This document shows positions 1 through 35,813 of a DNA stretch of 35,813 bases, piece by piece (position 1 is the stretch's first letter; each line of letters opens with the position of its first letter). Source of the stretch: an uncultured bacterium. GTDB lineage: Bacteria > Bacteroidota > Bacteroidia > Bacteroidales > CAIWKO01. The translations under genes and the position numbers were made by a program. The stretch is taken from NCBI GenBank assembly GCA_903858655.1, contig CAIOJS010000489.1, positions 1 to 35,813 of the forward strand, given 5' to 3'. The notes beneath the pieces were generated by a model. That model was not told the origin of the DNA. It made no database searches and saw nothing but the letters and a program-made list of their open reading frames with translations.

Positions 1-456
1 ATTTTAATAATAGGGGCATTCCTACTGATATCGAATGTTGCATTTAGTCAAAAGGTGAAAGAAGACAAAGTTCCTTCAGAAGTTAAATCTGCTTTCAAAG
101 CAAAGTTTCCAACTGCCACTAAGGTGGGCTATGAGATGGAAAAGAACGATTACGAAATCAGTTTTATGAAAGACGGAACCGAATGTTCTGCGAATTTTGA
201 TAAAACCGGCAAGTGGTTAGAAACAGAAATTGAACTGACCAATGCTCAAATTCCGGTTATTGTGAAAGCCACTTTAGATAAAGAGTTCGCGGGTTATAAA
301 ATAAACGAATCGGTGATATTAGAAACTCCCGGTGCCGCCAAGTTATACGAATTTGAAGTGTCAAAAGGAAGCTCGAAATTTGAAGTTCAGATTGCTGCCG
401 ATGGCAAATTAGTGAAGAAAGAACCTATTGGGAAAGAGAGCGAAGAGAAAGATTAA
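1..456 (+). CDS. PepSY-like (DUF2874-type) small secreted protein; 5' end lies outside the window
   Basis: Frame 1 is open from base 1 and reads ILIIGAFLLISNVAFSQ (tail of a signal peptide) before the track's internal GTG-55 start. The body has the VPxxVxxxFxxxFP ... YExE pattern of Bacteroidota PepSY-like proteins. Family call is by eye. Confidence 0.6.
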   Translation: MLIIGAFLLISNVAFSQKVKEDKVPSEVKSAFKAKFPTATKVGYEMEKNDYEISFMKDGTECSANFDKTGKWLETEIELTNAQIPVIVKATLDKEFAGYKINESVILETPGAAKLYEFEVSKGSSKFEVQIAADGKLVKKEPIGKESEEKD

Positions 457-491
457 TCGCTTGAGGTGTATTAAACATTGATGAAAGTGAA

Positions 492-1793
492 ATGAGACGC
501 GTTTTAGTAGCAAACATTCTTTTATGGAGCATATTTTGTGTTGCCAAAGCACAAAATGCGTCTCATTTTACGCAACCTATAGCTGTCAGTCTGCAAACTT
601 TAATGGATAGTGCTTTTCAAAACAACCCTATCATAAAAGACAACGAGAATAAGCTTCGGCTTGCGGAATTAAATTTGAAACAATCCGTTGCCGAATTGGC
701 AAGCCCGAAAGTGTATGTGCAAAGCGACCTTATGCTTGCGCCCTATTTGAATAATAATGGTGGATTTATCTCCGCCAAACCCGGCGACAAAGCCATAGGA
801 TATGATGCCAACGTTTCGAATGGCGGACTCTACTCCGCCACTGCCAATGCAAGTTTGCCTTTGTTAACATCGGCGGGCAAGATGGCGTATCGCAATGATT
901 GTTTGGCGCAAAAAGCGTCCTTCTCCAATCAAATTGAACTCACCAAACATGAGCTTACGCTGCAAATCACGAATCAATATATCGTTAGTTATCTATCGCA
1001 AGTGCAGATGACCTATGTTCAGAACGCGATAAGTCTATTGATAGACCAAAAAGAAGTAGTGAAGACCCTTGTGGTGAAGGGGCTTGCCAAGCAAACGGAT
1101 TATCTGTTGATGGGTATCGAAATTCAAAATCAGCAAATCAATCTCGCGCAATATCTATCGGATTATGCGGATAATTTTCTGCAATTAAAGTCCCTATGCG
1201 GCATAAAAGACACCGCCGTTGTCCAAATTGCAACTCCCAATATTGAAGCTTTGCACAGCAATGTTGATTCGAAGTTCTTGCAGATGTATAAAAGCGATAG
1301 TTTACAAATCATCGCATCTCAAAACGTTTATAATTTGAAGTACAAACCGAGTTTGAATCTTTATGCCAACACGGGCTTAAATGCAGTGGAGTTGCCCGGC
1401 ATCCAACGTAAGTTTGGTTGGAGTGCAGGACTCACGTTTAATTGGATGCTCTATGATGGCAAGCAAAAGCAATTGGAACAGCAAAAGAACGCTATCTTGT
1501 TGAACACTACGGAGACCTATAAAGCGAGTTTTTTGAAGCAACACGATGTGCAAAAAGTCAATGCCATGAATAAAATGAAAGCTTTAGAGCATATCATAAC
1601 GCAAAAGAAACAGCAGTTAAAGGATTTTGAAGAGATCATGAATATGTATAAGATTCAACTCAGTCAGGGGCAGTTATCGGTGATTGATTATTTGAATGCC
1701 ATTAGAAATTATAATGATTTGCTGCGCGATACTACCTTGGCTGAAACAAACAAAATGCTTGCGATTAACGAATATAATTATCTGAATTGGTAA
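492..1793 (+). CDS. TolC-family outer-membrane efflux protein
   Basis: 433 aa with a signal peptide (CVAKAQN). Two-fold internal helical/beta repeat organisation and an aromatic C-terminus (YNYLNW). First gene of a TolC-adaptor-RND operon. Confidence 0.8.
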   Translation: MRRVLVANILLWSIFCVAKAQNASHFTQPIAVSLQTLMDSAFQNNPIIKDNENKLRLAELNLKQSVAELASPKVYVQSDLMLAPYLNNNGGFISAKPGDKAIGYDANVSNGGLYSATANASLPLLTSAGKMAYRNDCLAQKASFSNQIELTKHELTLQITNQYIVSYLSQVQMTYVQNAISLLIDQKEVVKTLVVKGLAKQTDYLLMGIEIQNQQINLAQYLSDYADNFLQLKSLCGIKDTAVVQIATPNIEALHSNVDSKFLQMYKSDSLQIIASQNVYNLKYKPSLNLYANTGLNAVELPGIQRKFGWSAGLTFNWMLYDGKQKQLEQQKNAILLNTTETYKASFLKQHDVQKVNAMNKMKALEHIITQKKQQLKDFEEIMNMYKIQLSQGQLSVIDYLNAIRNYNDLLRDTTLAETNKMLAINEYNYLNW

Positions 1794-1809
1794 AAAGAAT
1801 AGAAATCAA

Positions 1810-2712
1810 ATGAAATACTCAATTATCATAGTTGCTATAGTATTCAACCTGCTTGTTGCCTGCAATCAAACGAAAAATGCGGCAGCGGACGAACAAAAGA
1901 ATATTCCCGAGGTGGAATGTGCCAATCCGCAAATCATAACCCTCAACGAGTATATAGTGCTGAATGGAGTTACCAGCTTTTTGCAGAAGGAAGTGGTCAG
2001 AAGCACGGTTACGGGATATATCACTGAAGTATTTCCTACTATGGGCGAGCATATCTTTCAAAATCAAAAGCTATTTGCTATAAAAACCTCCGAGGCTTAT
2101 GCCATGAATTCGGTTAAAGATACCAATTTGTTTTCGCGTTCCATCTTCATTAAAAGTAATAAAAGCGGCATCCTTTCGGCGCTACATGTGCAACAAGGAA
2201 GTTACACGCAGCAGGGCGATGTGCTTGCCGAAATAACGCAACCCGAAAACCTCGTAATACAGGTGAATGTTCCATACGAAGACAACGACGTGATTAAGCT
2301 CGGAAAAGCGTGTCAACTGGTGCTGCCCGACGGAAAACAATTGCCTGCTACCATATTTCGCATCATGCCGTTGGTAGATAAAATGTCGCAAACACAATCC
2401 ATTTTCGTAAAACTATCCTCTTATTCTGAATTGCCCGAAAATCTAAACGTCATCATCAGCATATTGAAAAGAAGTAAAGACAAAGCGCTAAGTGTGCCCA
2501 ACTCGGCTGTATTAACCAATGAAACGCAAGATAAGTTTTGGCTCATGAAGTTGGTAAATGATACGCTTGCCATAGAAGTTCCCATAACAAAAGGCATAGT
2601 AAATGATAGTGAAACAGAGATTCTGACTCCCATACTGCTGTCCAACGATATTATCATCACCAAAGGTGCGTATGGCTTGCCCGACAGTTCCGTTGTCAAG
2701 AAAGTGAAGTAA
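1810..2712 (+). CDS. Efflux RND periplasmic adaptor (membrane-fusion) lipoprotein
   Basis: 300 aa with a lipoprotein signal (NLLVAC). Sits between the TolC-like and RND genes, and its stop at 2710-2712 abuts the RND ATG at 2713. Lipoyl/beta-barrel style segments (GDVLAEI, VNVPYED). Confidence 0.75.
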   Translation: MKYSIIIVAIVFNLLVACNQTKNAAADEQKNIPEVECANPQIITLNEYIVLNGVTSFLQKEVVRSTVTGYITEVFPTMGEHIFQNQKLFAIKTSEAYAMNSVKDTNLFSRSIFIKSNKSGILSALHVQQGSYTQQGDVLAEITQPENLVIQVNVPYEDNDVIKLGKACQLVLPDGKQLPATIFRIMPLVDKMSQTQSIFVKLSSYSELPENLNVIISILKRSKDKALSVPNSAVLTNETQDKFWLMKLVNDTLAIEVPITKGIVNDSETEILTPILLSNDIIITKGAYGLPDSSVVKKVK

Positions 2713-5700
2713 ATGGAAAAGATTTTCGTCCGATTCAAAAGCCCTATTGCGGTCATACTCTTGTTAGTCATCATCGGCGGGGTGTTTTCCTATTCGTATA
2801 TGAAGACATCCTTATTCCCTGATGTAACATTTCCGAAGATAAAAATCATAGCTGAGAACGGCAGTCAGCCTGTGGATAAAATGATGGTGACAGTTACCAA
2901 GCCATTGGAAAATGCCATCAAGCAAGTGCCCGATTTGAAGATGATACGTAGCACTACCGCGATGGGAAGTTGCGAAATATCTGCCTATATCAAATGGGGT
3001 AGTGACATTGATATGGCAAAGCAACGCATGGAGGCGCTGATTGCTCAAATAAAAAACGATTTGCCTTCCGAAGTGCAAATAACGGTTGAGAAGATGAATC
3101 CGTCCATTTTGCCTGTGATGGGATTCTCCTTGCAATCTGAAAGCAAGACGCAAGTGGAGCTTAAAATGATTGCCGAATACACCGTGAAGCCTTTCCTTTC
3201 GAGCATAGATGGTGTGTCGCAAATCGCCGTGATAGGCGGAAGAGAAAAAGAGTATCGCATCGTTTTGAATCAGCAGAAAATGAATTTGCTAAAGATTAGC
3301 ACTCGTGATATAGCCAATGCAGTGGAACAAACGGGCTTTGTGGCTTCCAACGGATATACGATAGATTACAAACGTTTGTATCTAACCGTTACGGATGCCT
3401 CTCTCAAAGATAAAGACCAATTAGAGAATCTTGTGATTTTTAATGATACCAACCGACGTATCACCATGAGCGATGTGGCACATGTGGAGGTGGCTGCTCA
3501 AAACGAATATGTGAAAATCAAAGTGGATGGCAAAGACGTGCCTTTGGTGGCTGTGTTGAAACAACCTACAAGCAATTTGATTGATGTGGCTACGGATGTC
3601 AACAAACGGGTACAGGAATTGAACAAAATATTGCCAAAAGGTGTTACATTGAAACCCTATTACAATCAGGCGGAGTTCGTCAACGACAGTATCCGCAGCA
3701 TCATTGATGTGTTGTGGATAGGTTTGTTGTTAGCCATTGTCGTAGTAATTATTTTCTTGCGCTCTTTCAAGGCAAGCTCTGTGGTGCTTATTAGCATACC
3801 TGTTACCTTAGGCTTAACCTTTATTGTGTTGCGGGCGTTGGGTTTCGATTTCAACATAATGACCATCGGTGCCATTGCAGCATCCATCGGTTTGATTATA
3901 GATGATGCCATTATTGTGGTGGAGCAAATCCATCGAACGCACGAGGAATTCCCTGAGCGAAAACCAAAAGAACTTGTAGGCAAAGCCTTAAACTTTTTGT
4001 TTCCTGCCATGCTCAGTTCTTCTTTAAGCACCATCGTCATCTTCATTCCTTTTGTGCTGATGTCGGGAGTGGCAGGTGCTTATTTCAAAATATTGACCGA
4101 AACCATGATCATCACTTTGGTGTGCTCGTTTGTTGTTGTGTGGTTGGGCTTACCGGTGCTGTATTTATTGTTTTCAAGAGATAAAGCCTTTTCAAGCAGT
4201 ACTAAGATACAATTGGTGAAGCACCGGAATTGGATTGTATTTTTCTTGAAAAAGCCTTATATTGCATATTGTTTCGTGGTGGTTCTCATTGCTTCTGCTG
4301 TGTATATCGTTCCCAAGCTACAGAATGGATTTTTGCCCGAAATGGATGAGGGTTCCATCGTTTTGGATTACAACAGCCCCCCGGGGACTTCCCTTGAGGA
4401 AACAGACCGTATGCTTACTTCGGTGGATAAGATATTGGATAAGATTCCCGAAGTGGAAACCTATTCTCGACGCACGGGTTCGCAGATGGGCTTTTTCATC
4501 ACCGAACCAAACAGTGGTGATTATCTGATTCAACTTCACAAAAAACGTGACAAAACTACCGAAGATGTCTCCGACGATATACGGAAAAAGGTTGAAGCTG
4601 TCGTTCCTGCTTTGGTGATTGATTTCGGGCAGGTGATCACCGACATGTTGGGCGATTTGATGAGCAGTGTGCAGCCTGTGGAAGTCAAGATTTTCGGTAA
4701 CGACCACGAAAAGTTGAAAGACTTATCGAAACAAATAGCCGACAGTGTCGAAAGCGTTGCCGGCACCGCTGATGTGTTTGATGGCATCGTCATTGCAGGT
4801 CCCGTGGTTAAAGTGATTCCGAAGGAGGCTGACCTTCGGCAGTATGGTTTAAACGCCACAGACATTCAAACTCAGATACAAGCTAATTTGGGCGGCATCG
4901 TGGTGGGCAGCATCCCCGAAAAGGAGCAACTCACCAACATCCGCATGATTTACCCCATGAATAATCAAACTTCTATTGACCATCTGCTCCAAACCAAGAT
5001 ATTTTTGCCTTCCGGTGAGGTGGTTTCCTTATCCCATTTTGCTGACATTTCCATGCAAAACGGTGTAGCGGAAATCAAACGCGAAAATCTGCAGACCGTG
5101 GGAGTGGTTACCGCTCGATTGAACGAACGCGATTTGGGAAGCGTGATGAAAGATATACAGAAGAAGGTCGGCAAAATCAGCACTCCTCCGGGCTATCATG
5201 TCGAGTATGGCGGTTCATTTGCCGAGCAACAACAATCTTTCTTTGAGTTGCTTATGATTTTGATTTCGGGCGGCTTGTTGGTCTTTTTGGTTGTTTTGTT
5301 TATGTTTAAAGATTTAAAACTCTCTTTAATCATCATATTTATTAGCATATTGGGTATCACAGGAAGTTTGTTGGCGCTGTTTCTAACTAATACACCACTG
5401 AATGTGGGCAGCTACACCGGACTCATTATGATAATAGGCATCATTGGTGAGAACGCGATCTTCACCATACAACAGTTTTTGTCCGAACGACAACGTTCGG
5501 ATGTAAGGGAAGCTCTCAGCTACGCCATCTCGGCGCGTTTACGACCTAAATTGATGACAGCCATCGGCGCTATCGTAGCACTCTCGCCTTTAGCAGCGGG
5601 CATAGGCACAGGCGCGCAGATGCATCAACCCTTAGCCATTGCAGTTATTGGTGGTTTGATTATTGCCCTGCCTTTATTGCTGATAGTTTTACCTAGCTTT

Positions 5701-5727
5701 TTAATTAAAATGTATAAGGATAATTAA
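2713..5727 (+). CDS. RND efflux permease (AcrB/CzcA superfamily)
   Basis: 1004 aa with two TM bundles separated by large periplasmic loops. The TM4 motif GLIIDDAIIVVEQ matches the AcrB/CzcA D-D proton-relay region. Confidence 0.9.
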   Translation: MEKIFVRFKSPIAVILLLVIIGGVFSYSYMKTSLFPDVTFPKIKIIAENGSQPVDKMMVTVTKPLENAIKQVPDLKMIRSTTAMGSCEISAYIKWGSDIDMAKQRMEALIAQIKNDLPSEVQITVEKMNPSILPVMGFSLQSESKTQVELKMIAEYTVKPFLSSIDGVSQIAVIGGREKEYRIVLNQQKMNLLKISTRDIANAVEQTGFVASNGYTIDYKRLYLTVTDASLKDKDQLENLVIFNDTNRRITMSDVAHVEVAAQNEYVKIKVDGKDVPLVAVLKQPTSNLIDVATDVNKRVQELNKILPKGVTLKPYYNQAEFVNDSIRSIIDVLWIGLLLAIVVVIIFLRSFKASSVVLISIPVTLGLTFIVLRALGFDFNIMTIGAIAASIGLIIDDAIIVVEQIHRTHEEFPERKPKELVGKALNFLFPAMLSSSLSTIVIFIPFVLMSGVAGAYFKILTETMIITLVCSFVVVWLGLPVLYLLFSRDKAFSSSTKIQLVKHRNWIVFFLKKPYIAYCFVVVLIASAVYIVPKLQNGFLPEMDEGSIVLDYNSPPGTSLEETDRMLTSVDKILDKIPEVETYSRRTGSQMGFFITEPNSGDYLIQLHKKRDKTTEDVSDDIRKKVEAVVPALVIDFGQVITDMLGDLMSSVQPVEVKIFGNDHEKLKDLSKQIADSVESVAGTADVFDGIVIAGPVVKVIPKEADLRQYGLNATDIQTQIQANLGGIVVGSIPEKEQLTNIRMIYPMNNQTSIDHLLQTKIFLPSGEVVSLSHFADISMQNGVAEIKRENLQTVGVVTARLNERDLGSVMKDIQKKVGKISTPPGYHVEYGGSFAEQQQSFFELLMILISGGLLVFLVVLFMFKDLKLSLIIIFISILGITGSLLALFLTNTPLNVGSYTGLIMIIGIIGENAIFTIQQFLSERQRSDVREALSYAISARLRPKLMTAIGAIVALSPLAAGIGTGAQMHQPLAIAVIGGLIIALPLLLIVLPSFLIKMYKDN

Positions 5728-5865
5728 ATCCTCTTAACGGGAGTTCTATAAATTGCTTTTTCAGCGTTGGACTTCAATTTATAAAATGCTCATTTACCTT
5801 AGTAAACTCCGCTTTTAAAAATCTCGTCCGCCTCGAAAAATCTAATTTATAGAACCCCTTTTAAA

Positions 5866-6894
5866 TTACTTCACTTGTTCTACTTCTAAAATCACAAAAG
5901 TGCCGGGCTTAATGGCAGGTCGGGGATGAGCATTATCTTTTGTAGGGGCGGGGGCTTCACCAAATTCGGCTGTTGGCAGATAGAGTTTATGTGTGGTTTT
6001 GTTCACGGTAATCGTTCGTGCTCCTTTTTGTGTGGCAACGTTCTCTACTACCTTAAAGGTGTTTGCATCCACTTCCTGCACCACCGTCATCGTGCCGTCG
6101 CCGTTCGAGCTGTAGGCGCGTTTCGTTTTGGGGTCGAAAGCCACGCCATCCACGCGGTCGCCAATGGTTACTGTAGTAATCACTTTCCCCGTAAGGGCAT
6201 CCAATATCACCATCATCTTGTCGCATACGCTAAACAAACGATGCGTTTCGTTGTCCAAAGCTAAGCCACTTGGCTCCTCACCGGGGGCAATGGACCATGT
6301 GGCTTCCACCTTCATCGTAACAGGATTGAACATACAAATCTTACTTTTATCTTCAATATTCACATAGACTTTTCCCTTGCCATCGCTCACCGCAAACTCC
6401 GGCTTGCCTTCCAATTCAATGGTTCCGATAATCTTATCGGTCTTCACATCAATCACACTTATATTGTTGCTGCGCCCATTGAAAGTAAATATACGTTCCG
6501 AAAAAGCATCATACATAATGGCGTCAGGATTGTTGCCTGTTACTTTTATTTTCTTCAACGTAACAAGCTTTTCCAAATCGAAAACCGTAACGGCAGTATC
6601 TTTTCCGTCCGAAATATAGCCTTTTTTGAGGTTCTTCACCAAGGCAATACCGTGAACGCCTTTGGTGTCGGGGATAGTGCCCGCTAACTTGCCCGTAGTT
6701 ACGTTCAACACCTGCACCATAGTGCCATGGGAGATATATAATAGATTGGTGGTTTCATCAATGCTTAGATAATCCCACGAACCATCGCCTTCCACGCTAA
6801 ATTTGTTGCTGATTTTATATTGGCTTTTGGCTGTTTGAGCTTGAGCACATATCCCAGTCAAAGAGACCAGCATAATCATGATAAGTTTTTTCAT
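5866..6894 (-). CDS. Secreted YncE/YVTN-like beta-propeller repeat protein
   Basis: 342 aa with a signal peptide (GICAQAQT). Repeated ~40-aa blades such as GKVYVNIEDKSKICMFNPVT, HRLFSVCDKMMVILDALTGK and KRAYSSNGDGTMTVV. Family call is by eye. Confidence 0.6.
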   Translation of the reverse strand: MKKLIMIMLVSLTGICAQAQTAKSQYKISNKFSVEGDGSWDYLSIDETTNLLYISHGTMVQVLNVTTGKLAGTIPDTKGVHGIALVKNLKKGYISDGKDTAVTVFDLEKLVTLKKIKVTGNNPDAIMYDAFSERIFTFNGRSNNISVIDVKTDKIIGTIELEGKPEFAVSDGKGKVYVNIEDKSKICMFNPVTMKVEATWSIAPGEEPSGLALDNETHRLFSVCDKMMVILDALTGKVITTVTIGDRVDGVAFDPKTKRAYSSNGDGTMTVVQEVDANTFKVVENVATQKGARTITVNKTTHKLYLPTAEFGEAPAPTKDNAHPRPAIKPGTFVILEVEQVK

Positions 6895-6918
6895 TGTTTT
6901 AGATTTTTAGATAAGTCT

Positions 6919-6926
6919 CAAAAATA
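6919..6926 (-). promoter_or_regulatory. Bacteroidota -7 promoter box (TATTTTTG on the minus strand) for the beta-propeller gene
   Basis: Plus strand reads CAAAAATA, which is a perfect TAnnTTTG on the minus strand, 24 nt upstream of the ATG at 6894. Confidence 0.5.
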
Positions 6927-7072
6927 CACATAAAACTAATTATGCAGTCATATTAAGTAAAATATTCTTTGATATGGTCTGTGCAAACACCTCAAATATC
7001 CTTAATAAATATCAATTTTACATGATTTATAATCAATCAACTCAATCAGGCAATTGACTCAATCAAATCTCC

Positions 7073-7969
7073 CTACATTTTTCTCATCCTAATATCCAAC
7101 TTACCTATCTCACCATGAATCACTTTAATATCGGTTCTAACTTCCATAAAATACATTTTATGTTCGGCGGTTAGTGTCCAGTTGCCTGATTCCAAACTAT
7201 GAAATTGTGTAAAACCTTTTTTAGTGCTAAATTTTTCTATCGTTCGCACACCATTGGTCAGCGTAACCTTAATCTTCCGCAAGGGAACGTTAACCTCCCA
7301 ATCTTTATAAGAAACTATAAGTGAAAGTTTGCGTCTGCCCAAAGGCTTGCCCACTTTTATATATTCTTCCCATGCAGGTGTCAAATCGGGCAAATACGAA
7401 TGAATCAAGTTGCTCATATAGCCTTTCATCACATCCAATTTGTTGAGTAAATCCGGAATCAGATCGGTGCCTTTGGTTTTTTTCAGCTTTTTCATCTTCA
7501 CTGGCGTACCTCTGATAGACTTAAACGCTGCAATGCTAGCTTCCATTTCGCCAATATCTCCCAAGCTCAAATTATCTAAGACATTCAAATTTTTTTTCAT
7601 TATCTCTTTAATCACCGATGCTCGTGATTCTGCCTCAATATCCCTTGCCCGTATGATATAAGACAAAGATTTTTTCAAACTTTCTTCTAAAATTGATTCA
7701 TGCATCATATTAGCTTTCACAACACTGCGCTCAGCATATTTTATTATGCATTGCCCCATCTGCAGCTTCAATTTCTTTTTTGTAGGTGTAGAAGACGTCA
7801 CATCCACGGCTTGATTATTAAGAGCATCTTCCACTTGCGCTATCAATTGGTTATACGTTGCCATATAAGGTCCAAACTCTTCGATGTTTGACAATTCAGA
7901 TGCATATTTTGCATTAAAATCCTTTCCACGTAATATGGCATGCCAACGATTCTTTTGTGGTTTGTTCAT
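7073..7969 (-). CDS. Hypothetical protein with a helical N-terminal two-thirds and a C-terminal beta-sandwich (carboxypeptidase-regulatory-like by eye)
   Basis: 298-aa ORF with no signal peptide. The C-terminal segment LSLIVSYKDWEVNVPLRKIKVTLTNGVRTIEKFSTKKGFTQFHSLESGNWTLTAEHKMY resembles CarboxypepD_reg-type folds. No family recognised with confidence. Confidence 0.6.
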   Translation of the reverse strand: MNKPQKNRWHAILRGKDFNAKYASELSNIEEFGPYMATYNQLIAQVEDALNNQAVDVTSSTPTKKKLKLQMGQCIIKYAERSVVKANMMHESILEESLKKSLSYIIRARDIEAESRASVIKEIMKKNLNVLDNLSLGDIGEMEASIAAFKSIRGTPVKMKKLKKTKGTDLIPDLLNKLDVMKGYMSNLIHSYLPDLTPAWEEYIKVGKPLGRRKLSLIVSYKDWEVNVPLRKIKVTLTNGVRTIEKFSTKKGFTQFHSLESGNWTLTAEHKMYFMEVRTDIKVIHGEIGKLDIRMRKM

Positions 7970-8062
7970 GAGGTGTAAGTTTATGGAATGTTAGTTCATT
8001 TAAGTTGTTTAAGATTGATGTTTATCTAGTAATTTATTTCTACAAATTATATGCCAAACTTC

Positions 8063-8335
8063 ACTAAACATGACACAATATTCATAAATTTAGAAACAGA
8101 GAAGATAACATCTGAAACAGTGGCTCTAACATTAGAATCAGAATTCATAAAATATAATACAGTACCCTCAACATAATGATCATAAACAATAACATTTAAA
8201 ACAGTATCTTTAACTTTAGGAATAGAGTCAATAACATAAAAGGCAGTATCCATAACGTCAGAACCATAGTTAATGACACAAGAATCAGAATACATAACAT
8301 TAGGAACTGAGTCCATAACATGTAAAACGATGCTC
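8063..8335. repeat. Array 1: 13 diverged 21-bp direct repeats in perfect register (plus-strand consensus about ATAACATnAGAAnCAGnnTCC)
   Basis: Units start at 8063, 8084, 8105, 8126, 8147, 8168, 8189, 8210, 8231, 8252, 8273, 8294 and 8315, each exactly 21 nt after the last. TAACAT (unit positions 2-7) and CAG (positions 14-16) are conserved, while the remaining positions vary. Confidence 0.8.
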
Positions 8336-8650
8336 AAAAGCTTATAAACACTGAACATTTTGCAACTGACGGCATAAAAAAAATAGAAATCGAAGTTTAA
8401 AATATGAATCACAGTAAATGAAATATTGTCATCCTACTTCATTATAACACTGTCTTCACTCAAAAAGCATCTGTCAAAACGCTTAAGTATTCCGTGACAG
8501 TGCTTCAAAACAAGCAAGGTGTTGAACAGAATCTCATGTCACAACAAAAGATCATCAACAGATAATAGATTTCTGTTTCAGCCAATAGTCTTTCTTAAAT
8601 CGTGTTTAAATTAATGGCTTTGCTATTTAATCAACTTCTCTTCAGCATAC

Positions 8651-8690
8651 TAAAAAAGGCTTGTTTTGTAAATAACAGACAAGCCTTTTT
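8651..8690 (-). terminator. Rho-independent terminator of the giant T9SS gene (structure is bidirectional)
   Basis: AGGCTTGT (8657-8664) pairs with ACAAGCCT (8679-8686). An A6 run precedes it on the plus strand (T6 after the hairpin on the minus strand) and T4 follows on the plus strand. It lies 56 nt downstream of the stop at 8746. Confidence 0.7.
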
Positions 8691-8745
8691 CAATATCACT
8701 CCTCCAAACAAACAATATAGCAATTCAAATTAATCAACCAATTCC

Positions 8746-11700
8746 TCAATTCTTGACAATCTTATCCGAATAGGTATGTATTTTATCATCAATATCAACA
8801 CCGCTAAATCTGAAATAGTAAATGCCCGAATTTACATCAACACTCTCCCACTTAACTGTATGCGCACCGGCATCCTTCGGGCAATTGTCAATATGCCCCA
8901 TATTTTTTCCTTCAGATGTAAATATGTCAATATAAATCTCTGTCATATTTCTACTTAAAGTGTAATAAAAACCAACGTCTTTTGTAAATGGATTGGGACT
9001 TGCATACACATTGTCAATCCAAGGTCCTTCCAAAATAATTACCTTAGTTGTTTTGCTGTTGTTGTTGGCACACACCTCGCAAATAGAATCGAGCGAGGTA
9101 ATCTTTGAATAAATTGTCAAGGTAAAGGCATTTTCTGGAATGGTAAAAGGTACTGTATAAACTACCGTTTCCTGAGCCAGCAATTGCGCATAGAATTTTT
9201 CACCGATTTTAACGGAGTCGTTCCCCATAATAGCATACACTTGCAGCCGCACATTGTTCACAGCCATGCCTGTGTTCTGAGCATACACTGTTACATTAAT
9301 CTTTTCGCCCTTCAGCGCTTCACTTTTATCAGAAGTTAGATTCGTCAGATTTACATCCGAAGCAGGAAAAATCAATAGCGTGGTGTCGGGGTATGAATAA
9401 TATTCGGTAGTAAACTGACCATTATATGAGATGTCAATTTGTGAAATTAAATCAAGGAAGTTGACGATAGAATCGCAAATCTTTTCATCCAATTTGTAAT
9501 GGAGATACAAATCCTTGCGCTGCCCGGGCGTATATAATCCCATTAAAGCAGTTGTGGTAGGCTTCGAATATGTGCAGTTTGAAGGCAAACTATCGGTTAA
9601 AACGTAGTATGCCGGACCATTTTTTATGCCCAATGTGGTGTTCAAAGCTATATCACTGCCAATATTATAGGACGAAATCAAAGCCACAATATCCAGAGAG
9701 GTGTTGGGTGCAAAAATTATCGTATCATTATCGCCCACAGGAATGCCGTTGATACTAAAGATTTTCTTGGTTAAATAGATTCTTGGACCTATGGGAACCA
9801 CACTCACAACTCCATCACTTGTAAAGTTCGAAGCGTTGTCGTAATTATAATTCAATTGTTCGCTGCTAGTAATGGGCAAATTTTCGCCCACTGGAGCATT
9901 AGAGGAATTGACTTCTCCCTGCTCAAGAATATAGATTTTTGAAGTGTCTTTAGAAGGAAAATGATGGAATGAACTCATATCAATCACTTCCTTGTTACTT
10001 CCTTGGTTATAGTTGGTAGGCAGGGTAGCCGTCATAGTAGGAAAGTCAGTATAATTTACATCATTTGCCGACCATTTTACGTTTTCCAAGCCTTTAAATT
10101 CCGAAGTGGTGTTTACGGTGATATTTGTTAAATCTCCATCGCCAATCACCAATTTCTGAAATGCAGCGATATTTCCAGTTGGAGTTTTGGGCGTGATGCT
10201 AAACTGCAACTGAGGCACATTATAACTAACAGCACCATGATTTGCACCTGTGTAATGAACTTTGTTGCCTGTAATAGTAAAAGGTATGCTATAAATTCCC
10301 GGAGGCAAACTTTCATCTATACTTATAAGAAACATGAAATAAGCCCTGCGCGTAGGTTGCAACAGATTCAGGGTGTCGCCCATTTTCACCAGAACCTCTC
10401 CATCGGGTTGATTAAAGCGCCATCCGGTGGTGAACGATCCGATTTGGTCGCCCGAATGTAAAACGGCTCCCGTATTTGGATCAGCAACCGCAGGAACCAA
10501 AGGACGTGGATACGCCACATATTTCATAACAACATGGGTGCTGCCCAATGCAGCTGGAATTGTAGGCGTTATTTTGGTATCTAACCAGTTATCATCCGTG
10601 CCATTAACCACCGTTATCATGGCTTCAACAAAGGTGCCACTTACGGTTTGAGGGAAGCCTGCAAGATCAGGATTACCGGGGTCAGCTAATGGAACTAACG
10701 TTAGTGTCTTATGGTCGAAAGCAGGATCAAAAATGGCGGGCATTGTATAAGAAGGCTCTATCAAACTGCAAGGGTCTTTGCCACCTGCATAAGTAGAAAT
10801 TGATACATCTCCATAGCCATAGCAAACATGGTAGGGATCGAAATCGCCATCGAATTCATGGGGTTCATTAAGGTCTTCAACTTTGTGTTTCAGATAGCAG
10901 GTGTCAATCCCAATTTTAACCACCGAAGGGCTTGGTGTAGATGTAATTGAAAGATCAACACCTTGCGCAAATGCCGATAATGTATGCGAGAAAATCACCC
11001 AGGGCGACCCACCGAAAATCTCTTCCACCACCAGCCAACCGCCTTTGCTGATATCCACAGGACCTTCCTTGCCTTTGCCTTCGTAAATGGCATTGATGTT
11101 GAAATGAACTTTACCAAGATCGTCAAACCAATCGCTGCCGTAAGTATTATCTGCACCGGCACACCAGCCGGAATCCACCTGTCCTGCCATGCCTGCATCT
11201 AAATGAGAAAATACATGAGGCGAGCCTGCCGGATAATTTTCTCCATTGCCTATCATGTAAGCATCATGCAAATATCCTGTGGAAGAGTGGAACCTATCGC
11301 CCGAATCATCAATCCAATCATCAATGCCATCACCATTTTTATCGCATAAAGCAGGAGGAATAAGCAATTGCGGTATATGTATATGATAGTTGAAATCATC
11401 TTCCCAAATGGAGATAGAATCGGAAGTATGCGGATTGGAAATCCAGCGCTCGAAGTTATGCCCATCCACCTGCACGACGGAATTGATATCATAACTGCCA
11501 TCTATCAGTTTAGGAAGCGTGATTTTGTAATTAGAAAACCCTTTGGGGATGTCATAAACCATATATCCAAAAACACCATCTCCAAGCGATTCAACACCTT
11601 CTGCCGCCAGCGAAGGATCGTTGAAATCAACATCATGTCCTGCATTTCTAATCCAGTAATAAGAATATTCGGTAGAAGCATCCACATTAAAAGTGATGTA

Positions 11701-14307
11701 AGCTTTGCCTTTTTCAGGCAGGGTTTGCAGTGTATTTCCAATAGTATCTTTTATGATGAAGTTATTCGTAAGGTACTCAAATTGTAATGGATTTGGGAGC
11801 GGAGCATAATACGTATAAGTGGTTCTGATGGGTGTTTTTTTCTGTTCATTGAATATCGTTTTATAATCAATATTTGAATAGTTGGAGCGCACCGGCGTAG
11901 GATTTTTCATATCAATTTCTTCACCACCCATAGATAGCACTGCAATAAACTCATTATGCGGCTGGGGAACAGTGCCTACACAGGTGTCAGTAGGTAGCAG
12001 ATGATAGTGGATGGCAGCAGTATCTATAAAAGTATAACCTTCGTAATTGTTGATGCTTTGATTGATTAACTGTACATATTTTATATGACCAGTGGAATCT
12101 CTGTCCATCCAATGTGTCCAGGAAGTGTCAGAAAGATTCGGGCTGCTCAGGTTAGGAGAATAGGGATAGAACATACCGGGAACACTTTCGGTGAGCGTTC
12201 CTTGTACATGCCCAATTCCTGCAGCCATTTTAACAAGGTCAGGAGGATCAACCCATATCTCATAAGAACAATACGGATCATACACCTGATGTCCGGGCAC
12301 CTGGTTGATGTTCCAAGTAACCTTCCAAACGCGTATTTTGTCGCCGGGAGTACCAACGTCCACAATGCCATCATTATTTAGGTCCTGCGGTCTGAGTCCA
12401 TCGTGGTTGATATCTTCATAATAAGGTATGCTATCTCCCGTGGCAAGTCTGTGCCAGGGGTTTTGCCAATAAACGGAGTCTTCTGTAAGGGTATAACCTT
12501 TAGGATAGATGGATGCTGTATCGAGCCATGCATCCGGATGCCCGTTATTACTAATATCAAATTCAGGGATACCCTGATTGTCGCTACCTTTCAACACATC
12601 AACAAACTTGCCGCCGGGAGTCTTCAAAACAGGAACATTCAGGCTATGGTCAACCCAATAAAAAGGAACATCTTTGGGTATATATTGAACATAGTGTGTT
12701 TGCTGAGCAGGGGTACGTTCCTTGTTTTCCATAATCATAAACACCTTGAAAGGCTGGTAATAAATTCCAAGAAAATTCTTCCAATTCAAATCGGCATCAG
12801 CAGCTAAATGAGCGCTGAACATCACATCGGCATAGGCTTTAAACTTCTTGTAATAATGTTTGCCTTCACCATCGGCATATCTGGTAGCATTTGTGGACGT
12901 ATTAATATAGGTGTCAAATGTAATATAATTATCTATATCGGTATGGATTTGAGATGTAATTGGCGGGGTTTTTATTCTATACACAATCACAGATTCTGAT
13001 CTGGCAGGTATATTAATCCCTGAGAATTCAACATCATTAGCATTTACTGTAGCATTGACTCCGGAGGTGAGCACATCAACAAAAGAAAAATAACCACCTA
13101 TGCTTTCATTAACCTTTATGTTGGCAACACCTACATCCGAAAGATTACGGACTTTTATTCGTATCTCAACAGTATCAACTTTGTCATAAGGAATAGCATT
13201 TTTACCAGCTATAACACCATTTGGTAAATCATTATAAACCGAACGGGTAACATCCACACTATTGGAAAGAGAATACAAGAGTGTATTAAAGGTCCACTGC
13301 AATTGTCTGCTTCCAGCAAGTATTTCGCTATTGCCGCCAACAGTAGGCAAACCTAGGTTACAAATGATTCTTCCTCCTCCTGCTTGCGGTCCTTTCAACA
13401 CAAAGATAGCCGGAGCCGAATTACTGGCAACACGTGCTACAACTTCTGCGCTCCCTGCATTTACACTAGGAACTGAACTTGCATACAGAAAATTACCTGT
13501 GGCATCTGCTGTATAGCTGATAGGATTGTTTGGACTAGTTATATTGATGCCAATAAGATTTGTACTTAAATCGGCATTAACGAAGGTGGAGAAGTCAACC
13601 GAACCGGGAGCTAAAAACCCTAGCTTCTCAATCAGGTAAACTGCAATGCCTTCAGCATAAATAGTGCCCCCTTTGTACAAGAAAGTGTCTATCTTAGCTT
13701 TCATATTCGGCGAAGCAGCAATCACACTGTCCATATAAAACATTGCGTTACTTCCTGCAACTACAAAGGAAGGCAAAATTAATAACTTGGTATTGTCATT
13801 AAGATAATTGTTATCGAAGGTGTGTTCATCCACATAGTAATACATGTCATTATAAAGATAGGTGTCGAAAGAGTTCTTAAAATACATACTTTCCCATGTA
13901 ACACTCAGATTATTTTGAGTTATGGAACTCTTGAAAACAGCCACAGTTTTCGGGTCTCTTTTAAATTGCAATGCATAATGAGATGAACTTTGCCAGTTAT
14001 AAGCACCGTAATTGGTTGATGTTACTGACGAAAATTCAGAAGGAACAGCTTCAGGAAGGATAAAACTTCCTTTATTGCTTCCCGATCCTGCCCAATAAAC
14101 AGAAAATTCGCCAAACTTAGGAAACAGCAAGCTATCCATATTGCCTGTCATTCGATAATCCAAATCTGATTTTTCGAGCGCAAGTTTGTAGGCTTTCAGA
14201 AAATCGGATTGAGTGTTATTGGTTGGAATAATAACTCCCTGAGCAAATAACATTTTAGTGAAGAATACAAAGAAGAGTATTAAAAAAGTGTATTTAACTT
14301 TAAACAT
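8746..14307 (-). CDS. Giant (1853 aa) secreted T9SS cargo protein with CARDB/DUF11-like beta-sandwich domains and Asp-rich Ca-binding-like loops
   Basis: N-terminal signal peptide (FFTKMLFAQG). The C-terminal ~85 aa (ASPNPFTKDVGFYY...GIYYFRFSG...DKIVKN) fit the type-A Por/T9SS sorting domain. CARDB-like segments include KGEKINVTVYAQNTGMAVNNVRLQVYA and VEIRIKVRNLSDVGVANIKVNE. DxDxDG-like loops include DKNGDGIDDWIDDSGD and DLNNDGIVDVGTPGD. Confidence 0.85.
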   Translation of the reverse strand: MFKVKYTFLILFFVFFTKMLFAQGVIIPTNNTQSDFLKAYKLALEKSDLDYRMTGNMDSLLFPKFGEFSVYWAGSGSNKGSFILPEAVPSEFSSVTSTNYGAYNWQSSSHYALQFKRDPKTVAVFKSSITQNNLSVTWESMYFKNSFDTYLYNDMYYYVDEHTFDNNYLNDNTKLLILPSFVVAGSNAMFYMDSVIAASPNMKAKIDTFLYKGGTIYAEGIAVYLIEKLGFLAPGSVDFSTFVNADLSTNLIGINITSPNNPISYTADATGNFLYASSVPSVNAGSAEVVARVASNSAPAIFVLKGPQAGGGRIICNLGLPTVGGNSEILAGSRQLQWTFNTLLYSLSNSVDVTRSVYNDLPNGVIAGKNAIPYDKVDTVEIRIKVRNLSDVGVANIKVNESIGGYFSFVDVLTSGVNATVNANDVEFSGINIPARSESVIVYRIKTPPITSQIHTDIDNYITFDTYINTSTNATRYADGEGKHYYKKFKAYADVMFSAHLAADADLNWKNFLGIYYQPFKVFMIMENKERTPAQQTHYVQYIPKDVPFYWVDHSLNVPVLKTPGGKFVDVLKGSDNQGIPEFDISNNGHPDAWLDTASIYPKGYTLTEDSVYWQNPWHRLATGDSIPYYEDINHDGLRPQDLNNDGIVDVGTPGDKIRVWKVTWNINQVPGHQVYDPYCSYEIWVDPPDLVKMAAGIGHVQGTLTESVPGMFYPYSPNLSSPNLSDTSWTHWMDRDSTGHIKYVQLINQSINNYEGYTFIDTAAIHYHLLPTDTCVGTVPQPHNEFIAVLSMGGEEIDMKNPTPVRSNYSNIDYKTIFNEQKKTPIRTTYTYYAPLPNPLQFEYLTNNFIIKDTIGNTLQTLPEKGKAYITFNVDASTEYSYYWIRNAGHDVDFNDPSLAAEGVESLGDGVFGYMVYDIPKGFSNYKITLPKLIDGSYDINSVVQVDGHNFERWISNPHTSDSISIWEDDFNYHIHIPQLLIPPALCDKNGDGIDDWIDDSGDRFHSSTGYLHDAYMIGNGENYPAGSPHVFSHLDAGMAGQVDSGWCAGADNTYGSDWFDDLGKVHFNINAIYEGKGKEGPVDISKGGWLVVEEIFGGSPWVIFSHTLSAFAQGVDLSITSTPSPSVVKIGIDTCYLKHKVEDLNEPHEFDGDFDPYHVCYGYGDVSISTYAGGKDPCSLIEPSYTMPAIFDPAFDHKTLTLVPLADPGNPDLAGFPQTVSGTFVEAMITVVNGTDDNWLDTKITPTIPAALGSTHVVMKYVAYPRPLVPAVADPNTGAVLHSGDQIGSFTTGWRFNQPDGEVLVKMGDTLNLLQPTRRAYFMFLISIDESLPPGIYSIPFTITGNKVHYTGANHGAVSYNVPQLQFSITPKTPTGNIAAFQKLVIGDGDLTNITVNTTSEFKGLENVKWSANDVNYTDFPTMTATLPTNYNQGSNKEVIDMSSFHHFPSKDTSKIYILEQGEVNSSNAPVGENLPITSSEQLNYNYDNASNFTSDGVVSVVPIGPRIYLTKKIFSINGIPVGDNDTIIFAPNTSLDIVALISSYNIGSDIALNTTLGIKNGPAYYVLTDSLPSNCTYSKPTTTALMGLYTPGQRKDLYLHYKLDEKICDSIVNFLDLISQIDISYNGQFTTEYYSYPDTTLLIFPASDVNLTNLTSDKSEALKGEKINVTVYAQNTGMAVNNVRLQVYAIMGNDSVKIGEKFYAQLLAQETVVYTVPFTIPENAFTLTIYSKITSLDSICEVCANNNSKTTKVIILEGPWIDNVYASPNPFTKDVGFYYTLSRNMTEIYIDIFTSEGKNMGHIDNCPKDAGAHTVKWESVDVNSGIYYFRFSGVDIDDKIHTYSDKIVKN

Positions 14308-14323
14308 AAGACCTCCGTTTTTT

Positions 14324-15250
14324 TTATTTGAATTTTTTTCTTGGTTTTTTTCGTGTAATATGTGTATTCATTTTTTCTGTGCCGCAAATAGGTCTTCCCG
14401 AATACATAGGTAAGCAATAAAAAACACTGATATTAGTAAATAGGAATTTATCGGTAGCAGAATTCCCTTTGCGGCTACCAATGCTTTTTGCTGTGATATT
14501 GTCGAGGTAATCTGTAAATGTGTAATGATAAACGGCGCCAGCTCTGATGGCAATGCCGTTGTTGAATTTAAACTCTGCCGAAAGGCCTAAAGGCACACTG
14601 AAACTAAATTGCGGCACCTTGCCAACATTATCAATATCCAGATTACGATAATTGGTTTCATATTTATAATCCCGCTTAATAATGCTTGCATTGCTCTGAT
14701 CGGTATAAGTTTCAGGCAGATTACGGATGCTGCCATCGTTCCAGTAGTAATATTTTTGTCCGGCAGTATTTTTAAGATCACCCGTAGCCGCAAAGAATAA
14801 GGCTTCAACTCCAACAAAAAGATACATGGCAAAATGGTCACGCAATTTACCGTTGTTTGCCCAATGCAAAAAGTTAAATGAAAGACCTACTTGAGGAGCT
14901 AATAGGGTTGTTTTGAAATTCAGGTTTTGGGTAGCATATCTTTCATCCCCGAGTATGTTACCCTCAAATATATTCACACATAAACGAGTTGCTTTAAAGA
15001 TATCACGTTCGGCATTCACCTGTATGCCATATCTGTAATAAAATGGAGCTTTGAGGTTGTTATTCTTTAAATCTCCGAAATAAGAAGTCATGCCAAGACT
15101 AAAACCAAGATGAAAACCGGGTTTGTTTGAACTTGGTATAGAGAAACTTTGTTCATTAGGAAAACTCAATGACGCATAGGATGACTGTATGACTATTATT
15201 GTCAAAAAGAAAATTACGAATACGTTTCGAAGATGCCTTTTCATAATCAT
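14324..15250 (-). CDS. Outer-membrane beta-barrel protein (DUF6089-like by eye), co-operonic with the giant T9SS cargo gene
   Basis: 308 aa with a signal peptide (IQSSYAS). Alternating-hydrophobic beta strands (GFHLGFSLGMTSYFGDL, GLSAEFKF, IRAGAVYHYTFTDYLDN). Its stop lies 16 nt before the ATG of the giant gene. Confidence 0.6.
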   Translation of the reverse strand: MIMKRHLRNVFVIFFLTIIVIQSSYASLSFPNEQSFSIPSSNKPGFHLGFSLGMTSYFGDLKNNNLKAPFYYRYGIQVNAERDIFKATRLCVNIFEGNILGDERYATQNLNFKTTLLAPQVGLSFNFLHWANNGKLRDHFAMYLFVGVEALFFAATGDLKNTAGQKYYYWNDGSIRNLPETYTDQSNASIIKRDYKYETNYRNLDIDNVGKVPQFSFSVPLGLSAEFKFNNGIAIRAGAVYHYTFTDYLDNITAKSIGSRKGNSATDKFLFTNISVFYCLPMYSGRPICGTEKMNTHITRKKPRKKFK

Positions 15251-15289
15251 TTTTTATGATACACAATTTCCACAATTTTAATAAAAACG

Positions 15290-15297
15290 CAAAGGTA
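15290..15297 (-). promoter_or_regulatory. -7 promoter box (TACCTTTG on the minus strand) for the beta-barrel/giant-protein operon
   Basis: Plus strand reads CAAAGGTA, a perfect TAnnTTTG on the minus strand, 39 nt upstream of the ATG at 15250. Confidence 0.45.
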
Positions 15298-15800
15298 GTG
15301 AATAATTTGGTAAAATGCAAGTTTTATTTATTATTTCATGAAAATACATGCATGAGCCTCCACCAAAAATAGTAAATAAACGCTTTTAGTAACGTGTTTT
15401 TATTTTCATATTATTTGGTAATTTCGAAATCACAATTTGAACAAGCGAATTCAATTGGTAGTTAAAAATACACTTAACTAGATAATTGCCAACTTCAATT
15501 TCCTAGTTTTTTGATTTTTCCAACAACAAACAATATGCATCTCAGTTTTTTGATTATCTTATATGTATAAATACAAATAAAAATATTTTTTTAAACACTG
15601 AGCAAAACAAAGAAAATCACAATTGAATAAAATTGGAAAGTAAAACTATTTAATTACTAATTTTCAAAAACCTTATATTCTGTTGTTATTGTATATAATA
15701 TGCGAATATTATTTGTTGTTATGATATAGTTTTAAACAAAAATCGAAATTTTTGTTCTATATAATAGAATTTTTACTAATTTAGCAGCCGAAAAGTTTTT

Positions 15801-16679
15801 ATGTCACGTAAAGAAGAACATTTTAATCGTCGTAGGCTCAACAGCTCCAGAATCACCACAATAGTAAGTATTTCACTAGTACTTTTTGCTATTGGATTGG
15901 TTGGTTTATTGGTGTTGCACACCCAAAAACTTTCCGATTATGTGAAAGAAAATATCGGATTTACGGTTTACATGAACAAAAATGTGAAAGAAGCCGACAT
16001 CGTACAACTGCAAAAAGAGTTGGATGCGATGGAATATGTCCGTTCAACGGCTTATATCAGCGAAGAAAAAGCTGCCGAAAACTATCAAAAAGAATTGGGC
16101 GTTGATTTTGTGCAGTTCATTGGCTACAATCCTTTGCATACCTCGATCGAAGTGCATCTGAAAGCAGAATATACCATGCCCGTTTTTTTCGAACAAATTG
16201 ATCAGCAACTCAAAAAGAATCCTTTAGTAGAAGAAGTGAAGTATCAAAAATCGTTGGTGAAAGATGTGAACGACAACATAAACAAGATTTCTGCCATACT
16301 ATTGGGCTTTAGTTTGCTGTTGTTGATAATTGCCATCAGTTTGATCAACAACACCATCCGCTTGGCTGTTTACTCGAAACGATTTCTGATAAAAACCATG
16401 CAATTGGTGGGCGCCACCGAAGGTTTCATCCGCAAACCTTTTTTGACAATCAGCCTTATACACGGATTAATTTCATCCTTTATCGCAATAATTATGTTGA
16501 TTGGCGTTATTTCTATATCGCGCAAAGAAATTCCGGAAATTATCAATTTGCACAGCATGGATTTGTTTTTAATGTTATTTGCCTTAGTCATTGCTCTAGG
16601 CTTCGTGATTTCATTAATTTCCACCTTCTTTGCTGTGCGGAAATATTTAAAGATTAAAGTAGATTATTTGTATTATTAA
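15801..16679 (+). CDS. ftsX: Cell-division permease-like protein FtsX
   Basis: 292 aa with an N-terminal TM, a periplasmic domain and three C-terminal TMs (FtsX topology). Sits in the conserved Bacteroidota ftsX-DUF3098-uppP-truB neighbourhood. Confidence 0.8.
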   Translation: MSRKEEHFNRRRLNSSRITTIVSISLVLFAIGLVGLLVLHTQKLSDYVKENIGFTVYMNKNVKEADIVQLQKELDAMEYVRSTAYISEEKAAENYQKELGVDFVQFIGYNPLHTSIEVHLKAEYTMPVFFEQIDQQLKKNPLVEEVKYQKSLVKDVNDNINKISAILLGFSLLLLIIAISLINNTIRLAVYSKRFLIKTMQLVGATEGFIRKPFLTISLIHGLISSFIAIIMLIGVISISRKEIPEIINLHSMDLFLMLFALVIALGFVISLISTFFAVRKYLKIKVDYLYY

Positions 16680-16719
16680 ATTTTAGCATAGATTCATTAT
16701 TAATTTCATTTTAAAAAAA

Positions 16720-17085
16720 ATGGCAACAAAAAGAAAACCAAACATTTCAACCAAACCCAAAATCTCTGAGGGGAGAAAAGTTGAGCCGGTTGTTATCCCA
16801 AAAACAGAATCAAATAAAAGTTCGATGCGATCAAAACAAGCCGCTCCAAAAGGCATTGGCTTTTTGTTTGACAAAAGAAATTATTTGCTGATGCTGATAG
16901 GCATTGCTTTAATTATAATTGGTTTTGTAGTGATGTCGGGTGGTGGCTCTAAAGATCCAAAGGTGTTCAGCGAAGATATTTTTGACACACAACGCCTAAC
17001 TGTGGCTCCTATTTTGATTTTACTGGGGTTTGCTGTTGAAGTTGTTGCTATCATGCTCAAGCCGAAACAAAAAGCAGAAGCATGA
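16720..17085 (+). CDS. DUF3098-family small membrane protein
   Basis: 121 aa with a Lys-rich N-terminus followed by [28 protein letters not shown] and a second TM. Position between ftsX and uppP is typical. Overlaps uppP by 4 nt (ATGA). Confidence 0.7.
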
Positions 17086-17888
17086 GTTTAATTCAAGCTG
17101 TTATTCTTGCAATTGTTGAAGGATTAACAGAGTTTTTGCCTGTTTCTTCTACCGGGCACATGGTTTTCACAGCATCCACTATGGGCATAGAAAAAGAAGC
17201 TTTCACCAAGCTTTTTATCGAAACCATACAGTTTGGTGCTATCATTTCGGTTGTTGTACTCTACTGGCACAAGTTTTTCGATTTCAAAAAATGGAAATTC
17301 TATCTTAAGCTTTTCATTGCTTTTATCCCTGCTGCAGTAGTGGGCGTTTTGTTAAAAAAGCATATTGATACGATGCTCGAAACTCCAATTTTCATAGCAA
17401 GTGTGACACTCCTTGGCGGTATTATTCTGTTGTTTGTTGACAATTGGTTCAAGAAACCTAAGATTGAAAATGTGGACAATGTATCTTTGAAGAAATCTTT
17501 TTTCATAGGGGTGTTTCAGGTGTTGGCAATTCTTTTTCCTGGACTCAGTCGCAGTGCGGCAACCATCATTGGCGGAATGCAACAGAAACTCAGTCGCAAG
17601 GTGGCAGCTGAGTTTTCGTTTTTTCTTGCCGTGCCAACGCTTGCTGGGGCATTTGCAAAAAGTTTGTGGGATGCTTATAAAGACACGCCCGAATTATTGA
17701 CAAAAAACAACATCCAACTTTTGGCAGTCGGAAACCTTGTAGCTTTCATAATTGCTATCATTGCCATCAAGGCTTTTATTAGCTTCCTGACAAAATATGG
17801 GTTTAAAGTGTTTGGTTATTACCGTATCATATTGGGCGCTGCCATCCTACTTTTTATTATTCTAGGTTGCGATTTAAAAATTACATAG
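17082..17888 (+). CDS. uppP: Undecaprenyl-diphosphate phosphatase
   Basis: 268 aa, polytopic. Carries the N-terminal [14 protein letters not shown] motif and the later [10 protein letters not shown] motif of BacA/UppP. Confidence 0.9.
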
Positions 17889-17889
17889 T

Positions 17890-18591
17890 ATGTTTTTTCA
17901 TTTCCTCGATGGCGAGATCATTATAATTAACAAACCTTACAAATGGACATCTTTTGATGTCGTAGCAAAGATTCGAACGATGCTCAAGTATCGTGTCGGC
18001 ATTAAAAAAGTAAAAATTGGTCACTCGGGCACGCTCGACCCTTTGGCAACGGGATTATTAGTGATATGTACCGGCAAATATACCAAGCGGATTGAAGAGT
18101 TTCAAAATCAAGATAAAGTTTATACAGGTACTTTTCATATTGGAGCCACAACAGCGTCTTTTGATTTGGAAACAAAGATCAATAAACGATTTGACATCTC
18201 GGAACTTACTCCTGAAGCTATTATCGAAGCATCAAAAACTTTCATCGGAGAACAGGAACAAATTCCGCCAATGTTTTCTGCTGTTAAAATTGATGGCAAA
18301 CGTGCGTATGAAATAGCGCGTCAAGGTCATGAAGTGGAGTTGGTAGCCCGACCAATTACTATCAAACGTTTCGAGATAAAAGACATTAAACTGCCCTACG
18401 TTGATTTTGAAGTGGAGTGTACAAAAGGCACTTACATACGCTCTCTGGCAAGAGATTTGGGCTTGGCATTGGACAGTGGTGCACATCTAACTTCTCTGTG
18501 TCGCACATCTATCGGTGATTTTTCCTTAGCTGATGCCGTGACTCTTGAACAATTGGAAGCCTTGGTGATTCACGATTTCCAACAAAAATAA
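17890..18591 (+). CDS. truB: tRNA pseudouridine(55) synthase
   Basis: 233 aa with the catalytic motif GHSGTLDPLATGLL and the downstream YSAVKIDGKRAYE-like segment (FSAVKIDGKRAYEIAR). Confidence 0.93.
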   Translation: MFFHFLDGEIIIINKPYKWTSFDVVAKIRTMLKYRVGIKKVKIGHSGTLDPLATGLLVICTGKYTKRIEEFQNQDKVYTGTFHIGATTASFDLETKINKRFDISELTPEAIIEASKTFIGEQEQIPPMFSAVKIDGKRAYEIARQGHEVELVARPITIKRFEIKDIKLPYVDFEVECTKGTYIRSLARDLGLALDSGAHLTSLCRTSIGDFSLADAVTLEQLEALVIHDFQQK

Positions 18592-18612
18592 AAGCTCCCT
18601 TGCGGAAGCTTT
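18592..18612. terminator. Possible bidirectional hairpin terminator between convergent truB and the DUF2795 gene
   Basis: AAGCTCC-CTTGC-GGAAGCTT is an imperfect hairpin immediately after the truB stop, flanked by A and T residues. Confidence 0.4.
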
Positions 18613-18635
18613 AATAATTGTTATTACTCGGTTTT

Positions 18636-18857
18636 TTAATACTCATCTTCGTGAAAGAAGAAATCCTCCTTGGTAGGATAATCGGGCCAAATATCTTCAA
18701 TGCTTTCGTACACCTCGCCTTCATCTTCAATTTCTCGTAAATTTTCTAATACTTCGGCAGGCAAAGCTGACCTCATAGCATAGTCAAGTAGTTCATCTTT
18801 TGTTGCAGGCCAAGGGGCGTCTTCTAATTTTGAAGCCAATTCTAGAGTCCAGTACAT
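18636..18857 (-). CDS. DUF2795-family small acidic protein
   Basis: 73 aa. The segment WPATKDELLDYAMRSALPAEVLENLREI matches the DUF2795 pattern (FPAtKdeLi.yA...gap..vl..L). Confidence 0.65.
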   Translation of the reverse strand: MYWTLELASKLEDAPWPATKDELLDYAMRSALPAEVLENLREIEDEGEVYESIEDIWPDYPTKEDFFFHEDEY

Positions 18858-18880
18858 ACTTCTCGGTTTTAAATTTTTTG

Positions 18881-18888
18881 CAAAAATA
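18881..18888 (-). promoter_or_regulatory. -7 promoter box (TATTTTTG on the minus strand) for the DUF2795 gene
   Basis: Plus strand reads CAAAAATA, a perfect TAnnTTTG on the minus strand, 23 nt upstream of the ATG at 18857. Confidence 0.5.
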
Positions 18889-19046
18889 TATCTATTTTAT
18901 ACACAAAGTCAAGTTAAAGATTCATTCTTGTGTTAAAAAATGTTAAATCGTTTTCTTTTGTGCTCAACTTATGTGTTTTAATCGTCATTATTAGCATAAC
19001 GCAAATGTTATATTATATATTGAGTGATTATTGTTTTTTTTTTAAA

Positions 19047-19604
19047 TTAAATTTTCCAGAGTGTTTCCGCGACGCCTAAATCTTTGGCAACATAACGAGC
19101 TAGCACAAAAAAATAATCCGAAAGACGGTTGATATATTTTAATACTAGTTTTTGTTTTTCGTTAAACAAATCAAGTTTCACCATGGCTCGTTCTGCCCTA
19201 CGACACACTGTGCGAGCAATATGGCAATAGGAAACCACAGGATGTCCGCCCGGCAAAATGAAATGTTTCAGTTCGGGCATGCGTTCGTTCATGCGGTCAA
19301 TTTCGGTCTCCAATAGTAGAATGTTTTCTTCGCTTAGCGATGGCAAATTGATGAGTGATTTTTCGGAATCGGCAGCCAGCAAAGATTCCGCGATAAAAAT
19401 ATGCGACTGAATGGCTAGCAAGGTGTGCTTTTGTTCCATCTCAATAGAGAAATCGCGGATAAGTCCGATAAAAGAATTTAATTCGTCGAGGGTGCCGTAG
19501 GCTTCGATACGCAAATCGGACTTTTCTACACGGCTTCCACCAATGAGGGAAGTGTTGCCGCTGTCTCCTTTTTTGGTATAGATTTTTTGATTATCGTAAT
19601 TCAT
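19047..19604 (-). CDS. PduO-type ATP:cob(I)alamin adenosyltransferase
   Basis: 185 aa. The N-terminal IYTKKGDSGNTSLIGGSRVEKSDLRIEAYGTLDELNSFIG is the hallmark of the PduO/MMAB family. Confidence 0.88.
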   Translation of the reverse strand: MNYDNQKIYTKKGDSGNTSLIGGSRVEKSDLRIEAYGTLDELNSFIGLIRDFSIEMEQKHTLLAIQSHIFIAESLLAADSEKSLINLPSLSEENILLLETEIDRMNERMPELKHFILPGGHPVVSYCHIARTVCRRAERAMVKLDLFNEKQKLVLKYINRLSDYFFVLARYVAKDLGVAETLWKI

Positions 19605-19608
19605 TTTT

Positions 19609-19692
19609 CAGTTAAATTAGTTCGGAGATCGGGGTTCAGAGTTTCTAGTTCAGGGTTCAGAGTTTCTAGTTTGGAGTTCAGAGTTCGGAGTT
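19609..19692. repeat. Array 2: about 3.5 copies of a 21-bp direct repeat (CAGGGTTCAGAGTTTCTAGTT) spanning the ABC ATPase stop codon and the intergenic gap
   Basis: Full units lie at 19630-19650, 19651-19671 and 19672-19692, with a half-matching unit at 19609-19629. Units 1 and 2 differ at one base. Confidence 0.8.
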
Positions 19693-20426
19693 TGGGATAC
19701 CAATTCTGCGTAAAATTTCATCTTGCGGATGTTTTCGTTTAGTTCGTCGGTGTCGACAACGCCATCTTTGAGGCGTATGATACGATGGGCGTGGCGTGCA
19801 ATGTCTTCTTCGTGAGTCACTAAGATAATAGTGTTACCTTGTTCGTGGATTTCTTCGAATAGCCCCATGATTTCGATGGATGTTTTCGAGTCGAGGTTAC
19901 CTGTGGGTTCATCTGCCAAAATAATAGAGGGTTTGTTGACCAAAGCTCGAGCAATAGCCACCCTTTGGCGTTGCCCACCCGAAAGTTCGTTCGGTTTGTG
20001 GGTGATACGGTCGCTGAGTTGCACCTGTTCCAATACTTCTTTGGCACGTAGGATGCGTTTGTTGTTGTTGAATCCTGCATAAATCAAGGGTAAGGCAACA
20101 TTGTCGAGCGCCGTGGAACGAGGTAGGAGATTGAAGGTTTGGAAAACAAAACCGATTTCTTTGTTGCGGATTTCGGCGAGTTGGTTGTCGTTGAGTTTGC
20201 TCACATCTTGCTGATTTAGGATGTAGGTGCCCGAGGTGGGCGTATCCAAACATCCAATAATATTCATCAAGGTGGATTTGCCCGAACCCGAAGGTCCCAT
20301 CAGGGCAACATACTCGTTCTTATATATCTTCAACGATATGCTTTGCAAAGCTTTGACAATATAAGTGCCCACTTTGTAATGCTTGGTAGTGTTGGTCAGA
20401 CTGATTATTTCGTTTTTCATGTTCAT
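19650..20426 (-). CDS. ABC transporter ATP-binding protein (MacB/LolD-like) with a repeat-derived C-terminal tail
   Basis: Walker [10 protein letters not shown], signature [15 protein letters not shown], Walker [12 protein letters not shown], and [20 protein letters not shown] typical of the MacB/LolD clade. The last ~14 codons ([13 protein letters not shown]) are encoded by the 21-bp repeats. Confidence 0.9.
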
Positions 20427-20447
20427 TAATCTTTGTACAAAGGTAAT

Positions 20448-21167
20448 TCAATACTTTAAATTGAAATGTTGTTTGGCAATATTTTTTTTGAAGAAAACAA
20501 TTCCGAAGTGAAAAATATCCAAACTTAAACTGATGTTTTCGTTTCGAATGATTTCATTCCAAGCATTTTCCATCAGTTTAGAAGTATGTATCCTCGAAAA
20601 AATAAAAACACTGTTTTCATCAACAAAAGGTAAACATTCAAGAAAAAGTTCGACCAGCTCTTTCCCAAAAAACATATTGCTGAAATAAACAACACCTAAA
20701 GGGAAGTTTTGTTTTGCCTCGTCAGGAGTAATTGGTTCGTTTTTCCAAGTAATACAATAATCAAGGAACAATGAAGCCATTTGATTTTGATGAGCAATTT
20801 TAGCGAGTTGCCATTTTTCATCGCTAGCGATTAGCTTAGCTTCCATTTGGGCATACATCATAAACATGGGGGCAATTCCCTCAGATGTGCCGATTTCTAA
20901 AATATGCGTCGGTTGGATATATTCCACGATGCGATATAATAAAAAAGCATCGCGACATGACGGAATTTGCTTGCGGATAGCTTTCGCATGTTCGCGCAGG
21001 GTGGTCTTACGCAGGCTTTCAATCGTGTTTAGCTTTAAAGGTAATTTTCGCTTTGCGCATATCACTTTGGTATAAAAATCAAAAGCGAAAGGCGCATGAA
21101 CGGCATATTCCGATTGTGATTTCATACAAAACTTGAACTGTGATAGTATCCGATAGGCTTGAGACAT
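20448..21167 (-). CDS. Class I SAM-dependent (O-)methyltransferase-like protein
   Basis: Carries the motif I-like ILEIGTSEGIAP. I place the start at ATG 21167 (MSQAYRIL...) rather than the track's 21227, because a perfect -7 box lies at 21185-21192. Stop is 21 nt from the ABC ATPase start. Confidence 0.6.
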   Translation of the reverse strand: MSQAYRILSQFKFCMKSQSEYAVHAPFAFDFYTKVICAKRKLPLKLNTIESLRKTTLREHAKAIRKQIPSCRDAFLLYRIVEYIQPTHILEIGTSEGIAPMFMMYAQMEAKLIASDEKWQLAKIAHQNQMASLFLDYCITWKNEPITPDEAKQNFPLGVVYFSNMFFGKELVELFLECLPFVDENSVFIFSRIHTSKLMENAWNEIIRNENISLSLDIFHFGIVFFKKNIAKQHFNLKY

Positions 21168-21184
21168 AATTTTTTTTGTGGGTA

Positions 21185-21192
21185 CAAAATTA
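21185..21192 (-). promoter_or_regulatory. -7 promoter box (TAATTTTG on the minus strand) for the methyltransferase-ABC-adenosyltransferase operon
   Basis: Plus strand reads CAAAATTA, a perfect TAnnTTTG on the minus strand, 17 nt upstream of the ATG at 21167. Confidence 0.5.
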
Positions 21193-21327
21193 ATGATTAT
21201 TGCATTAGCTTCGACGGAATTTCGCAAAATGTTTTTTCTTTCTTCAGATAAGAAAAAATGATGTTGAAATATGTCAAAATGTCATGCGAAAATCAAGCCT
21301 TTTGCTTGCGACTGACAAAAGTGCTCC

Positions 21328-21537
21328 TTTTTTGTACCGCAACGACTCTTTTTTGTACCGCAACGATCCTTTTGACCGCCGCAACGATCCTTTTGACCAC
21401 CGCAACATTCCCTTCAACCACCGCATCATTCCTTTCGACCATCGCATCATTCCTTTTGAGTATCGCAATGTTCCTTTTGAGTACCGCAATGTTCCTTTTG
21501 AGTATCGCAACAACTCTTTCGACCACCGCAACGTTCC
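21328..21537. repeat. Array 3: 10 copies of a 21-bp direct repeat (consensus TTTTGACCACCGCAACGTTCC) in perfect register
   Basis: Units start at 21328, 21349, 21370, 21391, 21412, 21433, 21454, 21475, 21496 and 21517. CGCA (unit positions 11-14) and C-TTT (positions 21, 1-3) are invariant or nearly so. Variation clusters at positions 4-10 and 15-20. Confidence 0.9.
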
Positions 21538-21732
21538 TTTACGCTATATGGAGCATATTTGCAGTTTTCGCACTTACTTTTCGCTGCTGTTCCAAAATTC
21601 TTCTTCTTTCATCAAAAAGAAAACATAGAAATACATGATGATATATGCCTAATATTATTCAATTTACGTTACTGAAAACATCAGGAAAATATTTTTCTTA
21701 AAAAATTTGTGCATCACAATAAAAAAAATTTA

Positions 21733-21740
21733 TAACTTTG
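21733..21740 (+). promoter_or_regulatory. -7 promoter box TAACTTTG (with TTTG at 21706-21709 as a candidate -33) for the trypsin-fold/TPR gene
   Basis: Perfect TAnnTTTG 14 nt upstream of ATG 21755. A TTTG lies 23 nt upstream of the box. Confidence 0.5.
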
Positions 21741-21754
21741 AAAAAAATTTCGGT

Positions 21755-22786
21755 ATGAAAAGATTTGTCATTCTTATTTTAATTGTTGTCAGCTTTTACT
21801 CCAAGGGGTTTTCTCAGGATAAAAGTGAGCTTTTGCAGAAAATCACACCCTCATTAGCCATTGTGAAAAGCGATGTTGTTATGGGCTATGGTTTTTTCGT
21901 TGGAAATAACACGCTTATGACCACCGTCAGTACGATTGGCAAACATCAAAAAGGCACGGTGCTGTTGGCAAACGGCAAGGTGGCTAACCTCATTGGATTT
22001 GTTGCCACCGACGACGAAAATGATTTGGTGTTGTTGAAAATTGATAACGACAGCGCGGAGCCTGCGACTATCGCATCGTATATGCCGATGCCCAATCAGA
22101 GCGTTTTTCTGCTGACAAGAAACGGCGAGGAGAAGCCCGAACTGATTGCTGCAAAATTAAATGCCTTCAAGGATTTGGGCAACATAAAACTGATTACCGT
22201 GAAAGCCAATGCGCCTTTGAAAACTGCCGGTTTTCCCGTTTTGGATTCCGTTGGCAATGTGTTGGGAATGACCGTAAGTTCCCCCATTGAAGGGTCTGTT
22301 ATGACTTTTGCAACGCCCGCTGAAAAGATTCTTCATCTTATAAAAAATAGTGGCGAATTGAAAGGATTGGAGTCGTTGACGTCTATTTTCGACCTCATCA
22401 GCAAACAAGCGGCAGTGAACGAAGAAAAAGCAAGAGCCTCGAAAGAGTTTCGCGAACAAGGTTTTCTGCGCTTAAGTAATAAAGAATATTCTGCTGCCAT
22501 CGAAAAATTCAGCATGGTGATACGCATCAACCCTTCGGATGCCGATGCTTATGCGTTCAGGGGTCAGGCGAAGTGTCTGCAATTGCGTTTCAAAGAGGCG
22601 TTGGAAGATTTCAACAAAGCCTTGGAGCTGCAGCCCGAATTTGCAGAAGTTTACGACATGCGCGGCGTATGTAAAGCCGAATTGGGCGACAAAGTGGGCG
22701 CCTGCGAAGATTGGACACTGTCTTATGAAAAAGGCTACGACCCTGCCTTCAAACTTATCGAGAAATTTTGTCCCCTCGAATATTAA
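21755..22786 (+). CDS. Secreted trypsin-fold (HtrA/S1C-like) pseudo-protease fused to three TPR repeats
   Basis: I place the start at ATG 21755 (MKRFVILILIVVSFYSKGFSQ is a signal peptide), not the track's TTG 21707. GYGFFVGNNTLMTTVSTI, ENDLVLLKID and KTAGFPVLDSVGNVLGM align by eye to the His, Asp and Ser boxes of S1C proteases. The C-terminus has TPR units (AYAFRGQAKCLQLRFKEALEDFNKALELQPEFAEVY...). Confidence 0.6.
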   Translation: MKRFVILILIVVSFYSKGFSQDKSELLQKITPSLAIVKSDVVMGYGFFVGNNTLMTTVSTIGKHQKGTVLLANGKVANLIGFVATDDENDLVLLKIDNDSAEPATIASYMPMPNQSVFLLTRNGEEKPELIAAKLNAFKDLGNIKLITVKANAPLKTAGFPVLDSVGNVLGMTVSSPIEGSVMTFATPAEKILHLIKNSGELKGLESLTSIFDLISKQAAVNEEKARASKEFREQGFLRLSNKEYSAAIEKFSMVIRINPSDADAYAFRGQAKCLQLRFKEALEDFNKALELQPEFAEVYDMRGVCKAELGDKVGACEDWTLSYEKGYDPAFKLIEKFCPLEY

Positions 22787-22897
22787 ACCTCACTGTTTTT
22801 GCGTTATCTAAGCGGCTTCACATTGGTTTGAAGCTTGCATTTCTATTTATTTAGGGGGATGCGTTGCGCTCGATTATCTTTTTAAAGCCCATGAATA

Positions 22898-24571
22898 GTG
22901 AATCTTAAAAAATCATTTGTCGTTTTTCTTTTTTTACTAAGTGTGGGCGGCATCGCCATGGCGCAGCGTGATTTCTCCAAAACAAATTTTCGGTTTCCCT
23001 TAGATATATCCCCCATCATCAGCGGCACTTTTGGCGAATTGCGCAACGATCACTTCCATTCGGGTTTGGATTTTGCTACTCAAAACAAAGAAAACCTCAA
23101 CGTGATGTGCATTGCCGATGGCTATGTGTCGCGCATCAAAATCTCCACTTCGGGCTATGGCAAAGTGATTTACGTGACCCATGCCAATGGCTTCGTTTCG
23201 GTGTATGCACATCTGAATGAGTTTAATGTAGTGGTTGAAGACTATGTGCGCCGCAAACAATACGAACAACAATCCTACGAAATCGAACTGTTTCCAAACG
23301 CTGCCTTGTTTCATCTGAAGAAAGGCGATTTGGTAGGCTACTCCGGCAATACAGGAGCATCCTCGGGACCACATCTTCATTTTGAAATCAGAAATGAACG
23401 GACAGAATTGCCCATCAATCCCTTTTATTTCAACAACTATCCCGCTGACAAGGTGAATCCAACCATCGAGAAGATGTATCTGTATGATATATCTAAAAAC
23501 AACAGCATAGAGTTGGGAAAGAAGAAAGATACGCTTGAGGTCAGCGGGAAAACGTATTTCGGCGTGGCGGCTTTCGACAATATCAATCAAGGGGGCACTT
23601 GTGGTATCTATGCTATGAAGGTGATGATAGATTCTGTGCTCATGTTTCGCCTGCATTTCGATTCTTTGAGCTTTGATGATGGACGCTACGTGAATGCTTT
23701 GATTGATTATCCCGAATATATTGCCCACGAAAAGCGGATTGTGACCACCTACGTGGCTCCCGGCAATAGGTTCAACAACAATATAGATGCAGAGGATGAA
23801 GGCGTGTGGGATTTCGAGGATACGTGTCTGCACCGCATTCAGTTTTTTGTATATGACTTTCAAGGGAATGTTGCCGTGGCGGAACAAATCGTGAAATCGA
23901 AACCGAAAAACTCAAGCGCTTCTATCTTTGCTGATAATGCTTCGCCTCTTTTTCGTTATGGATTAAAAAATCATTTCGAAGCACAGGATGTTCAGGTGGA
24001 TTTTCCGTCGAATGCGCTTTACGATTCTATCTATTTTGATTTCCGAACGCTGCCGCGCATCAAGGCAAGCTTTTCCAAAGTATTTCAAATCCACAATCGC
24101 TTCACACCTATCCATTCATTTGTTTCTTTACAGATAAAGCCCGACACTGCTATCAACCCCAACCTCAAAGCAAAGTTAACCATAGCCGAAGTATCTGAAA
24201 AACCTTATACCTACATCAAAAGTGAATGGACGGATGGAGTTCTTGCTGCCAAAATAAGACGCTTCGGCACCTATTGCATCGTGGCAGACAGCATCCCACC
24301 GGAAATTATTCCTATCGGCATATCAAACGGGAAAAAAGTAACGCCCGAAGCTCAACTGCGATTTAAAATTACAGACGATTTTTCGGGCATAAGCACCTAC
24401 GCACTTACGATTAACGACACGTGGGTGTTGGCAAGTTACGACGCTAAATCCGATATGCTTATCTATAAAATAGACGCGGCGCACTTCAAACGCGGGAGCA
24501 ATAGCCTCGAATTGAAAGTGACGGATCGGATGAAGAATTTGCGTGTGTATAGAACAAATCTAAATTTTTAA
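22898..24571 (+). CDS. M23-family (LytM-type) metallopeptidase with a long C-terminal extension
   Basis: GTG start and signal peptide (GGIAMAQ). Carries the HxxxD motif HFHSGLDF and the HxH motif GPHLHFEI. Confidence 0.85.
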   Translation: MNLKKSFVVFLFLLSVGGIAMAQRDFSKTNFRFPLDISPIISGTFGELRNDHFHSGLDFATQNKENLNVMCIADGYVSRIKISTSGYGKVIYVTHANGFVSVYAHLNEFNVVVEDYVRRKQYEQQSYEIELFPNAALFHLKKGDLVGYSGNTGASSGPHLHFEIRNERTELPINPFYFNNYPADKVNPTIEKMYLYDISKNNSIELGKKKDTLEVSGKTYFGVAAFDNINQGGTCGIYAMKVMIDSVLMFRLHFDSLSFDDGRYVNALIDYPEYIAHEKRIVTTYVAPGNRFNNNIDAEDEGVWDFEDTCLHRIQFFVYDFQGNVAVAEQIVKSKPKNSSASIFADNASPLFRYGLKNHFEAQDVQVDFPSNALYDSIYFDFRTLPRIKASFSKVFQIHNRFTPIHSFVSLQIKPDTAINPNLKAKLTIAEVSEKPYTYIKSEWTDGVLAAKIRRFGTYCIVADSIPPEIIPIGISNGKKVTPEAQLRFKITDDFSGISTYALTINDTWVLASYDAKSDMLIYKIDAAHFKRGSNSLELKVTDRMKNLRVYRTNLNF

Positions 24572-24624
24572 GCACTATTTTTTACTATTTGGATTAATTT
24601 TTGCTCTAGGTGAAGGAAATTTCG

Positions 24625-24632
24625 TAATTTTG
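24625..24632 (+). promoter_or_regulatory. -7 promoter box TAATTTTG (with TTTG at 24600-24603 as a candidate -33) for the DUF4468 gene
   Basis: Perfect TAnnTTTG 20 nt upstream of ATG 24653. A TTTG lies 21 nt upstream of the box. Confidence 0.5.
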
Positions 24633-24652
24633 TTAACTTAAATAATTATCTC

Positions 24653-25198
24653 ATGAAAAAGAATCTTGGAATCCTAAGTATGATGCTTCTTTTGGGAAGC
24701 GCTTCCATCAACGCCTCAGCGCAAACGTCTATCGTCCCTGTGGATGAAGACACCAAATTAATCACCTATAAAGAGGTGGTTACTCAAGAAGGCGACATCA
24801 ACAAACTTTACAACACCTGCATCGCGTGGATAAATGCCAACTACAAAAATGCCGCCGAAGCCACCACCGTGCGCGACCCCGAAAATGGCAAAATCATCAT
24901 TCGCCATAGTTTCAAAATATATAACACCGATAAAGACGGACTGAAAACCGATGCAGGCGTGATCAACTACACCTTAAAATTGGAGTTCAAACCCAACAAA
25001 TATCGCTATGTTTTCACCGATTTTGGTTTGCAGGCGGTATCAAAATACCCCCTCGAACGTTGGCTCGACAAAAAAGACCAAAAATATACACCCGTATGGG
25101 ATGTTTGGTTGGGCGAAGTGAATACTTGGGTGAACGACTGGATTACAAGTTTGAAAAAAGGCATGGTTCCGAAAGTGGCTAAGCCCGACAATTGGTAG
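24653..25198 (+). CDS. DUF4468-like secreted protein
   Basis: 181 aa with a signal peptide (SINASAQ). ITYKEVVTQEGDINKLYNTCIAWINANYKN...DPENGKIIIRHSF matches the DUF4468 pattern as I recall it. Confidence 0.55.
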   Translation: MKKNLGILSMMLLLGSASINASAQTSIVPVDEDTKLITYKEVVTQEGDINKLYNTCIAWINANYKNAAEATTVRDPENGKIIIRHSFKIYNTDKDGLKTDAGVINYTLKLEFKPNKYRYVFTDFGLQAVSKYPLERWLDKKDQKYTPVWDVWLGEVNTWVNDWITSLKKGMVPKVAKPDNW

Positions 25199-25235
25199 GC
25201 ACGCGTCAAATCTCTTTCCTGAATCATAAATGTTT

Positions 25236-25257
25236 AAGCGGCATGTTCCGCTTTTTT
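25236..25257 (+). terminator. Rho-independent terminator after the DUF4468 gene
   Basis: AAGCGG-CATGTT-CCGCTT hairpin followed by a T run (25252-25257). Confidence 0.6.
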
Positions 25258-25258
25258 G

Positions 25259-25266
25259 TACCTTTG
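25259..25266 (+). promoter_or_regulatory. -7 promoter box TACCTTTG for the add-rlmN-apt block
   Basis: Perfect TAnnTTTG 13 nt upstream of the in-frame GTG at 25280. It lies inside the track's TTG-25256 ORF extension, which argues for the shorter CDS. Confidence 0.45.
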
Positions 25267-25279
25267 CAAAAAAAATTGC

Positions 25280-26308
25280 GTGGAAACGAACAACATACTT
25301 GAGTTTATTTGTAACATACCGAAGGCGGAACTTCATGTGCATATTGAAGGGACTTTTGAGCCTGAGTTGATGTTCGAAATTGCGGCGCGCAACCATATCA
25401 CCCTAAAGTATCGCGATGTGGAAGCATTGCGCGAGGCATATCAATTTCGCAATCTGCAAGAATTCTTAGACATATATTATATAGGTTCGCGGGCATTGAA
25501 AACCGAGCGCGACTTTTATGACCTCACCACATCCTATCTGACCAAAGCCGCCTCGCAAAACATCCTGCACACAGAAATATTTTTCGACCCGCAAACGCAT
25601 CACGAAAATGGCGTTGCTTTTCCCGTAGTTTTCAATGGCATTTATGATGCTTTGCAAGATGCAGAGAAAAACTTGGGCATACATGGAGATGTAATCATGT
25701 GCTTCTTGCGCCATTTGGATGAAGCTTCGGCATTCGCCACTTTGAAACAGGCTCTCCCTTTTAAAGATAAAATCATCGGCGTGGGTTTGGACTCTTCCGA
25801 GAGCGGCAATCCGCCCCATAAGTTCGTTCGGGTGTTTGAAGCAGCGCGCCAAGCGGGTTTCGTGGCAGTGGCTCATGCAGGCGAAGAAGGTCCTGTGGAC
25901 TATATCCACGATTCGTTGGATTTGTTGAAGATTTCGCGCATCGACCATGGCAACAACTCCAAAGATGATGCACTGCTGATACAAAAAATCGCGCAGCAAA
26001 GAATCCCCCTCACGATGTGTCCGCTCTCGAATCTGAAGCTGCATGTGGTGAAAGATTTGCGCCATCATCCTCTGAAAACCCTATTGGACAACAAGGTGGT
26101 AGCCACCGTGAACTCCGACGACCCTGCCTATTTTGGCGGTTATCTGAACGAAAACTATATCGCCATACAACAAGCTTTGGAATTGTGGCACGAAGACATC
26201 ATCACACTTGCAAAAAACTCTTTTGAGGCATCTTTTATTGATGCTGCGCAAAAGCAAACCTATATGAACCGTATTGACACTTTCGTAAACGATTTTAATG
26301 CATCTTAA
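25280..26308 (+). CDS. add: Adenosine/adenine deaminase (amidohydrolase superfamily)
   Basis: IPKAELHVHIEGTFEPELMF (HxH metal site), HAGEEGP, and SVNSDDPAYFGG-type (TVNSDDPAYFGG) motifs. Start is set at GTG 25280 and is uncertain by a few codons. Confidence 0.88.
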   Translation: METNNILEFICNIPKAELHVHIEGTFEPELMFEIAARNHITLKYRDVEALREAYQFRNLQEFLDIYYIGSRALKTERDFYDLTTSYLTKAASQNILHTEIFFDPQTHHENGVAFPVVFNGIYDALQDAEKNLGIHGDVIMCFLRHLDEASAFATLKQALPFKDKIIGVGLDSSESGNPPHKFVRVFEAARQAGFVAVAHAGEEGPVDYIHDSLDLLKISRIDHGNNSKDDALLIQKIAQQRIPLTMCPLSNLKLHVVKDLRHHPLKTLLDNKVVATVNSDDPAYFGGYLNENYIAIQQALELWHEDIITLAKNSFEASFIDAAQKQTYMNRIDTFVNDFNAS

Positions 26309-26317
26309 AACAAAAAC

Positions 26318-27358
26318 GTGAAAACACACATCAAAAATCTTTCTTTACAAGAGCTGACCGATTATGCCGTTCAACACGGTCAACAGGCGTTTCGCGCCAA
26401 GCAAATCTTTGAATGGATATGGAAAAAAACCGCCGTCAGTTTTGACGAGATGACCAACATTTCCGCGGAGTTTCGGCAGAAGATGAACGCCGATTTTCTT
26501 CTCAACTCCATAGAGATAGCCGAAGAAAAAGTGTCGTCGGACGGCACCCGCAAATACGTGTTGCAGCTCGCCGACGGGCATCAGATAGAAAGCGTTTTGA
26601 TACCTTCTAAAGACCGCCTCACCGCTTGTATCTCTTCTCAGGTGGGCTGTGTCTTGGGCTGTCGTTTCTGTGCCACGGGCAACATGGGTTTCGTGCGCGA
26701 CATGGATGCTTTGGAAATTCACGACCAAATTATCTTGCTGATGAAACTCGCCGTAGAGAAATTCTACACCTCCCTCGACAATATCGTCGTGATGGGCATG
26801 GGCGAACCCTTGCTGAATTTGAACAACACTCTCGCCGCTTTGGATAAAATTTCCGACAAAGCCACCCTGAATTTCTCGCCTCAACGTATCACCATCTCCA
26901 CCTCGGGCATCACCTCCGAAATCAAGAAAATGGCAGACAAAAACATCCCCTATCATTTGGCTATTTCCCTCCATTCGGCTAATGACAGCAAACGCAAACA
27001 GTTTATGCCCGTGGGCAACAAATATTCTTTGAGCATGCTCACCGACGCGCTCAAATATTATCATCAAAAAACGGGCAACCGCATCACCATCGAATATATC
27101 CTGTTCGACGGGCTCAACGATGCTAACGAAGACGCCGCCTCCTTGGCTTCTTTTTGCAGAAGTTTTCCCGTGAAAATAAACATCATCCCCTACAACTCCA
27201 CCGCCTCGCAGCTTTTCAAACCAAGCAGCAGCGCCAACATCAAAAAGTTTATCGCATTTTTAGAATCAAAAAACATCATCGTCAATCTCCGCCACAGCAA
27301 AGGCAGCGACATCCAAGCCGCCTGCGGACAATTAGCCAAAAATAACAACTTAAAATAA
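26318..27358 (+). CDS. rlmN: 23S rRNA/tRNA adenine-C2 methyltransferase (radical SAM)
   Basis: GTG start. FRAKQIFEWIWKK N-terminal motif, radical-SAM cluster CVLGCRFCATG, and C-terminal DIQAACGQL. Confidence 0.92.
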   Translation: MKTHIKNLSLQELTDYAVQHGQQAFRAKQIFEWIWKKTAVSFDEMTNISAEFRQKMNADFLLNSIEIAEEKVSSDGTRKYVLQLADGHQIESVLIPSKDRLTACISSQVGCVLGCRFCATGNMGFVRDMDALEIHDQIILLMKLAVEKFYTSLDNIVVMGMGEPLLNLNNTLAALDKISDKATLNFSPQRITISTSGITSEIKKMADKNIPYHLAISLHSANDSKRKQFMPVGNKYSLSMLTDALKYYHQKTGNRITIEYILFDGLNDANEDAASLASFCRSFPVKINIIPYNSTASQLFKPSSSANIKKFIAFLESKNIIVNLRHSKGSDIQAACGQLAKNNNLK

Positions 27359-27367
27359 ATAAGCACT

Positions 27368-27916
27368 ATGACATCAAATTCCAATGCAGCCATCACACTG
27401 CTCGACGTGGTAGAATCCATCCGCAACGTGCCCGATTTCCCCATCCCCGGCATACAGTTTAAAGACATCACCACCGCCATCAAACGTCCCGAGATTTTTC
27501 GCTATATGCTCGACCAAACCGCTGCCTATTACCAAAACATGGGCATCACCAAAGTGGTTGGCATCGAATCGCGCGGCTTCATCTTGGGCGGCGCTTTGGC
27601 AGCTCGCCTCAACGCAGGCTTCGTGCCCATTCGCAAACCCGGCAAACTGCCCGCGCCCACTTTTTCCAAATCCTATAGTTTGGAATATGGCGAAAACATC
27701 CTCCACATCCATCAAGACGCCTTAGAAACCAACGACGTGGTGTTGCTCCACGACGACTTGCTTGCCACAGGCGGCTCTGCCAAAGCAGCCATCGAACTCA
27801 TCCGCAACTTCGCCGTGAAATCCATCCACGTGAATTTCATCTGCGAACTCAGCTTCCTGAACGGCGCCGCGCAAATCGGTGAGGGGATAGAGGTGTTTTC
27901 GTTGGTGAAGTTCTAA
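27368..27916 (+). CDS. apt: Adenine phosphoribosyltransferase
   Basis: VPDFPIPGIQFKDIT, GIESRGFILGGALA, and the PRPP loop VLLHDDLLATGGSA. Confidence 0.93.
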   Translation: MTSNSNAAITLLDVVESIRNVPDFPIPGIQFKDITTAIKRPEIFRYMLDQTAAYYQNMGITKVVGIESRGFILGGALAARLNAGFVPIRKPGKLPAPTFSKSYSLEYGENILHIHQDALETNDVVLLHDDLLATGGSAKAAIELIRNFAVKSIHVNFICELSFLNGAAQIGEGIEVFSLVKF

Positions 27917-28300
27917 AGGTTCGCGCTTAAGAGGCAACTCAAAGAAATCCCAAAAATAAAATAATTTATCCGAATAAAAATATTTTTGAAAATACCCAGT
28001 GTTTTTTTGAAAAATTACGTTTATATGTTTAGCTGTCTCTTGATGGCATCACAATAGGCGATAAAAGGACTAAGGACCCTTTTACCAATTAGTATATTGA
28101 TGTTTCAAAATATTTATTATGAAGCATTTATTATTATTTGATGCAGCATTTCCCTGAATTAGATACTAAAATCAAATGTATGATGCAGATAAGATTAATA
28201 GTAATTTTGAAGCAATTGGAAAAAGTTCTTTGAATAACCTGTCTCCTTAACTATTGATATTACTGAATTATAAGAAATCATTGGGCTAAGTCGTCGTATT

Positions 28301-28308
28301 TAAATTTG
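28301..28308 (+). promoter_or_regulatory. -7 promoter box TAAATTTG immediately upstream of repeat array 4
   Basis: Perfect TAnnTTTG ending 12 nt before the first repeat unit (28321). I saw no clear -33 TTTG. Confidence 0.4.
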
Positions 28309-28320
28309 TCAATACATACT

Positions 28321-28580
28321 ATAATTTCGGATAATCAAGCAGGATTTCGGATAATCAAGCAGAATATCAGATATTCAAGCAGGATTTCGGAAATTCAAGC
28401 AGAATATCGGAAATTCAAGCTGAATATCGAAAATCCAAGCTGAATATCGGACAATTAAGCAGAATATCGGATAATCAAACAGAATATCGGACAATCAAGT
28501 AGAATATCGGAAATTCAAGCAGAATATCGGATAATCTAGCAGAATATCAGAAATCCAAGCAGAATGTCGGAAAACCAAGC
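28321..28580 (+). repeat. Array 4: 13 gap-free copies of a 20-bp direct repeat (consensus AGAATATCGGAWAWTCAAGC)
   Basis: Units tile 28321-28580 exactly every 20 nt. Positions 4, 5, 7, 8, 11, 13 and 18 are invariant, and most variation is at positions 6, 12, 14 and 15. No ORF of 60 aa or more crosses it in any frame. Confidence 0.95.
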
Positions 28581-28707
28581 AGAGCTTAGCAACTTTAACT
28601 AAATGATGATCCAATGGAGTTACGGATTACACAAAGAATTCAAATGAAATGCATAATAACACTTTAGTTAAAAATAAATATTAATTTAATCTTAAAAACT
28701 TAAAAAT

Positions 28708-29382
28708 ATGTTTTATTCTGTTGCATTACTTGATTTTGTTAAATTATCAATCGTACTATTAATTGAAAGAGGCTATTTTGTAGCTTCATGTTTAACATCT
28801 AACCCAACGTTTCCTGCGCCTTTTGTGTTGGCAGCGCAAATAACCACCTTGACGGATACTTTGAAAACCGCTTGGCTGGCTTATGAAGCGAATCCAGGAA
28901 CTGACGAAAAAGAAGCTCTTGATTTAGCCCATGACGCTCTGATAGAGGCTTTGCTATCCAATGCCGGTTACGTGACAGGCAAATCGGCTGGAGACCCTAT
29001 TAAAATAAAATCAGGTGGCTACACTCCTTCAAAGGAAAGACACATGAATGAGAAACCCCCTTACGACGCCAAACCTGGTTCAAACCCGGGACGCGTCAAA
29101 CTATATTATCAAAAAGGTGAGCAGGATGTGACCGTTATTTGGTTAGAATTTCATGGAGCCGAAGCCCCCGCAAGTATTTCGGATTATGCTCCAAGCGCAG
29201 GCACGACTTACGATAGTATCGAATTAACGGGATATACTTCTGGTGAATGGATTAATTTTGTTGTTCGCCCATCGCAGTCAAAGGCGATGGCAAATTCCAT
29301 TGGACTCCACCCTTGCTTGTGTTGGTACCATAAGCTTAGGGCATTGAAAGCAAAAAGGACAAGCTTGGACAAGCGGGAATGA
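28708..29382 (+). CDS. Hypothetical protein with an N-terminal helical region and a C-terminal Fn3/Ig-like beta-sandwich (uncharacterised Bacteroidota family, by eye)
   Basis: 224 aa. LTSNPTFPAPFVLAAQITTLTDTLKTAW and ...AGYVTGKSAGDPIKIKSGGYTPSK resemble a recurrent uncharacterised family. The C-terminal GRVKLYYQKGEQDVTVIWLEF...YTSGEWINFVVRP looks Fn3-like. Confidence 0.55.
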   Translation: MFYSVALLDFVKLSIVLLIERGYFVASCLTSNPTFPAPFVLAAQITTLTDTLKTAWLAYEANPGTDEKEALDLAHDALIEALLSNAGYVTGKSAGDPIKIKSGGYTPSKERHMNEKPPYDAKPGSNPGRVKLYYQKGEQDVTVIWLEFHGAEAPASISDYAPSAGTTYDSIELTGYTSGEWINFVVRPSQSKAMANSIGLHPCLCWYHKLRALKAKRTSLDKRE

Positions 29383-29403
29383 TGATTAAATCTATGATAA
29401 TGC

Positions 29404-30027
29404 ATGAATAAAAATAGGGATTATAATTGGCAAGAAATCTTTAAAGAAAAGTCTAATAAGGAGCTCTATGATATATATTGCGGAAATTCCTTTCTGCCTA
29501 TCTCTGTTCTTGAATTTGCAAAAAACGAGTTGGAGAATCGGAATTTTGATTTTAAGGGTATAAAAAACATGATTATTGATCTAAAAGTTGAAGCCTTAGC
29601 AGAAGAAGCTTCACGAATTAATTTATTCTTTCAGAAAAGACCGCACGTTTCATTAAAATCAGGACTTATCACCATGTTGATTTTACTATTCCTATTTATT
29701 CTTTTTTCCCAATATTATGATATCCCAATAATCTTTCCAATCCTGATTTCAGGATTTGCGTCATTAGGTTTTCTTATTGATTCGCTGATAACAAACTATA
29801 TCCGAAAGAAAAAATTCATCCGACTTGAAAAAATTGAAAAAGAGATACGGTCTCTGATAAGCCAACAAAATCAAAATAACAATAAAGAAGATACACTTTC
29901 AATTTTTGATTTCGATAAAATTGTGCAAACAAAAGTTCTTTCTGATTTAAAACAAGATCGTAATCTAGCGATTGTAGTGGTTTTAATATTAATCACTATT
30001 TTGCTCATTAAATTTATTATTTCATGA
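29404..30027 (+). CDS. Hypothetical membrane protein with a soluble N-terminal ~80 aa and three predicted TM helices
   Basis: 207 aa. Hydrophobic stretches are LITMLILLFLFILF, IPIIFPILISGFASLGFLIDSLI and the C-terminal LAIVVVLILITILLIKFII. Start is 21 nt after the preceding stop. Confidence 0.55.
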   Translation: MNKNRDYNWQEIFKEKSNKELYDIYCGNSFLPISVLEFAKNELENRNFDFKGIKNMIIDLKVEALAEEASRINLFFQKRPHVSLKSGLITMLILLFLFILFSQYYDIPIIFPILISGFASLGFLIDSLITNYIRKKKFIRLEKIEKEIRSLISQQNQNNNKEDTLSIFDFDKIVQTKVLSDLKQDRNLAIVVVLILITILLIKFIIS

Positions 30028-30130
30028 GTCCCTATTAGGCGGAGGTTCTACCTCCGTCTTGTCTATCCTTTTAGGCTTCTGCCTAATACCTTTTATCTAC
30101 AAAAGCACTAAGCAAAACTTTATTACTTTA
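30028..30130 (+). repeat. Direct repeat copy A (~103 nt), starting immediately after the stop of gene 29404-30027
   Basis: Aligns without gaps to 30938-31040. Both begin GTCCCT, both contain a GC hairpin (here CGGAGGT-TCT-ACCTCCG at 30040-30056), and the 3' ~55 nt (AGGCTTYTGCCTAATACCTYTTATCTACAAAAGCAYTAA..AAAACTTTATTACTTTA) are ~90% identical. Confidence 0.8.
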
Positions 30131-30201
30131 GTAACAAAACAAAATCCGATGTTATTTTTTGTCAAATGATAGTTTTTTTTATTTAGTATTATTAAAAAGC
30201 A

Positions 30202-30241
30202 TAAATTTGCAGTATGATAATTTTCTTGATTATTAAATTTG
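30202..30241 (+). promoter_or_regulatory. Two perfect -7 boxes (TAAATTTG at 30202-30209 and at 30234-30241) upstream of the HEPN gene
   Basis: Both match TAnnTTTG. The proximal one ends 12 nt before ATG 30254. Confidence 0.45.
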
Positions 30242-30253
30242 AGATTTTAAATA

Positions 30254-30652
30254 ATGACAAACGAACAACATATACAATTTTTAATCAGGCAGGCAGATGA
30301 AGATTTTGGGGCTACAGAGGCTTTGTATCAGAGTGGTTTTTTTGGACAATCTTTATTTTGGGCACATTTGACTTTGGAAAAGTTATGTAAAGCACTGTGG
30401 ATATTTAAAAATGAAAATGAGAAATATCCTTATGTTCACAATTTACTTCGACTTTTAAAAGAATGTAATATTGTATTGTCTGAGGATCAGATACTTTTTT
30501 ATGCAGAAATGAATCAGTTTCAAGCAGCAGGCAGATATGGAGATTATTTAAAAAAACTTGAAGAAAGTATCACTTCAGATGTTTGCATAAATTTATTGAT
30601 AGAAGTTAAAAAACAGATGTTATGGATAAAACAGCAGATGCAAAACAAATAG
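30254..30652 (+). CDS. HEPN-domain protein (PF05168-like)
   Basis: 132 aa, all-helical. WAHLTLEKLCKALW, YVHNLLRLLKE and AAGRYGDY fit the HEPN pattern (A.EKalKa...H.L..L...RYp). Overlaps the following nucleotidyltransferase gene by 31 nt. Confidence 0.7.
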   Translation: MTNEQHIQFLIRQADEDFGATEALYQSGFFGQSLFWAHLTLEKLCKALWIFKNENEKYPYVHNLLRLLKECNIVLSEDQILFYAEMNQFQAAGRYGDYLKKLEESITSDVCINLLIEVKKQMLWIKQQMQNK

Positions 30653-30933
30653 CAATCAACTTTGTGAAGACGTGTGTTAACTATGGGATACCTTTGTCGG
30701 AAGCCTATCTGTTTGGTTCGTGGGCAAAAGGAACCGCCACTGCTAATTCCGACATCGATCTTGCTATAGTTGCTTCTTCTTTTGGAAGAAATATCATCGA
30801 AAACTCTAGGCAAACCGCATTAATTAACTATGAATTTTCTGATGTTGAAGTGCATCATTTTAGTCCAAATGATTTTAATTCTGACGATCCTTTTATCAAC
30901 GAAATTAAACGAACAGGATTGAAAATACTATAA
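30622..30933 (+). CDS. Minimal nucleotidyltransferase (MNT, Pol-beta superfamily), partner of the HEPN protein
   Basis: 103 aa with LFGSWAKGTATANSDIDLAIV, which is the GS-x(9-11)-DxD active-site signature of MNT/NTP_transf_2 proteins. Confidence 0.8.
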   Translation: MDKTADAKQIAINFVKTCVNYGIPLSEAYLFGSWAKGTATANSDIDLAIVASSFGRNIIENSRQTALINYEFSDVEVHHFSPNDFNSDDPFINEIKRTGLKIL

Positions 30934-30937
30934 ACAA

Positions 30938-31040
30938 GTCCCTTTCAGAGGCAACCTCTGCCTCCGGAAGCAATATCTTTACAGGCTTTTGCCTAATACC
31001 TCTTATCTACAAAAGCATTAAAAAAACTTTATTACTTTAT
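30938..31040 (+). repeat. Direct repeat copy B (~103 nt), starting 4 nt after the MNT stop
   Basis: Gap-free alignment to 30028-30130 (see copy A). Its hairpin CAGAGG-CAA-CCTCTG lies at 30946-30960. Confidence 0.8.
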
Positions 31041-31205
31041 GCAACAGCAACAAACTAATAAAGTAAAAGATGCGGTGAGTAACCCCTGTTACTAAACTAA
31101 TAAAGTTTGAAACCGCTTGTCTGAAGTTTGCAACTCTGTTGGGCGGTCTCTAGCACTTTAAATACTTGAAGTACTTTAGGCACTTTAAGTACTTCTCCCC
31201 CTCTT

Positions 31206-32072
31206 TCAACATCCACACGGCAAATACAAATCATCTCTCGGATTGATAAGCATGATAGGCAGTTTGTATTTGTTTTCAATGATTTTCTTTTCTTTCAAAC
31301 CAAACAACAAATCGTCAACCGCCACCTCCTTGGTCGCCATAATCACTATCATATCGCCTTGGTTCATCCACGCATAATCCACAGCATATTTATCTATGTC
31401 GCAGGTGATATCCGGCTCTTTTATCAACTCATACGCCACGCCGAGATTATTAAACAACTTCTCCACCAATACAATATTGGTGCGCAAGGAAGCAGCAAAA
31501 TACGTATCCTTGTATTTGCGTGTCAACACCGTCACTCTCGATTGGTTCAAGGTGCTGATATAGCCCGACCAAGCCGATTTCTCTTTCGATTCGCGATTAA
31601 AATCTAAGGGCAAAATAATATTTTCATACATCGTTTTGCGGGGCAATTCGTCGTGCACTATAATAATAGGTATGCGCAAATCTCTATAATCCGTCACTAG
31701 GGAGCTTGACGAAAAACAATGTACTTTCGATTTAAAGCTGTTCATGCCTGCCATCACCGCAATGGCATTCAGTTTCTCATAAAAATCATGAATAACTTGC
31801 TGCACTTCGCCTTTAAAAACATACACATTCGCCATGATCCCGTCTTGCGAAATGATTCTATTGGCTATCTCCCCCAATGCTTTTTTCCTGCCTTCTGTCA
31901 CTTCAATATCTTTGACTTCAAGTTTTGCGATTATTTTAGTAACAATATAAAAAATACTTATTTCGCACTTAAACAGTCTCGCCAATTCAATACCGTAAAG
32001 CAAAGCATTGTCGGCAGCTTTCGAAAAATCGTAAGGAATTAATATCTGTTGTTTTGGAGTTGGTTCTGTCAT
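31206..32072 (-). CDS. Universal stress protein (tandem UspA domains)
   Basis: 288 aa. ILIPYDFSKAADNALLYGIELARLFKCEISIFYI, plus a second half with ILPLDFNRESKEK..., as in two-domain Bacteroidota Usp proteins. Confidence 0.7.
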   Translation of the reverse strand: MTEPTPKQQILIPYDFSKAADNALLYGIELARLFKCEISIFYIVTKIIAKLEVKDIEVTEGRKKALGEIANRIISQDGIMANVYVFKGEVQQVIHDFYEKLNAIAVMAGMNSFKSKVHCFSSSSLVTDYRDLRIPIIIVHDELPRKTMYENIILPLDFNRESKEKSAWSGYISTLNQSRVTVLTRKYKDTYFAASLRTNIVLVEKLFNNLGVAYELIKEPDITCDIDKYAVDYAWMNQGDMIVIMATKEVAVDDLLFGLKEKKIIENKYKLPIMLINPRDDLYLPCGC

Positions 32073-32088
32073 TTCTACATAAAAAAGA

Positions 32089-32096
32089 CAAAGGTA
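32089..32096 (-). promoter_or_regulatory. -7 promoter box (TACCTTTG on the minus strand) for usp
   Basis: Plus strand reads CAAAGGTA, a perfect TAnnTTTG on the minus strand, 16 nt upstream of the ATG at 32072. Confidence 0.5.
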
Positions 32097-32097
32097 T

Positions 32098-32124
32098 AAA
32101 AAAAAGCAACCTCGGGCGAGGTTG
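32098..32124 (-). terminator. Rho-independent terminator of the M28 peptidase operon
   Basis: GCAACCTC-GGGC-GAGGTTGC (32105-32124) is a perfect 8-bp GC-rich stem. It is followed on the minus strand by T7 (the plus-strand A run at 32098-32104). Confidence 0.8.
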
Positions 32125-32248
32125 CTTCATTATTATGGGAAAAATTTGAGGCATTGGAAGGGTCAGAAACAAATACCTCAAATGGATATTAGGGATAACT
32201 ATATAAACGCCAAAAAACAAAAATAACTGGGTGGTTATGAAATTATTT

Positions 32249-33502
32249 TTATAACGAGCTTACAAAATGCAAAATTAAATTGAAAAGTTCAGAGTATTTC
32301 GTCAAGGGAAGCCCTGCTGCTTTGTCGGTTACGGTATGATACTCCTTATATTCGGTGCCGAGAGTGTAAATAAAAAAACTCTTCACCCCTTTTTTATAAA
32401 AGTAATAATGGTCGCTATTGGCTGCTTCGCCACGTTCGTTCACGCTTTTCAGATATTTCCCCGCTTCGTTCAGTTGCTTCAAAGTTTCAAACTCCTTTTT
32501 AAAGATACTTCCGTTCACCACTTTGATGCCATCGCTGCCTGTGCCAACCATATCTAAATTCAACATAAATTTAATCTTCCGCAAAGGAAACAGCGGAAAC
32601 TTCGTATAATATTCCGAACCCACCAAACCCGCTTCTTCTCCCGAGAAGAAAATAAAACACACGGAATAATCCGGGCGGTTTTCAGGCTGAGCATAATAAG
32701 CCGCCAAATCGAGCAACATGGCTGTGCCACTAGCATTATCATTGGCGCCGGGGAAATAGGCTTTGTTGCCAATCATCCCCAAATGATCGTAATGTGCACC
32801 AAACACCACAAAACTATCGGGATATATCTTCCCGGGAATATATCCAACCACATTTTGTGAAGGATAATTGCTGAGCAGTTTCGCATGAATATTTACAGAT
32901 ATATTCGTAATTTTTTCGGGTAACGCACTGCGATTGATAGTGATTTCTGCATGTTTCTTCTCGTTCTGTTCCTGCGCCACATGCCATGAGATCCCTTTAT
33001 CGCGGATAAAAACCAACAAAGGCGTTTCTTCAAGTTTTTTGTTTTTCAAATCTTTAAACCCCGTATCCACCACCAAAGCCAATTTCGAGTGATTTTGATT
33101 GTTGAACTTTTTGGTAAGCTTTTCCGAACTCAATGTGTTTCCATCAACCAATAAGATTTTATAGCTATCCTTCATAGTTTGCGCATCAGGCGACACCATA
33201 AAATCAACGCCGGGCTGTTTATCAACACCGTTTATTTTTAGGGCTACATCATCGGGAAAGGTATTCACATTGATATGAAAAATCTGAAAATAACTCGTAT
33301 CAAAACATTTGACTTGGTCTTTTTTGAGTTGTTTTGCAATAAACGCGGCAGCAATTTTATCCCCATTATTCACATATCCACGACCATAAAACTCAGGCGA
33401 TGCCAGCGTATCTATCATGCTTTTGACATAGGGAAGATTTTGAGAAAAAAGAATGGAGGAGCCGAGCCAAGCAAGGCAAAAAACAATAACAGTTCTTTTC
33501 AT
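32249..33502 (-). CDS. M28-family zinc aminopeptidase
   Basis: 417 aa with a signal peptide. Carries HYDHLG, GANDNASGTAMLLDLA and FFSGEEAGLVGSEYY metal-ligand motifs. Confidence 0.85.
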   Translation of the reverse strand: MKRTVIVFCLAWLGSSILFSQNLPYVKSMIDTLASPEFYGRGYVNNGDKIAAAFIAKQLKKDQVKCFDTSYFQIFHINVNTFPDDVALKINGVDKQPGVDFMVSPDAQTMKDSYKILLVDGNTLSSEKLTKKFNNQNHSKLALVVDTGFKDLKNKKLEETPLLVFIRDKGISWHVAQEQNEKKHAEITINRSALPEKITNISVNIHAKLLSNYPSQNVVGYIPGKIYPDSFVVFGAHYDHLGMIGNKAYFPGANDNASGTAMLLDLAAYYAQPENRPDYSVCFIFFSGEEAGLVGSEYYTKFPLFPLRKIKFMLNLDMVGTGSDGIKVVNGSIFKKEFETLKQLNEAGKYLKSVNERGEAANSDHYYFYKKGVKSFFIYTLGTEYKEYHTVTDKAAGLPLTKYSELFNLILHFVSSL

Positions 33503-33503
33503 C

Positions 33504-34712
33504 TTATAAAAATTTTCTGATAATCAATTCTTCCAACTTATTCAGTGCATCCGGTTTTTCGTTCCAATTGTGTTTTTCTTTTAAATCTTCGAAAAAGATG
33601 TTGGCTTCTTCAATCCCCACAAAACTGTTGAGCATATCAATGGTTTTATTATATTCCTGAAGATCTCCTTTAAAAAGTTCGTTGATAAATAAAAACTTAT
33701 CGTTGATACCTATTGCGTTTTTTAGGTTGGTAATAGTTGCTTTCCCCGCTTTGCTCGCCAAAGTGTTATCAGGTTTGTCATGCACCATTTTTTCGTGCAT
33801 CAACTTAGGGGCTTCTTTAAACTTATCTGCCACAATTTCTTTTTCAGTTAGTGAAAACAAATCAATCGCTTGTTGTTTTCCAGTTTTCACAGGAGTAGGA
33901 ACTTCCTTGGGTATCTCATTCACGACTTTCTGTTCAGGAACATCTACTTTTGTAATGATAAGTTCATTCACAGGAGTATCCACTTTTGTAATAATTGTGT
34001 CTAAAGGAAATTTCGGTTCTTCAACCACGACAGGAGGTTTTGTTTCCTCCTTAATTGGCTCCTCTGTTTCTTCTAAAAGTTCACTCACAGGAGTATCAAC
34101 TTTGGTAATAATAGTTTCTACTGGCAGTTTTGGCTCTTCAACAATTATAGGAGGTAGAGTTTCTTCCACAATGAGGTTCACGGTTTCTTCAATAAGTTCG
34201 CTTAAAGGAGCATCAACTTTGGTAATAAAGGTTTCTATCGGCAGTTTTGGTTCTTCAACAATCATGGGAGGAAAAGTTTCCTCAACAACAGGCTCCAAAG
34301 TTTCTTCTATAGGTAAAAAACTATCAACGGAAGTATCCGGCACTTCTTGTACCTCCAAAACAACATCGTCAGCTATTATTTCTGAAATTTTTTCTATTGG
34401 CTCTAAATCTATGGAAATAACAGTATTATCAGGATTTTCAATCCTAATTTCATCCTTGTTTTCTTGTGGTATTGAAAAATCTTGTTTCTCAATTTCAAAA
34501 TTTACTGCTATATTTGCATCAATACTATTTTTATGATAGCTGTTTAATTTGTTTAACTCATAAAAGAGTTCGTAAAAGTGTCGGATATTTGCCATAACGA
34601 TATCCAATTCAATTTGAGGAATTCTTTTTTCGTGTTCATCAATGATAGCAAACTGTTCATTTAGAACCTCTAAAATATTTTTTATTTCTTCTTTGATATT
34701 TTTTGTTTCCAT
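33504..34712 (-). CDS. Conserved Bacteroidota protein of unknown function with acidic Pro-rich tandem repeats
   Basis: 402 aa. Three ~39-aa repeats (EETxPPxxVEEPKLPxETxITKVDxPxSELxEE) are flanked by a helical N-terminus and a C-terminal GINDKFLFINELFKGDLQEYNKTI domain that I recall from uncharacterised Bacteroidota proteins. Stop lies 1 nt from the M28 start. Confidence 0.6.
   Translation of the reverse strand: METKNIKEEIKNILEVLNEQFAIIDEHEKRIPQIELDIVMANIRHFYELFYELNKLNSYHKNSIDANIAVNFEIEKQDFSIPQENKDEIRIENPDNTVISIDLEPIEKISEIIADDVVLEVQEVPDTSVDSFLPIEETLEPVVEETFPPMIVEEPKLPIETFITKVDAPLSELIEETVNLIVEETLPPIIVEEPKLPVETIITKVDTPVSELLEETEEPIKEETKPPVVVEEPKFPLDTIITKVDTPVNELIITKVDVPEQKVVNEIPKEVPTPVKTGKQQAIDLFSLTEKEIVADKFKEAPKLMHEKMVHDKPDNTLASKAGKATITNLKNAIGINDKFLFINELFKGDLQEYNKTIDMLNSFVGIEEANIFFEDLKEKHNWNEKPDALNKLEELIIRKFL
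33969..34320 (-). repeat. Three tandem 117-bp coding repeats inside gene 33504-34712
   Basis: CACAGGAGTATC at 33969, CACAGGAGTATC at 34086 and TAAAGGAGCATC at 34203 are each 117 nt apart. A partial extra ITKVD-coding copy lies near 33937. Confidence 0.8.
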
Positions 34713-34738
34713 AAACGTAAAAATAAAAATGTTAGTGA

Positions 34739-34746
34739 TATATTTG
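34739..34746 (+). promoter_or_regulatory. -7 promoter box TATATTTG for tdk
   Basis: Perfect TAnnTTTG 41 nt upstream of ATG 34788. Confidence 0.45.
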
Positions 34747-34787
34747 CAGTGAAATTGGGTATAAAATTATAAAAAGAATTACAATCA

Positions 34788-35369
34788 ATGACTATGTTTT
34801 TAGAAAAAAATACGGAAATACACAAAAAAGGCTGGATAGAAGTGATTTGCGGCTCTATGTTTTCAGGGAAAACTGAGGAATTATTGCGTAGAATTAAGCG
34901 TGCCAAGTATGCAAATCAACGTTTCGAGATATTTAAGCCTGAAATTGACATCCGTTACGATTTAGAAAAGGTGACTTCTCATGATGAAAATTCCGTACAG
35001 TCCACTCCCGTTCAGTCTTCCTCTCAAATTTTATTGCTTGCAGGCGATGTGGATATTGTTGCATTGGACGAAACTCAGTTTTTTGATTCTGAAATCGTAA
35101 CCGTCTGCAATACACTTGCTGAAAGAGGCATACGCGTCATAGTTGCTGGCTTGGATATGGACTATTTGGGCGTACCTTTTGGTCCCATGCCCGCGCTTAT
35201 AGCAACAGCCGAATATGTCACAAAGGTTCATGCCATTTGTATGAAATGCGGCAATTTAGCTTATGTCTCTCACCGCATTGTGAAAAACGATAAATTAATA
35301 TTGCTAGGCGAGACCGACAATTACGAACCTCTTTGCAGAAGCTGTTTCAATAAAGCACTAAAAGAATAA
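34788..35369 (+). CDS. tdk: Thymidine kinase
   Basis: P-loop [20 protein letters not shown], and the C-terminal zinc ribbon CMKCG...CRSC. Confidence 0.93.
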
Positions 35370-35370
35370 T

Positions 35371-35733
35371 TTATTGAACAAAAACAGTTTTAGATACTGT
35401 TTCGCCTGGTTTCAAACGAATTACACCTGTACCTCTCAAGGTATCATTAGGACCAATTGCTTTATACACCTGAATATCCAAAATGCCTTCGTATTTGAAC
35501 ACCTTTTGATATTGACCGGATGCATCAGATTTTCCTGCCACTCTGACGTCAGGATAATTAGGAGCAATAATTACATCAGCATACTGCAATATTTGCATCG
35601 TATCCAACAATTTTTTCACAGTGATAATCGCTGTACAATCGGTGTTGGCTTTTTTACATCCAAAAAAGACAATTCCTGAAATACTTACCGCAAGAACAAG
35701 GGTAATTAGACTTTTAAAAGAAATTTTTTTCAT
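35371..35733 (-). CDS. Small lipoprotein of unknown function (beta-sandwich-like)
   Basis: 120 aa with a signal peptide and lipobox (VFFGCKK). Convergent with tdk, with a 1-nt gap. Confidence 0.5.
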   Translation of the reverse strand: MKKISFKSLITLVLAVSISGIVFFGCKKANTDCTAIITVKKLLDTMQILQYADVIIAPNYPDVRVAGKSDASGQYQKVFKYEGILDIQVYKAIGPNDTLRGTGVIRLKPGETVSKTVFVQ

Positions 35734-35813
35734 AGTTACAATTTTTTTTTATAATTTTGCTTTCTAAAAATTTTTCTGCAAAATAAAGCATTTTAATTTA
35801 AAAACTTACGCAA

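Follow-up and report, generated by a model that had tools for sequence, protein, structure and literature searches.

What keeps a row of strongly diverged 21-nt repeats in perfect register just upstream of a gene? The question is raised by a locus in the window, i.e. the whole stretch of 35,813 nucleotides of an uncultured member of the Bacteroidota which was analyzed here, and a first-pass annotation answered it with a non-coding array whose conserved bases are phased on one face of the DNA helix. Comparison of the locus with its relatives points elsewhere: the array has the look of seven-codon repeats which form the core of a short, rapidly drifting reading frame upstream of the gene, and not that of helix-phased non-coding DNA. 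The features discussed below are, from upstream to downstream:

8647 to 8696, minus strand: inverted repeat behind the stop codon of the upstream gene (1853 aa), its arms 18 nt long and 89% complementary
8393 to 8408, minus strand: conserved block TTCATATTTTAAACTT, kept between the window and the related locus L001
8047 to 8358, minus strand: ORF1, 103 codons, from ATG 8358 to TAA 8049-8047
8042 to 8356, minus strand: tandem array of 15 units of exactly 21 nt, 13 of them clear (8063-8335), with one decayed unit at each end
7970 to 8046, minus strand: A-rich spacer of 77 nt from the ORF1 stop to the ATG of the gene, containing CATCAAT (8014-8020)
7073 to 7969, minus strand: downstream gene of 298 aa, a member of a rare Bacteroidota family

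The array in the window

Stacking of the sequence at 21-nt steps from 8063 gave no indels, and the perfect register of the 13 units described in the first-pass annotation is thus confirmed. Their consensus is ATAACATAAGAAACAGAATCC and their mean pairwise identity 0.56. On the sense strand, which is the minus strand, the unit consensus is GGACTCTGTTCCTAATGTTAT and reads in frame D-S-V-P-N-V-M; each unit contains seven codons, and individual units of the window read DSVPNVM, YSDSCVI, NYGSDVM, DTAFYVI and so on. Information peaks in the two blocks for which conservation had been claimed, TAACAT (positions 2-7 of the plus strand) and CAG (positions 14-16), and the distances given earlier are also right: the last unit starts 94 nt away from the ATG at 7969, and the hairpin belonging to the upstream gene is found at 8647-8696. 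This inverted repeat is likely a terminator which isolates the cassette from upstream transcription. Autocorrelation of the array at lag 21 is 0.53, compared with 0.31 in shuffles (z = 8), and lags 42 and 84 exceed even this value (z = 10.6), which means that the units alternate with a super-period of 42 nt, a property absent from the earlier description. TRF at default settings overlooks the array, which is recovered by a separate repeat search. Two candidate features were dismissed: inverted repeats flanking the array, whose pairings are mutually incompatible and not kept in L001, and a GANTC (methylation-type) core shared by unit consensuses, which is present in only 2 of the 13 window units.

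The window also contains a second 21-nt array (21336-21540), located inside a sense ORF with a bias toward pyrimidine-ending (NNY) codons and ending 79 nt before an unrelated gene. Intergenic arrays are in general abundant in these genomes, with periods of 7, 8, 10/11, 14, 17, 20 and 21 nt.

Arrays in related lineages

The sample consisted of seven lineages of uncultured freshwater Bacteroidota, the window being one of them. The other six, with the identity of the downstream protein to that of the window, are:

L001: 77% identity, 10 units, unit type the same as that of the window
L004: 46% identity, 11 units which are 94% alike, unit GCTTGCCGTAAACTTTGAGTC
L002: 37% identity, 16 units, DSVTHLF type
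L007: 32% identity, about 16 units, YTNYxAA type; a paralog in the same MAG as L002
L005/L006: 33% identity, 12 or 13 units, YSGYFDC type
L009 (= L014): 33% identity, a pair of adjoining arrays which share one register, of the QSNNMSI and EYGFTSI types; a paralog in the same MAG as L013

An array of 21-nt period is situated upstream of the gene, on the sense strand, in all seven lineages and ends 72-189 nt before its ATG, and among approximately 97 units none has a length other than 21. Orthologs and paralogs alike keep both the array and its register, so the fixed register claimed for the window was not refuted by the relatives. Unit sequences are alike within a locus and different between lineages. 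The window and L001, with 13 and 10 units respectively, differ by exactly three units, both array ends and the flanks align base for base, and in either locus 93 nt, free of indels, separate the last clear unit from the ATG. L005 and L006 are identical over 3119 nt apart from one 21-nt unit. Copy number changes by whole units only (13 vs 10; 12 vs 13). When the DNA of different lineages is aligned, 14 of the 20 pairs agree in phase (p = 9e-4), and because of this we consider the arrays homologous and not independent inventions; the L004 unit has no detectable sequence relation to the units of the other lineages. The likeness of heptads between lineages ([DE]-S-[VL]) was not retained as a general feature, the DNA register test backing homology for the window and L001 versus L002 only.

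Patterns of this kind could also be left, in a lineage prone to tandem duplication, by a minisatellite without function, placed in a small ORF that is dispensable or in decay, with a 21-nt period which is inherited and units which are homogenised by unequal exchange. We consider this distinctly unlikely. The copy-number polymorphism between strains is in its favor, as is the fact that the genomes of this lineage are full of intergenic arrays of many periods, but place, strand and period persist in every known member of the family, down to 32% protein identity, and two genomes have the array in both of their paralogs.

Helical phasing and multiples of three

The proposal of a non-coding array phased to a single DNA face does not agree with its internal structure. 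The two conserved blocks were said to lie about 10.5 nt apart; their centers do have that spacing, but the recurring TGTT cores are spaced 9 and 12 nt. When 3-nt and 10.5-nt periodicity were compared, all multiples of 3 had an elevated autocorrelation (0.334 vs 0.291), which lags 10 and 11 did not; for the single lags it is 0.33 and 0.37 at 9 and 12 versus 0.31 and 0.27 at 10 and 11. AA/TT power at 10.5 bp in the array is 0.22, that is nil, there are only five A-tracts of four bases, which are not phased, and there is no curvature signal. Across lineages the sub-periods are 9/12, 42 and 63 nt, every one a multiple of 3, the super-periods in the arrays of relatives being 42 and 63 nt. The two-block pattern of conservation does not recur in other lineages (L002 examined). 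It is true that the exact 21-nt period present in all lineages equals the spacing of two whole helical turns, and this number is all that speaks for one-face phasing. The helical-face, non-coding interpretation is thus mostly not supported, and on the reading favored below B-DNA phasing is not the cause of the perfect register. The observation which had been raised against coding, the absence of 3-nt periodicity in conservation, is itself borne out, identity by codon position within the array being 0.555/0.573/0.549. Pho-box-like half-sites of 11 nt were also considered and rejected, the spacing being 9/12 and not 10/11.

A widened form of this non-coding idea takes the units for cis-elements which a cooperatively loading protein binds at fixed spacing, on the DNA or on a leader RNA, and which in this way tune the gene; the open frame and the NNY bias described below would then be by-products of a pyrimidine-rich, purine-poor strand. 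We regard it as rather improbable and as a weaker rival of the coding interpretation. It would account for a unit of exactly 21 nt maintained in the ~97 units without even a 3-nt indel, for the constant 93 nt between the last clear unit and the ATG in the window and L001, and for conservation at the nucleotide level without codon structure, with 'synonymous' sites slower than neutral. Unit sequences specific to the lineage would also be in accordance with it, as iterons and centromeres track their binding proteins. It is, however, at odds with the lack of 10.5-bp sub-periodicity and curvature and with a sub-structure in multiples of 3, and outside the array the window shows no enrichment of the motif (14 matches vs 9 expected, 6 of the 14 inside the array).

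Reading frame and codon composition

ORF1 has alternative starts at GTG 8412, ATG 8316 and ATG 8295, and an 82-aa version of it (P0011) is on record for the window's contig in NCBI and ENA. Across lineages its length is 89-192 codons. In the window the share of T at its codon positions 1, 2 and 3 is 0.31, 0.44 and 0.62, and third-position T reaches 0.53-0.65 in six of the seven lineages, compared with 0.25-0.39 in adjacent genes and 0.14-0.42 in all genes of the window. Third-position pyrimidines amount to 71-83% in these six lineages. The enrichment of T holds at 4-fold sites too (0.57 vs 0.32), and T:C ratios in the two-fold boxes of ORF1 are those of genes. Queuosine-dependent enrichment of NAU codons was considered as an explanation (NAY share 26% vs 17%), but the enrichment extends to the T-ending codons of every box, and therefore the effect is not specific.

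Since a 21-nt repeat alone can give a period-3 harmonic, the non-repeat N- and C-terminal flanks of L002, L005, L007 and L009 were tested. They have the phase of the array, with third-position T of 0.47-0.77, and their period-3 signal gave P = 0.08, 0.03, 0.009, 0.04, 0.41 and 0.0015 (Fisher combined p = 2.6e-5). Nine of the ten intergenic controls were without a period-3 signal, while most gene chunks had it in T or A; the window's 20-nt array had no such signal. Frame 0 of the flanks contains no stops in 369 codons, compared with 45 in 734 codons of the other sense frames (p = 1e-8); 12.5 stops are expected when NNY composition is kept, although after allowing for the stop-defined ends of the ORF the excess of open frame is only at about p = 0.06. 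For a protein-binding array the continuation of 3-nt periodicity and open frame into flanks with no repeated binding site is difficult to explain.

The sense frame is stop-free across the array in six of the seven lineages, in five of which it starts at an in-frame ATG and in L004 at TTG. L007 has an in-frame TAG in mid-array, in the homologous frame, where neighboring units have TCG, and L004 lacks both an in-frame ATG and the NNY bias. These two loci count against the coding interpretation and bear on the rivals: a nonsense codon and a missing start fit a minisatellite without function, and the retention of 11 units in L004 despite its composition fits a binding array, as does the 20-nt-period array of the window, which has a similar upstream position and cannot be an in-frame repeat. 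Against the former stands the NNY periodicity itself, which would decay unselected and is nevertheless seen in six lineages. In codon usage the window ORF scores 0.23-0.24, while real genes score 0.277 +/- 0.10 and wrong frames at most 0.18, and synthetic arrays of equal composition give an open frame with the score of the window ORF at p = 0.012. The ORF1 product is consistently rich in S, N, F and Y and poor in K, E and Q.

Promoter boxes and the putative leader

The sigma-A -7 box of the phylum is TAnnTTTG, and median 5' UTRs in the phylum are 24-32 nt (PMC9723704). A single exact box per locus was found on the sense strand in L002, L004, L005, L007 and L009, always upstream of the array (by 72-305 nt), and none in these five lineages between the array and the gene. 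In L002, L005, L007 and L009 it precedes the ATG of ORF1 by 41-104 nt, so that UTRs of the usual length fit ORF1 and not a leader of 384-718 nt. As the only canonical -7 box is upstream of the array in five of the seven lineages, the array is probably transcribed and not situated upstream of the promoter, which again argues against units serving as binding sites for a regulatory protein.

An exact TAnnTTTG is absent in the window and in L001. Within the conserved block at 8393-8408 the sequence TATTTTAA, about 40 nt before the ATG of ORF1, is a degenerate candidate -7 box. The window and L001 are without the exact box and also without non-repeat flanks, and the case for the window therefore rests partly on homology.

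Downstream of the array, the ORF1 stop is 43-77 nt before the ATG of the gene in every lineage, the window included (48 nt in L007). In most relatives a ATATCAAT-like box, read from the sequences and similar to the CATCAAT of the window, is found 26-55 nt before the ATG of the gene. No intrinsic terminator separates the array from the gene. The best Rfam matches were far below gathering scores, and scans for sigma-70 promoters and terminators gave nothing above chance. RNA structure of the array is not conserved: z-scores disagree among lineages and between strands, those of the sense RNA ranging from -2.5 to +2.3. This result and the lack of an Rfam match speak against the binding-array explanation. 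A rut-like composition (C>G) is present in some lineages only.

Substitution patterns and the ORF1 product

In the downstream gene, the window and L001 differ at 12.4%, 10.1% and 29.9% of first, second and third codon positions, respectively, and 36% of the 4-fold sites are changed. For those array units of the pair which can be aligned the difference is 14%, and for the flanks 24-25%, with 0 indels in 261 nt, and the array region is therefore slower than neutral sites in this pair. Repeats without function would not be expected to behave in this way, although in deep pairs the divergence of the ORF region (0.35-0.43) is about that of the third positions of genes (0.33-0.48), which is what such repeats would show, and the absence of amino-acid constraint is equally in accordance with them.

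This absence is evident from several comparisons. Within ORF1, 16 of the 18 codons changed between the window and L001 are non-synonymous, and third positions are the least variable (4/47, vs 89/298 in the gene, p = 0.0013). Cross-lineage mismatches of ORF1 are flat by codon position (0.398/0.377/0.335), while the downstream genes, treated by the identical procedure, give 0.314/0.242/0.513 with 20 of 20 pairs in phase. In fixed alignments the synonymous share of differing codons is 12% in frame 0 of ORF1 and 41% in genes, and mean BLOSUM62 is -0.05 versus +1.84, with frame 1 of ORF1 as good as frame 0. The peptide sequence shows no purifying selection of the sort that marks ordinary genes, and this counts against the coding interpretation. 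No relatives of the ORF1 product were found in 1.84 billion representatives or 5.8 billion clusters, the one extra match, P0009, being an unrelated 1920-aa repeat protein. The product has no Pfam or NCBIfam match, and its AF2 model (pLDDT 34) is uninformative, without a confident fold. The O-glycosylation sequon of Bacteroidota is D-(S/T)-(A/I/L/V/M/T). It is present in some heptads of the window and L001 and not in L004, L005, L007 or L009, and the product is without a signal peptide, for which reasons glycosylation was rejected as an explanation of the unit.

A lack of purifying selection could still be reconciled with a functional repeat protein or peptide precursor (e.g. a modified peptide with several cores, or a protein which binds the product of the downstream gene) whose hypervariable repeats are under diversifying selection. 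The excess of the non-synonymous over the synonymous rate in the window and L001 is consistent with this, and so are repeats which are alike within and unlike between loci, the constant amino-acid composition and the cassette of two genes, ORF1 and the 298-aa gene, which has no other conserved neighbor. Furthermore, C-terminal motifs are similar in L005, L007 and L002 (...SFSYSN..INY, ...SFTNSN..INY and ...FSFTN, respectively), with some synonymous differences. On the other hand the N-terminal region is not conserved, a signal peptide is absent, there is no known modifying enzyme or transporter nearby, the product has neither fold nor relatives, substitutions in frame 0 are no more conservative than in frame 1, and the same layout also precedes an unrelated gene. 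We consider this explanation about as unlikely as the functionless minisatellite, or very slightly more so.

The downstream gene

The family of the 298-aa protein is small: among 5.8 billion proteins a single-sequence search found four clusters and a profile search seven. In species-representative genomes a scan with the single protein gave nothing, and a profile of closer family members recovered only the two MAGs already known. In exact look-ups neither the window's own 298-aa protein nor the ORF of the second array was on record. The protein has no meaningful Pfam or NCBIfam match. Its predicted domains are a helical N-terminal domain and a transthyretin/CnaB-like beta-sandwich at the C-terminus; the AF2 model has a pLDDT of 65, and Foldseek matches are confined to the beta-sandwich, leaving the helical domain unmatched. 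A DNA-binding fold was looked for and only the CnaB/transthyretin-like domain turned up. For the binding-array explanation this is a point against, qualified by the unmatched N-terminal domain.

Comparison with known systems

In its working the locus is most like two known kinds of system, in-frame coding VNTRs and translated leader ORFs. With the VNTRs of size-variable repeat proteins it shares a period of 3n, gain and loss of whole units between strains, homogenisation within and divergence between loci, and an open frame. It differs from them in that the host ORF is tiny, without conserved non-repeat domain, relatives or amino-acid constraint, and, as first cistron, immediately precedes a conserved gene in all members of the family. 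Known translated leaders and uORFs, such as tnaC, mgtL and the his and trp leaders, have 10-30 residues. As in these, an ORF would be placed between promoter and regulated gene, with a peptide that is largely irrelevant outside key codons and a translation status that matters; ORF1 is unlike them in its 89-192 codons, in the absence of an intrinsic terminator or antiterminator, and in that no single regulatory codon is enriched. A classical leader-peptide attenuator, i.e. a short ORF of about 10-30 codons which governs a terminator/antiterminator or a Rho site, does not fit, on the same grounds of ORF length and lack of an intrinsic terminator between array and gene. We know of no translated leaders of this sort in Bacteroidota.

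Iterons, parC-type centromeres and operator arrays consist of at least ten direct repeats of about 20 bp beside a gene, are lineage-specific and are strictly spaced. The array resembles iterons and parC-type centromeres in all these respects: repeat count, unit size, gene adjacency, lineage-specific sequence and strict spacing. In contrast to them it follows the canonical promoter box, is enclosed in an ORF whose periodicity is of the codon type, and has no 10.5-bp sub-structure, and a DNA-binding fold was not seen in the neighboring protein. Position and sub-structure thus set it apart from arrays of the iteron or centromere type.

Direct repeats of the heptamer TAACTGA are known from intergenic regions, where they precede start codons, in Beggiatoaceae, in Cyanobacteria and in part of the Bacteroidetes (PMC4679880). 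Common to both are tandem repeats in sense orientation between promoter and start codon and a variable copy number, and a post-transcriptional role was proposed for the heptamers. Those units are 7 nt long, of fixed sequence and mostly a few nt from the start codon (PMC4679880), whereas the units described here are 21-nt, lineage-specific, 72-189 nt from the start and inside an ORF. An array of the TAACTGA type was rejected, the window unit having no heptamer sub-repeat and lying 72 nt or more from the ATG. In Haemophilus influenzae the number of simple sequence repeats in a 5' UTR alters expression after transcription, a form of phase variation (PMC12721329). Those repeats are short and act as on/off switches, compared with units of 21 nt here.

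Conclusions

From all these results we favor, with a probability of roughly 0.55, a reading in which the array would consist of in-frame minisatellite repeats and form the body of a small cistron, transcribed together with the downstream gene and translated either as a leader or into a small protein of low complexity. The conserved layout is a sigma-A type -7 box, an ATG 41-104 nt further on, a purine-poor open frame of 89-192 codons that consists largely of 21-nt repeats, a stop, an A-rich spacer of 43-77 nt and the gene of the family. The register would be kept for two reasons: slippage or unequal exchange would add and remove whole units, and frame shifts in ORF1 would create stops. The peptide would be nearly free to drift while the open frame, the 3n period and the pyrimidine-ending codons persist, along with changes by whole units, a purine-poor strand and an operon-like layout. 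The sequences show the array, its conservation, its periodicities, the substitution patterns and the layout, and from these patterns we infer the transcription start of ORF1, its translation as a leader cistron and its coupling to the gene. Ribosomes moving along ORF1 may cover the long leader and may deliver, or make accessible, the region in which the downstream gene starts, Shine-Dalgarno sites being absent from this phylum, and repeat number could be a heritable variable of leader length and of expression strength. Since units of 21 nt alter length and neither frame nor helical phase, graded tuning would be likelier than switching. In a close variant the low-complexity, S/N/F/Y-rich product of ORF1 would matter by its composition only. 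Of the two, the leader-cistron version is preferred because there is no constraint on the peptide and because the second array of the window (21336-21540) stands before an unrelated gene.

This second example hints at a general device of the lineage. More speculatively, and with less than even chances by a good margin, the loci could represent a previously undescribed class of long, purine-poor NNY leader cistrons in Shine-Dalgarno-less Bacteroidota, built from in-frame 21-nt minisatellite units, in which it would not matter what peptide is made, expression would have to be carried by translation across a leader of 400-700 nt to the downstream gene, and repeat number would act as a heritable rheostat of expression.

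Were the locus merely a drifting minisatellite in a dispensable ORF, the finding would be an ordinary one. For annotation it carries a practical warning, as gene callers report a hypothetical protein and a reader of the sequence reports a non-coding repeat, and neither label fits the evidence. If the leader-cistron reading is true, frame, period and codon-position composition would have been selected for a very long time while the peptide drifted freely, a pattern of selection unexpected both for ordinary genes and for ordinary operators, and it would mean that downstream genes may be under translation-dependent control in a phylum that initiates translation without Shine-Dalgarno sites.

Promoter-box spacing and repeats around the cassette in relatives

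In four lineages (loci L002, L006, L007 and L009, each carrying the family gene, i.e. the counterpart of the 298-aa gene at 7073-7969 (-), and a 21-nt-period array) the distance from the -7 box (TAnnTTTG, the sigma-A promoter element of Bacteroidota) to the ATG of the family gene is 673-718 nt, though repeat number and unit sequence differ. An (AT)ATCAAT-like box is found 26-55 nt upstream of this ATG in most lineages. Two MAGs possess two paralogous cassettes of repeat ORF and family gene, ELA062 (L002 and L007) and KTt_bin-0590 (L013 and L014, the latter identical to L009), and in both the repeat units of the paralogs differ. The features concerned, with two further arrays near the cassettes, are:

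Window 8014-8020: (AT)ATCAAT-like box, with matching sites in L001, L002, L006, L007 and L009
L007 1146-1218: 8-nt (24-nt) array, AGCACATC x9, upstream of the cassette promoter box
L014 1741-1809: 8-nt (24-nt) array, TTTAGCTG x8.6, about 480 nt before the cassette -7 box

The L007 array ends 46 nt upstream of the -7 box. Many further intergenic arrays were observed at L001 (10984-11221, 9209-9386 and 7555-7631); there a 17-nt array begins directly at the family gene stop, 10/11-nt arrays containing GTCAT lie upstream of the cassette, a 14-nt array is situated 30 nt ahead of another gene, and palindromic, GC-rich repeat elements (TCCCGACAT / CGGGACAGG) occur dispersed in the vicinity.

Other repeats in the window

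28323-28583: 20-nt array, 13 copies of AATATCGGAAAATCAAGCAG, 83% alike
19619-19696: heptamer array AGTTCAG, about 10 copies, 21-nt period also scored
33960-34307: 117-nt repeat, three copies, within ORF 33504-34712 (-)
21336-21540 (+): second 21-nt array, about 10 units, ACCGCAACGTTCCTTTTGACC, super-period 63 nt

Both an ORF and a period-3 signal, the codon-type periodicity used as coding indicator, were sought in the 20-nt array and neither was present; this array, 125 nt upstream of gene 28708-29382, is therefore truly non-coding, and it is similar in size to the 8042-8356 (-) array of the same genome. The AGTTCAG array lies between minus-strand ORFs 19047-19604 and 19650-20426, overlapping in part. 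The 117-nt repeat is an ordinary coding repeat. At 18592-19046 T shows a period-3 signal (P = 0.012) and no ORF of at least 100 aa is listed, and this stretch may contain an unannotated small gene.

The second 21-nt array is enclosed by a sense ORF (21284-21628, +, 114 aa) with heptads PFDHRNI/PFEYRNV and 79% pyrimidines at third positions, whose stop is followed after 79 nt by a TPR and trypsin-like peptidase gene (21707-22786) not related to the family gene. Its layout is the same as that of the 8042-8356 array, the upstream ORF1 (8047-8358, -) enclosing it, and the family gene.

Follow-up and report, generated by a model that had tools for sequence, protein, structure and literature searches.

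Phased tandem arrays of about 21 bp linked to particular genes in a Bacteroidales contig and to a family of FN3-domain proteins

Results

Four tandem arrays in the window

The window (the whole 35,813-nt stretch of DNA analysed) carries the four tandem arrays described in the initial annotation, and all four are real (Table 1). TRF detected A2, A3 and A4 in the window but not A1, which was detected by autocorrelation (identity 0.53 at lag 21 and 0.61 at lag 42, shuffle maximum 0.44). A1, A3 and A4 are the large arrays and lie far above shuffles (own-lag autocorrelation 0.80 for A3 and 0.83 for A4, shuffle maximum 0.41); their register is as strict as had been claimed, with all 13 units of A1 staying in register and A4 showing 83% matches and 1% indels by TRF. 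The conserved blocks about 10.5 bp apart, noted earlier in the two diverged arrays, were borne out: column conservation has a 10.5-bp harmonic in both A1 and A3 (permutation p=0.014 and p=0.001, respectively). The sequence flavour suspected to be common to the arrays (AGAAT..CAGAA/TCRGA) was not recovered: no 6-mer is common to the array units beyond the level of column-permuted arrays, and the most widely shared unit words are T/A-tract hexamers (TCTTTT in 8 of the 10 array groups). Each large array is co-inherited with one particular adjacent gene: A4 with a 208-aa protein, A1 with a 298-aa protein and A3 with a yrrM-like O-methyltransferase.

Table 1. Coordinates of the arrays and adjoining features in the window
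Feature	Position	Strand	Description
w298, A1 partner gene	7073..7969	-	uncharacterised basic protein, pI 9.7, 298 aa
Mechanical ORF over A1	8047..8412	-	121 aa, 'VMDSVPN' heptads; judged spurious
Array A1	8068..8340	-	13 diverged 21-bp units, 42-bp super-period
pduO-type adenosyltransferase gene	19047-19604	-	
Array A2	19619..19696		small repeat, heptamer AGTTCRG; 21 x3.7 or 7 x10.6 (TRF)
lptB-like ORF	19650-20426	-	ABC protein, 258 aa
yrrM-like gene	20448..21167	-	class I SAM-dependent O-methyltransferase, 239 aa; conserved A3 neighbour
Array A3	21327..21540		about 10 units of 21 bp, AACGTTCCTTTTGACCACCGC; TRF
apt	27368-27916		
Strain-variable island	27917..29403		between apt and the 207-aa membrane-protein gene
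Conserved leader of A4 cassette	27951..28322	+	non-coding; blastn between loci, alignment
Array A4	28323..28583	+	13 units of 20 bp, AATATCGGAAAATCAAGCAG; TRF 20 x13.1
w224	28708..29382	+	208-aa subfamily member; family of helical domain + FN3
Membrane-protein gene	29404-30027		207 aa

The start of w298 lies about 100 nt downstream of the end of A1, whose consensus in the gene orientation is GTTATGGAYTCTGTTYCTAAT, with conserved blocks GTTAT and CTG 11 nt apart. Three clusters of w298 homologues were found besides the window's own protein, and a 21-bp array stands upstream at both readable loci: the A1 unit recurs upstream of a 77%-identical homologue (L013), and a different 21-bp unit precedes a 37% homologue (L014). 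The earlier proposal that w298 joins a helical N-terminal region to a C-terminal beta-sandwich was retained, the beta-sandwich being weakly suggested by a sub-threshold Pfam match to CarboxypepD_reg (E=0.008) and by the Pfam domains of the homologue P0024. The ORF drawn over A1 was rejected as a gene: column entropy has no codon-phase periodicity (0.97/1.01/1.08), stops are not depleted against column shuffles (P=0.38), and differences between A1 and L013 show no bias to third codon positions.

A3 lies between divergent genes and upstream of both, 160 nt from the methyltransferase and about 170-215 nt from a peptidase/TPR gene; four of its six frames are open, so open frames are uninformative there. 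Strain L001 has about one unit fewer (193 vs 214 bp). We detected a 42-bp array homologous to A3 with the core GGAA(A)CGTT.CGG upstream of a 71%-identical methyltransferase (10.3 copies in L102, 5.3 in L103), and an A3-type array is absent at the methyltransferase of L104, a 37% relative. Homologues of the enzyme match PF01596/PF13578 and are named O-methyltransferase YrrM, and the gene order methyltransferase-lptB-pduO is kept in L102-L104. The evolutionarily conserved partner of A3 is the divergent methyltransferase gene, not the peptidase.

A2, 15 nt upstream of the pduO-type gene, extends over the final 15 codons of the lptB-like ORF. Its counterpart in strain L001 is 40 bp long with a 14-bp period (78 bp in the window), the ABC protein there having 239 aa, and 9-bp repeats occupy the position in L102. 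We treat A2 as an ordinary variable simple repeat, heptanucleotide-based and outside the phased-array class to which it had been assigned. 8-, 14- and 17-bp arrays are present in these genomes as well.

The A4 cassette and the apt island

The w224 gene starts 125 nt past the end of A4, which is non-coding, since the length of its 20-bp unit cannot be divided by 3 and every frame contains stops. Homologous 20-bp arrays with the core TCGGAA / TCGTCAA stand 91-140 nt upstream of 208-type paralogues and orthologues, at every gene with upstream DNA to read (L007, L008, L017, L018, L019). The leader preceding A4 is 74-81% identical among cassettes in different genomic contexts (3-sequence alignment), with the nearly invariant core TGTCTCTTGATTGTATCACAATAGGCGATAAAAGGACTAAGGACCCTTTTACC and no Rfam match. 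It holds two boxes of the -7-like form TAnnTTTG, one of them 10-22 nt before the array in the window and in L018. The L018 and L019 cassettes are flanked by different genes; gene and array travel together as a cassette between genomic contexts.

The reading frame of w224 shifts near 29262, and an intact frame would end near 29333: the protein is 96% identical to P0007 (208 aa) up to ...EWINFV, and the P0007 C-terminus SPIAVKGDGKFHWTPPLL is found in another frame of the window. The helical N-terminal part and C-terminal beta-sandwich proposed for w224 are confirmed by the AF2 model of P0014, which is 73% identical to P0007 (pLDDT 94.8; helices at residues 9-102, FN3 at 119-206), and the FN3 domain also by PDB profile matches and fold search. 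The supposed homology between w298 and w224 is not detectable (nothing by BLASTP, hhalign probability 1%).

The island between apt and the membrane-protein gene holds a different gene-plus-array cassette in each strain. Homology between the window and L001 breaks at 27912 and returns at 29407, and the L001 island carries a 205-aa paralogue on the opposite strand with a 21-bp x12 array. The L002 and L003 islands carry a 226-aa paralogue, in L002 (the one scanned) with 41/42-bp arrays downstream of the gene. The three island proteins are homologues, 26% identical.

Arrays beside the FN3 protein family

The w224 family comprises at least 1040 clusters of proteins of about 205 aa with an N-terminal helical domain and a C-terminal FN3, and has no Pfam, PHROG, PADLOC or NCBIfam match. 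A fold search against PDB and BFVD returned FN3 only, the helical domain having no analogue there and no DNA-binding fold being recognised. The family is mostly basic (median pI 9.5, net charge +6), and the 208-type proteins beside A4-type arrays are acidic (pI 5.1). Its loci lie on the chromosome beside housekeeping genes (contigs up to 608 kb), with several modules in a genome, and tblastn against 72,556 plasmids gave no match.

In a census of 80 metagenomic loci of the family (GC 32-72%), 65 tandem arrays lay within 700 nt of the gene, and 55 of these had period 21n. Arrays of period 21/42/63 occur at 0.641/kb within 700 nt and 0.046/kb beyond (14-fold, binomial p=3e-16), whereas other periods are not enriched (0.117 vs 0.077/kb); the period of about two helical turns is thus non-random, as had been proposed. 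According to an alignment-free scan, 424 of 432 strongly periodic windows near the gene peak at lag 21, 42 or 63. Counted non-redundantly, an array accompanies 36 of 51 gene clusters, and where each flank spans at least 400 nt it is present in 21 of 26 clusters and absent from 5.

Across many bacteria a gene of the family nearly always has such an array, 40-300 nt from it and on either side. The initial view of a 5' upstream element is not supported: each of the four arrays in the window is 15-215 nt 5' of some start codon, but family-wide 19 arrays are downstream and 18 upstream; in all five downstream loci inspected the array follows the gene's clear intrinsic terminator, and at the apt island itself other strains have the array 3' of the gene. 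Bacteroidota -7 boxes beside the arrays are not in excess (2/33 vs 4.6% background). The gene strand is mildly purine-biased (26 of 37 arrays, p=0.02), a hint that orientation, and with it perhaps transcription, is of consequence. The 10.5-bp conservation harmonic reaches p<0.1 in 7 of 37 arrays and is no general feature.

Unit sequences differ even among genes at least 85% identical. In the P0036 clade an AWCAAG core recurs in 6 of 7 arrays (p about 0.02), and in another clade array and gene are separated by a conserved 190-nt leader rich in hairpins. Among related genes, turnover of the unit sequence spares the period and a short core, and the arrays are conserved in relatives as elements beside specific genes, with strain-variable copy number.

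Discussion

We tentatively favour, at somewhat less than even confidence, the reading that the arrays are iteron-like DNA, phased with the helix and bound by a protein, which may be the neighbouring one. The non-coding arrays A1, A3 and A4 would be cis-acting DNA elements, each a row of short core sites every two helix turns (21 bp, or 20 bp in one subfamily), with units often grouped as 42-bp A/B pairs. Successive sites so spaced would lie on one face of the DNA, an arrangement known from plasmid iterons and partition centromeres, and a sequence-specific protein may coat the array cooperatively to form a local nucleoprotein structure. The most economical candidate would be the product of the adjacent gene; no single binder is implied, because A1 and A3 adjoin unrelated genes. 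Copy number would drift by unequal exchange, with period and short core retained.

The 21n specificity near the FN3-family gene in both the census and the scan, the presence of an array at most clusters, its non-coding nature, the persistence of clade cores and the mobility of the cassette argue for protein binding, as do the 10.5-bp conservation in A1 and A3, the basic character of the family and the position of arrays not obviously within the gene's transcript (terminators, no -7 box excess). Against it stand the lack of a recognised DNA-binding fold, the acidic 208-type proteins, the harmonic that is not general, the five two-flank clusters without an array, the unrelated A1 and A3 genes and the purine bias. 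Moreover, among close relatives unequal crossing-over can pass on a period without any selection.

It is unlikely that the module acts through RNA, the array being transcribed, possibly cut to 20/21- or 42-nt units, and binding or bound by the neighbouring protein in the manner of type III toxin-antitoxin repeats or guide/scaffold arrays. The two conserved TAnnTTTG boxes upstream of the array in the 208-type cassette are in keeping with transcription, and since neither terminator nor -7 box separates that array from its gene, the array could form a long 5' leader; the purine-rich gene strand, the hairpin-rich leader of one clade and the basic proteins point the same way. However, arrays past the intrinsic terminator at the five downstream loci, promoter boxes not in excess at arrays and the lack of an Rfam family match or a ToxN/AbiQ or Nop-like protein argue against it. 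A period tied to the helical repeat of DNA (21/42/63) at such diverse GC has no obvious RNA rationale, and the near-identical units of many arrays mean that these are not guide libraries.

We consider it equally improbable that the arrays are hypermutable minisatellites with no sequence-specific partner, which slippage or unequal crossing-over creates and turns over where intergenic DNA is permissive. The period would then simply be inherited, and the arrays would at most be contingency loci whose copy number tunes the neighbour's expression. Copy number does differ between close strains (A3 vs L001, L102 vs L103, A2), units diverge among closely similar genes, the 8-, 14- and 17-bp arrays are found in these same genomes, and tandem repeats are in general enriched between prokaryotic genes (PMC12418385). 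Such a process leaves unexplained why 21n alone, and no other period, is enriched beside one family whose members share 25-50% protein identity over that GC range, why arrays recur at 40-300 nt on either side, and why cores are conserved within clades.

Intrinsically curved DNA, in which phased A/T-tracts in each unit would bend the helix into an activating or insulating structure upstream that needs no dedicated protein, is less probable again. The T/A-tract hexamers fit this, and A3, L009dn, L017 and L019 are among the most curved 5% of windows in the Bolshoy wedge model, but the model puts A1 (0.95), A4 (0.97), L001 (0.98) and L002 (0.99) at or above the straightness of background, the shared-word count does not exceed that of column-permuted arrays and A-tracts are absent from GC-rich arrays.

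That the 21-bp arrays encode heptad-repeat proteins is largely refuted already and very improbable. In its favour, 21, 42 and 63 are multiples of 3, gene callers place ORFs on arrays (a 115-aa gene in L001, a 183-aa gene in L014), A1, L013 and L014 each keep one frame open on the strand of the gene, and an opposite-strand frame is open in 34 of 36 arrays. Against it, the codon-phase entropy signal is lacking in A1, L013, L014 and all 36 arrays, stops are not depleted against column shuffles, the gene strand offers no open frame in 10 of the 36 and in 2 of these the opposite strand offers none either, L037 and L038 are stopped in all six frames while their close relative L036 is not, wobble positions are among the conserved columns, and in the 208 subfamily the homologous arrays repeat every 20 bp. 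The arrays are non-coding, and ORFs drawn over those in the window are spurious.

Plasmid iterons (R6K gamma origin with seven 22-bp repeats; P1, F, RK2, pPS10) are 17-22 bp direct repeats about two helical turns apart, bound by Rep initiators and placed beside the binder's gene, with a unit that co-varies with the protein. The present arrays resemble them as direct repeats about two turns apart, in 4-13 or more copies beside a gene, and differ in lacking a Rep/winged-helix initiator and in their chromosomal distribution, unmatched in the 72,556 plasmids, with several modules per genome. In tandem-repeat partition centromeres (F sopC, 12 x 43 bp; pSK41 parC, 20-bp repeats; R1 parC) the gene of the coating protein is directly adjacent, up- or downstream by system type. 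About 10-12 phased direct repeats beside a small-protein gene, in variable position, are common to both, but here no ParA/ParM/TubZ NTPase gene is nearby and the neighbouring protein is not an RHH/HTH centromere-binding protein.

Type III toxin-antitoxin systems (ToxIN, AbiQ, CptIN, TenpIN) likewise have a short direct-repeat array adjoining a single protein gene, with unit length fixed within a family; their units are about 34-45 nt against 20-21 nt here, where arrays are as often downstream, beyond a terminator, as upstream, and the protein is helical plus FN3 with no PADLOC match, not a ToxN/AbiQ endoribonuclease. TIGR arrays are also non-CRISPR repeats beside a small, largely helical protein, and diverged arrays such as A1 similarly alternate two conserved and two variable blocks. 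TIGR units, however, measure 36 nt, of which 16-18 vary, and are processed to tigRNAs, and their protein adopts a Nop fold, whereas the units here are 21 nt and near-identical in many arrays, and the fold search of the family showed no Nop, IS110 or TasR similarity. Contingency loci with variable repeats near promoters (7-bp units upstream of hmw1A in H. influenzae; TAAA repeats of nadA in N. meningitidis) share the near-gene intergenic position and strain-variable copy number, but their units are 1-7 bp and confined to one species, while here the 21-bp period is kept across distant bacteria and half of the arrays are 3' of the gene.

Taken together, a class of phased arrays does exist as first suggested, although not always 5' of a gene and with no common motif; what the loci examined show is linkage of the arrays to particular genes, not genome-wide scatter, and the pairing of FN3-family genes with such arrays in many bacteria is apparently undescribed.

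Repeat arrays of the window

The window (GC 39%) is chromosomal DNA of an uncultured freshwater Bacteroidota and carries housekeeping genes, including an RND efflux system, ftsX, uppP, truB, an lptB-like ABC ATPase, a pduO-type adenosyltransferase, adenosine deaminase, rlmN, apt and thymidine kinase. Near-identical strains (~95% identity to the window) were found in several lake metagenomes, and the related MAGs are labelled 'uncultured bacterium Kiruna_bin-04925', 'uncultured Bacteroidales bacterium' and 'Bacteroidota bacterium'.

The four short-period arrays reported by the initial annotation (A1-A4) are all present. TRF detected A2, A3 and A4; A1 was missed by TRF because its units are too diverged, and it was recovered by autocorrelation (0.53 at lag 21 and 0.61 at lag 42; shuffle maximum 0.44) and by unit layout, in which its 13 units align in the strict register that had been described. 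The recurrence of conserved blocks at ~10.5 bp, noticed by eye in the two diverged arrays, was confirmed by permutation (p=0.014 for A1, p=0.001 for A3). The AGAAT/TCRGA flavour suspected in A1, A2 and A4 dissolved, 6-mer sharing being no higher than in column-permuted controls, and the same comparison led us to reject TCNGA and GTTC as array-wide motifs.

TRF detected no further large short-period arrays in the window; its other rows were small or belonged to a 117-bp tandem repeat (three copies, 77% matches) inside a 402-aa ORF. The homologue of this ORF in another strain is 379 aa, and the 117-bp unit looks like a coding repeat of variable length.

Positions of the arrays, neighbouring genes and other features discussed in the text
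Feature	Sequence	Positions (strand)	Description
A1	window	8068-8340	13 units of 21 bp
A2	window	19619-19696	TRF, period 21 x3.7, also 7 x10.6
A3	window	21327-21540	TRF, period 21 x ~10
A4	window	28323-28583	TRF, period 20 x13.1, 1% indels
Mechanical ORF over A1	window	8047-8412 (-)	
A1 neighbour gene (w298)	window	7073-7969 (-)	298 aa
A3 neighbour gene	window	20448-21167 (-)	yrrM-like methyltransferase
A4 neighbour gene (w224)	window	28708-29382 (+)	208-type
apt island	window	27917-29403	
apt island	L001	9309-11084	
apt island	L002	2782-4487	
208-type leader	window	27951-28322	nearly invariant 60-nt core
208-type leader	L018	787-1142	nearly invariant 60-nt core
208-type leader	L019	2439-2773	nearly invariant 60-nt core
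8-bp repeat	L018	337-549	x26.6, AATGATAC
HEPN-domain gene	window	30254-30652	Pfam E=9e-14
Gene overlapping the HEPN-domain gene	window	30622-30933	GSxxxG...DIDL
ORF with 117-bp repeat	window	33504-34712 (-)	402 aa
117-bp repeat	window	33960-34307	
AATCAAC-type repeat	window	7033-7066	
AATCAAC-type repeat	L013	10985-11173	
AATCAAC-type repeats	L009	9542-9643, 10280-10340	
GGTCATTTGRT repeat	L009	3584-3707	
GGTCATTTGRT repeat	L011	1465-1578	
GGTCATTTGRT repeat	L013	9209-9386	
Array at contig end	L007	1-158	
Array at contig end	L008	1-228	
Array at contig end	L017	4-260	
Array at contig end	L016	1	
Array at contig end	L062	1-150	
Array at contig end	L074	1-148	
Hairpin-rich segment	L087	2310-2500	
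Hairpin-rich segment	L091	1750-1940	
Hairpin-rich segment	L092	2310-2446	
DUF805 RNA motifs	L014	2632-2700, 3302-3370	upstream of DUF7670 genes
Acido-Lenti-1 sRNA	L053	4096-4140	

A family of helical and FN3 proteins

The product of the A4 neighbour gene, w224, belongs to the 208-type subfamily of a protein family with a helical and an FN3 domain. A profile search of 1.84 billion representative proteins detected at least 1040 relatives (E≤1e-3; clusters at 50% identity), typically ~205 aa long and spanning low- and high-GC bacteria. All family members checked that have an annotation are called 'hypothetical protein'; Pfam, PHROGs, PADLOC and NCBIfam gave no match to the family, and no relatives were found in viral contigs, phage records or plasmid records.

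The AF2 model from 137 sequences (pLDDT 94.8), which superseded an earlier model from 19 sequences with a poor helical domain (pLDDT 55), consists of a helical domain (residues 9-102) followed by an FN3 domain. The FN3 fold applies to the C-terminal half only; profile matches to the titin and gp130 FN3 domains (E down to 3e-11) and Foldseek matches to FN3 domains agree on it and are uninformative on function. The FN3 part alone has analogues in structure or sequence, while none of the whole protein was found in PDB and BFVD, and no DNA-binding fold is recognisable in the family. The proteins are basic (median pI 9.5), except for the 208 subfamily, which is acidic.

Linkage of arrays to family genes

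A metagenome scan with the motif IIxSAGMxVK provided 80 loci of GC 32-72%, characterised by GC content alone. Arrays with periods in multiples of 21 bp (21, 42, 63, 84, 126) were concentrated within 700 nt of the family gene (55 arrays, 0.641/kb, vs 6 farther away, 0.046/kb; binomial p=3e-16), and arrays of other periods were not (10, 0.117/kb, vs 10, 0.077/kb; p=0.37). An alignment-free scan, which also recovers diverged arrays missed by TRF, gave a best lag of 21, 42 or 63 in 424 of the 432 periodic windows near the gene. Counted without redundancy, 36/51 gene clusters carry an array, as do 21/26 of those flanked by at least 400 nt on each side.

Among the 37 arrays that reach 100 bp, 18 lie upstream and 19 downstream; their lengths are 115-507 bp and their distances to the gene 42-314 nt, with a single array at 590 nt. 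At all five downstream loci inspected, the array starts beyond a clear intrinsic terminator of the gene. Neighbouring genes vary widely, with no second gene recurring next to the array in the 11 loci inspected, and Bacteroidota -7 boxes (TAnnTTTG) are not enriched next to arrays. Array units of different clades are unrelated, and even genes with 85% identity or more have different units; a short core of the unit persists within clades. The placement 5' of a gene start, proposed by the initial annotation, is thus not a rule in the wider family, given the 19 downstream arrays; its class of phased arrays stands as arrays linked to particular genes and falls as a generic upstream element.

Arrays break short-read assemblies, as seen from the many family contigs whose start or end falls within an array or right next to one; the family contigs are typically 1-4 kb. 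In the L087/L091/L092 clade, ~190 nt of conserved, hairpin-rich sequence separate the upstream array from the family gene. One of the three stem-loops in this segment shows apparent compensatory changes in L092; the segment has no Rfam match and is a candidate structured 5' leader. Rfam matches above the gathering score were two DUF805 RNA motifs and an Acido-Lenti-1 sRNA, all unrelated to the arrays.

Coding potential of the arrays

Mechanical ORFs run over A1 and A3, and their equivalents are annotated by gene callers in public assemblies. We conclude that the arrays are non-coding because there is no codon phase in the column variability and no depletion of stops compared to column-shuffled arrays, wobble positions are among the conserved columns, the four of six frames open in A3 follow from base composition, and A4 has a 20-bp period with stops in every frame. 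Around FN3-family genes, a codon-phase pattern was seen in 0/36 arrays and none of the 36 looks coding; the L037 and L038 arrays have stops in all six frames. The entropy-phase and stop-codon tests, together with the 20-bp period of the 208 subfamily, led us to reject a coding heptad-repeat protein; repeat proteins encoded by the arrays are hardly credible.

A4 and the apt island

The w224 product is 96% identical to the 208-aa homologue P0007; its frame shifts near 29262 (29255-29270) compared to P0007, and the true C-terminus carries on in another frame, reflecting either a pseudogene or a one-base assembly error. The apt island, the stretch between apt and the gene for a 207-aa membrane protein, holds a different gene-plus-array cassette in each of three strains with ~95% identity elsewhere, and homology between the strains breaks exactly at the flanking genes. 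In L001 the island contains a 205-aa paralogue on the opposite strand, with a different 21-bp x12 array beyond the gene 3' end; in L002 and L003 it contains a 226-aa paralogue, with 41/42-bp arrays downstream in L002, which the array scan covered. The three proteins are 26% identical, and this cassette swapping between strains suggests diversifying selection.

Arrays also accompany paralogues and orthologues located elsewhere in the genomes. A 20-bp array lies 91-140 nt upstream of the 208-type gene in all loci with upstream DNA (L007, L008, L017, L018, L019), with units alignable around a TCGGAA/TCGTCAA core. The 226-type gene (L009-L012) has a 21/42-bp array ~140 nt downstream and, in the loci with enough upstream DNA (L009-L011), a 10/11-bp array upstream as well. 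The 208-type cassette includes a non-coding leader of ~370 nt, conserved at least as well as the gene and found in different genomic contexts; one compensatory pair was detected across three sequences, few for testing RNA structure. Rfam gave no matches to arrays, leaders or spacers, and sub-threshold miRNA matches on A4 were dismissed as chance. By eye, a σ54-like site in the A4 array-to-gene spacer and a CRP/FNR-like site in the upstream leader were considered and dropped for misfitting spacing.

About 600 nt upstream of the L018 cassette there is a long 8-bp repeat; therefore, other periods reach large sizes too in these genomes. Next to the apt island, two small genes overlap, one encoding a HEPN domain and the other a product that by eye resembles a minimal nucleotidyltransferase, probably forming a HEPN/MNT toxin-antitoxin pair.

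A1, A2 and A3

Homologues of w298, the A1 neighbour protein, form three clusters only, and both readable loci (L013 and L014) carry a 21-bp array 80-165 nt upstream of the gene. The array unit is that of A1 in L013 (77% identical protein) and differs from it in L014 (37% identical, different MAG). Homology of w298 to w224, which had been put forward for checking, was not detectable by BLASTP and hhalign.

The conserved partner of A3 is the divergent yrrM-like O-methyltransferase gene. A 71%-identical methyltransferase relative has a 42-bp array ~180 nt upstream with the core GGAA(A)CGTT.CGG, as in A3, and no array was found beside a 37%-identical relative. A3 measures 214 bp in the window vs 193 bp in L001 (~one unit shorter). 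The homologous array numbers 10.3 copies in L102 vs 5.3 in L103, and the other neighbouring gene there differs from that of the window; all these figures derive from short-read assemblies, in which copies may have been collapsed. A2 is heptamer-based and overlaps the 3' end of the lptB-like ORF, and relatives have 14-bp or 9-bp repeats in its place; we treat it as an ordinary variable simple repeat with an incidental 21-bp super-period.

AATCAAC-type repeats (9-, 17- and 34-bp periods), located directly downstream of the 298-aa gene in the window and in L013, are a second repeat class of the lineage, unrelated to the 21-bp arrays. One motif per helical turn is repeated in the GGTCATTTGRT arrays, whose spacing alternates between 10 and 11 bp (net period 21); they were found upstream of a 226-type gene and, at a distance of several hundred nt, upstream of the 298-aa homologue.

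Comparison with known systems

In geometry, and in lying next to a gene, the arrays are similar to iterons and tandem-repeat centromeres; neither a Rep protein nor a partition NTPase accompanies them, and they have no plasmid context. Iteron origins have direct repeats of ~17-22 bp at about two helical turns, as here (period 20/21, also 42/63; 5-24 copies); their adjacent Rep initiator gene on a plasmid or other replicon has no counterpart here, the neighbours being housekeeping genes and the family protein lacking a Rep domain, and no plasmid or phage matches were found. The ParA/ParM/TubZ NTPase and centromere-binding protein adjacent to partition centromeres (parC/sopC-like) were absent among the neighbours in the window and in the 11 loci inspected.

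Type III toxin-antitoxin systems have a ToxN/AbiQ endoribonuclease toxin, whereas the present family has no PADLOC, Pfam or NCBIfam match, an AF2 model with a helical bundle plus FN3, and only FN3 matches in Foldseek. Their array is upstream in the toxin operon with a terminator between; here 19/37 arrays are downstream, and the upstream A4-type arrays lack this terminator. TIGR-Tas systems have a Nop-domain Tas protein, and our family gave no Nop5, Prp31, IS110 or TasR match (Foldseek, PDB entries to April 2026). TIGR units are 36 nt with conserved edge and loop repeats and two variable spacers (PMC12045711), unlike the 20/21-nt units here, near-identical in many arrays (mean column entropy 0.12-0.2 bits). 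CRISPR arrays alternate identical repeats with unique spacers of similar length, whereas these units abut head to tail without spacers. Strain-to-strain copy-number variation, as in contingency loci, was observed for A3 and its L102/L103 homologues. A limited full-text literature search found no description of the FN3-protein/21-bp-array pairing, and the helical-plus-FN3 protein with its adjacent array, the clearest case of linkage to a particular gene, is apparently an undescribed, widespread module.

Discussion

We tentatively propose, as a possibility that falls somewhat short of even, that the FN3 family and its adjacent 21-bp-period array form an undescribed two-part module, in which the protein would recognise its own co-evolving array, as DNA or RNA, and build a repetitive nucleoprotein assembly. 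Such a module would be a chromosomal counterpart of iteron and centromere systems with a new fold, and A1 and A3 would be further instances with other proteins in the lineage. The arrays may act at the DNA level as an iteron- or centromere-like binding platform because the period equals two helical turns at any sequence or GC, the arrays are non-coding, occur on either side of the gene and, when downstream, lie beyond the gene terminator in the inspected loci, are inherited with one gene, and keep their cores within clades. As the binder, the neighbouring protein is the simplest candidate and may quite possibly be the actual one; against this stand the lack of a recognisable DNA-binding fold in the family, the acidity of the A4-type proteins and the unrelated partner genes of A1 and A3. 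Chromosome organisation, local silencing or defence are examples of roles that the module could have.

An RNA-level role of the arrays is unlikely; it is favoured by the A4 cassette, where promoter-like boxes precede the array and no terminator follows it, and by a weak purine bias of arrays on the gene strand. The placement of downstream arrays past the terminator in the five loci inspected counts against it. Of the same low probability are essentially neutral variable minisatellites, which may tune expression; the variable copy number is compatible with them, and they leave unexplained the enrichment of 21-bp multiples alone beside one protein family. Intrinsic DNA curvature is still less probable, being inconsistent across the arrays under the Bolshoy model, by which phased A-tract curvature was rejected as a general array property.

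In practice, the arrays give spurious 'heptad-repeat' gene calls in public annotation and interrupt short-read assemblies. If the pairing is functional, a large unannotated family gains a sharp genomic signature, a non-coding array with a period of two DNA turns, and a first testable hypothesis, binding of the protein to its own array. The pairing would then be a chromosomal, multi-copy addition to the few protein-plus-repeat-array systems (iterons, centromeres, type III toxin-antitoxin, CRISPR and TIGR).

What the first reader, a model, noticed from the sequence alone, without database searches (positions are those of the whole stretch)
28301..28590. Thirteen gap-free 20-bp direct repeats behind a perfect -7 promoter box, 128 nt upstream of an unknown gene
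28321-28580 is 13 head-to-tail copies of AGAATATCGGAWAWTCAAGC, with no indel in 260 bp. Every unit starts exactly 20 nt after the previous one. Substitutions are patterned. Unit positions 4, 5, 7, 8, 11, 13 and 18 are invariant and most others nearly so, while positions 12, 14, 15 and 6 carry most of the variation. A 20-nt period cannot encode a repeating peptide, and no frame is open across it, so it is non-coding. TAAATTTG, a perfect match to the Bacteroidota TAnnTTTG -7 box, lies at 28301-28308, 12 nt before unit 1. The array may therefore be transcribed, either as a ~390-nt leader of gene 28708 or as a stand-alone repeat RNA. It sits in a 790-bp AT-rich gap right after apt. It is not CRISPR, since there are no spacers. 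The architecture resembles iterons, partition centromeres or transcription-factor landing pads. However, no Rep-, ParR- or regulator-like gene is adjacent.
Basis: partly seen in the sequence, partly recalled or inferred. Interest (0 to 1): 0.72.

Follow-up and report, generated by a model that had tools for sequence, protein, structure and literature searches.

The report
Gene-linked 20-bp tandem repeat array
The thirteen 20-bp repeats are real and non-coding, and similar arrays accompany one unannotated gene family in uncultured, probably freshwater Bacteroidota, so this is most likely a copy-number-variable control element and not a plasmid-type iteron or centromere.

Summary
Window 28321-28580 holds 13 gap-free 20-bp units. 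All six frames are closed, and there is no Rfam hit.

The array is not an orphan. The gene behind it (28708) belongs to a family of 208-aa proteins with no annotation, built of a helical bundle plus an Fn3 domain. Eight distinct loci of that family show a 20-bp array at the same place. It starts about 12 nt after a TAnnTTTG-type box and ends 90-139 nt before the ATG in a conserved degenerate unit. A 266-nt block upstream of the array is as conserved as the coding sequence. Unit sequences differ strongly between loci but are homogenised within each locus, which indicates concerted evolution. Complete arrays hold 8-14 units.

More distant family members carry 21- or 41/42-bp arrays, upstream or downstream of the gene. 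A dyad-symmetric core sits at one fixed register position in seven arrays.

My best reading, at confidence 0.35, is a phased multi-site landing pad on the DNA for a host factor. It would gate transcription from the conserved promoter, and its strength would depend on unit number.

The rivals are:
- a transcribed 5'-UTR rheostat;
- a neutral minisatellite like BrickBuilt;
- a stand-alone repeat RNA;
- an iteron or centromere, which is not supported.

The parts
27368..27916 (+). apt (adenine phosphoribosyltransferase), the conserved left flank of a strain-variable islet
   Evidence: It matches Pfam Pribosyltran. Contigs with a 100% identical Apt carry three different cassettes directly after its stop codon.
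28035..28300 (+). Conserved non-coding block upstream of the array ('leader' block)
   Evidence: It is 79-82% identical between the window, L013 and L014. The CDS is 73-81% identical, third codon positions 58-70%, and unrelated flanks 55-68%. All frames carry stops in all three loci. There is no Rfam hit and no convincing covariation with only 3 sequences.
28202..28209 (+). TAATTTTG, the first candidate -7 promoter box, inside the block
   Evidence: It is a perfect TAnnTTTG in the window and at the aligned position in L013. L014 has GTAAATTTTG there.
28301..28308 (+). TAAATTTG, the second candidate -7 promoter box, 12 nt before unit 1
   Evidence: It is perfect in the window and in L013 (TAATTTTG). 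L016 has CTTATTTG and L014 has TCATTTTG at the same aligned place. Whether it functions as a promoter is inferred, not shown.
28321..28580 (+). Array of 13 head-to-tail 20-bp units with consensus AGAATATCGGAAAATCAAGC, in the register GAATATCGGAAAATCAAGCA from 28322. Each unit has a dyad core TATC-G-GAWA followed by an A-tract.
   Evidence: Homologous arrays stand at the same place in seven other loci.
28582..28601 (+). Terminal degenerate unit GAGCTTAGCAACTTTAACTA, of the TTG-N-CAA type
   Evidence: It is in register with the array and more conserved between loci than the internal units: GCTTGGCAAC in L013, ACTTGGCAAT in L012, GCTTGACAAT in L016 and ACCTGACAAC in L017.
28581..28707 (+). 'Tail' or leader between the array and the ATG. 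It is A-rich and includes the conserved motif GGAGTTACGGATTACACAAAGA at 28616-28637.
   Evidence: The motif matches exactly in 8 fetched loci, representing five distinct family loci, and is unique in the window. An nhmmer profile of the tail hits every close-family locus whose upstream DNA is held except L018. RNAalifold predicts 0 conserved pairs over 8 loci.
28708..29382 (+). Family gene, encoding a helical bundle plus Fn3 domain. The normal length is 208 aa. The window copy is frameshifted by a 1-nt deletion near 29265, and the intact frame would stop at 29330-29332.
   Evidence: There are 12 close homologues, all 208 aa. The frameshift is seen at the DNA level. A profile search finds 220 clusters, nearly all 200-228 aa. 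Fn3 is detected in the C-terminal half. The AlphaFold2 model has pLDDT 96.
29404..30027 (+). 207-aa membrane protein gene, the conserved right flank of the variable cassette
   Evidence: It is 97% identical to L001:11085-11696, although the cassette to its left is different.

Best explanation
The array is the central part of a three-part non-coding control region: a conserved 266-nt block, then the tandem array, then a conserved tail. This region travels with one gene as a cassette. The gene encodes an acidic protein of about 208 aa built of a helical bundle and an Fn3 domain.

I propose that the array acts on the DNA as a phased row of weak dyad-symmetric sites. There is one site every 20 bp, about two helical turns, and each is followed by an A/T tract. 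The row would be nucleated from the better-conserved terminal TTG-N-CAA unit next to the gene. A dimeric host DNA-binding or nucleoid-associated protein would occupy it cooperatively.

The row lies between the conserved TAnnTTTG box and the gene. The filament would therefore gate transcription into the gene, as a roadblock or silencer. Gain and loss of units by slippage or unequal recombination would change how strong that gate is.

What is shown:
- the array and its linkage to the gene family;
- its fixed position and period;
- concerted evolution of the units;
- the dyad core at a fixed register;
- the conservation of the flanks.

What is inferred:
- transcription from the box;
- protein binding;
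- any effect on expression.
For: (1) Linkage to the gene family. A 20-bp array is seen in 8 distinct loci of the close family: the window, L012/L007/L008, L013/L015, L014, L016, L020, L017 and L019. L011 shows the last unit at its contig start. Only L018 lacks the array.

(2) Fixed boundaries. The array starts about 12-13 nt after the aligned box. It ends in a conserved terminal unit 90-139 nt before the ATG.

(3) Purifying selection on the flanks. The block is 79-82% identical between loci, against 58-70% at third codon positions.

(4) A dyad core at one register position. Centre 8 gives 21 of 28 Watson-Crick pairs over seven arrays. The other 39 centres give 7.4 +/- 3.1, with a maximum of 15. 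The substitutions are symmetric: C.G to G.C in the inner pair, and T.A, G.C and A.T in the outer pairs.

(5) The periods are 20, 21 or 41/42 bp in all subfamilies, which is about 2 or 4 helical turns.

(6) Arrays lie upstream of the gene in types A and D. In types B and C they lie downstream, and in type B they follow a terminator hairpin. That fits a DNA element better than a 5'-leader RNA.

(7) There is no conserved RNA structure. The tail has 0 predicted pairs. The sense strand of the L014 array is unstructured, with z = +0.6.

(8) No resolved array has fewer than 8 units, which suggests selection for the multi-copy state.
Against: No DNA-binding gene travels with the type A cassette. The cassette's own protein is acidic, with pI 4.6-5.6 and an N-domain pI of 4.4-5.2, so it is an unlikely binder.

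Unit sequences differ greatly between loci. A single host factor would have to read a degenerate T-S-N-S-A core or DNA shape.

Single consensus units are no more palindromic than shuffled units (combined P = 0.81).

The seven arrays share ancestry, so the register signal does not come from seven independent observations.

The period could simply be inherited rather than selected.

There are no expression or binding data at all.
Confidence: 0.35

Rival explanations
1. The array is a transcribed 5'-UTR rheostat. Transcription starts just after the TAAATTTG box, so the array forms most of a roughly 400-nt A-rich leader. Unit number, changed by slippage, sets mRNA stability, processing or translation. 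This is what the 7-bp repeats do in the hmw1A 5'-UTR of Haemophilus influenzae.
For: A conserved box stands 12-13 nt before the first unit, and no other TAnnTTTG lies between the array and the ATG. Other first genes in the window have the box 11-41 nt from the ATG, so this gene would otherwise lack a promoter.

Contigs encoding the identical protein P0002 differ in the order and number of units (L012, L008, L007).

Distant family genes carry simple repeats, (AG)16 and poly-C13, in their upstream regions. These are hallmarks of contingency loci.

The sense strand of the array is 43% A.

The precedent is PMC12721329.
Against: There is no conserved RNA structure in the tail. Self-structure of the sense strand is not universal (L014). 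No G-rich or complementary right arm like the one in hmw exists.

In the 205-aa subfamily the array lies downstream of the gene, after a terminator. In the 226-aa subfamily it also lies downstream. A 5'-UTR role therefore cannot be general.

The differences between strains could be artefacts of short-read assembly.
Confidence: 0.2
2. The array is a neutral, self-perpetuating minisatellite. It would be the internal repeat of a leader-array-tail element like the BrickBuilt MITE of Porphyromonas gingivalis, and it hitch-hikes with the gene. Slippage keeps it homogenised and multi-copy, and it has no function of its own.
For: The architecture is the same as BrickBuilt: a leader of up to 285 nt, 23-nt repeats without spacers, and a tail.

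The pattern of evolution is that of concerted evolution. Internal units are homogenised differently in each locus, while edge units keep an ancestral-like sequence.

The same window holds other arrays with periods of about 21 bp, at 21336-21545 and 19619-19696. This lineage may simply be prone to repeats.

The window's array is the most degenerate of all (83% matches), and it sits in front of a frameshifted gene copy.
Against: The array persists at the same position across proteins only 62-75% identical. Analogous arrays occur with relatives only about 25% identical.

No resolved array has fewer than 8 units, whereas BrickBuilt ranges from 1 to 22.8.

The flanking block and tail are under purifying selection.

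No IS5-type terminal inverted repeats or other terminal repeats were found. No second copy of the block or tail occurs away from a family gene in about 124 kb of held sequence, counting redundant loci.
Confidence: 0.2
3. The array is a stand-alone repeat RNA. It would be transcribed on its own and act as a decoy or scaffold presenting 13 copies of a short motif to an RNA-binding protein, like CsrB or RsmZ.
For: A promoter-like box stands directly upstream. A GGA-containing core (TCGGA) is repeated in four of the seven arrays. In type B loci the array stands alone after a terminator.
Against: No terminator is predicted between the array and the gene. GGA is absent from the units of L014, L017 and L019. 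There is no Rfam match. No hairpins present the motif. From general knowledge, not tested here, CsrA is not expected in Bacteroidota.
Confidence: 0.07
4. The array consists of iterons of a replication origin, or is a partition centromere of an integrated plasmid or other mobile element.
For: The format fits. Units of 20 bp repeated head to tail about 13 times, each with a dyad core, recall plasmid iterons, the 20-bp parC repeats of pSK41 and the 12 sopC repeats of F. This comparison rests on established knowledge and was not tested here.
Against: There is no rep, parA/parB or parM/parR gene in the cassette or next to it. Neither the DNA nor the protein matches any of 72,556 plasmid or 50,697 phage records. 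The cassette is 1.3 kb with one acidic Fn3 protein. It sits in ordinary chromosomal contexts, and the same metagenome sample yields two cassette types on separate contigs (L001 and L007).
Confidence: 0.03

Closest known systems
BrickBuilt minisatellite MITE of Porphyromonas gingivalis (Klein et al. 2015, PMC4596501)
   Same: Both occur in the phylum Bacteroidota. Both have a three-part architecture: a non-repetitive leader (up to 285 nt in BrickBuilt, 266 nt here), tandem repeats of about 20 nt without spacers, and a non-repetitive tail. Both are intergenic and lie within 49-591 nt of coding sequences. In both, some unit positions are conserved and others variable. BrickBuilt flanks show promoter activity, and here there are promoter-like boxes.
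   Different: The BrickBuilt unit is 23 nt; here it is 20 nt. BrickBuilt has 19 dispersed copies next to unrelated genes, IS5-like terminal inverted repeats (GAGACC...) and 1-22.8 repeats. Here the element is always next to one gene family, no terminal repeats were found, no dispersed copies were seen, and there are 8-14 units. Sequence similarity could not be tested because the BrickBuilt sequences were not at hand.
Repeat tracts in 5'-UTRs or promoters of contingency loci, such as the (ATCTTTC)n tract upstream of hmw1A/hmw2A in Haemophilus influenzae (PMC12721329, PMC8262952)
   Same: In both, a tandem repeat tract lies between the promoter and the start codon of an accessory gene. The number of units differs between strains, which would give a graded effect on expression rather than an on/off switch.
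   Different: The unit here is 20 bp, not 7 bp. No long hairpin with a complementary right arm exists. The unit sequence itself turns over between loci. Related subfamilies have the array downstream of the gene.
Plasmid iterons and partition centromere arrays (sopC of F, parC of R1 and pSK41). These are cited from established knowledge; no paper was read here.
   Same: All are head-to-tail units of about 20 bp in roughly 4-13 copies, with a period close to two helical turns. In sopC each unit has a dyad-symmetric core. All are thought to be coated cooperatively by a dimeric protein.
   Different: No Rep or Par partner gene is present, the array is not on a replicon, and nothing resembles known plasmids. 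This is a resemblance in how the array might work, not membership.
CRISPR arrays
   Same: Both are regularly spaced direct repeats behind an AT-rich conserved leader.
   Different: There are no spacers at all, because the units abut. The unit is 20 bp. No cas gene is adjacent.

Membership tests
Plasmid iteron origin | Tandem direct repeats of 17-22 bp | tested here: met
   There are 13 units of 20 bp with no indel.
Plasmid iteron origin | A cognate rep gene adjacent to the repeats | tested here: not met
   The neighbours are apt, an acidic helical+Fn3 protein, a membrane protein and a HEPN/MNT pair. No Rep domain is present.
Plasmid iteron origin | Located on a plasmid or other replicon | tested here: not met
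   Neither the DNA nor the protein matches PLSDB or phage records. The flanks are housekeeping genes.
Partition centromere (parC/sopC type) | An adjacent parA/parB or parM/parR operon whose adaptor protein binds the repeats | tested here: not met
   No such gene occurs in the window's cassette or in the related loci.
Partition centromere (parC/sopC type) | Repeats carry a dyad-symmetric binding core | tested here: inconclusive
   The fixed-register dyad signal is 21/28 against 7.4 +/- 3.1. Single units are not more palindromic than shuffles.
CRISPR | Repeats separated by unique spacers of similar length | tested here: not met
   Start-to-start spacing equals unit length, 20 bp, so there are no spacers.
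CRISPR | Associated cas genes | tested here: not met
   Pfam scans of the ten ORFs between 25256 and 34712 show no Cas domain.
BrickBuilt-type minisatellite MITE | A non-repetitive leader, then tandem repeats of about 23 nt without spacers, then a non-repetitive tail | tested here: met
   The window has the block 28035-28300, the array 28321-28580 and the tail 28581-28707, all conserved in relatives. The unit is 20 nt rather than 23.
BrickBuilt-type minisatellite MITE | Short terminal inverted repeats of IS5 type at the outer ends | tested here: not met
   No inverted or direct terminal repeats were found at the cassette edges in the window, L013 or L014. The block starts TGTCTC, not GAGACC.
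BrickBuilt-type minisatellite MITE | Many dispersed copies per genome next to unrelated genes | tested here: inconclusive
   No second copy of the block or tail occurs in the 35.8-kb window or in any other held locus away from a family gene. No whole genome could be scanned.
Contingency-locus repeat tract in a 5'-UTR (hmw1A type) | The tract lies between the promoter and the start codon and is transcribed | not testable with these tools
   The position relative to a conserved TAnnTTTG box fits. No transcript data are available.
Contingency-locus repeat tract in a 5'-UTR (hmw1A type) | Unit number differs between closely related strains | tested here: inconclusive
   L012, L008 and L007 encode the identical protein but differ in unit order and number. 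All are short-read assemblies and two of the contigs start inside the array. L013 and L015, which are independent assemblies, agree exactly.
Contingency-locus repeat tract in a 5'-UTR (hmw1A type) | The repeat RNA pairs with a complementary arm to form a long hairpin | tested here: not met
   RNAalifold finds 0 conserved pairs in the tail. The sense strand of the L014 array is unstructured.
CsrB/RsmZ-type decoy RNA | Many GGA motifs presented in hairpin loops, with the RNA ended by its own terminator | tested here: not met
   GGA is absent from the L014, L017 and L019 units. No terminator is predicted after the array. There is no Rfam hit.
Any Rfam RNA family | A match at the gathering score | tested here: not met
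   There are 0 matches in the window and in nine related loci. Below threshold only chance miRNA hits appear.

The most novel reading that the evidence does not exclude
The block, array and tail would form a previously undescribed class of gene-coupled repeat element in Bacteroidota. A whole superfamily of roughly 205-aa helical+Fn3 proteins (about 220 clusters at 50% identity) would keep a roughly 150-280-bp tandem array of phased dyad sites, with a period of 20, 21 or 42 bp, within about 230 bp of the gene. The array would be assembled into a nucleoprotein filament or an equivalent RNA-protein assembly, and would act as a heritable, copy-number-tunable switch for a hypervariable accessory gene that occupies strain-specific islets.
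Probability: 0.3. Interest if true: 0.72.

Novelty: new variant of a known kind. Interest (0 to 1): 0.58.

Why it matters
Tandem arrays in bacterial intergenic regions are usually written off as VNTR noise. Alternatively, they are filed under CRISPR, iterons or centromeres.

Here an array keeps its place, period and multi-copy state next to one gene family. This holds across proteins 62-75% identical, and analogous arrays accompany relatives only about 25% identical, while the unit sequence is completely rewritten.

That pattern points to a function that depends on repetition and phasing rather than on a fixed sequence. Bacterial gene regulation offers few examples of this, and none, to my knowledge, in environmental Bacteroidota.

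The finding also gives a first handle on an unannotated protein superfamily that sits in strain-variable islets next to defence-type genes (HEPN/MNT, GmrSD).

There is a practical consequence too. Short-read assemblies break at these arrays in at least seven of the fetched contigs, so this gene family and its neighbourhood are systematically fragmented in MAGs.

Tried and rejected
Coding array. All six frames are closed in the window. Units in L012, L013 and L014 contain TAA.

Small ORF in the upstream block. No frame is open in all three loci.

Known RNA family. No match reaches the gathering score in the window or in 9 related loci; below it only chance miRNA hits appear.

Conserved RNA structure. 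The tail has 0 pairs. The block has only 2-3 compensatory pairs with 3 sequences on either strand. Array self-folding is strong in most loci but absent on the sense strand of L014.

The cassette's own protein as the binder. It is acidic, with pI 4.6-5.6. Foldseek recognises only the Fn3 half. There is no PHROG, NCBIfam or PADLOC hit.

A regulator gene travelling with the cassette. None is found for type A. A weak Xre-type 91-aa HTH gene is divergent from the type B gene in L025 and L026 only. No remnant of it occurs in type A upstream regions or anywhere in the window.

Plasmid or phage origin. There are no matches.

Viral-contig scans. The protein profile, the block motif, a single unit and a two-unit pattern found nothing. 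The tail motif gave one chance hit inside a phage coding region (L027), which I rejected.

Transposon-like ends. No terminal repeats were found.

Palindromic units. My first impression that every unit is a palindrome did not survive a shuffle test on single units (P = 0.81). Only the fixed-register signal holds.

First AlphaFold run. With 12 close homologues the model was unusable (pLDDT 42). It worked only with 49 diverse sequences.

Unit count of 12-14. I considered this a sign of stabilising selection and set the idea aside. L014 has 8 units, and short-read assembly may impose a ceiling.
Full report
OBSERVATION

The array is real. Tandem Repeats Finder gives 28323-28583 with period 20, 13.1 copies and score 310. 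Cutting from 28321 yields 13 units with 16-19 of 20 matches to AGAATATCGGAAAATCAAGC, at exactly 20-nt spacing.

The consensus with up to 3 mismatches matches 12 times, all in the array, against 0.01 expected. Every one of the six frames has 2-5 stops. No Rfam family matches at the gathering score, and below it there are only chance miRNA hits.

TAAATTTG is at 28301-28308. That motif occurs 57 times in the window against 45 expected, so on its own it is weak evidence.

SURROUNDINGS

Upstream lie ada, rlmN and apt, with apt at 27368-27916. G+C then drops from 0.48 to about 0.33.

The low-G+C stretch holds, in order:
- the 791-nt gap with the array;
- a 224-aa ORF at 28708-29382;
- a 207-aa membrane protein;
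- a HEPN/MNT pair.

A universal stress protein gene and an M28 peptidase gene follow on the minus strand.

Contigs whose Apt protein is 100% identical carry three different cassettes between apt and the 207-aa gene:
- The window type has the array followed by the gene on the plus strand.
- L001 has a different array, 21 bp x 12 with unit GATGTCGATATAATCTTAAAA, and a 205-aa gene on the minus strand.
- L002 has a 226-aa gene with 41/42-bp arrays 160 nt downstream of it.

All three proteins belong to one superfamily (E = 5e-4, E = 4e-11). The gap after apt is therefore a strain-variable islet, and each alternative cassette brings a family gene plus a tandem array.

THE GENE FAMILY

The 224-aa ORF has 12 close homologues, all 208 aa, with no Pfam domain and no name. 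The window copy lost one base near 29265, which changes its last roughly 22 residues.

A profile search of 1.84 billion representatives finds 220 clusters, nearly all 200-228 aa. The C-terminal half is an Fn3 domain. AlphaFold2 with 49 diverse sequences gives pLDDT 96, showing an N-terminal bundle of long helices plus Fn3. Foldseek recognises only the Fn3 part. There is no hit in PHROGs, NCBIfam or PADLOC. The proteins are acidic, with pI 4.6-5.6.

THE ARRAY IS A CONSERVED COMPANION OF THE GENE

I fetched every relative whose upstream DNA could be obtained.

A 20-bp array with 0% indels stands in front of the gene in eight distinct loci:

| Locus | Consensus unit (registered) | Units seen |
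|---|---|---|
| window | GAATATCGGAAAATCAAGCA | 13 |
| L012/L007/L008 | TAATATCGGAAGATAAAAAA | at least 13 |
| L013/L015 | TAACTTCGGAAGAAATAACA | 12 plus a partial unit |
| L016 | TATGGTCGGACGAAAAAATT | 14 |
| L020 | same type as L016 | at least 7 |
| L014 | ACAACTTGTCAAATTATATT | 8 |
| L017 | GAACCTGACAAGTTTTAGCA | at least 5 |
| L019 | CATGACGTCATCAAATAGTT | at least 5 |

The remaining loci are as follows. L011 starts with the last unit. L009 and L010 start 28 nt after the array. Only L018 lacks the array; there the gene follows an ArsR-like ORF directly. At least seven contigs begin inside or just after the array, which is what short-read assemblers do at such repeats.

Relatives only about 25% identical (L021, L022) have 21-bp arrays with a 42-bp super-period, 85-226 nt before the ATG. 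They also carry an (AG)16 or a poly-C13 tract further upstream.

In the 205-aa subfamily, L001 and L026 are 71% identical. Both show the order gene, conserved terminator hairpin, then a 21-bp x 12-12.8 array about 140-155 nt after the stop codon, again with unrelated unit sequences.

Across about 124 kb of held sequence (redundant loci included), the only strong arrays not next to a family gene are three. One is a 21-bp array at window 21336-21545. One is an 8-bp array in L013. The third is a coding 117-bp repeat.

ANATOMY OF THE CONTROL REGION

Upstream of the array, a 266-nt block (28035-28300) is 79-82% identical among the window, L013 and L014. The CDS is 73-81% identical, third codon positions 58-70%, and unrelated flanks 55-68%. 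The block has no ORF, no Rfam match and no convincing covariation.

The block contains one conserved TAnnTTTG at 28202. A second, at 28301, follows directly after its end. No such box lies between the array and the ATG in any locus. In this window, seven other first genes have a box 11-41 nt before their ATG, against 399 nt here.

The array ends in a degenerate unit that is more conserved between loci than the internal units: GCTTGRCAAYTTCAGAT, with the core TTG-N-CAA.

The tail carries GGAGYTWCRGATWMMMCAAAGA. This motif is exact in 8 fetched loci (five distinct family loci) and unique in the window. The tail has no predicted RNA structure.

Homology to relatives ends just after the intact stop codon at 29330-29332. 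The cassette is therefore about 1.3 kb. No terminal repeats flank it.

HOW THE ARRAY EVOLVES

Internal units are homogenised to a different sequence in each locus. Edge units keep older forms. The first unit of L016 resembles the first unit of L013, and its second unit resembles the L012 type. The last unit is conserved everywhere. This is the signature of concerted evolution by slippage or unequal exchange.

Contigs encoding the identical protein P0002 differ in the order and number of the promoter-proximal units (L012, L008, L007). Two independent assemblies of another locus, L013 and L015, agree exactly. Short-read assembly limits how far these counts can be trusted. It may also explain why complete arrays cluster at 12-14 units.

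TESTS BEARING ON MECHANISM

(a) A dyad core sits at a fixed register. With units registered by the conserved terminal unit, centre position 8 gives 21 of 28 Watson-Crick pairs over seven arrays. The other 39 centres give 7.4 +/- 3.1, with a maximum of 15. The changes are symmetric: C.G to G.C in the inner pair, and T.A, G.C and A.T further out. Single units are no more palindromic than shuffles. The arrays also share ancestry, so this is suggestive and not proof.

(b) Each unit has an A/T tract just 3' of the core (read directly from the sequences).

(c) The periods are 20, 21 or 41/42 bp, close to two or four helical turns.

(d) Arrays occur on either side of family genes.

(e) No conserved sense-RNA structure exists.

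(f) The cassette's own protein is acidic, and no regulator travels with the type A cassette.

(g) Nothing matches plasmids, phages or viral contigs.

EXPLANATIONS

I commit, at 0.35, to a DNA-level reading. The array would be a phased row of weak dyad sites. It would be nucleated at the conserved terminal unit and occupied cooperatively by a dimeric host protein. That filament would gate transcription from the conserved box into the gene, and unit gain or loss would tune the gate. Points (a)-(e) and the absence of short arrays favour this reading. The missing binder and the divergence of unit sequences count against it.

The rivals, with my confidence in each:
- A transcribed 5'-UTR rheostat of the hmw1A kind (0.2). 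The promoter geometry, the strain differences and the simple repeats in relatives support it. The downstream arrays in types B and C and the lack of RNA structure weaken it.
- A neutral minisatellite like BrickBuilt (0.2). The architecture and the concerted evolution fit. Its persistence, the minimum of 8 units, the selected flanks, the absence of terminal repeats and the absence of dispersed copies argue against it.
- A stand-alone decoy RNA (0.07).
- An iteron or centromere (0.03).

COMPARISON WITH WHAT IS KNOWN

The closest published thing is BrickBuilt of Porphyromonas gingivalis. It has a leader of up to 285 nt, 23-nt spacer-less repeats in 1-22.8 copies, a tail, IS5-like ends and 19 dispersed copies, and its flanks show promoter activity (PMC4596501).

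The present element shares the architecture and the phylum. It does not share the terminal repeats, the dispersal or the unit length. Unlike BrickBuilt, it is bound to one gene family.

Functionally the nearest precedent is the (ATCTTTC)n tract in the hmw1A 5'-UTR (PMC12721329). Iterons and the sopC and parC centromeres resemble the array in format only.

VERDICT

It is the variable core of a conserved control region that belongs to a mobile or paralogous gene cassette in uncultured, probably freshwater Bacteroidota. Its mechanism is not established. I rate it a new variant of a known kind (a gene-linked regulatory minisatellite) with interest 0.58.

Noticed in passing
window 29260-29382: The family gene in the window has a 1-nt deletion (GTTGT-TCGCC against GTTGCATCGCC in L009). 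This replaces the conserved C-terminus ...SPIAVKGDGKFHWTPPLLVLIP with an unrelated 38-aa tail. The intact frame would stop at 29330-29332. The cause is either a pseudogene or an assembly error.
   Followed up: yes
window 21336-21545 (also L001:2740-2932): A second tandem array of 21 bp x ~10 (ACCGCAACGTTCCTTTTGACC) lies 166 nt upstream of a Trypsin_2/TPR gene. It is open in two plus-strand frames, one of them (ORF 21284-21628) giving heptads like PFDHRNx, and it is called as a 115-aa gene in related contigs. It has no Pfam hit. Unit number and sequence differ between the window and L001.
   Followed up: partly
window 27917-31205; L001:9309-12400; L002:2782-4487: The gap between apt and the stress-protein gene is a strain-variable islet. 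Behind a 100% identical Apt there are three alternative cassettes. Each carries one member of the same helical+Fn3 superfamily and its own tandem array (20 bp upstream, 21 bp downstream, 41/42 bp downstream).
   Followed up: yes
L001:9741-9992 and L026:1561-1829: In the 205-aa subfamily the array (21 bp x 12-12.8) follows the gene after a conserved terminator hairpin (AAAAACGATAGTCGCAAGCTATCGTTTTT). ATG-started ORFs run through both arrays on the gene strand, giving K/S/T-rich heptads. These ORFs are probably fortuitous, but this was not tested.
   Followed up: partly
L021:3625-3656 and L022:~3462-3474: Simple sequence repeats, (AG)16 and poly-C13, lie upstream of the arrays of distant family members. 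Such tracts are typical of phase-variable contingency loci.
   Followed up: no
window 30254-30933: A HEPN (132 aa) and MNT nucleotidyltransferase (103 aa) pair overlaps by 31 nt. It is probably a toxin-antitoxin or defence module (MNT hits PADLOC PDC-S09). L001 has two unrelated small ORFs (76 and 113 aa, no Pfam) at the same place.
   Followed up: partly
window 33960-34307: A 117-bp x 3 repeat (39-aa units) lies inside ORF 33504-34712 (402 aa, minus strand, no Pfam). The orthologue in a related contig is 379 aa.
   Followed up: no
window 19619-19696: A short repeat with a 7/21-bp period (AGTTCAG; GGGTTCAGAGTTTCTAGTTCA) lies at the junction of two minus-strand ORFs (19047-19604 and 19650-20426), overlapping the 3' end of the second. 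A similar AGTTCAGAGTTCCA repeat is at L001:1066-1105.
   Followed up: no
L025:3580-3855 and L026:364-639: A 91-aa gene with a weak Xre-type HTH match (below Pfam cut-offs) is transcribed divergently from the 205-aa family gene. L026 also has a GmrSD type IV restriction gene downstream. Neither gene is present in the window.
   Followed up: partly
L013:337-549: A long 8-bp tandem array (AATGATAC x 26.6) lies about 1 kb upstream of the family gene.
   Followed up: no
L001:9400-9560: A G+C-rich element that looks structured (GGGCGTGCCCCCGACAGAAAATGTCGGGGTCGGGC...) follows apt in the L001, L004 and L006 strain type. It has no Rfam match.
   Followed up: partly
L007, L008, L009, L010, L011, L012, L017, L019, L020 (contig starts): Short-read contigs carrying family genes begin inside or just after the array. 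These arrays therefore fragment metagenome assemblies systematically, and the unit counts given here are lower bounds.
   Followed up: yes
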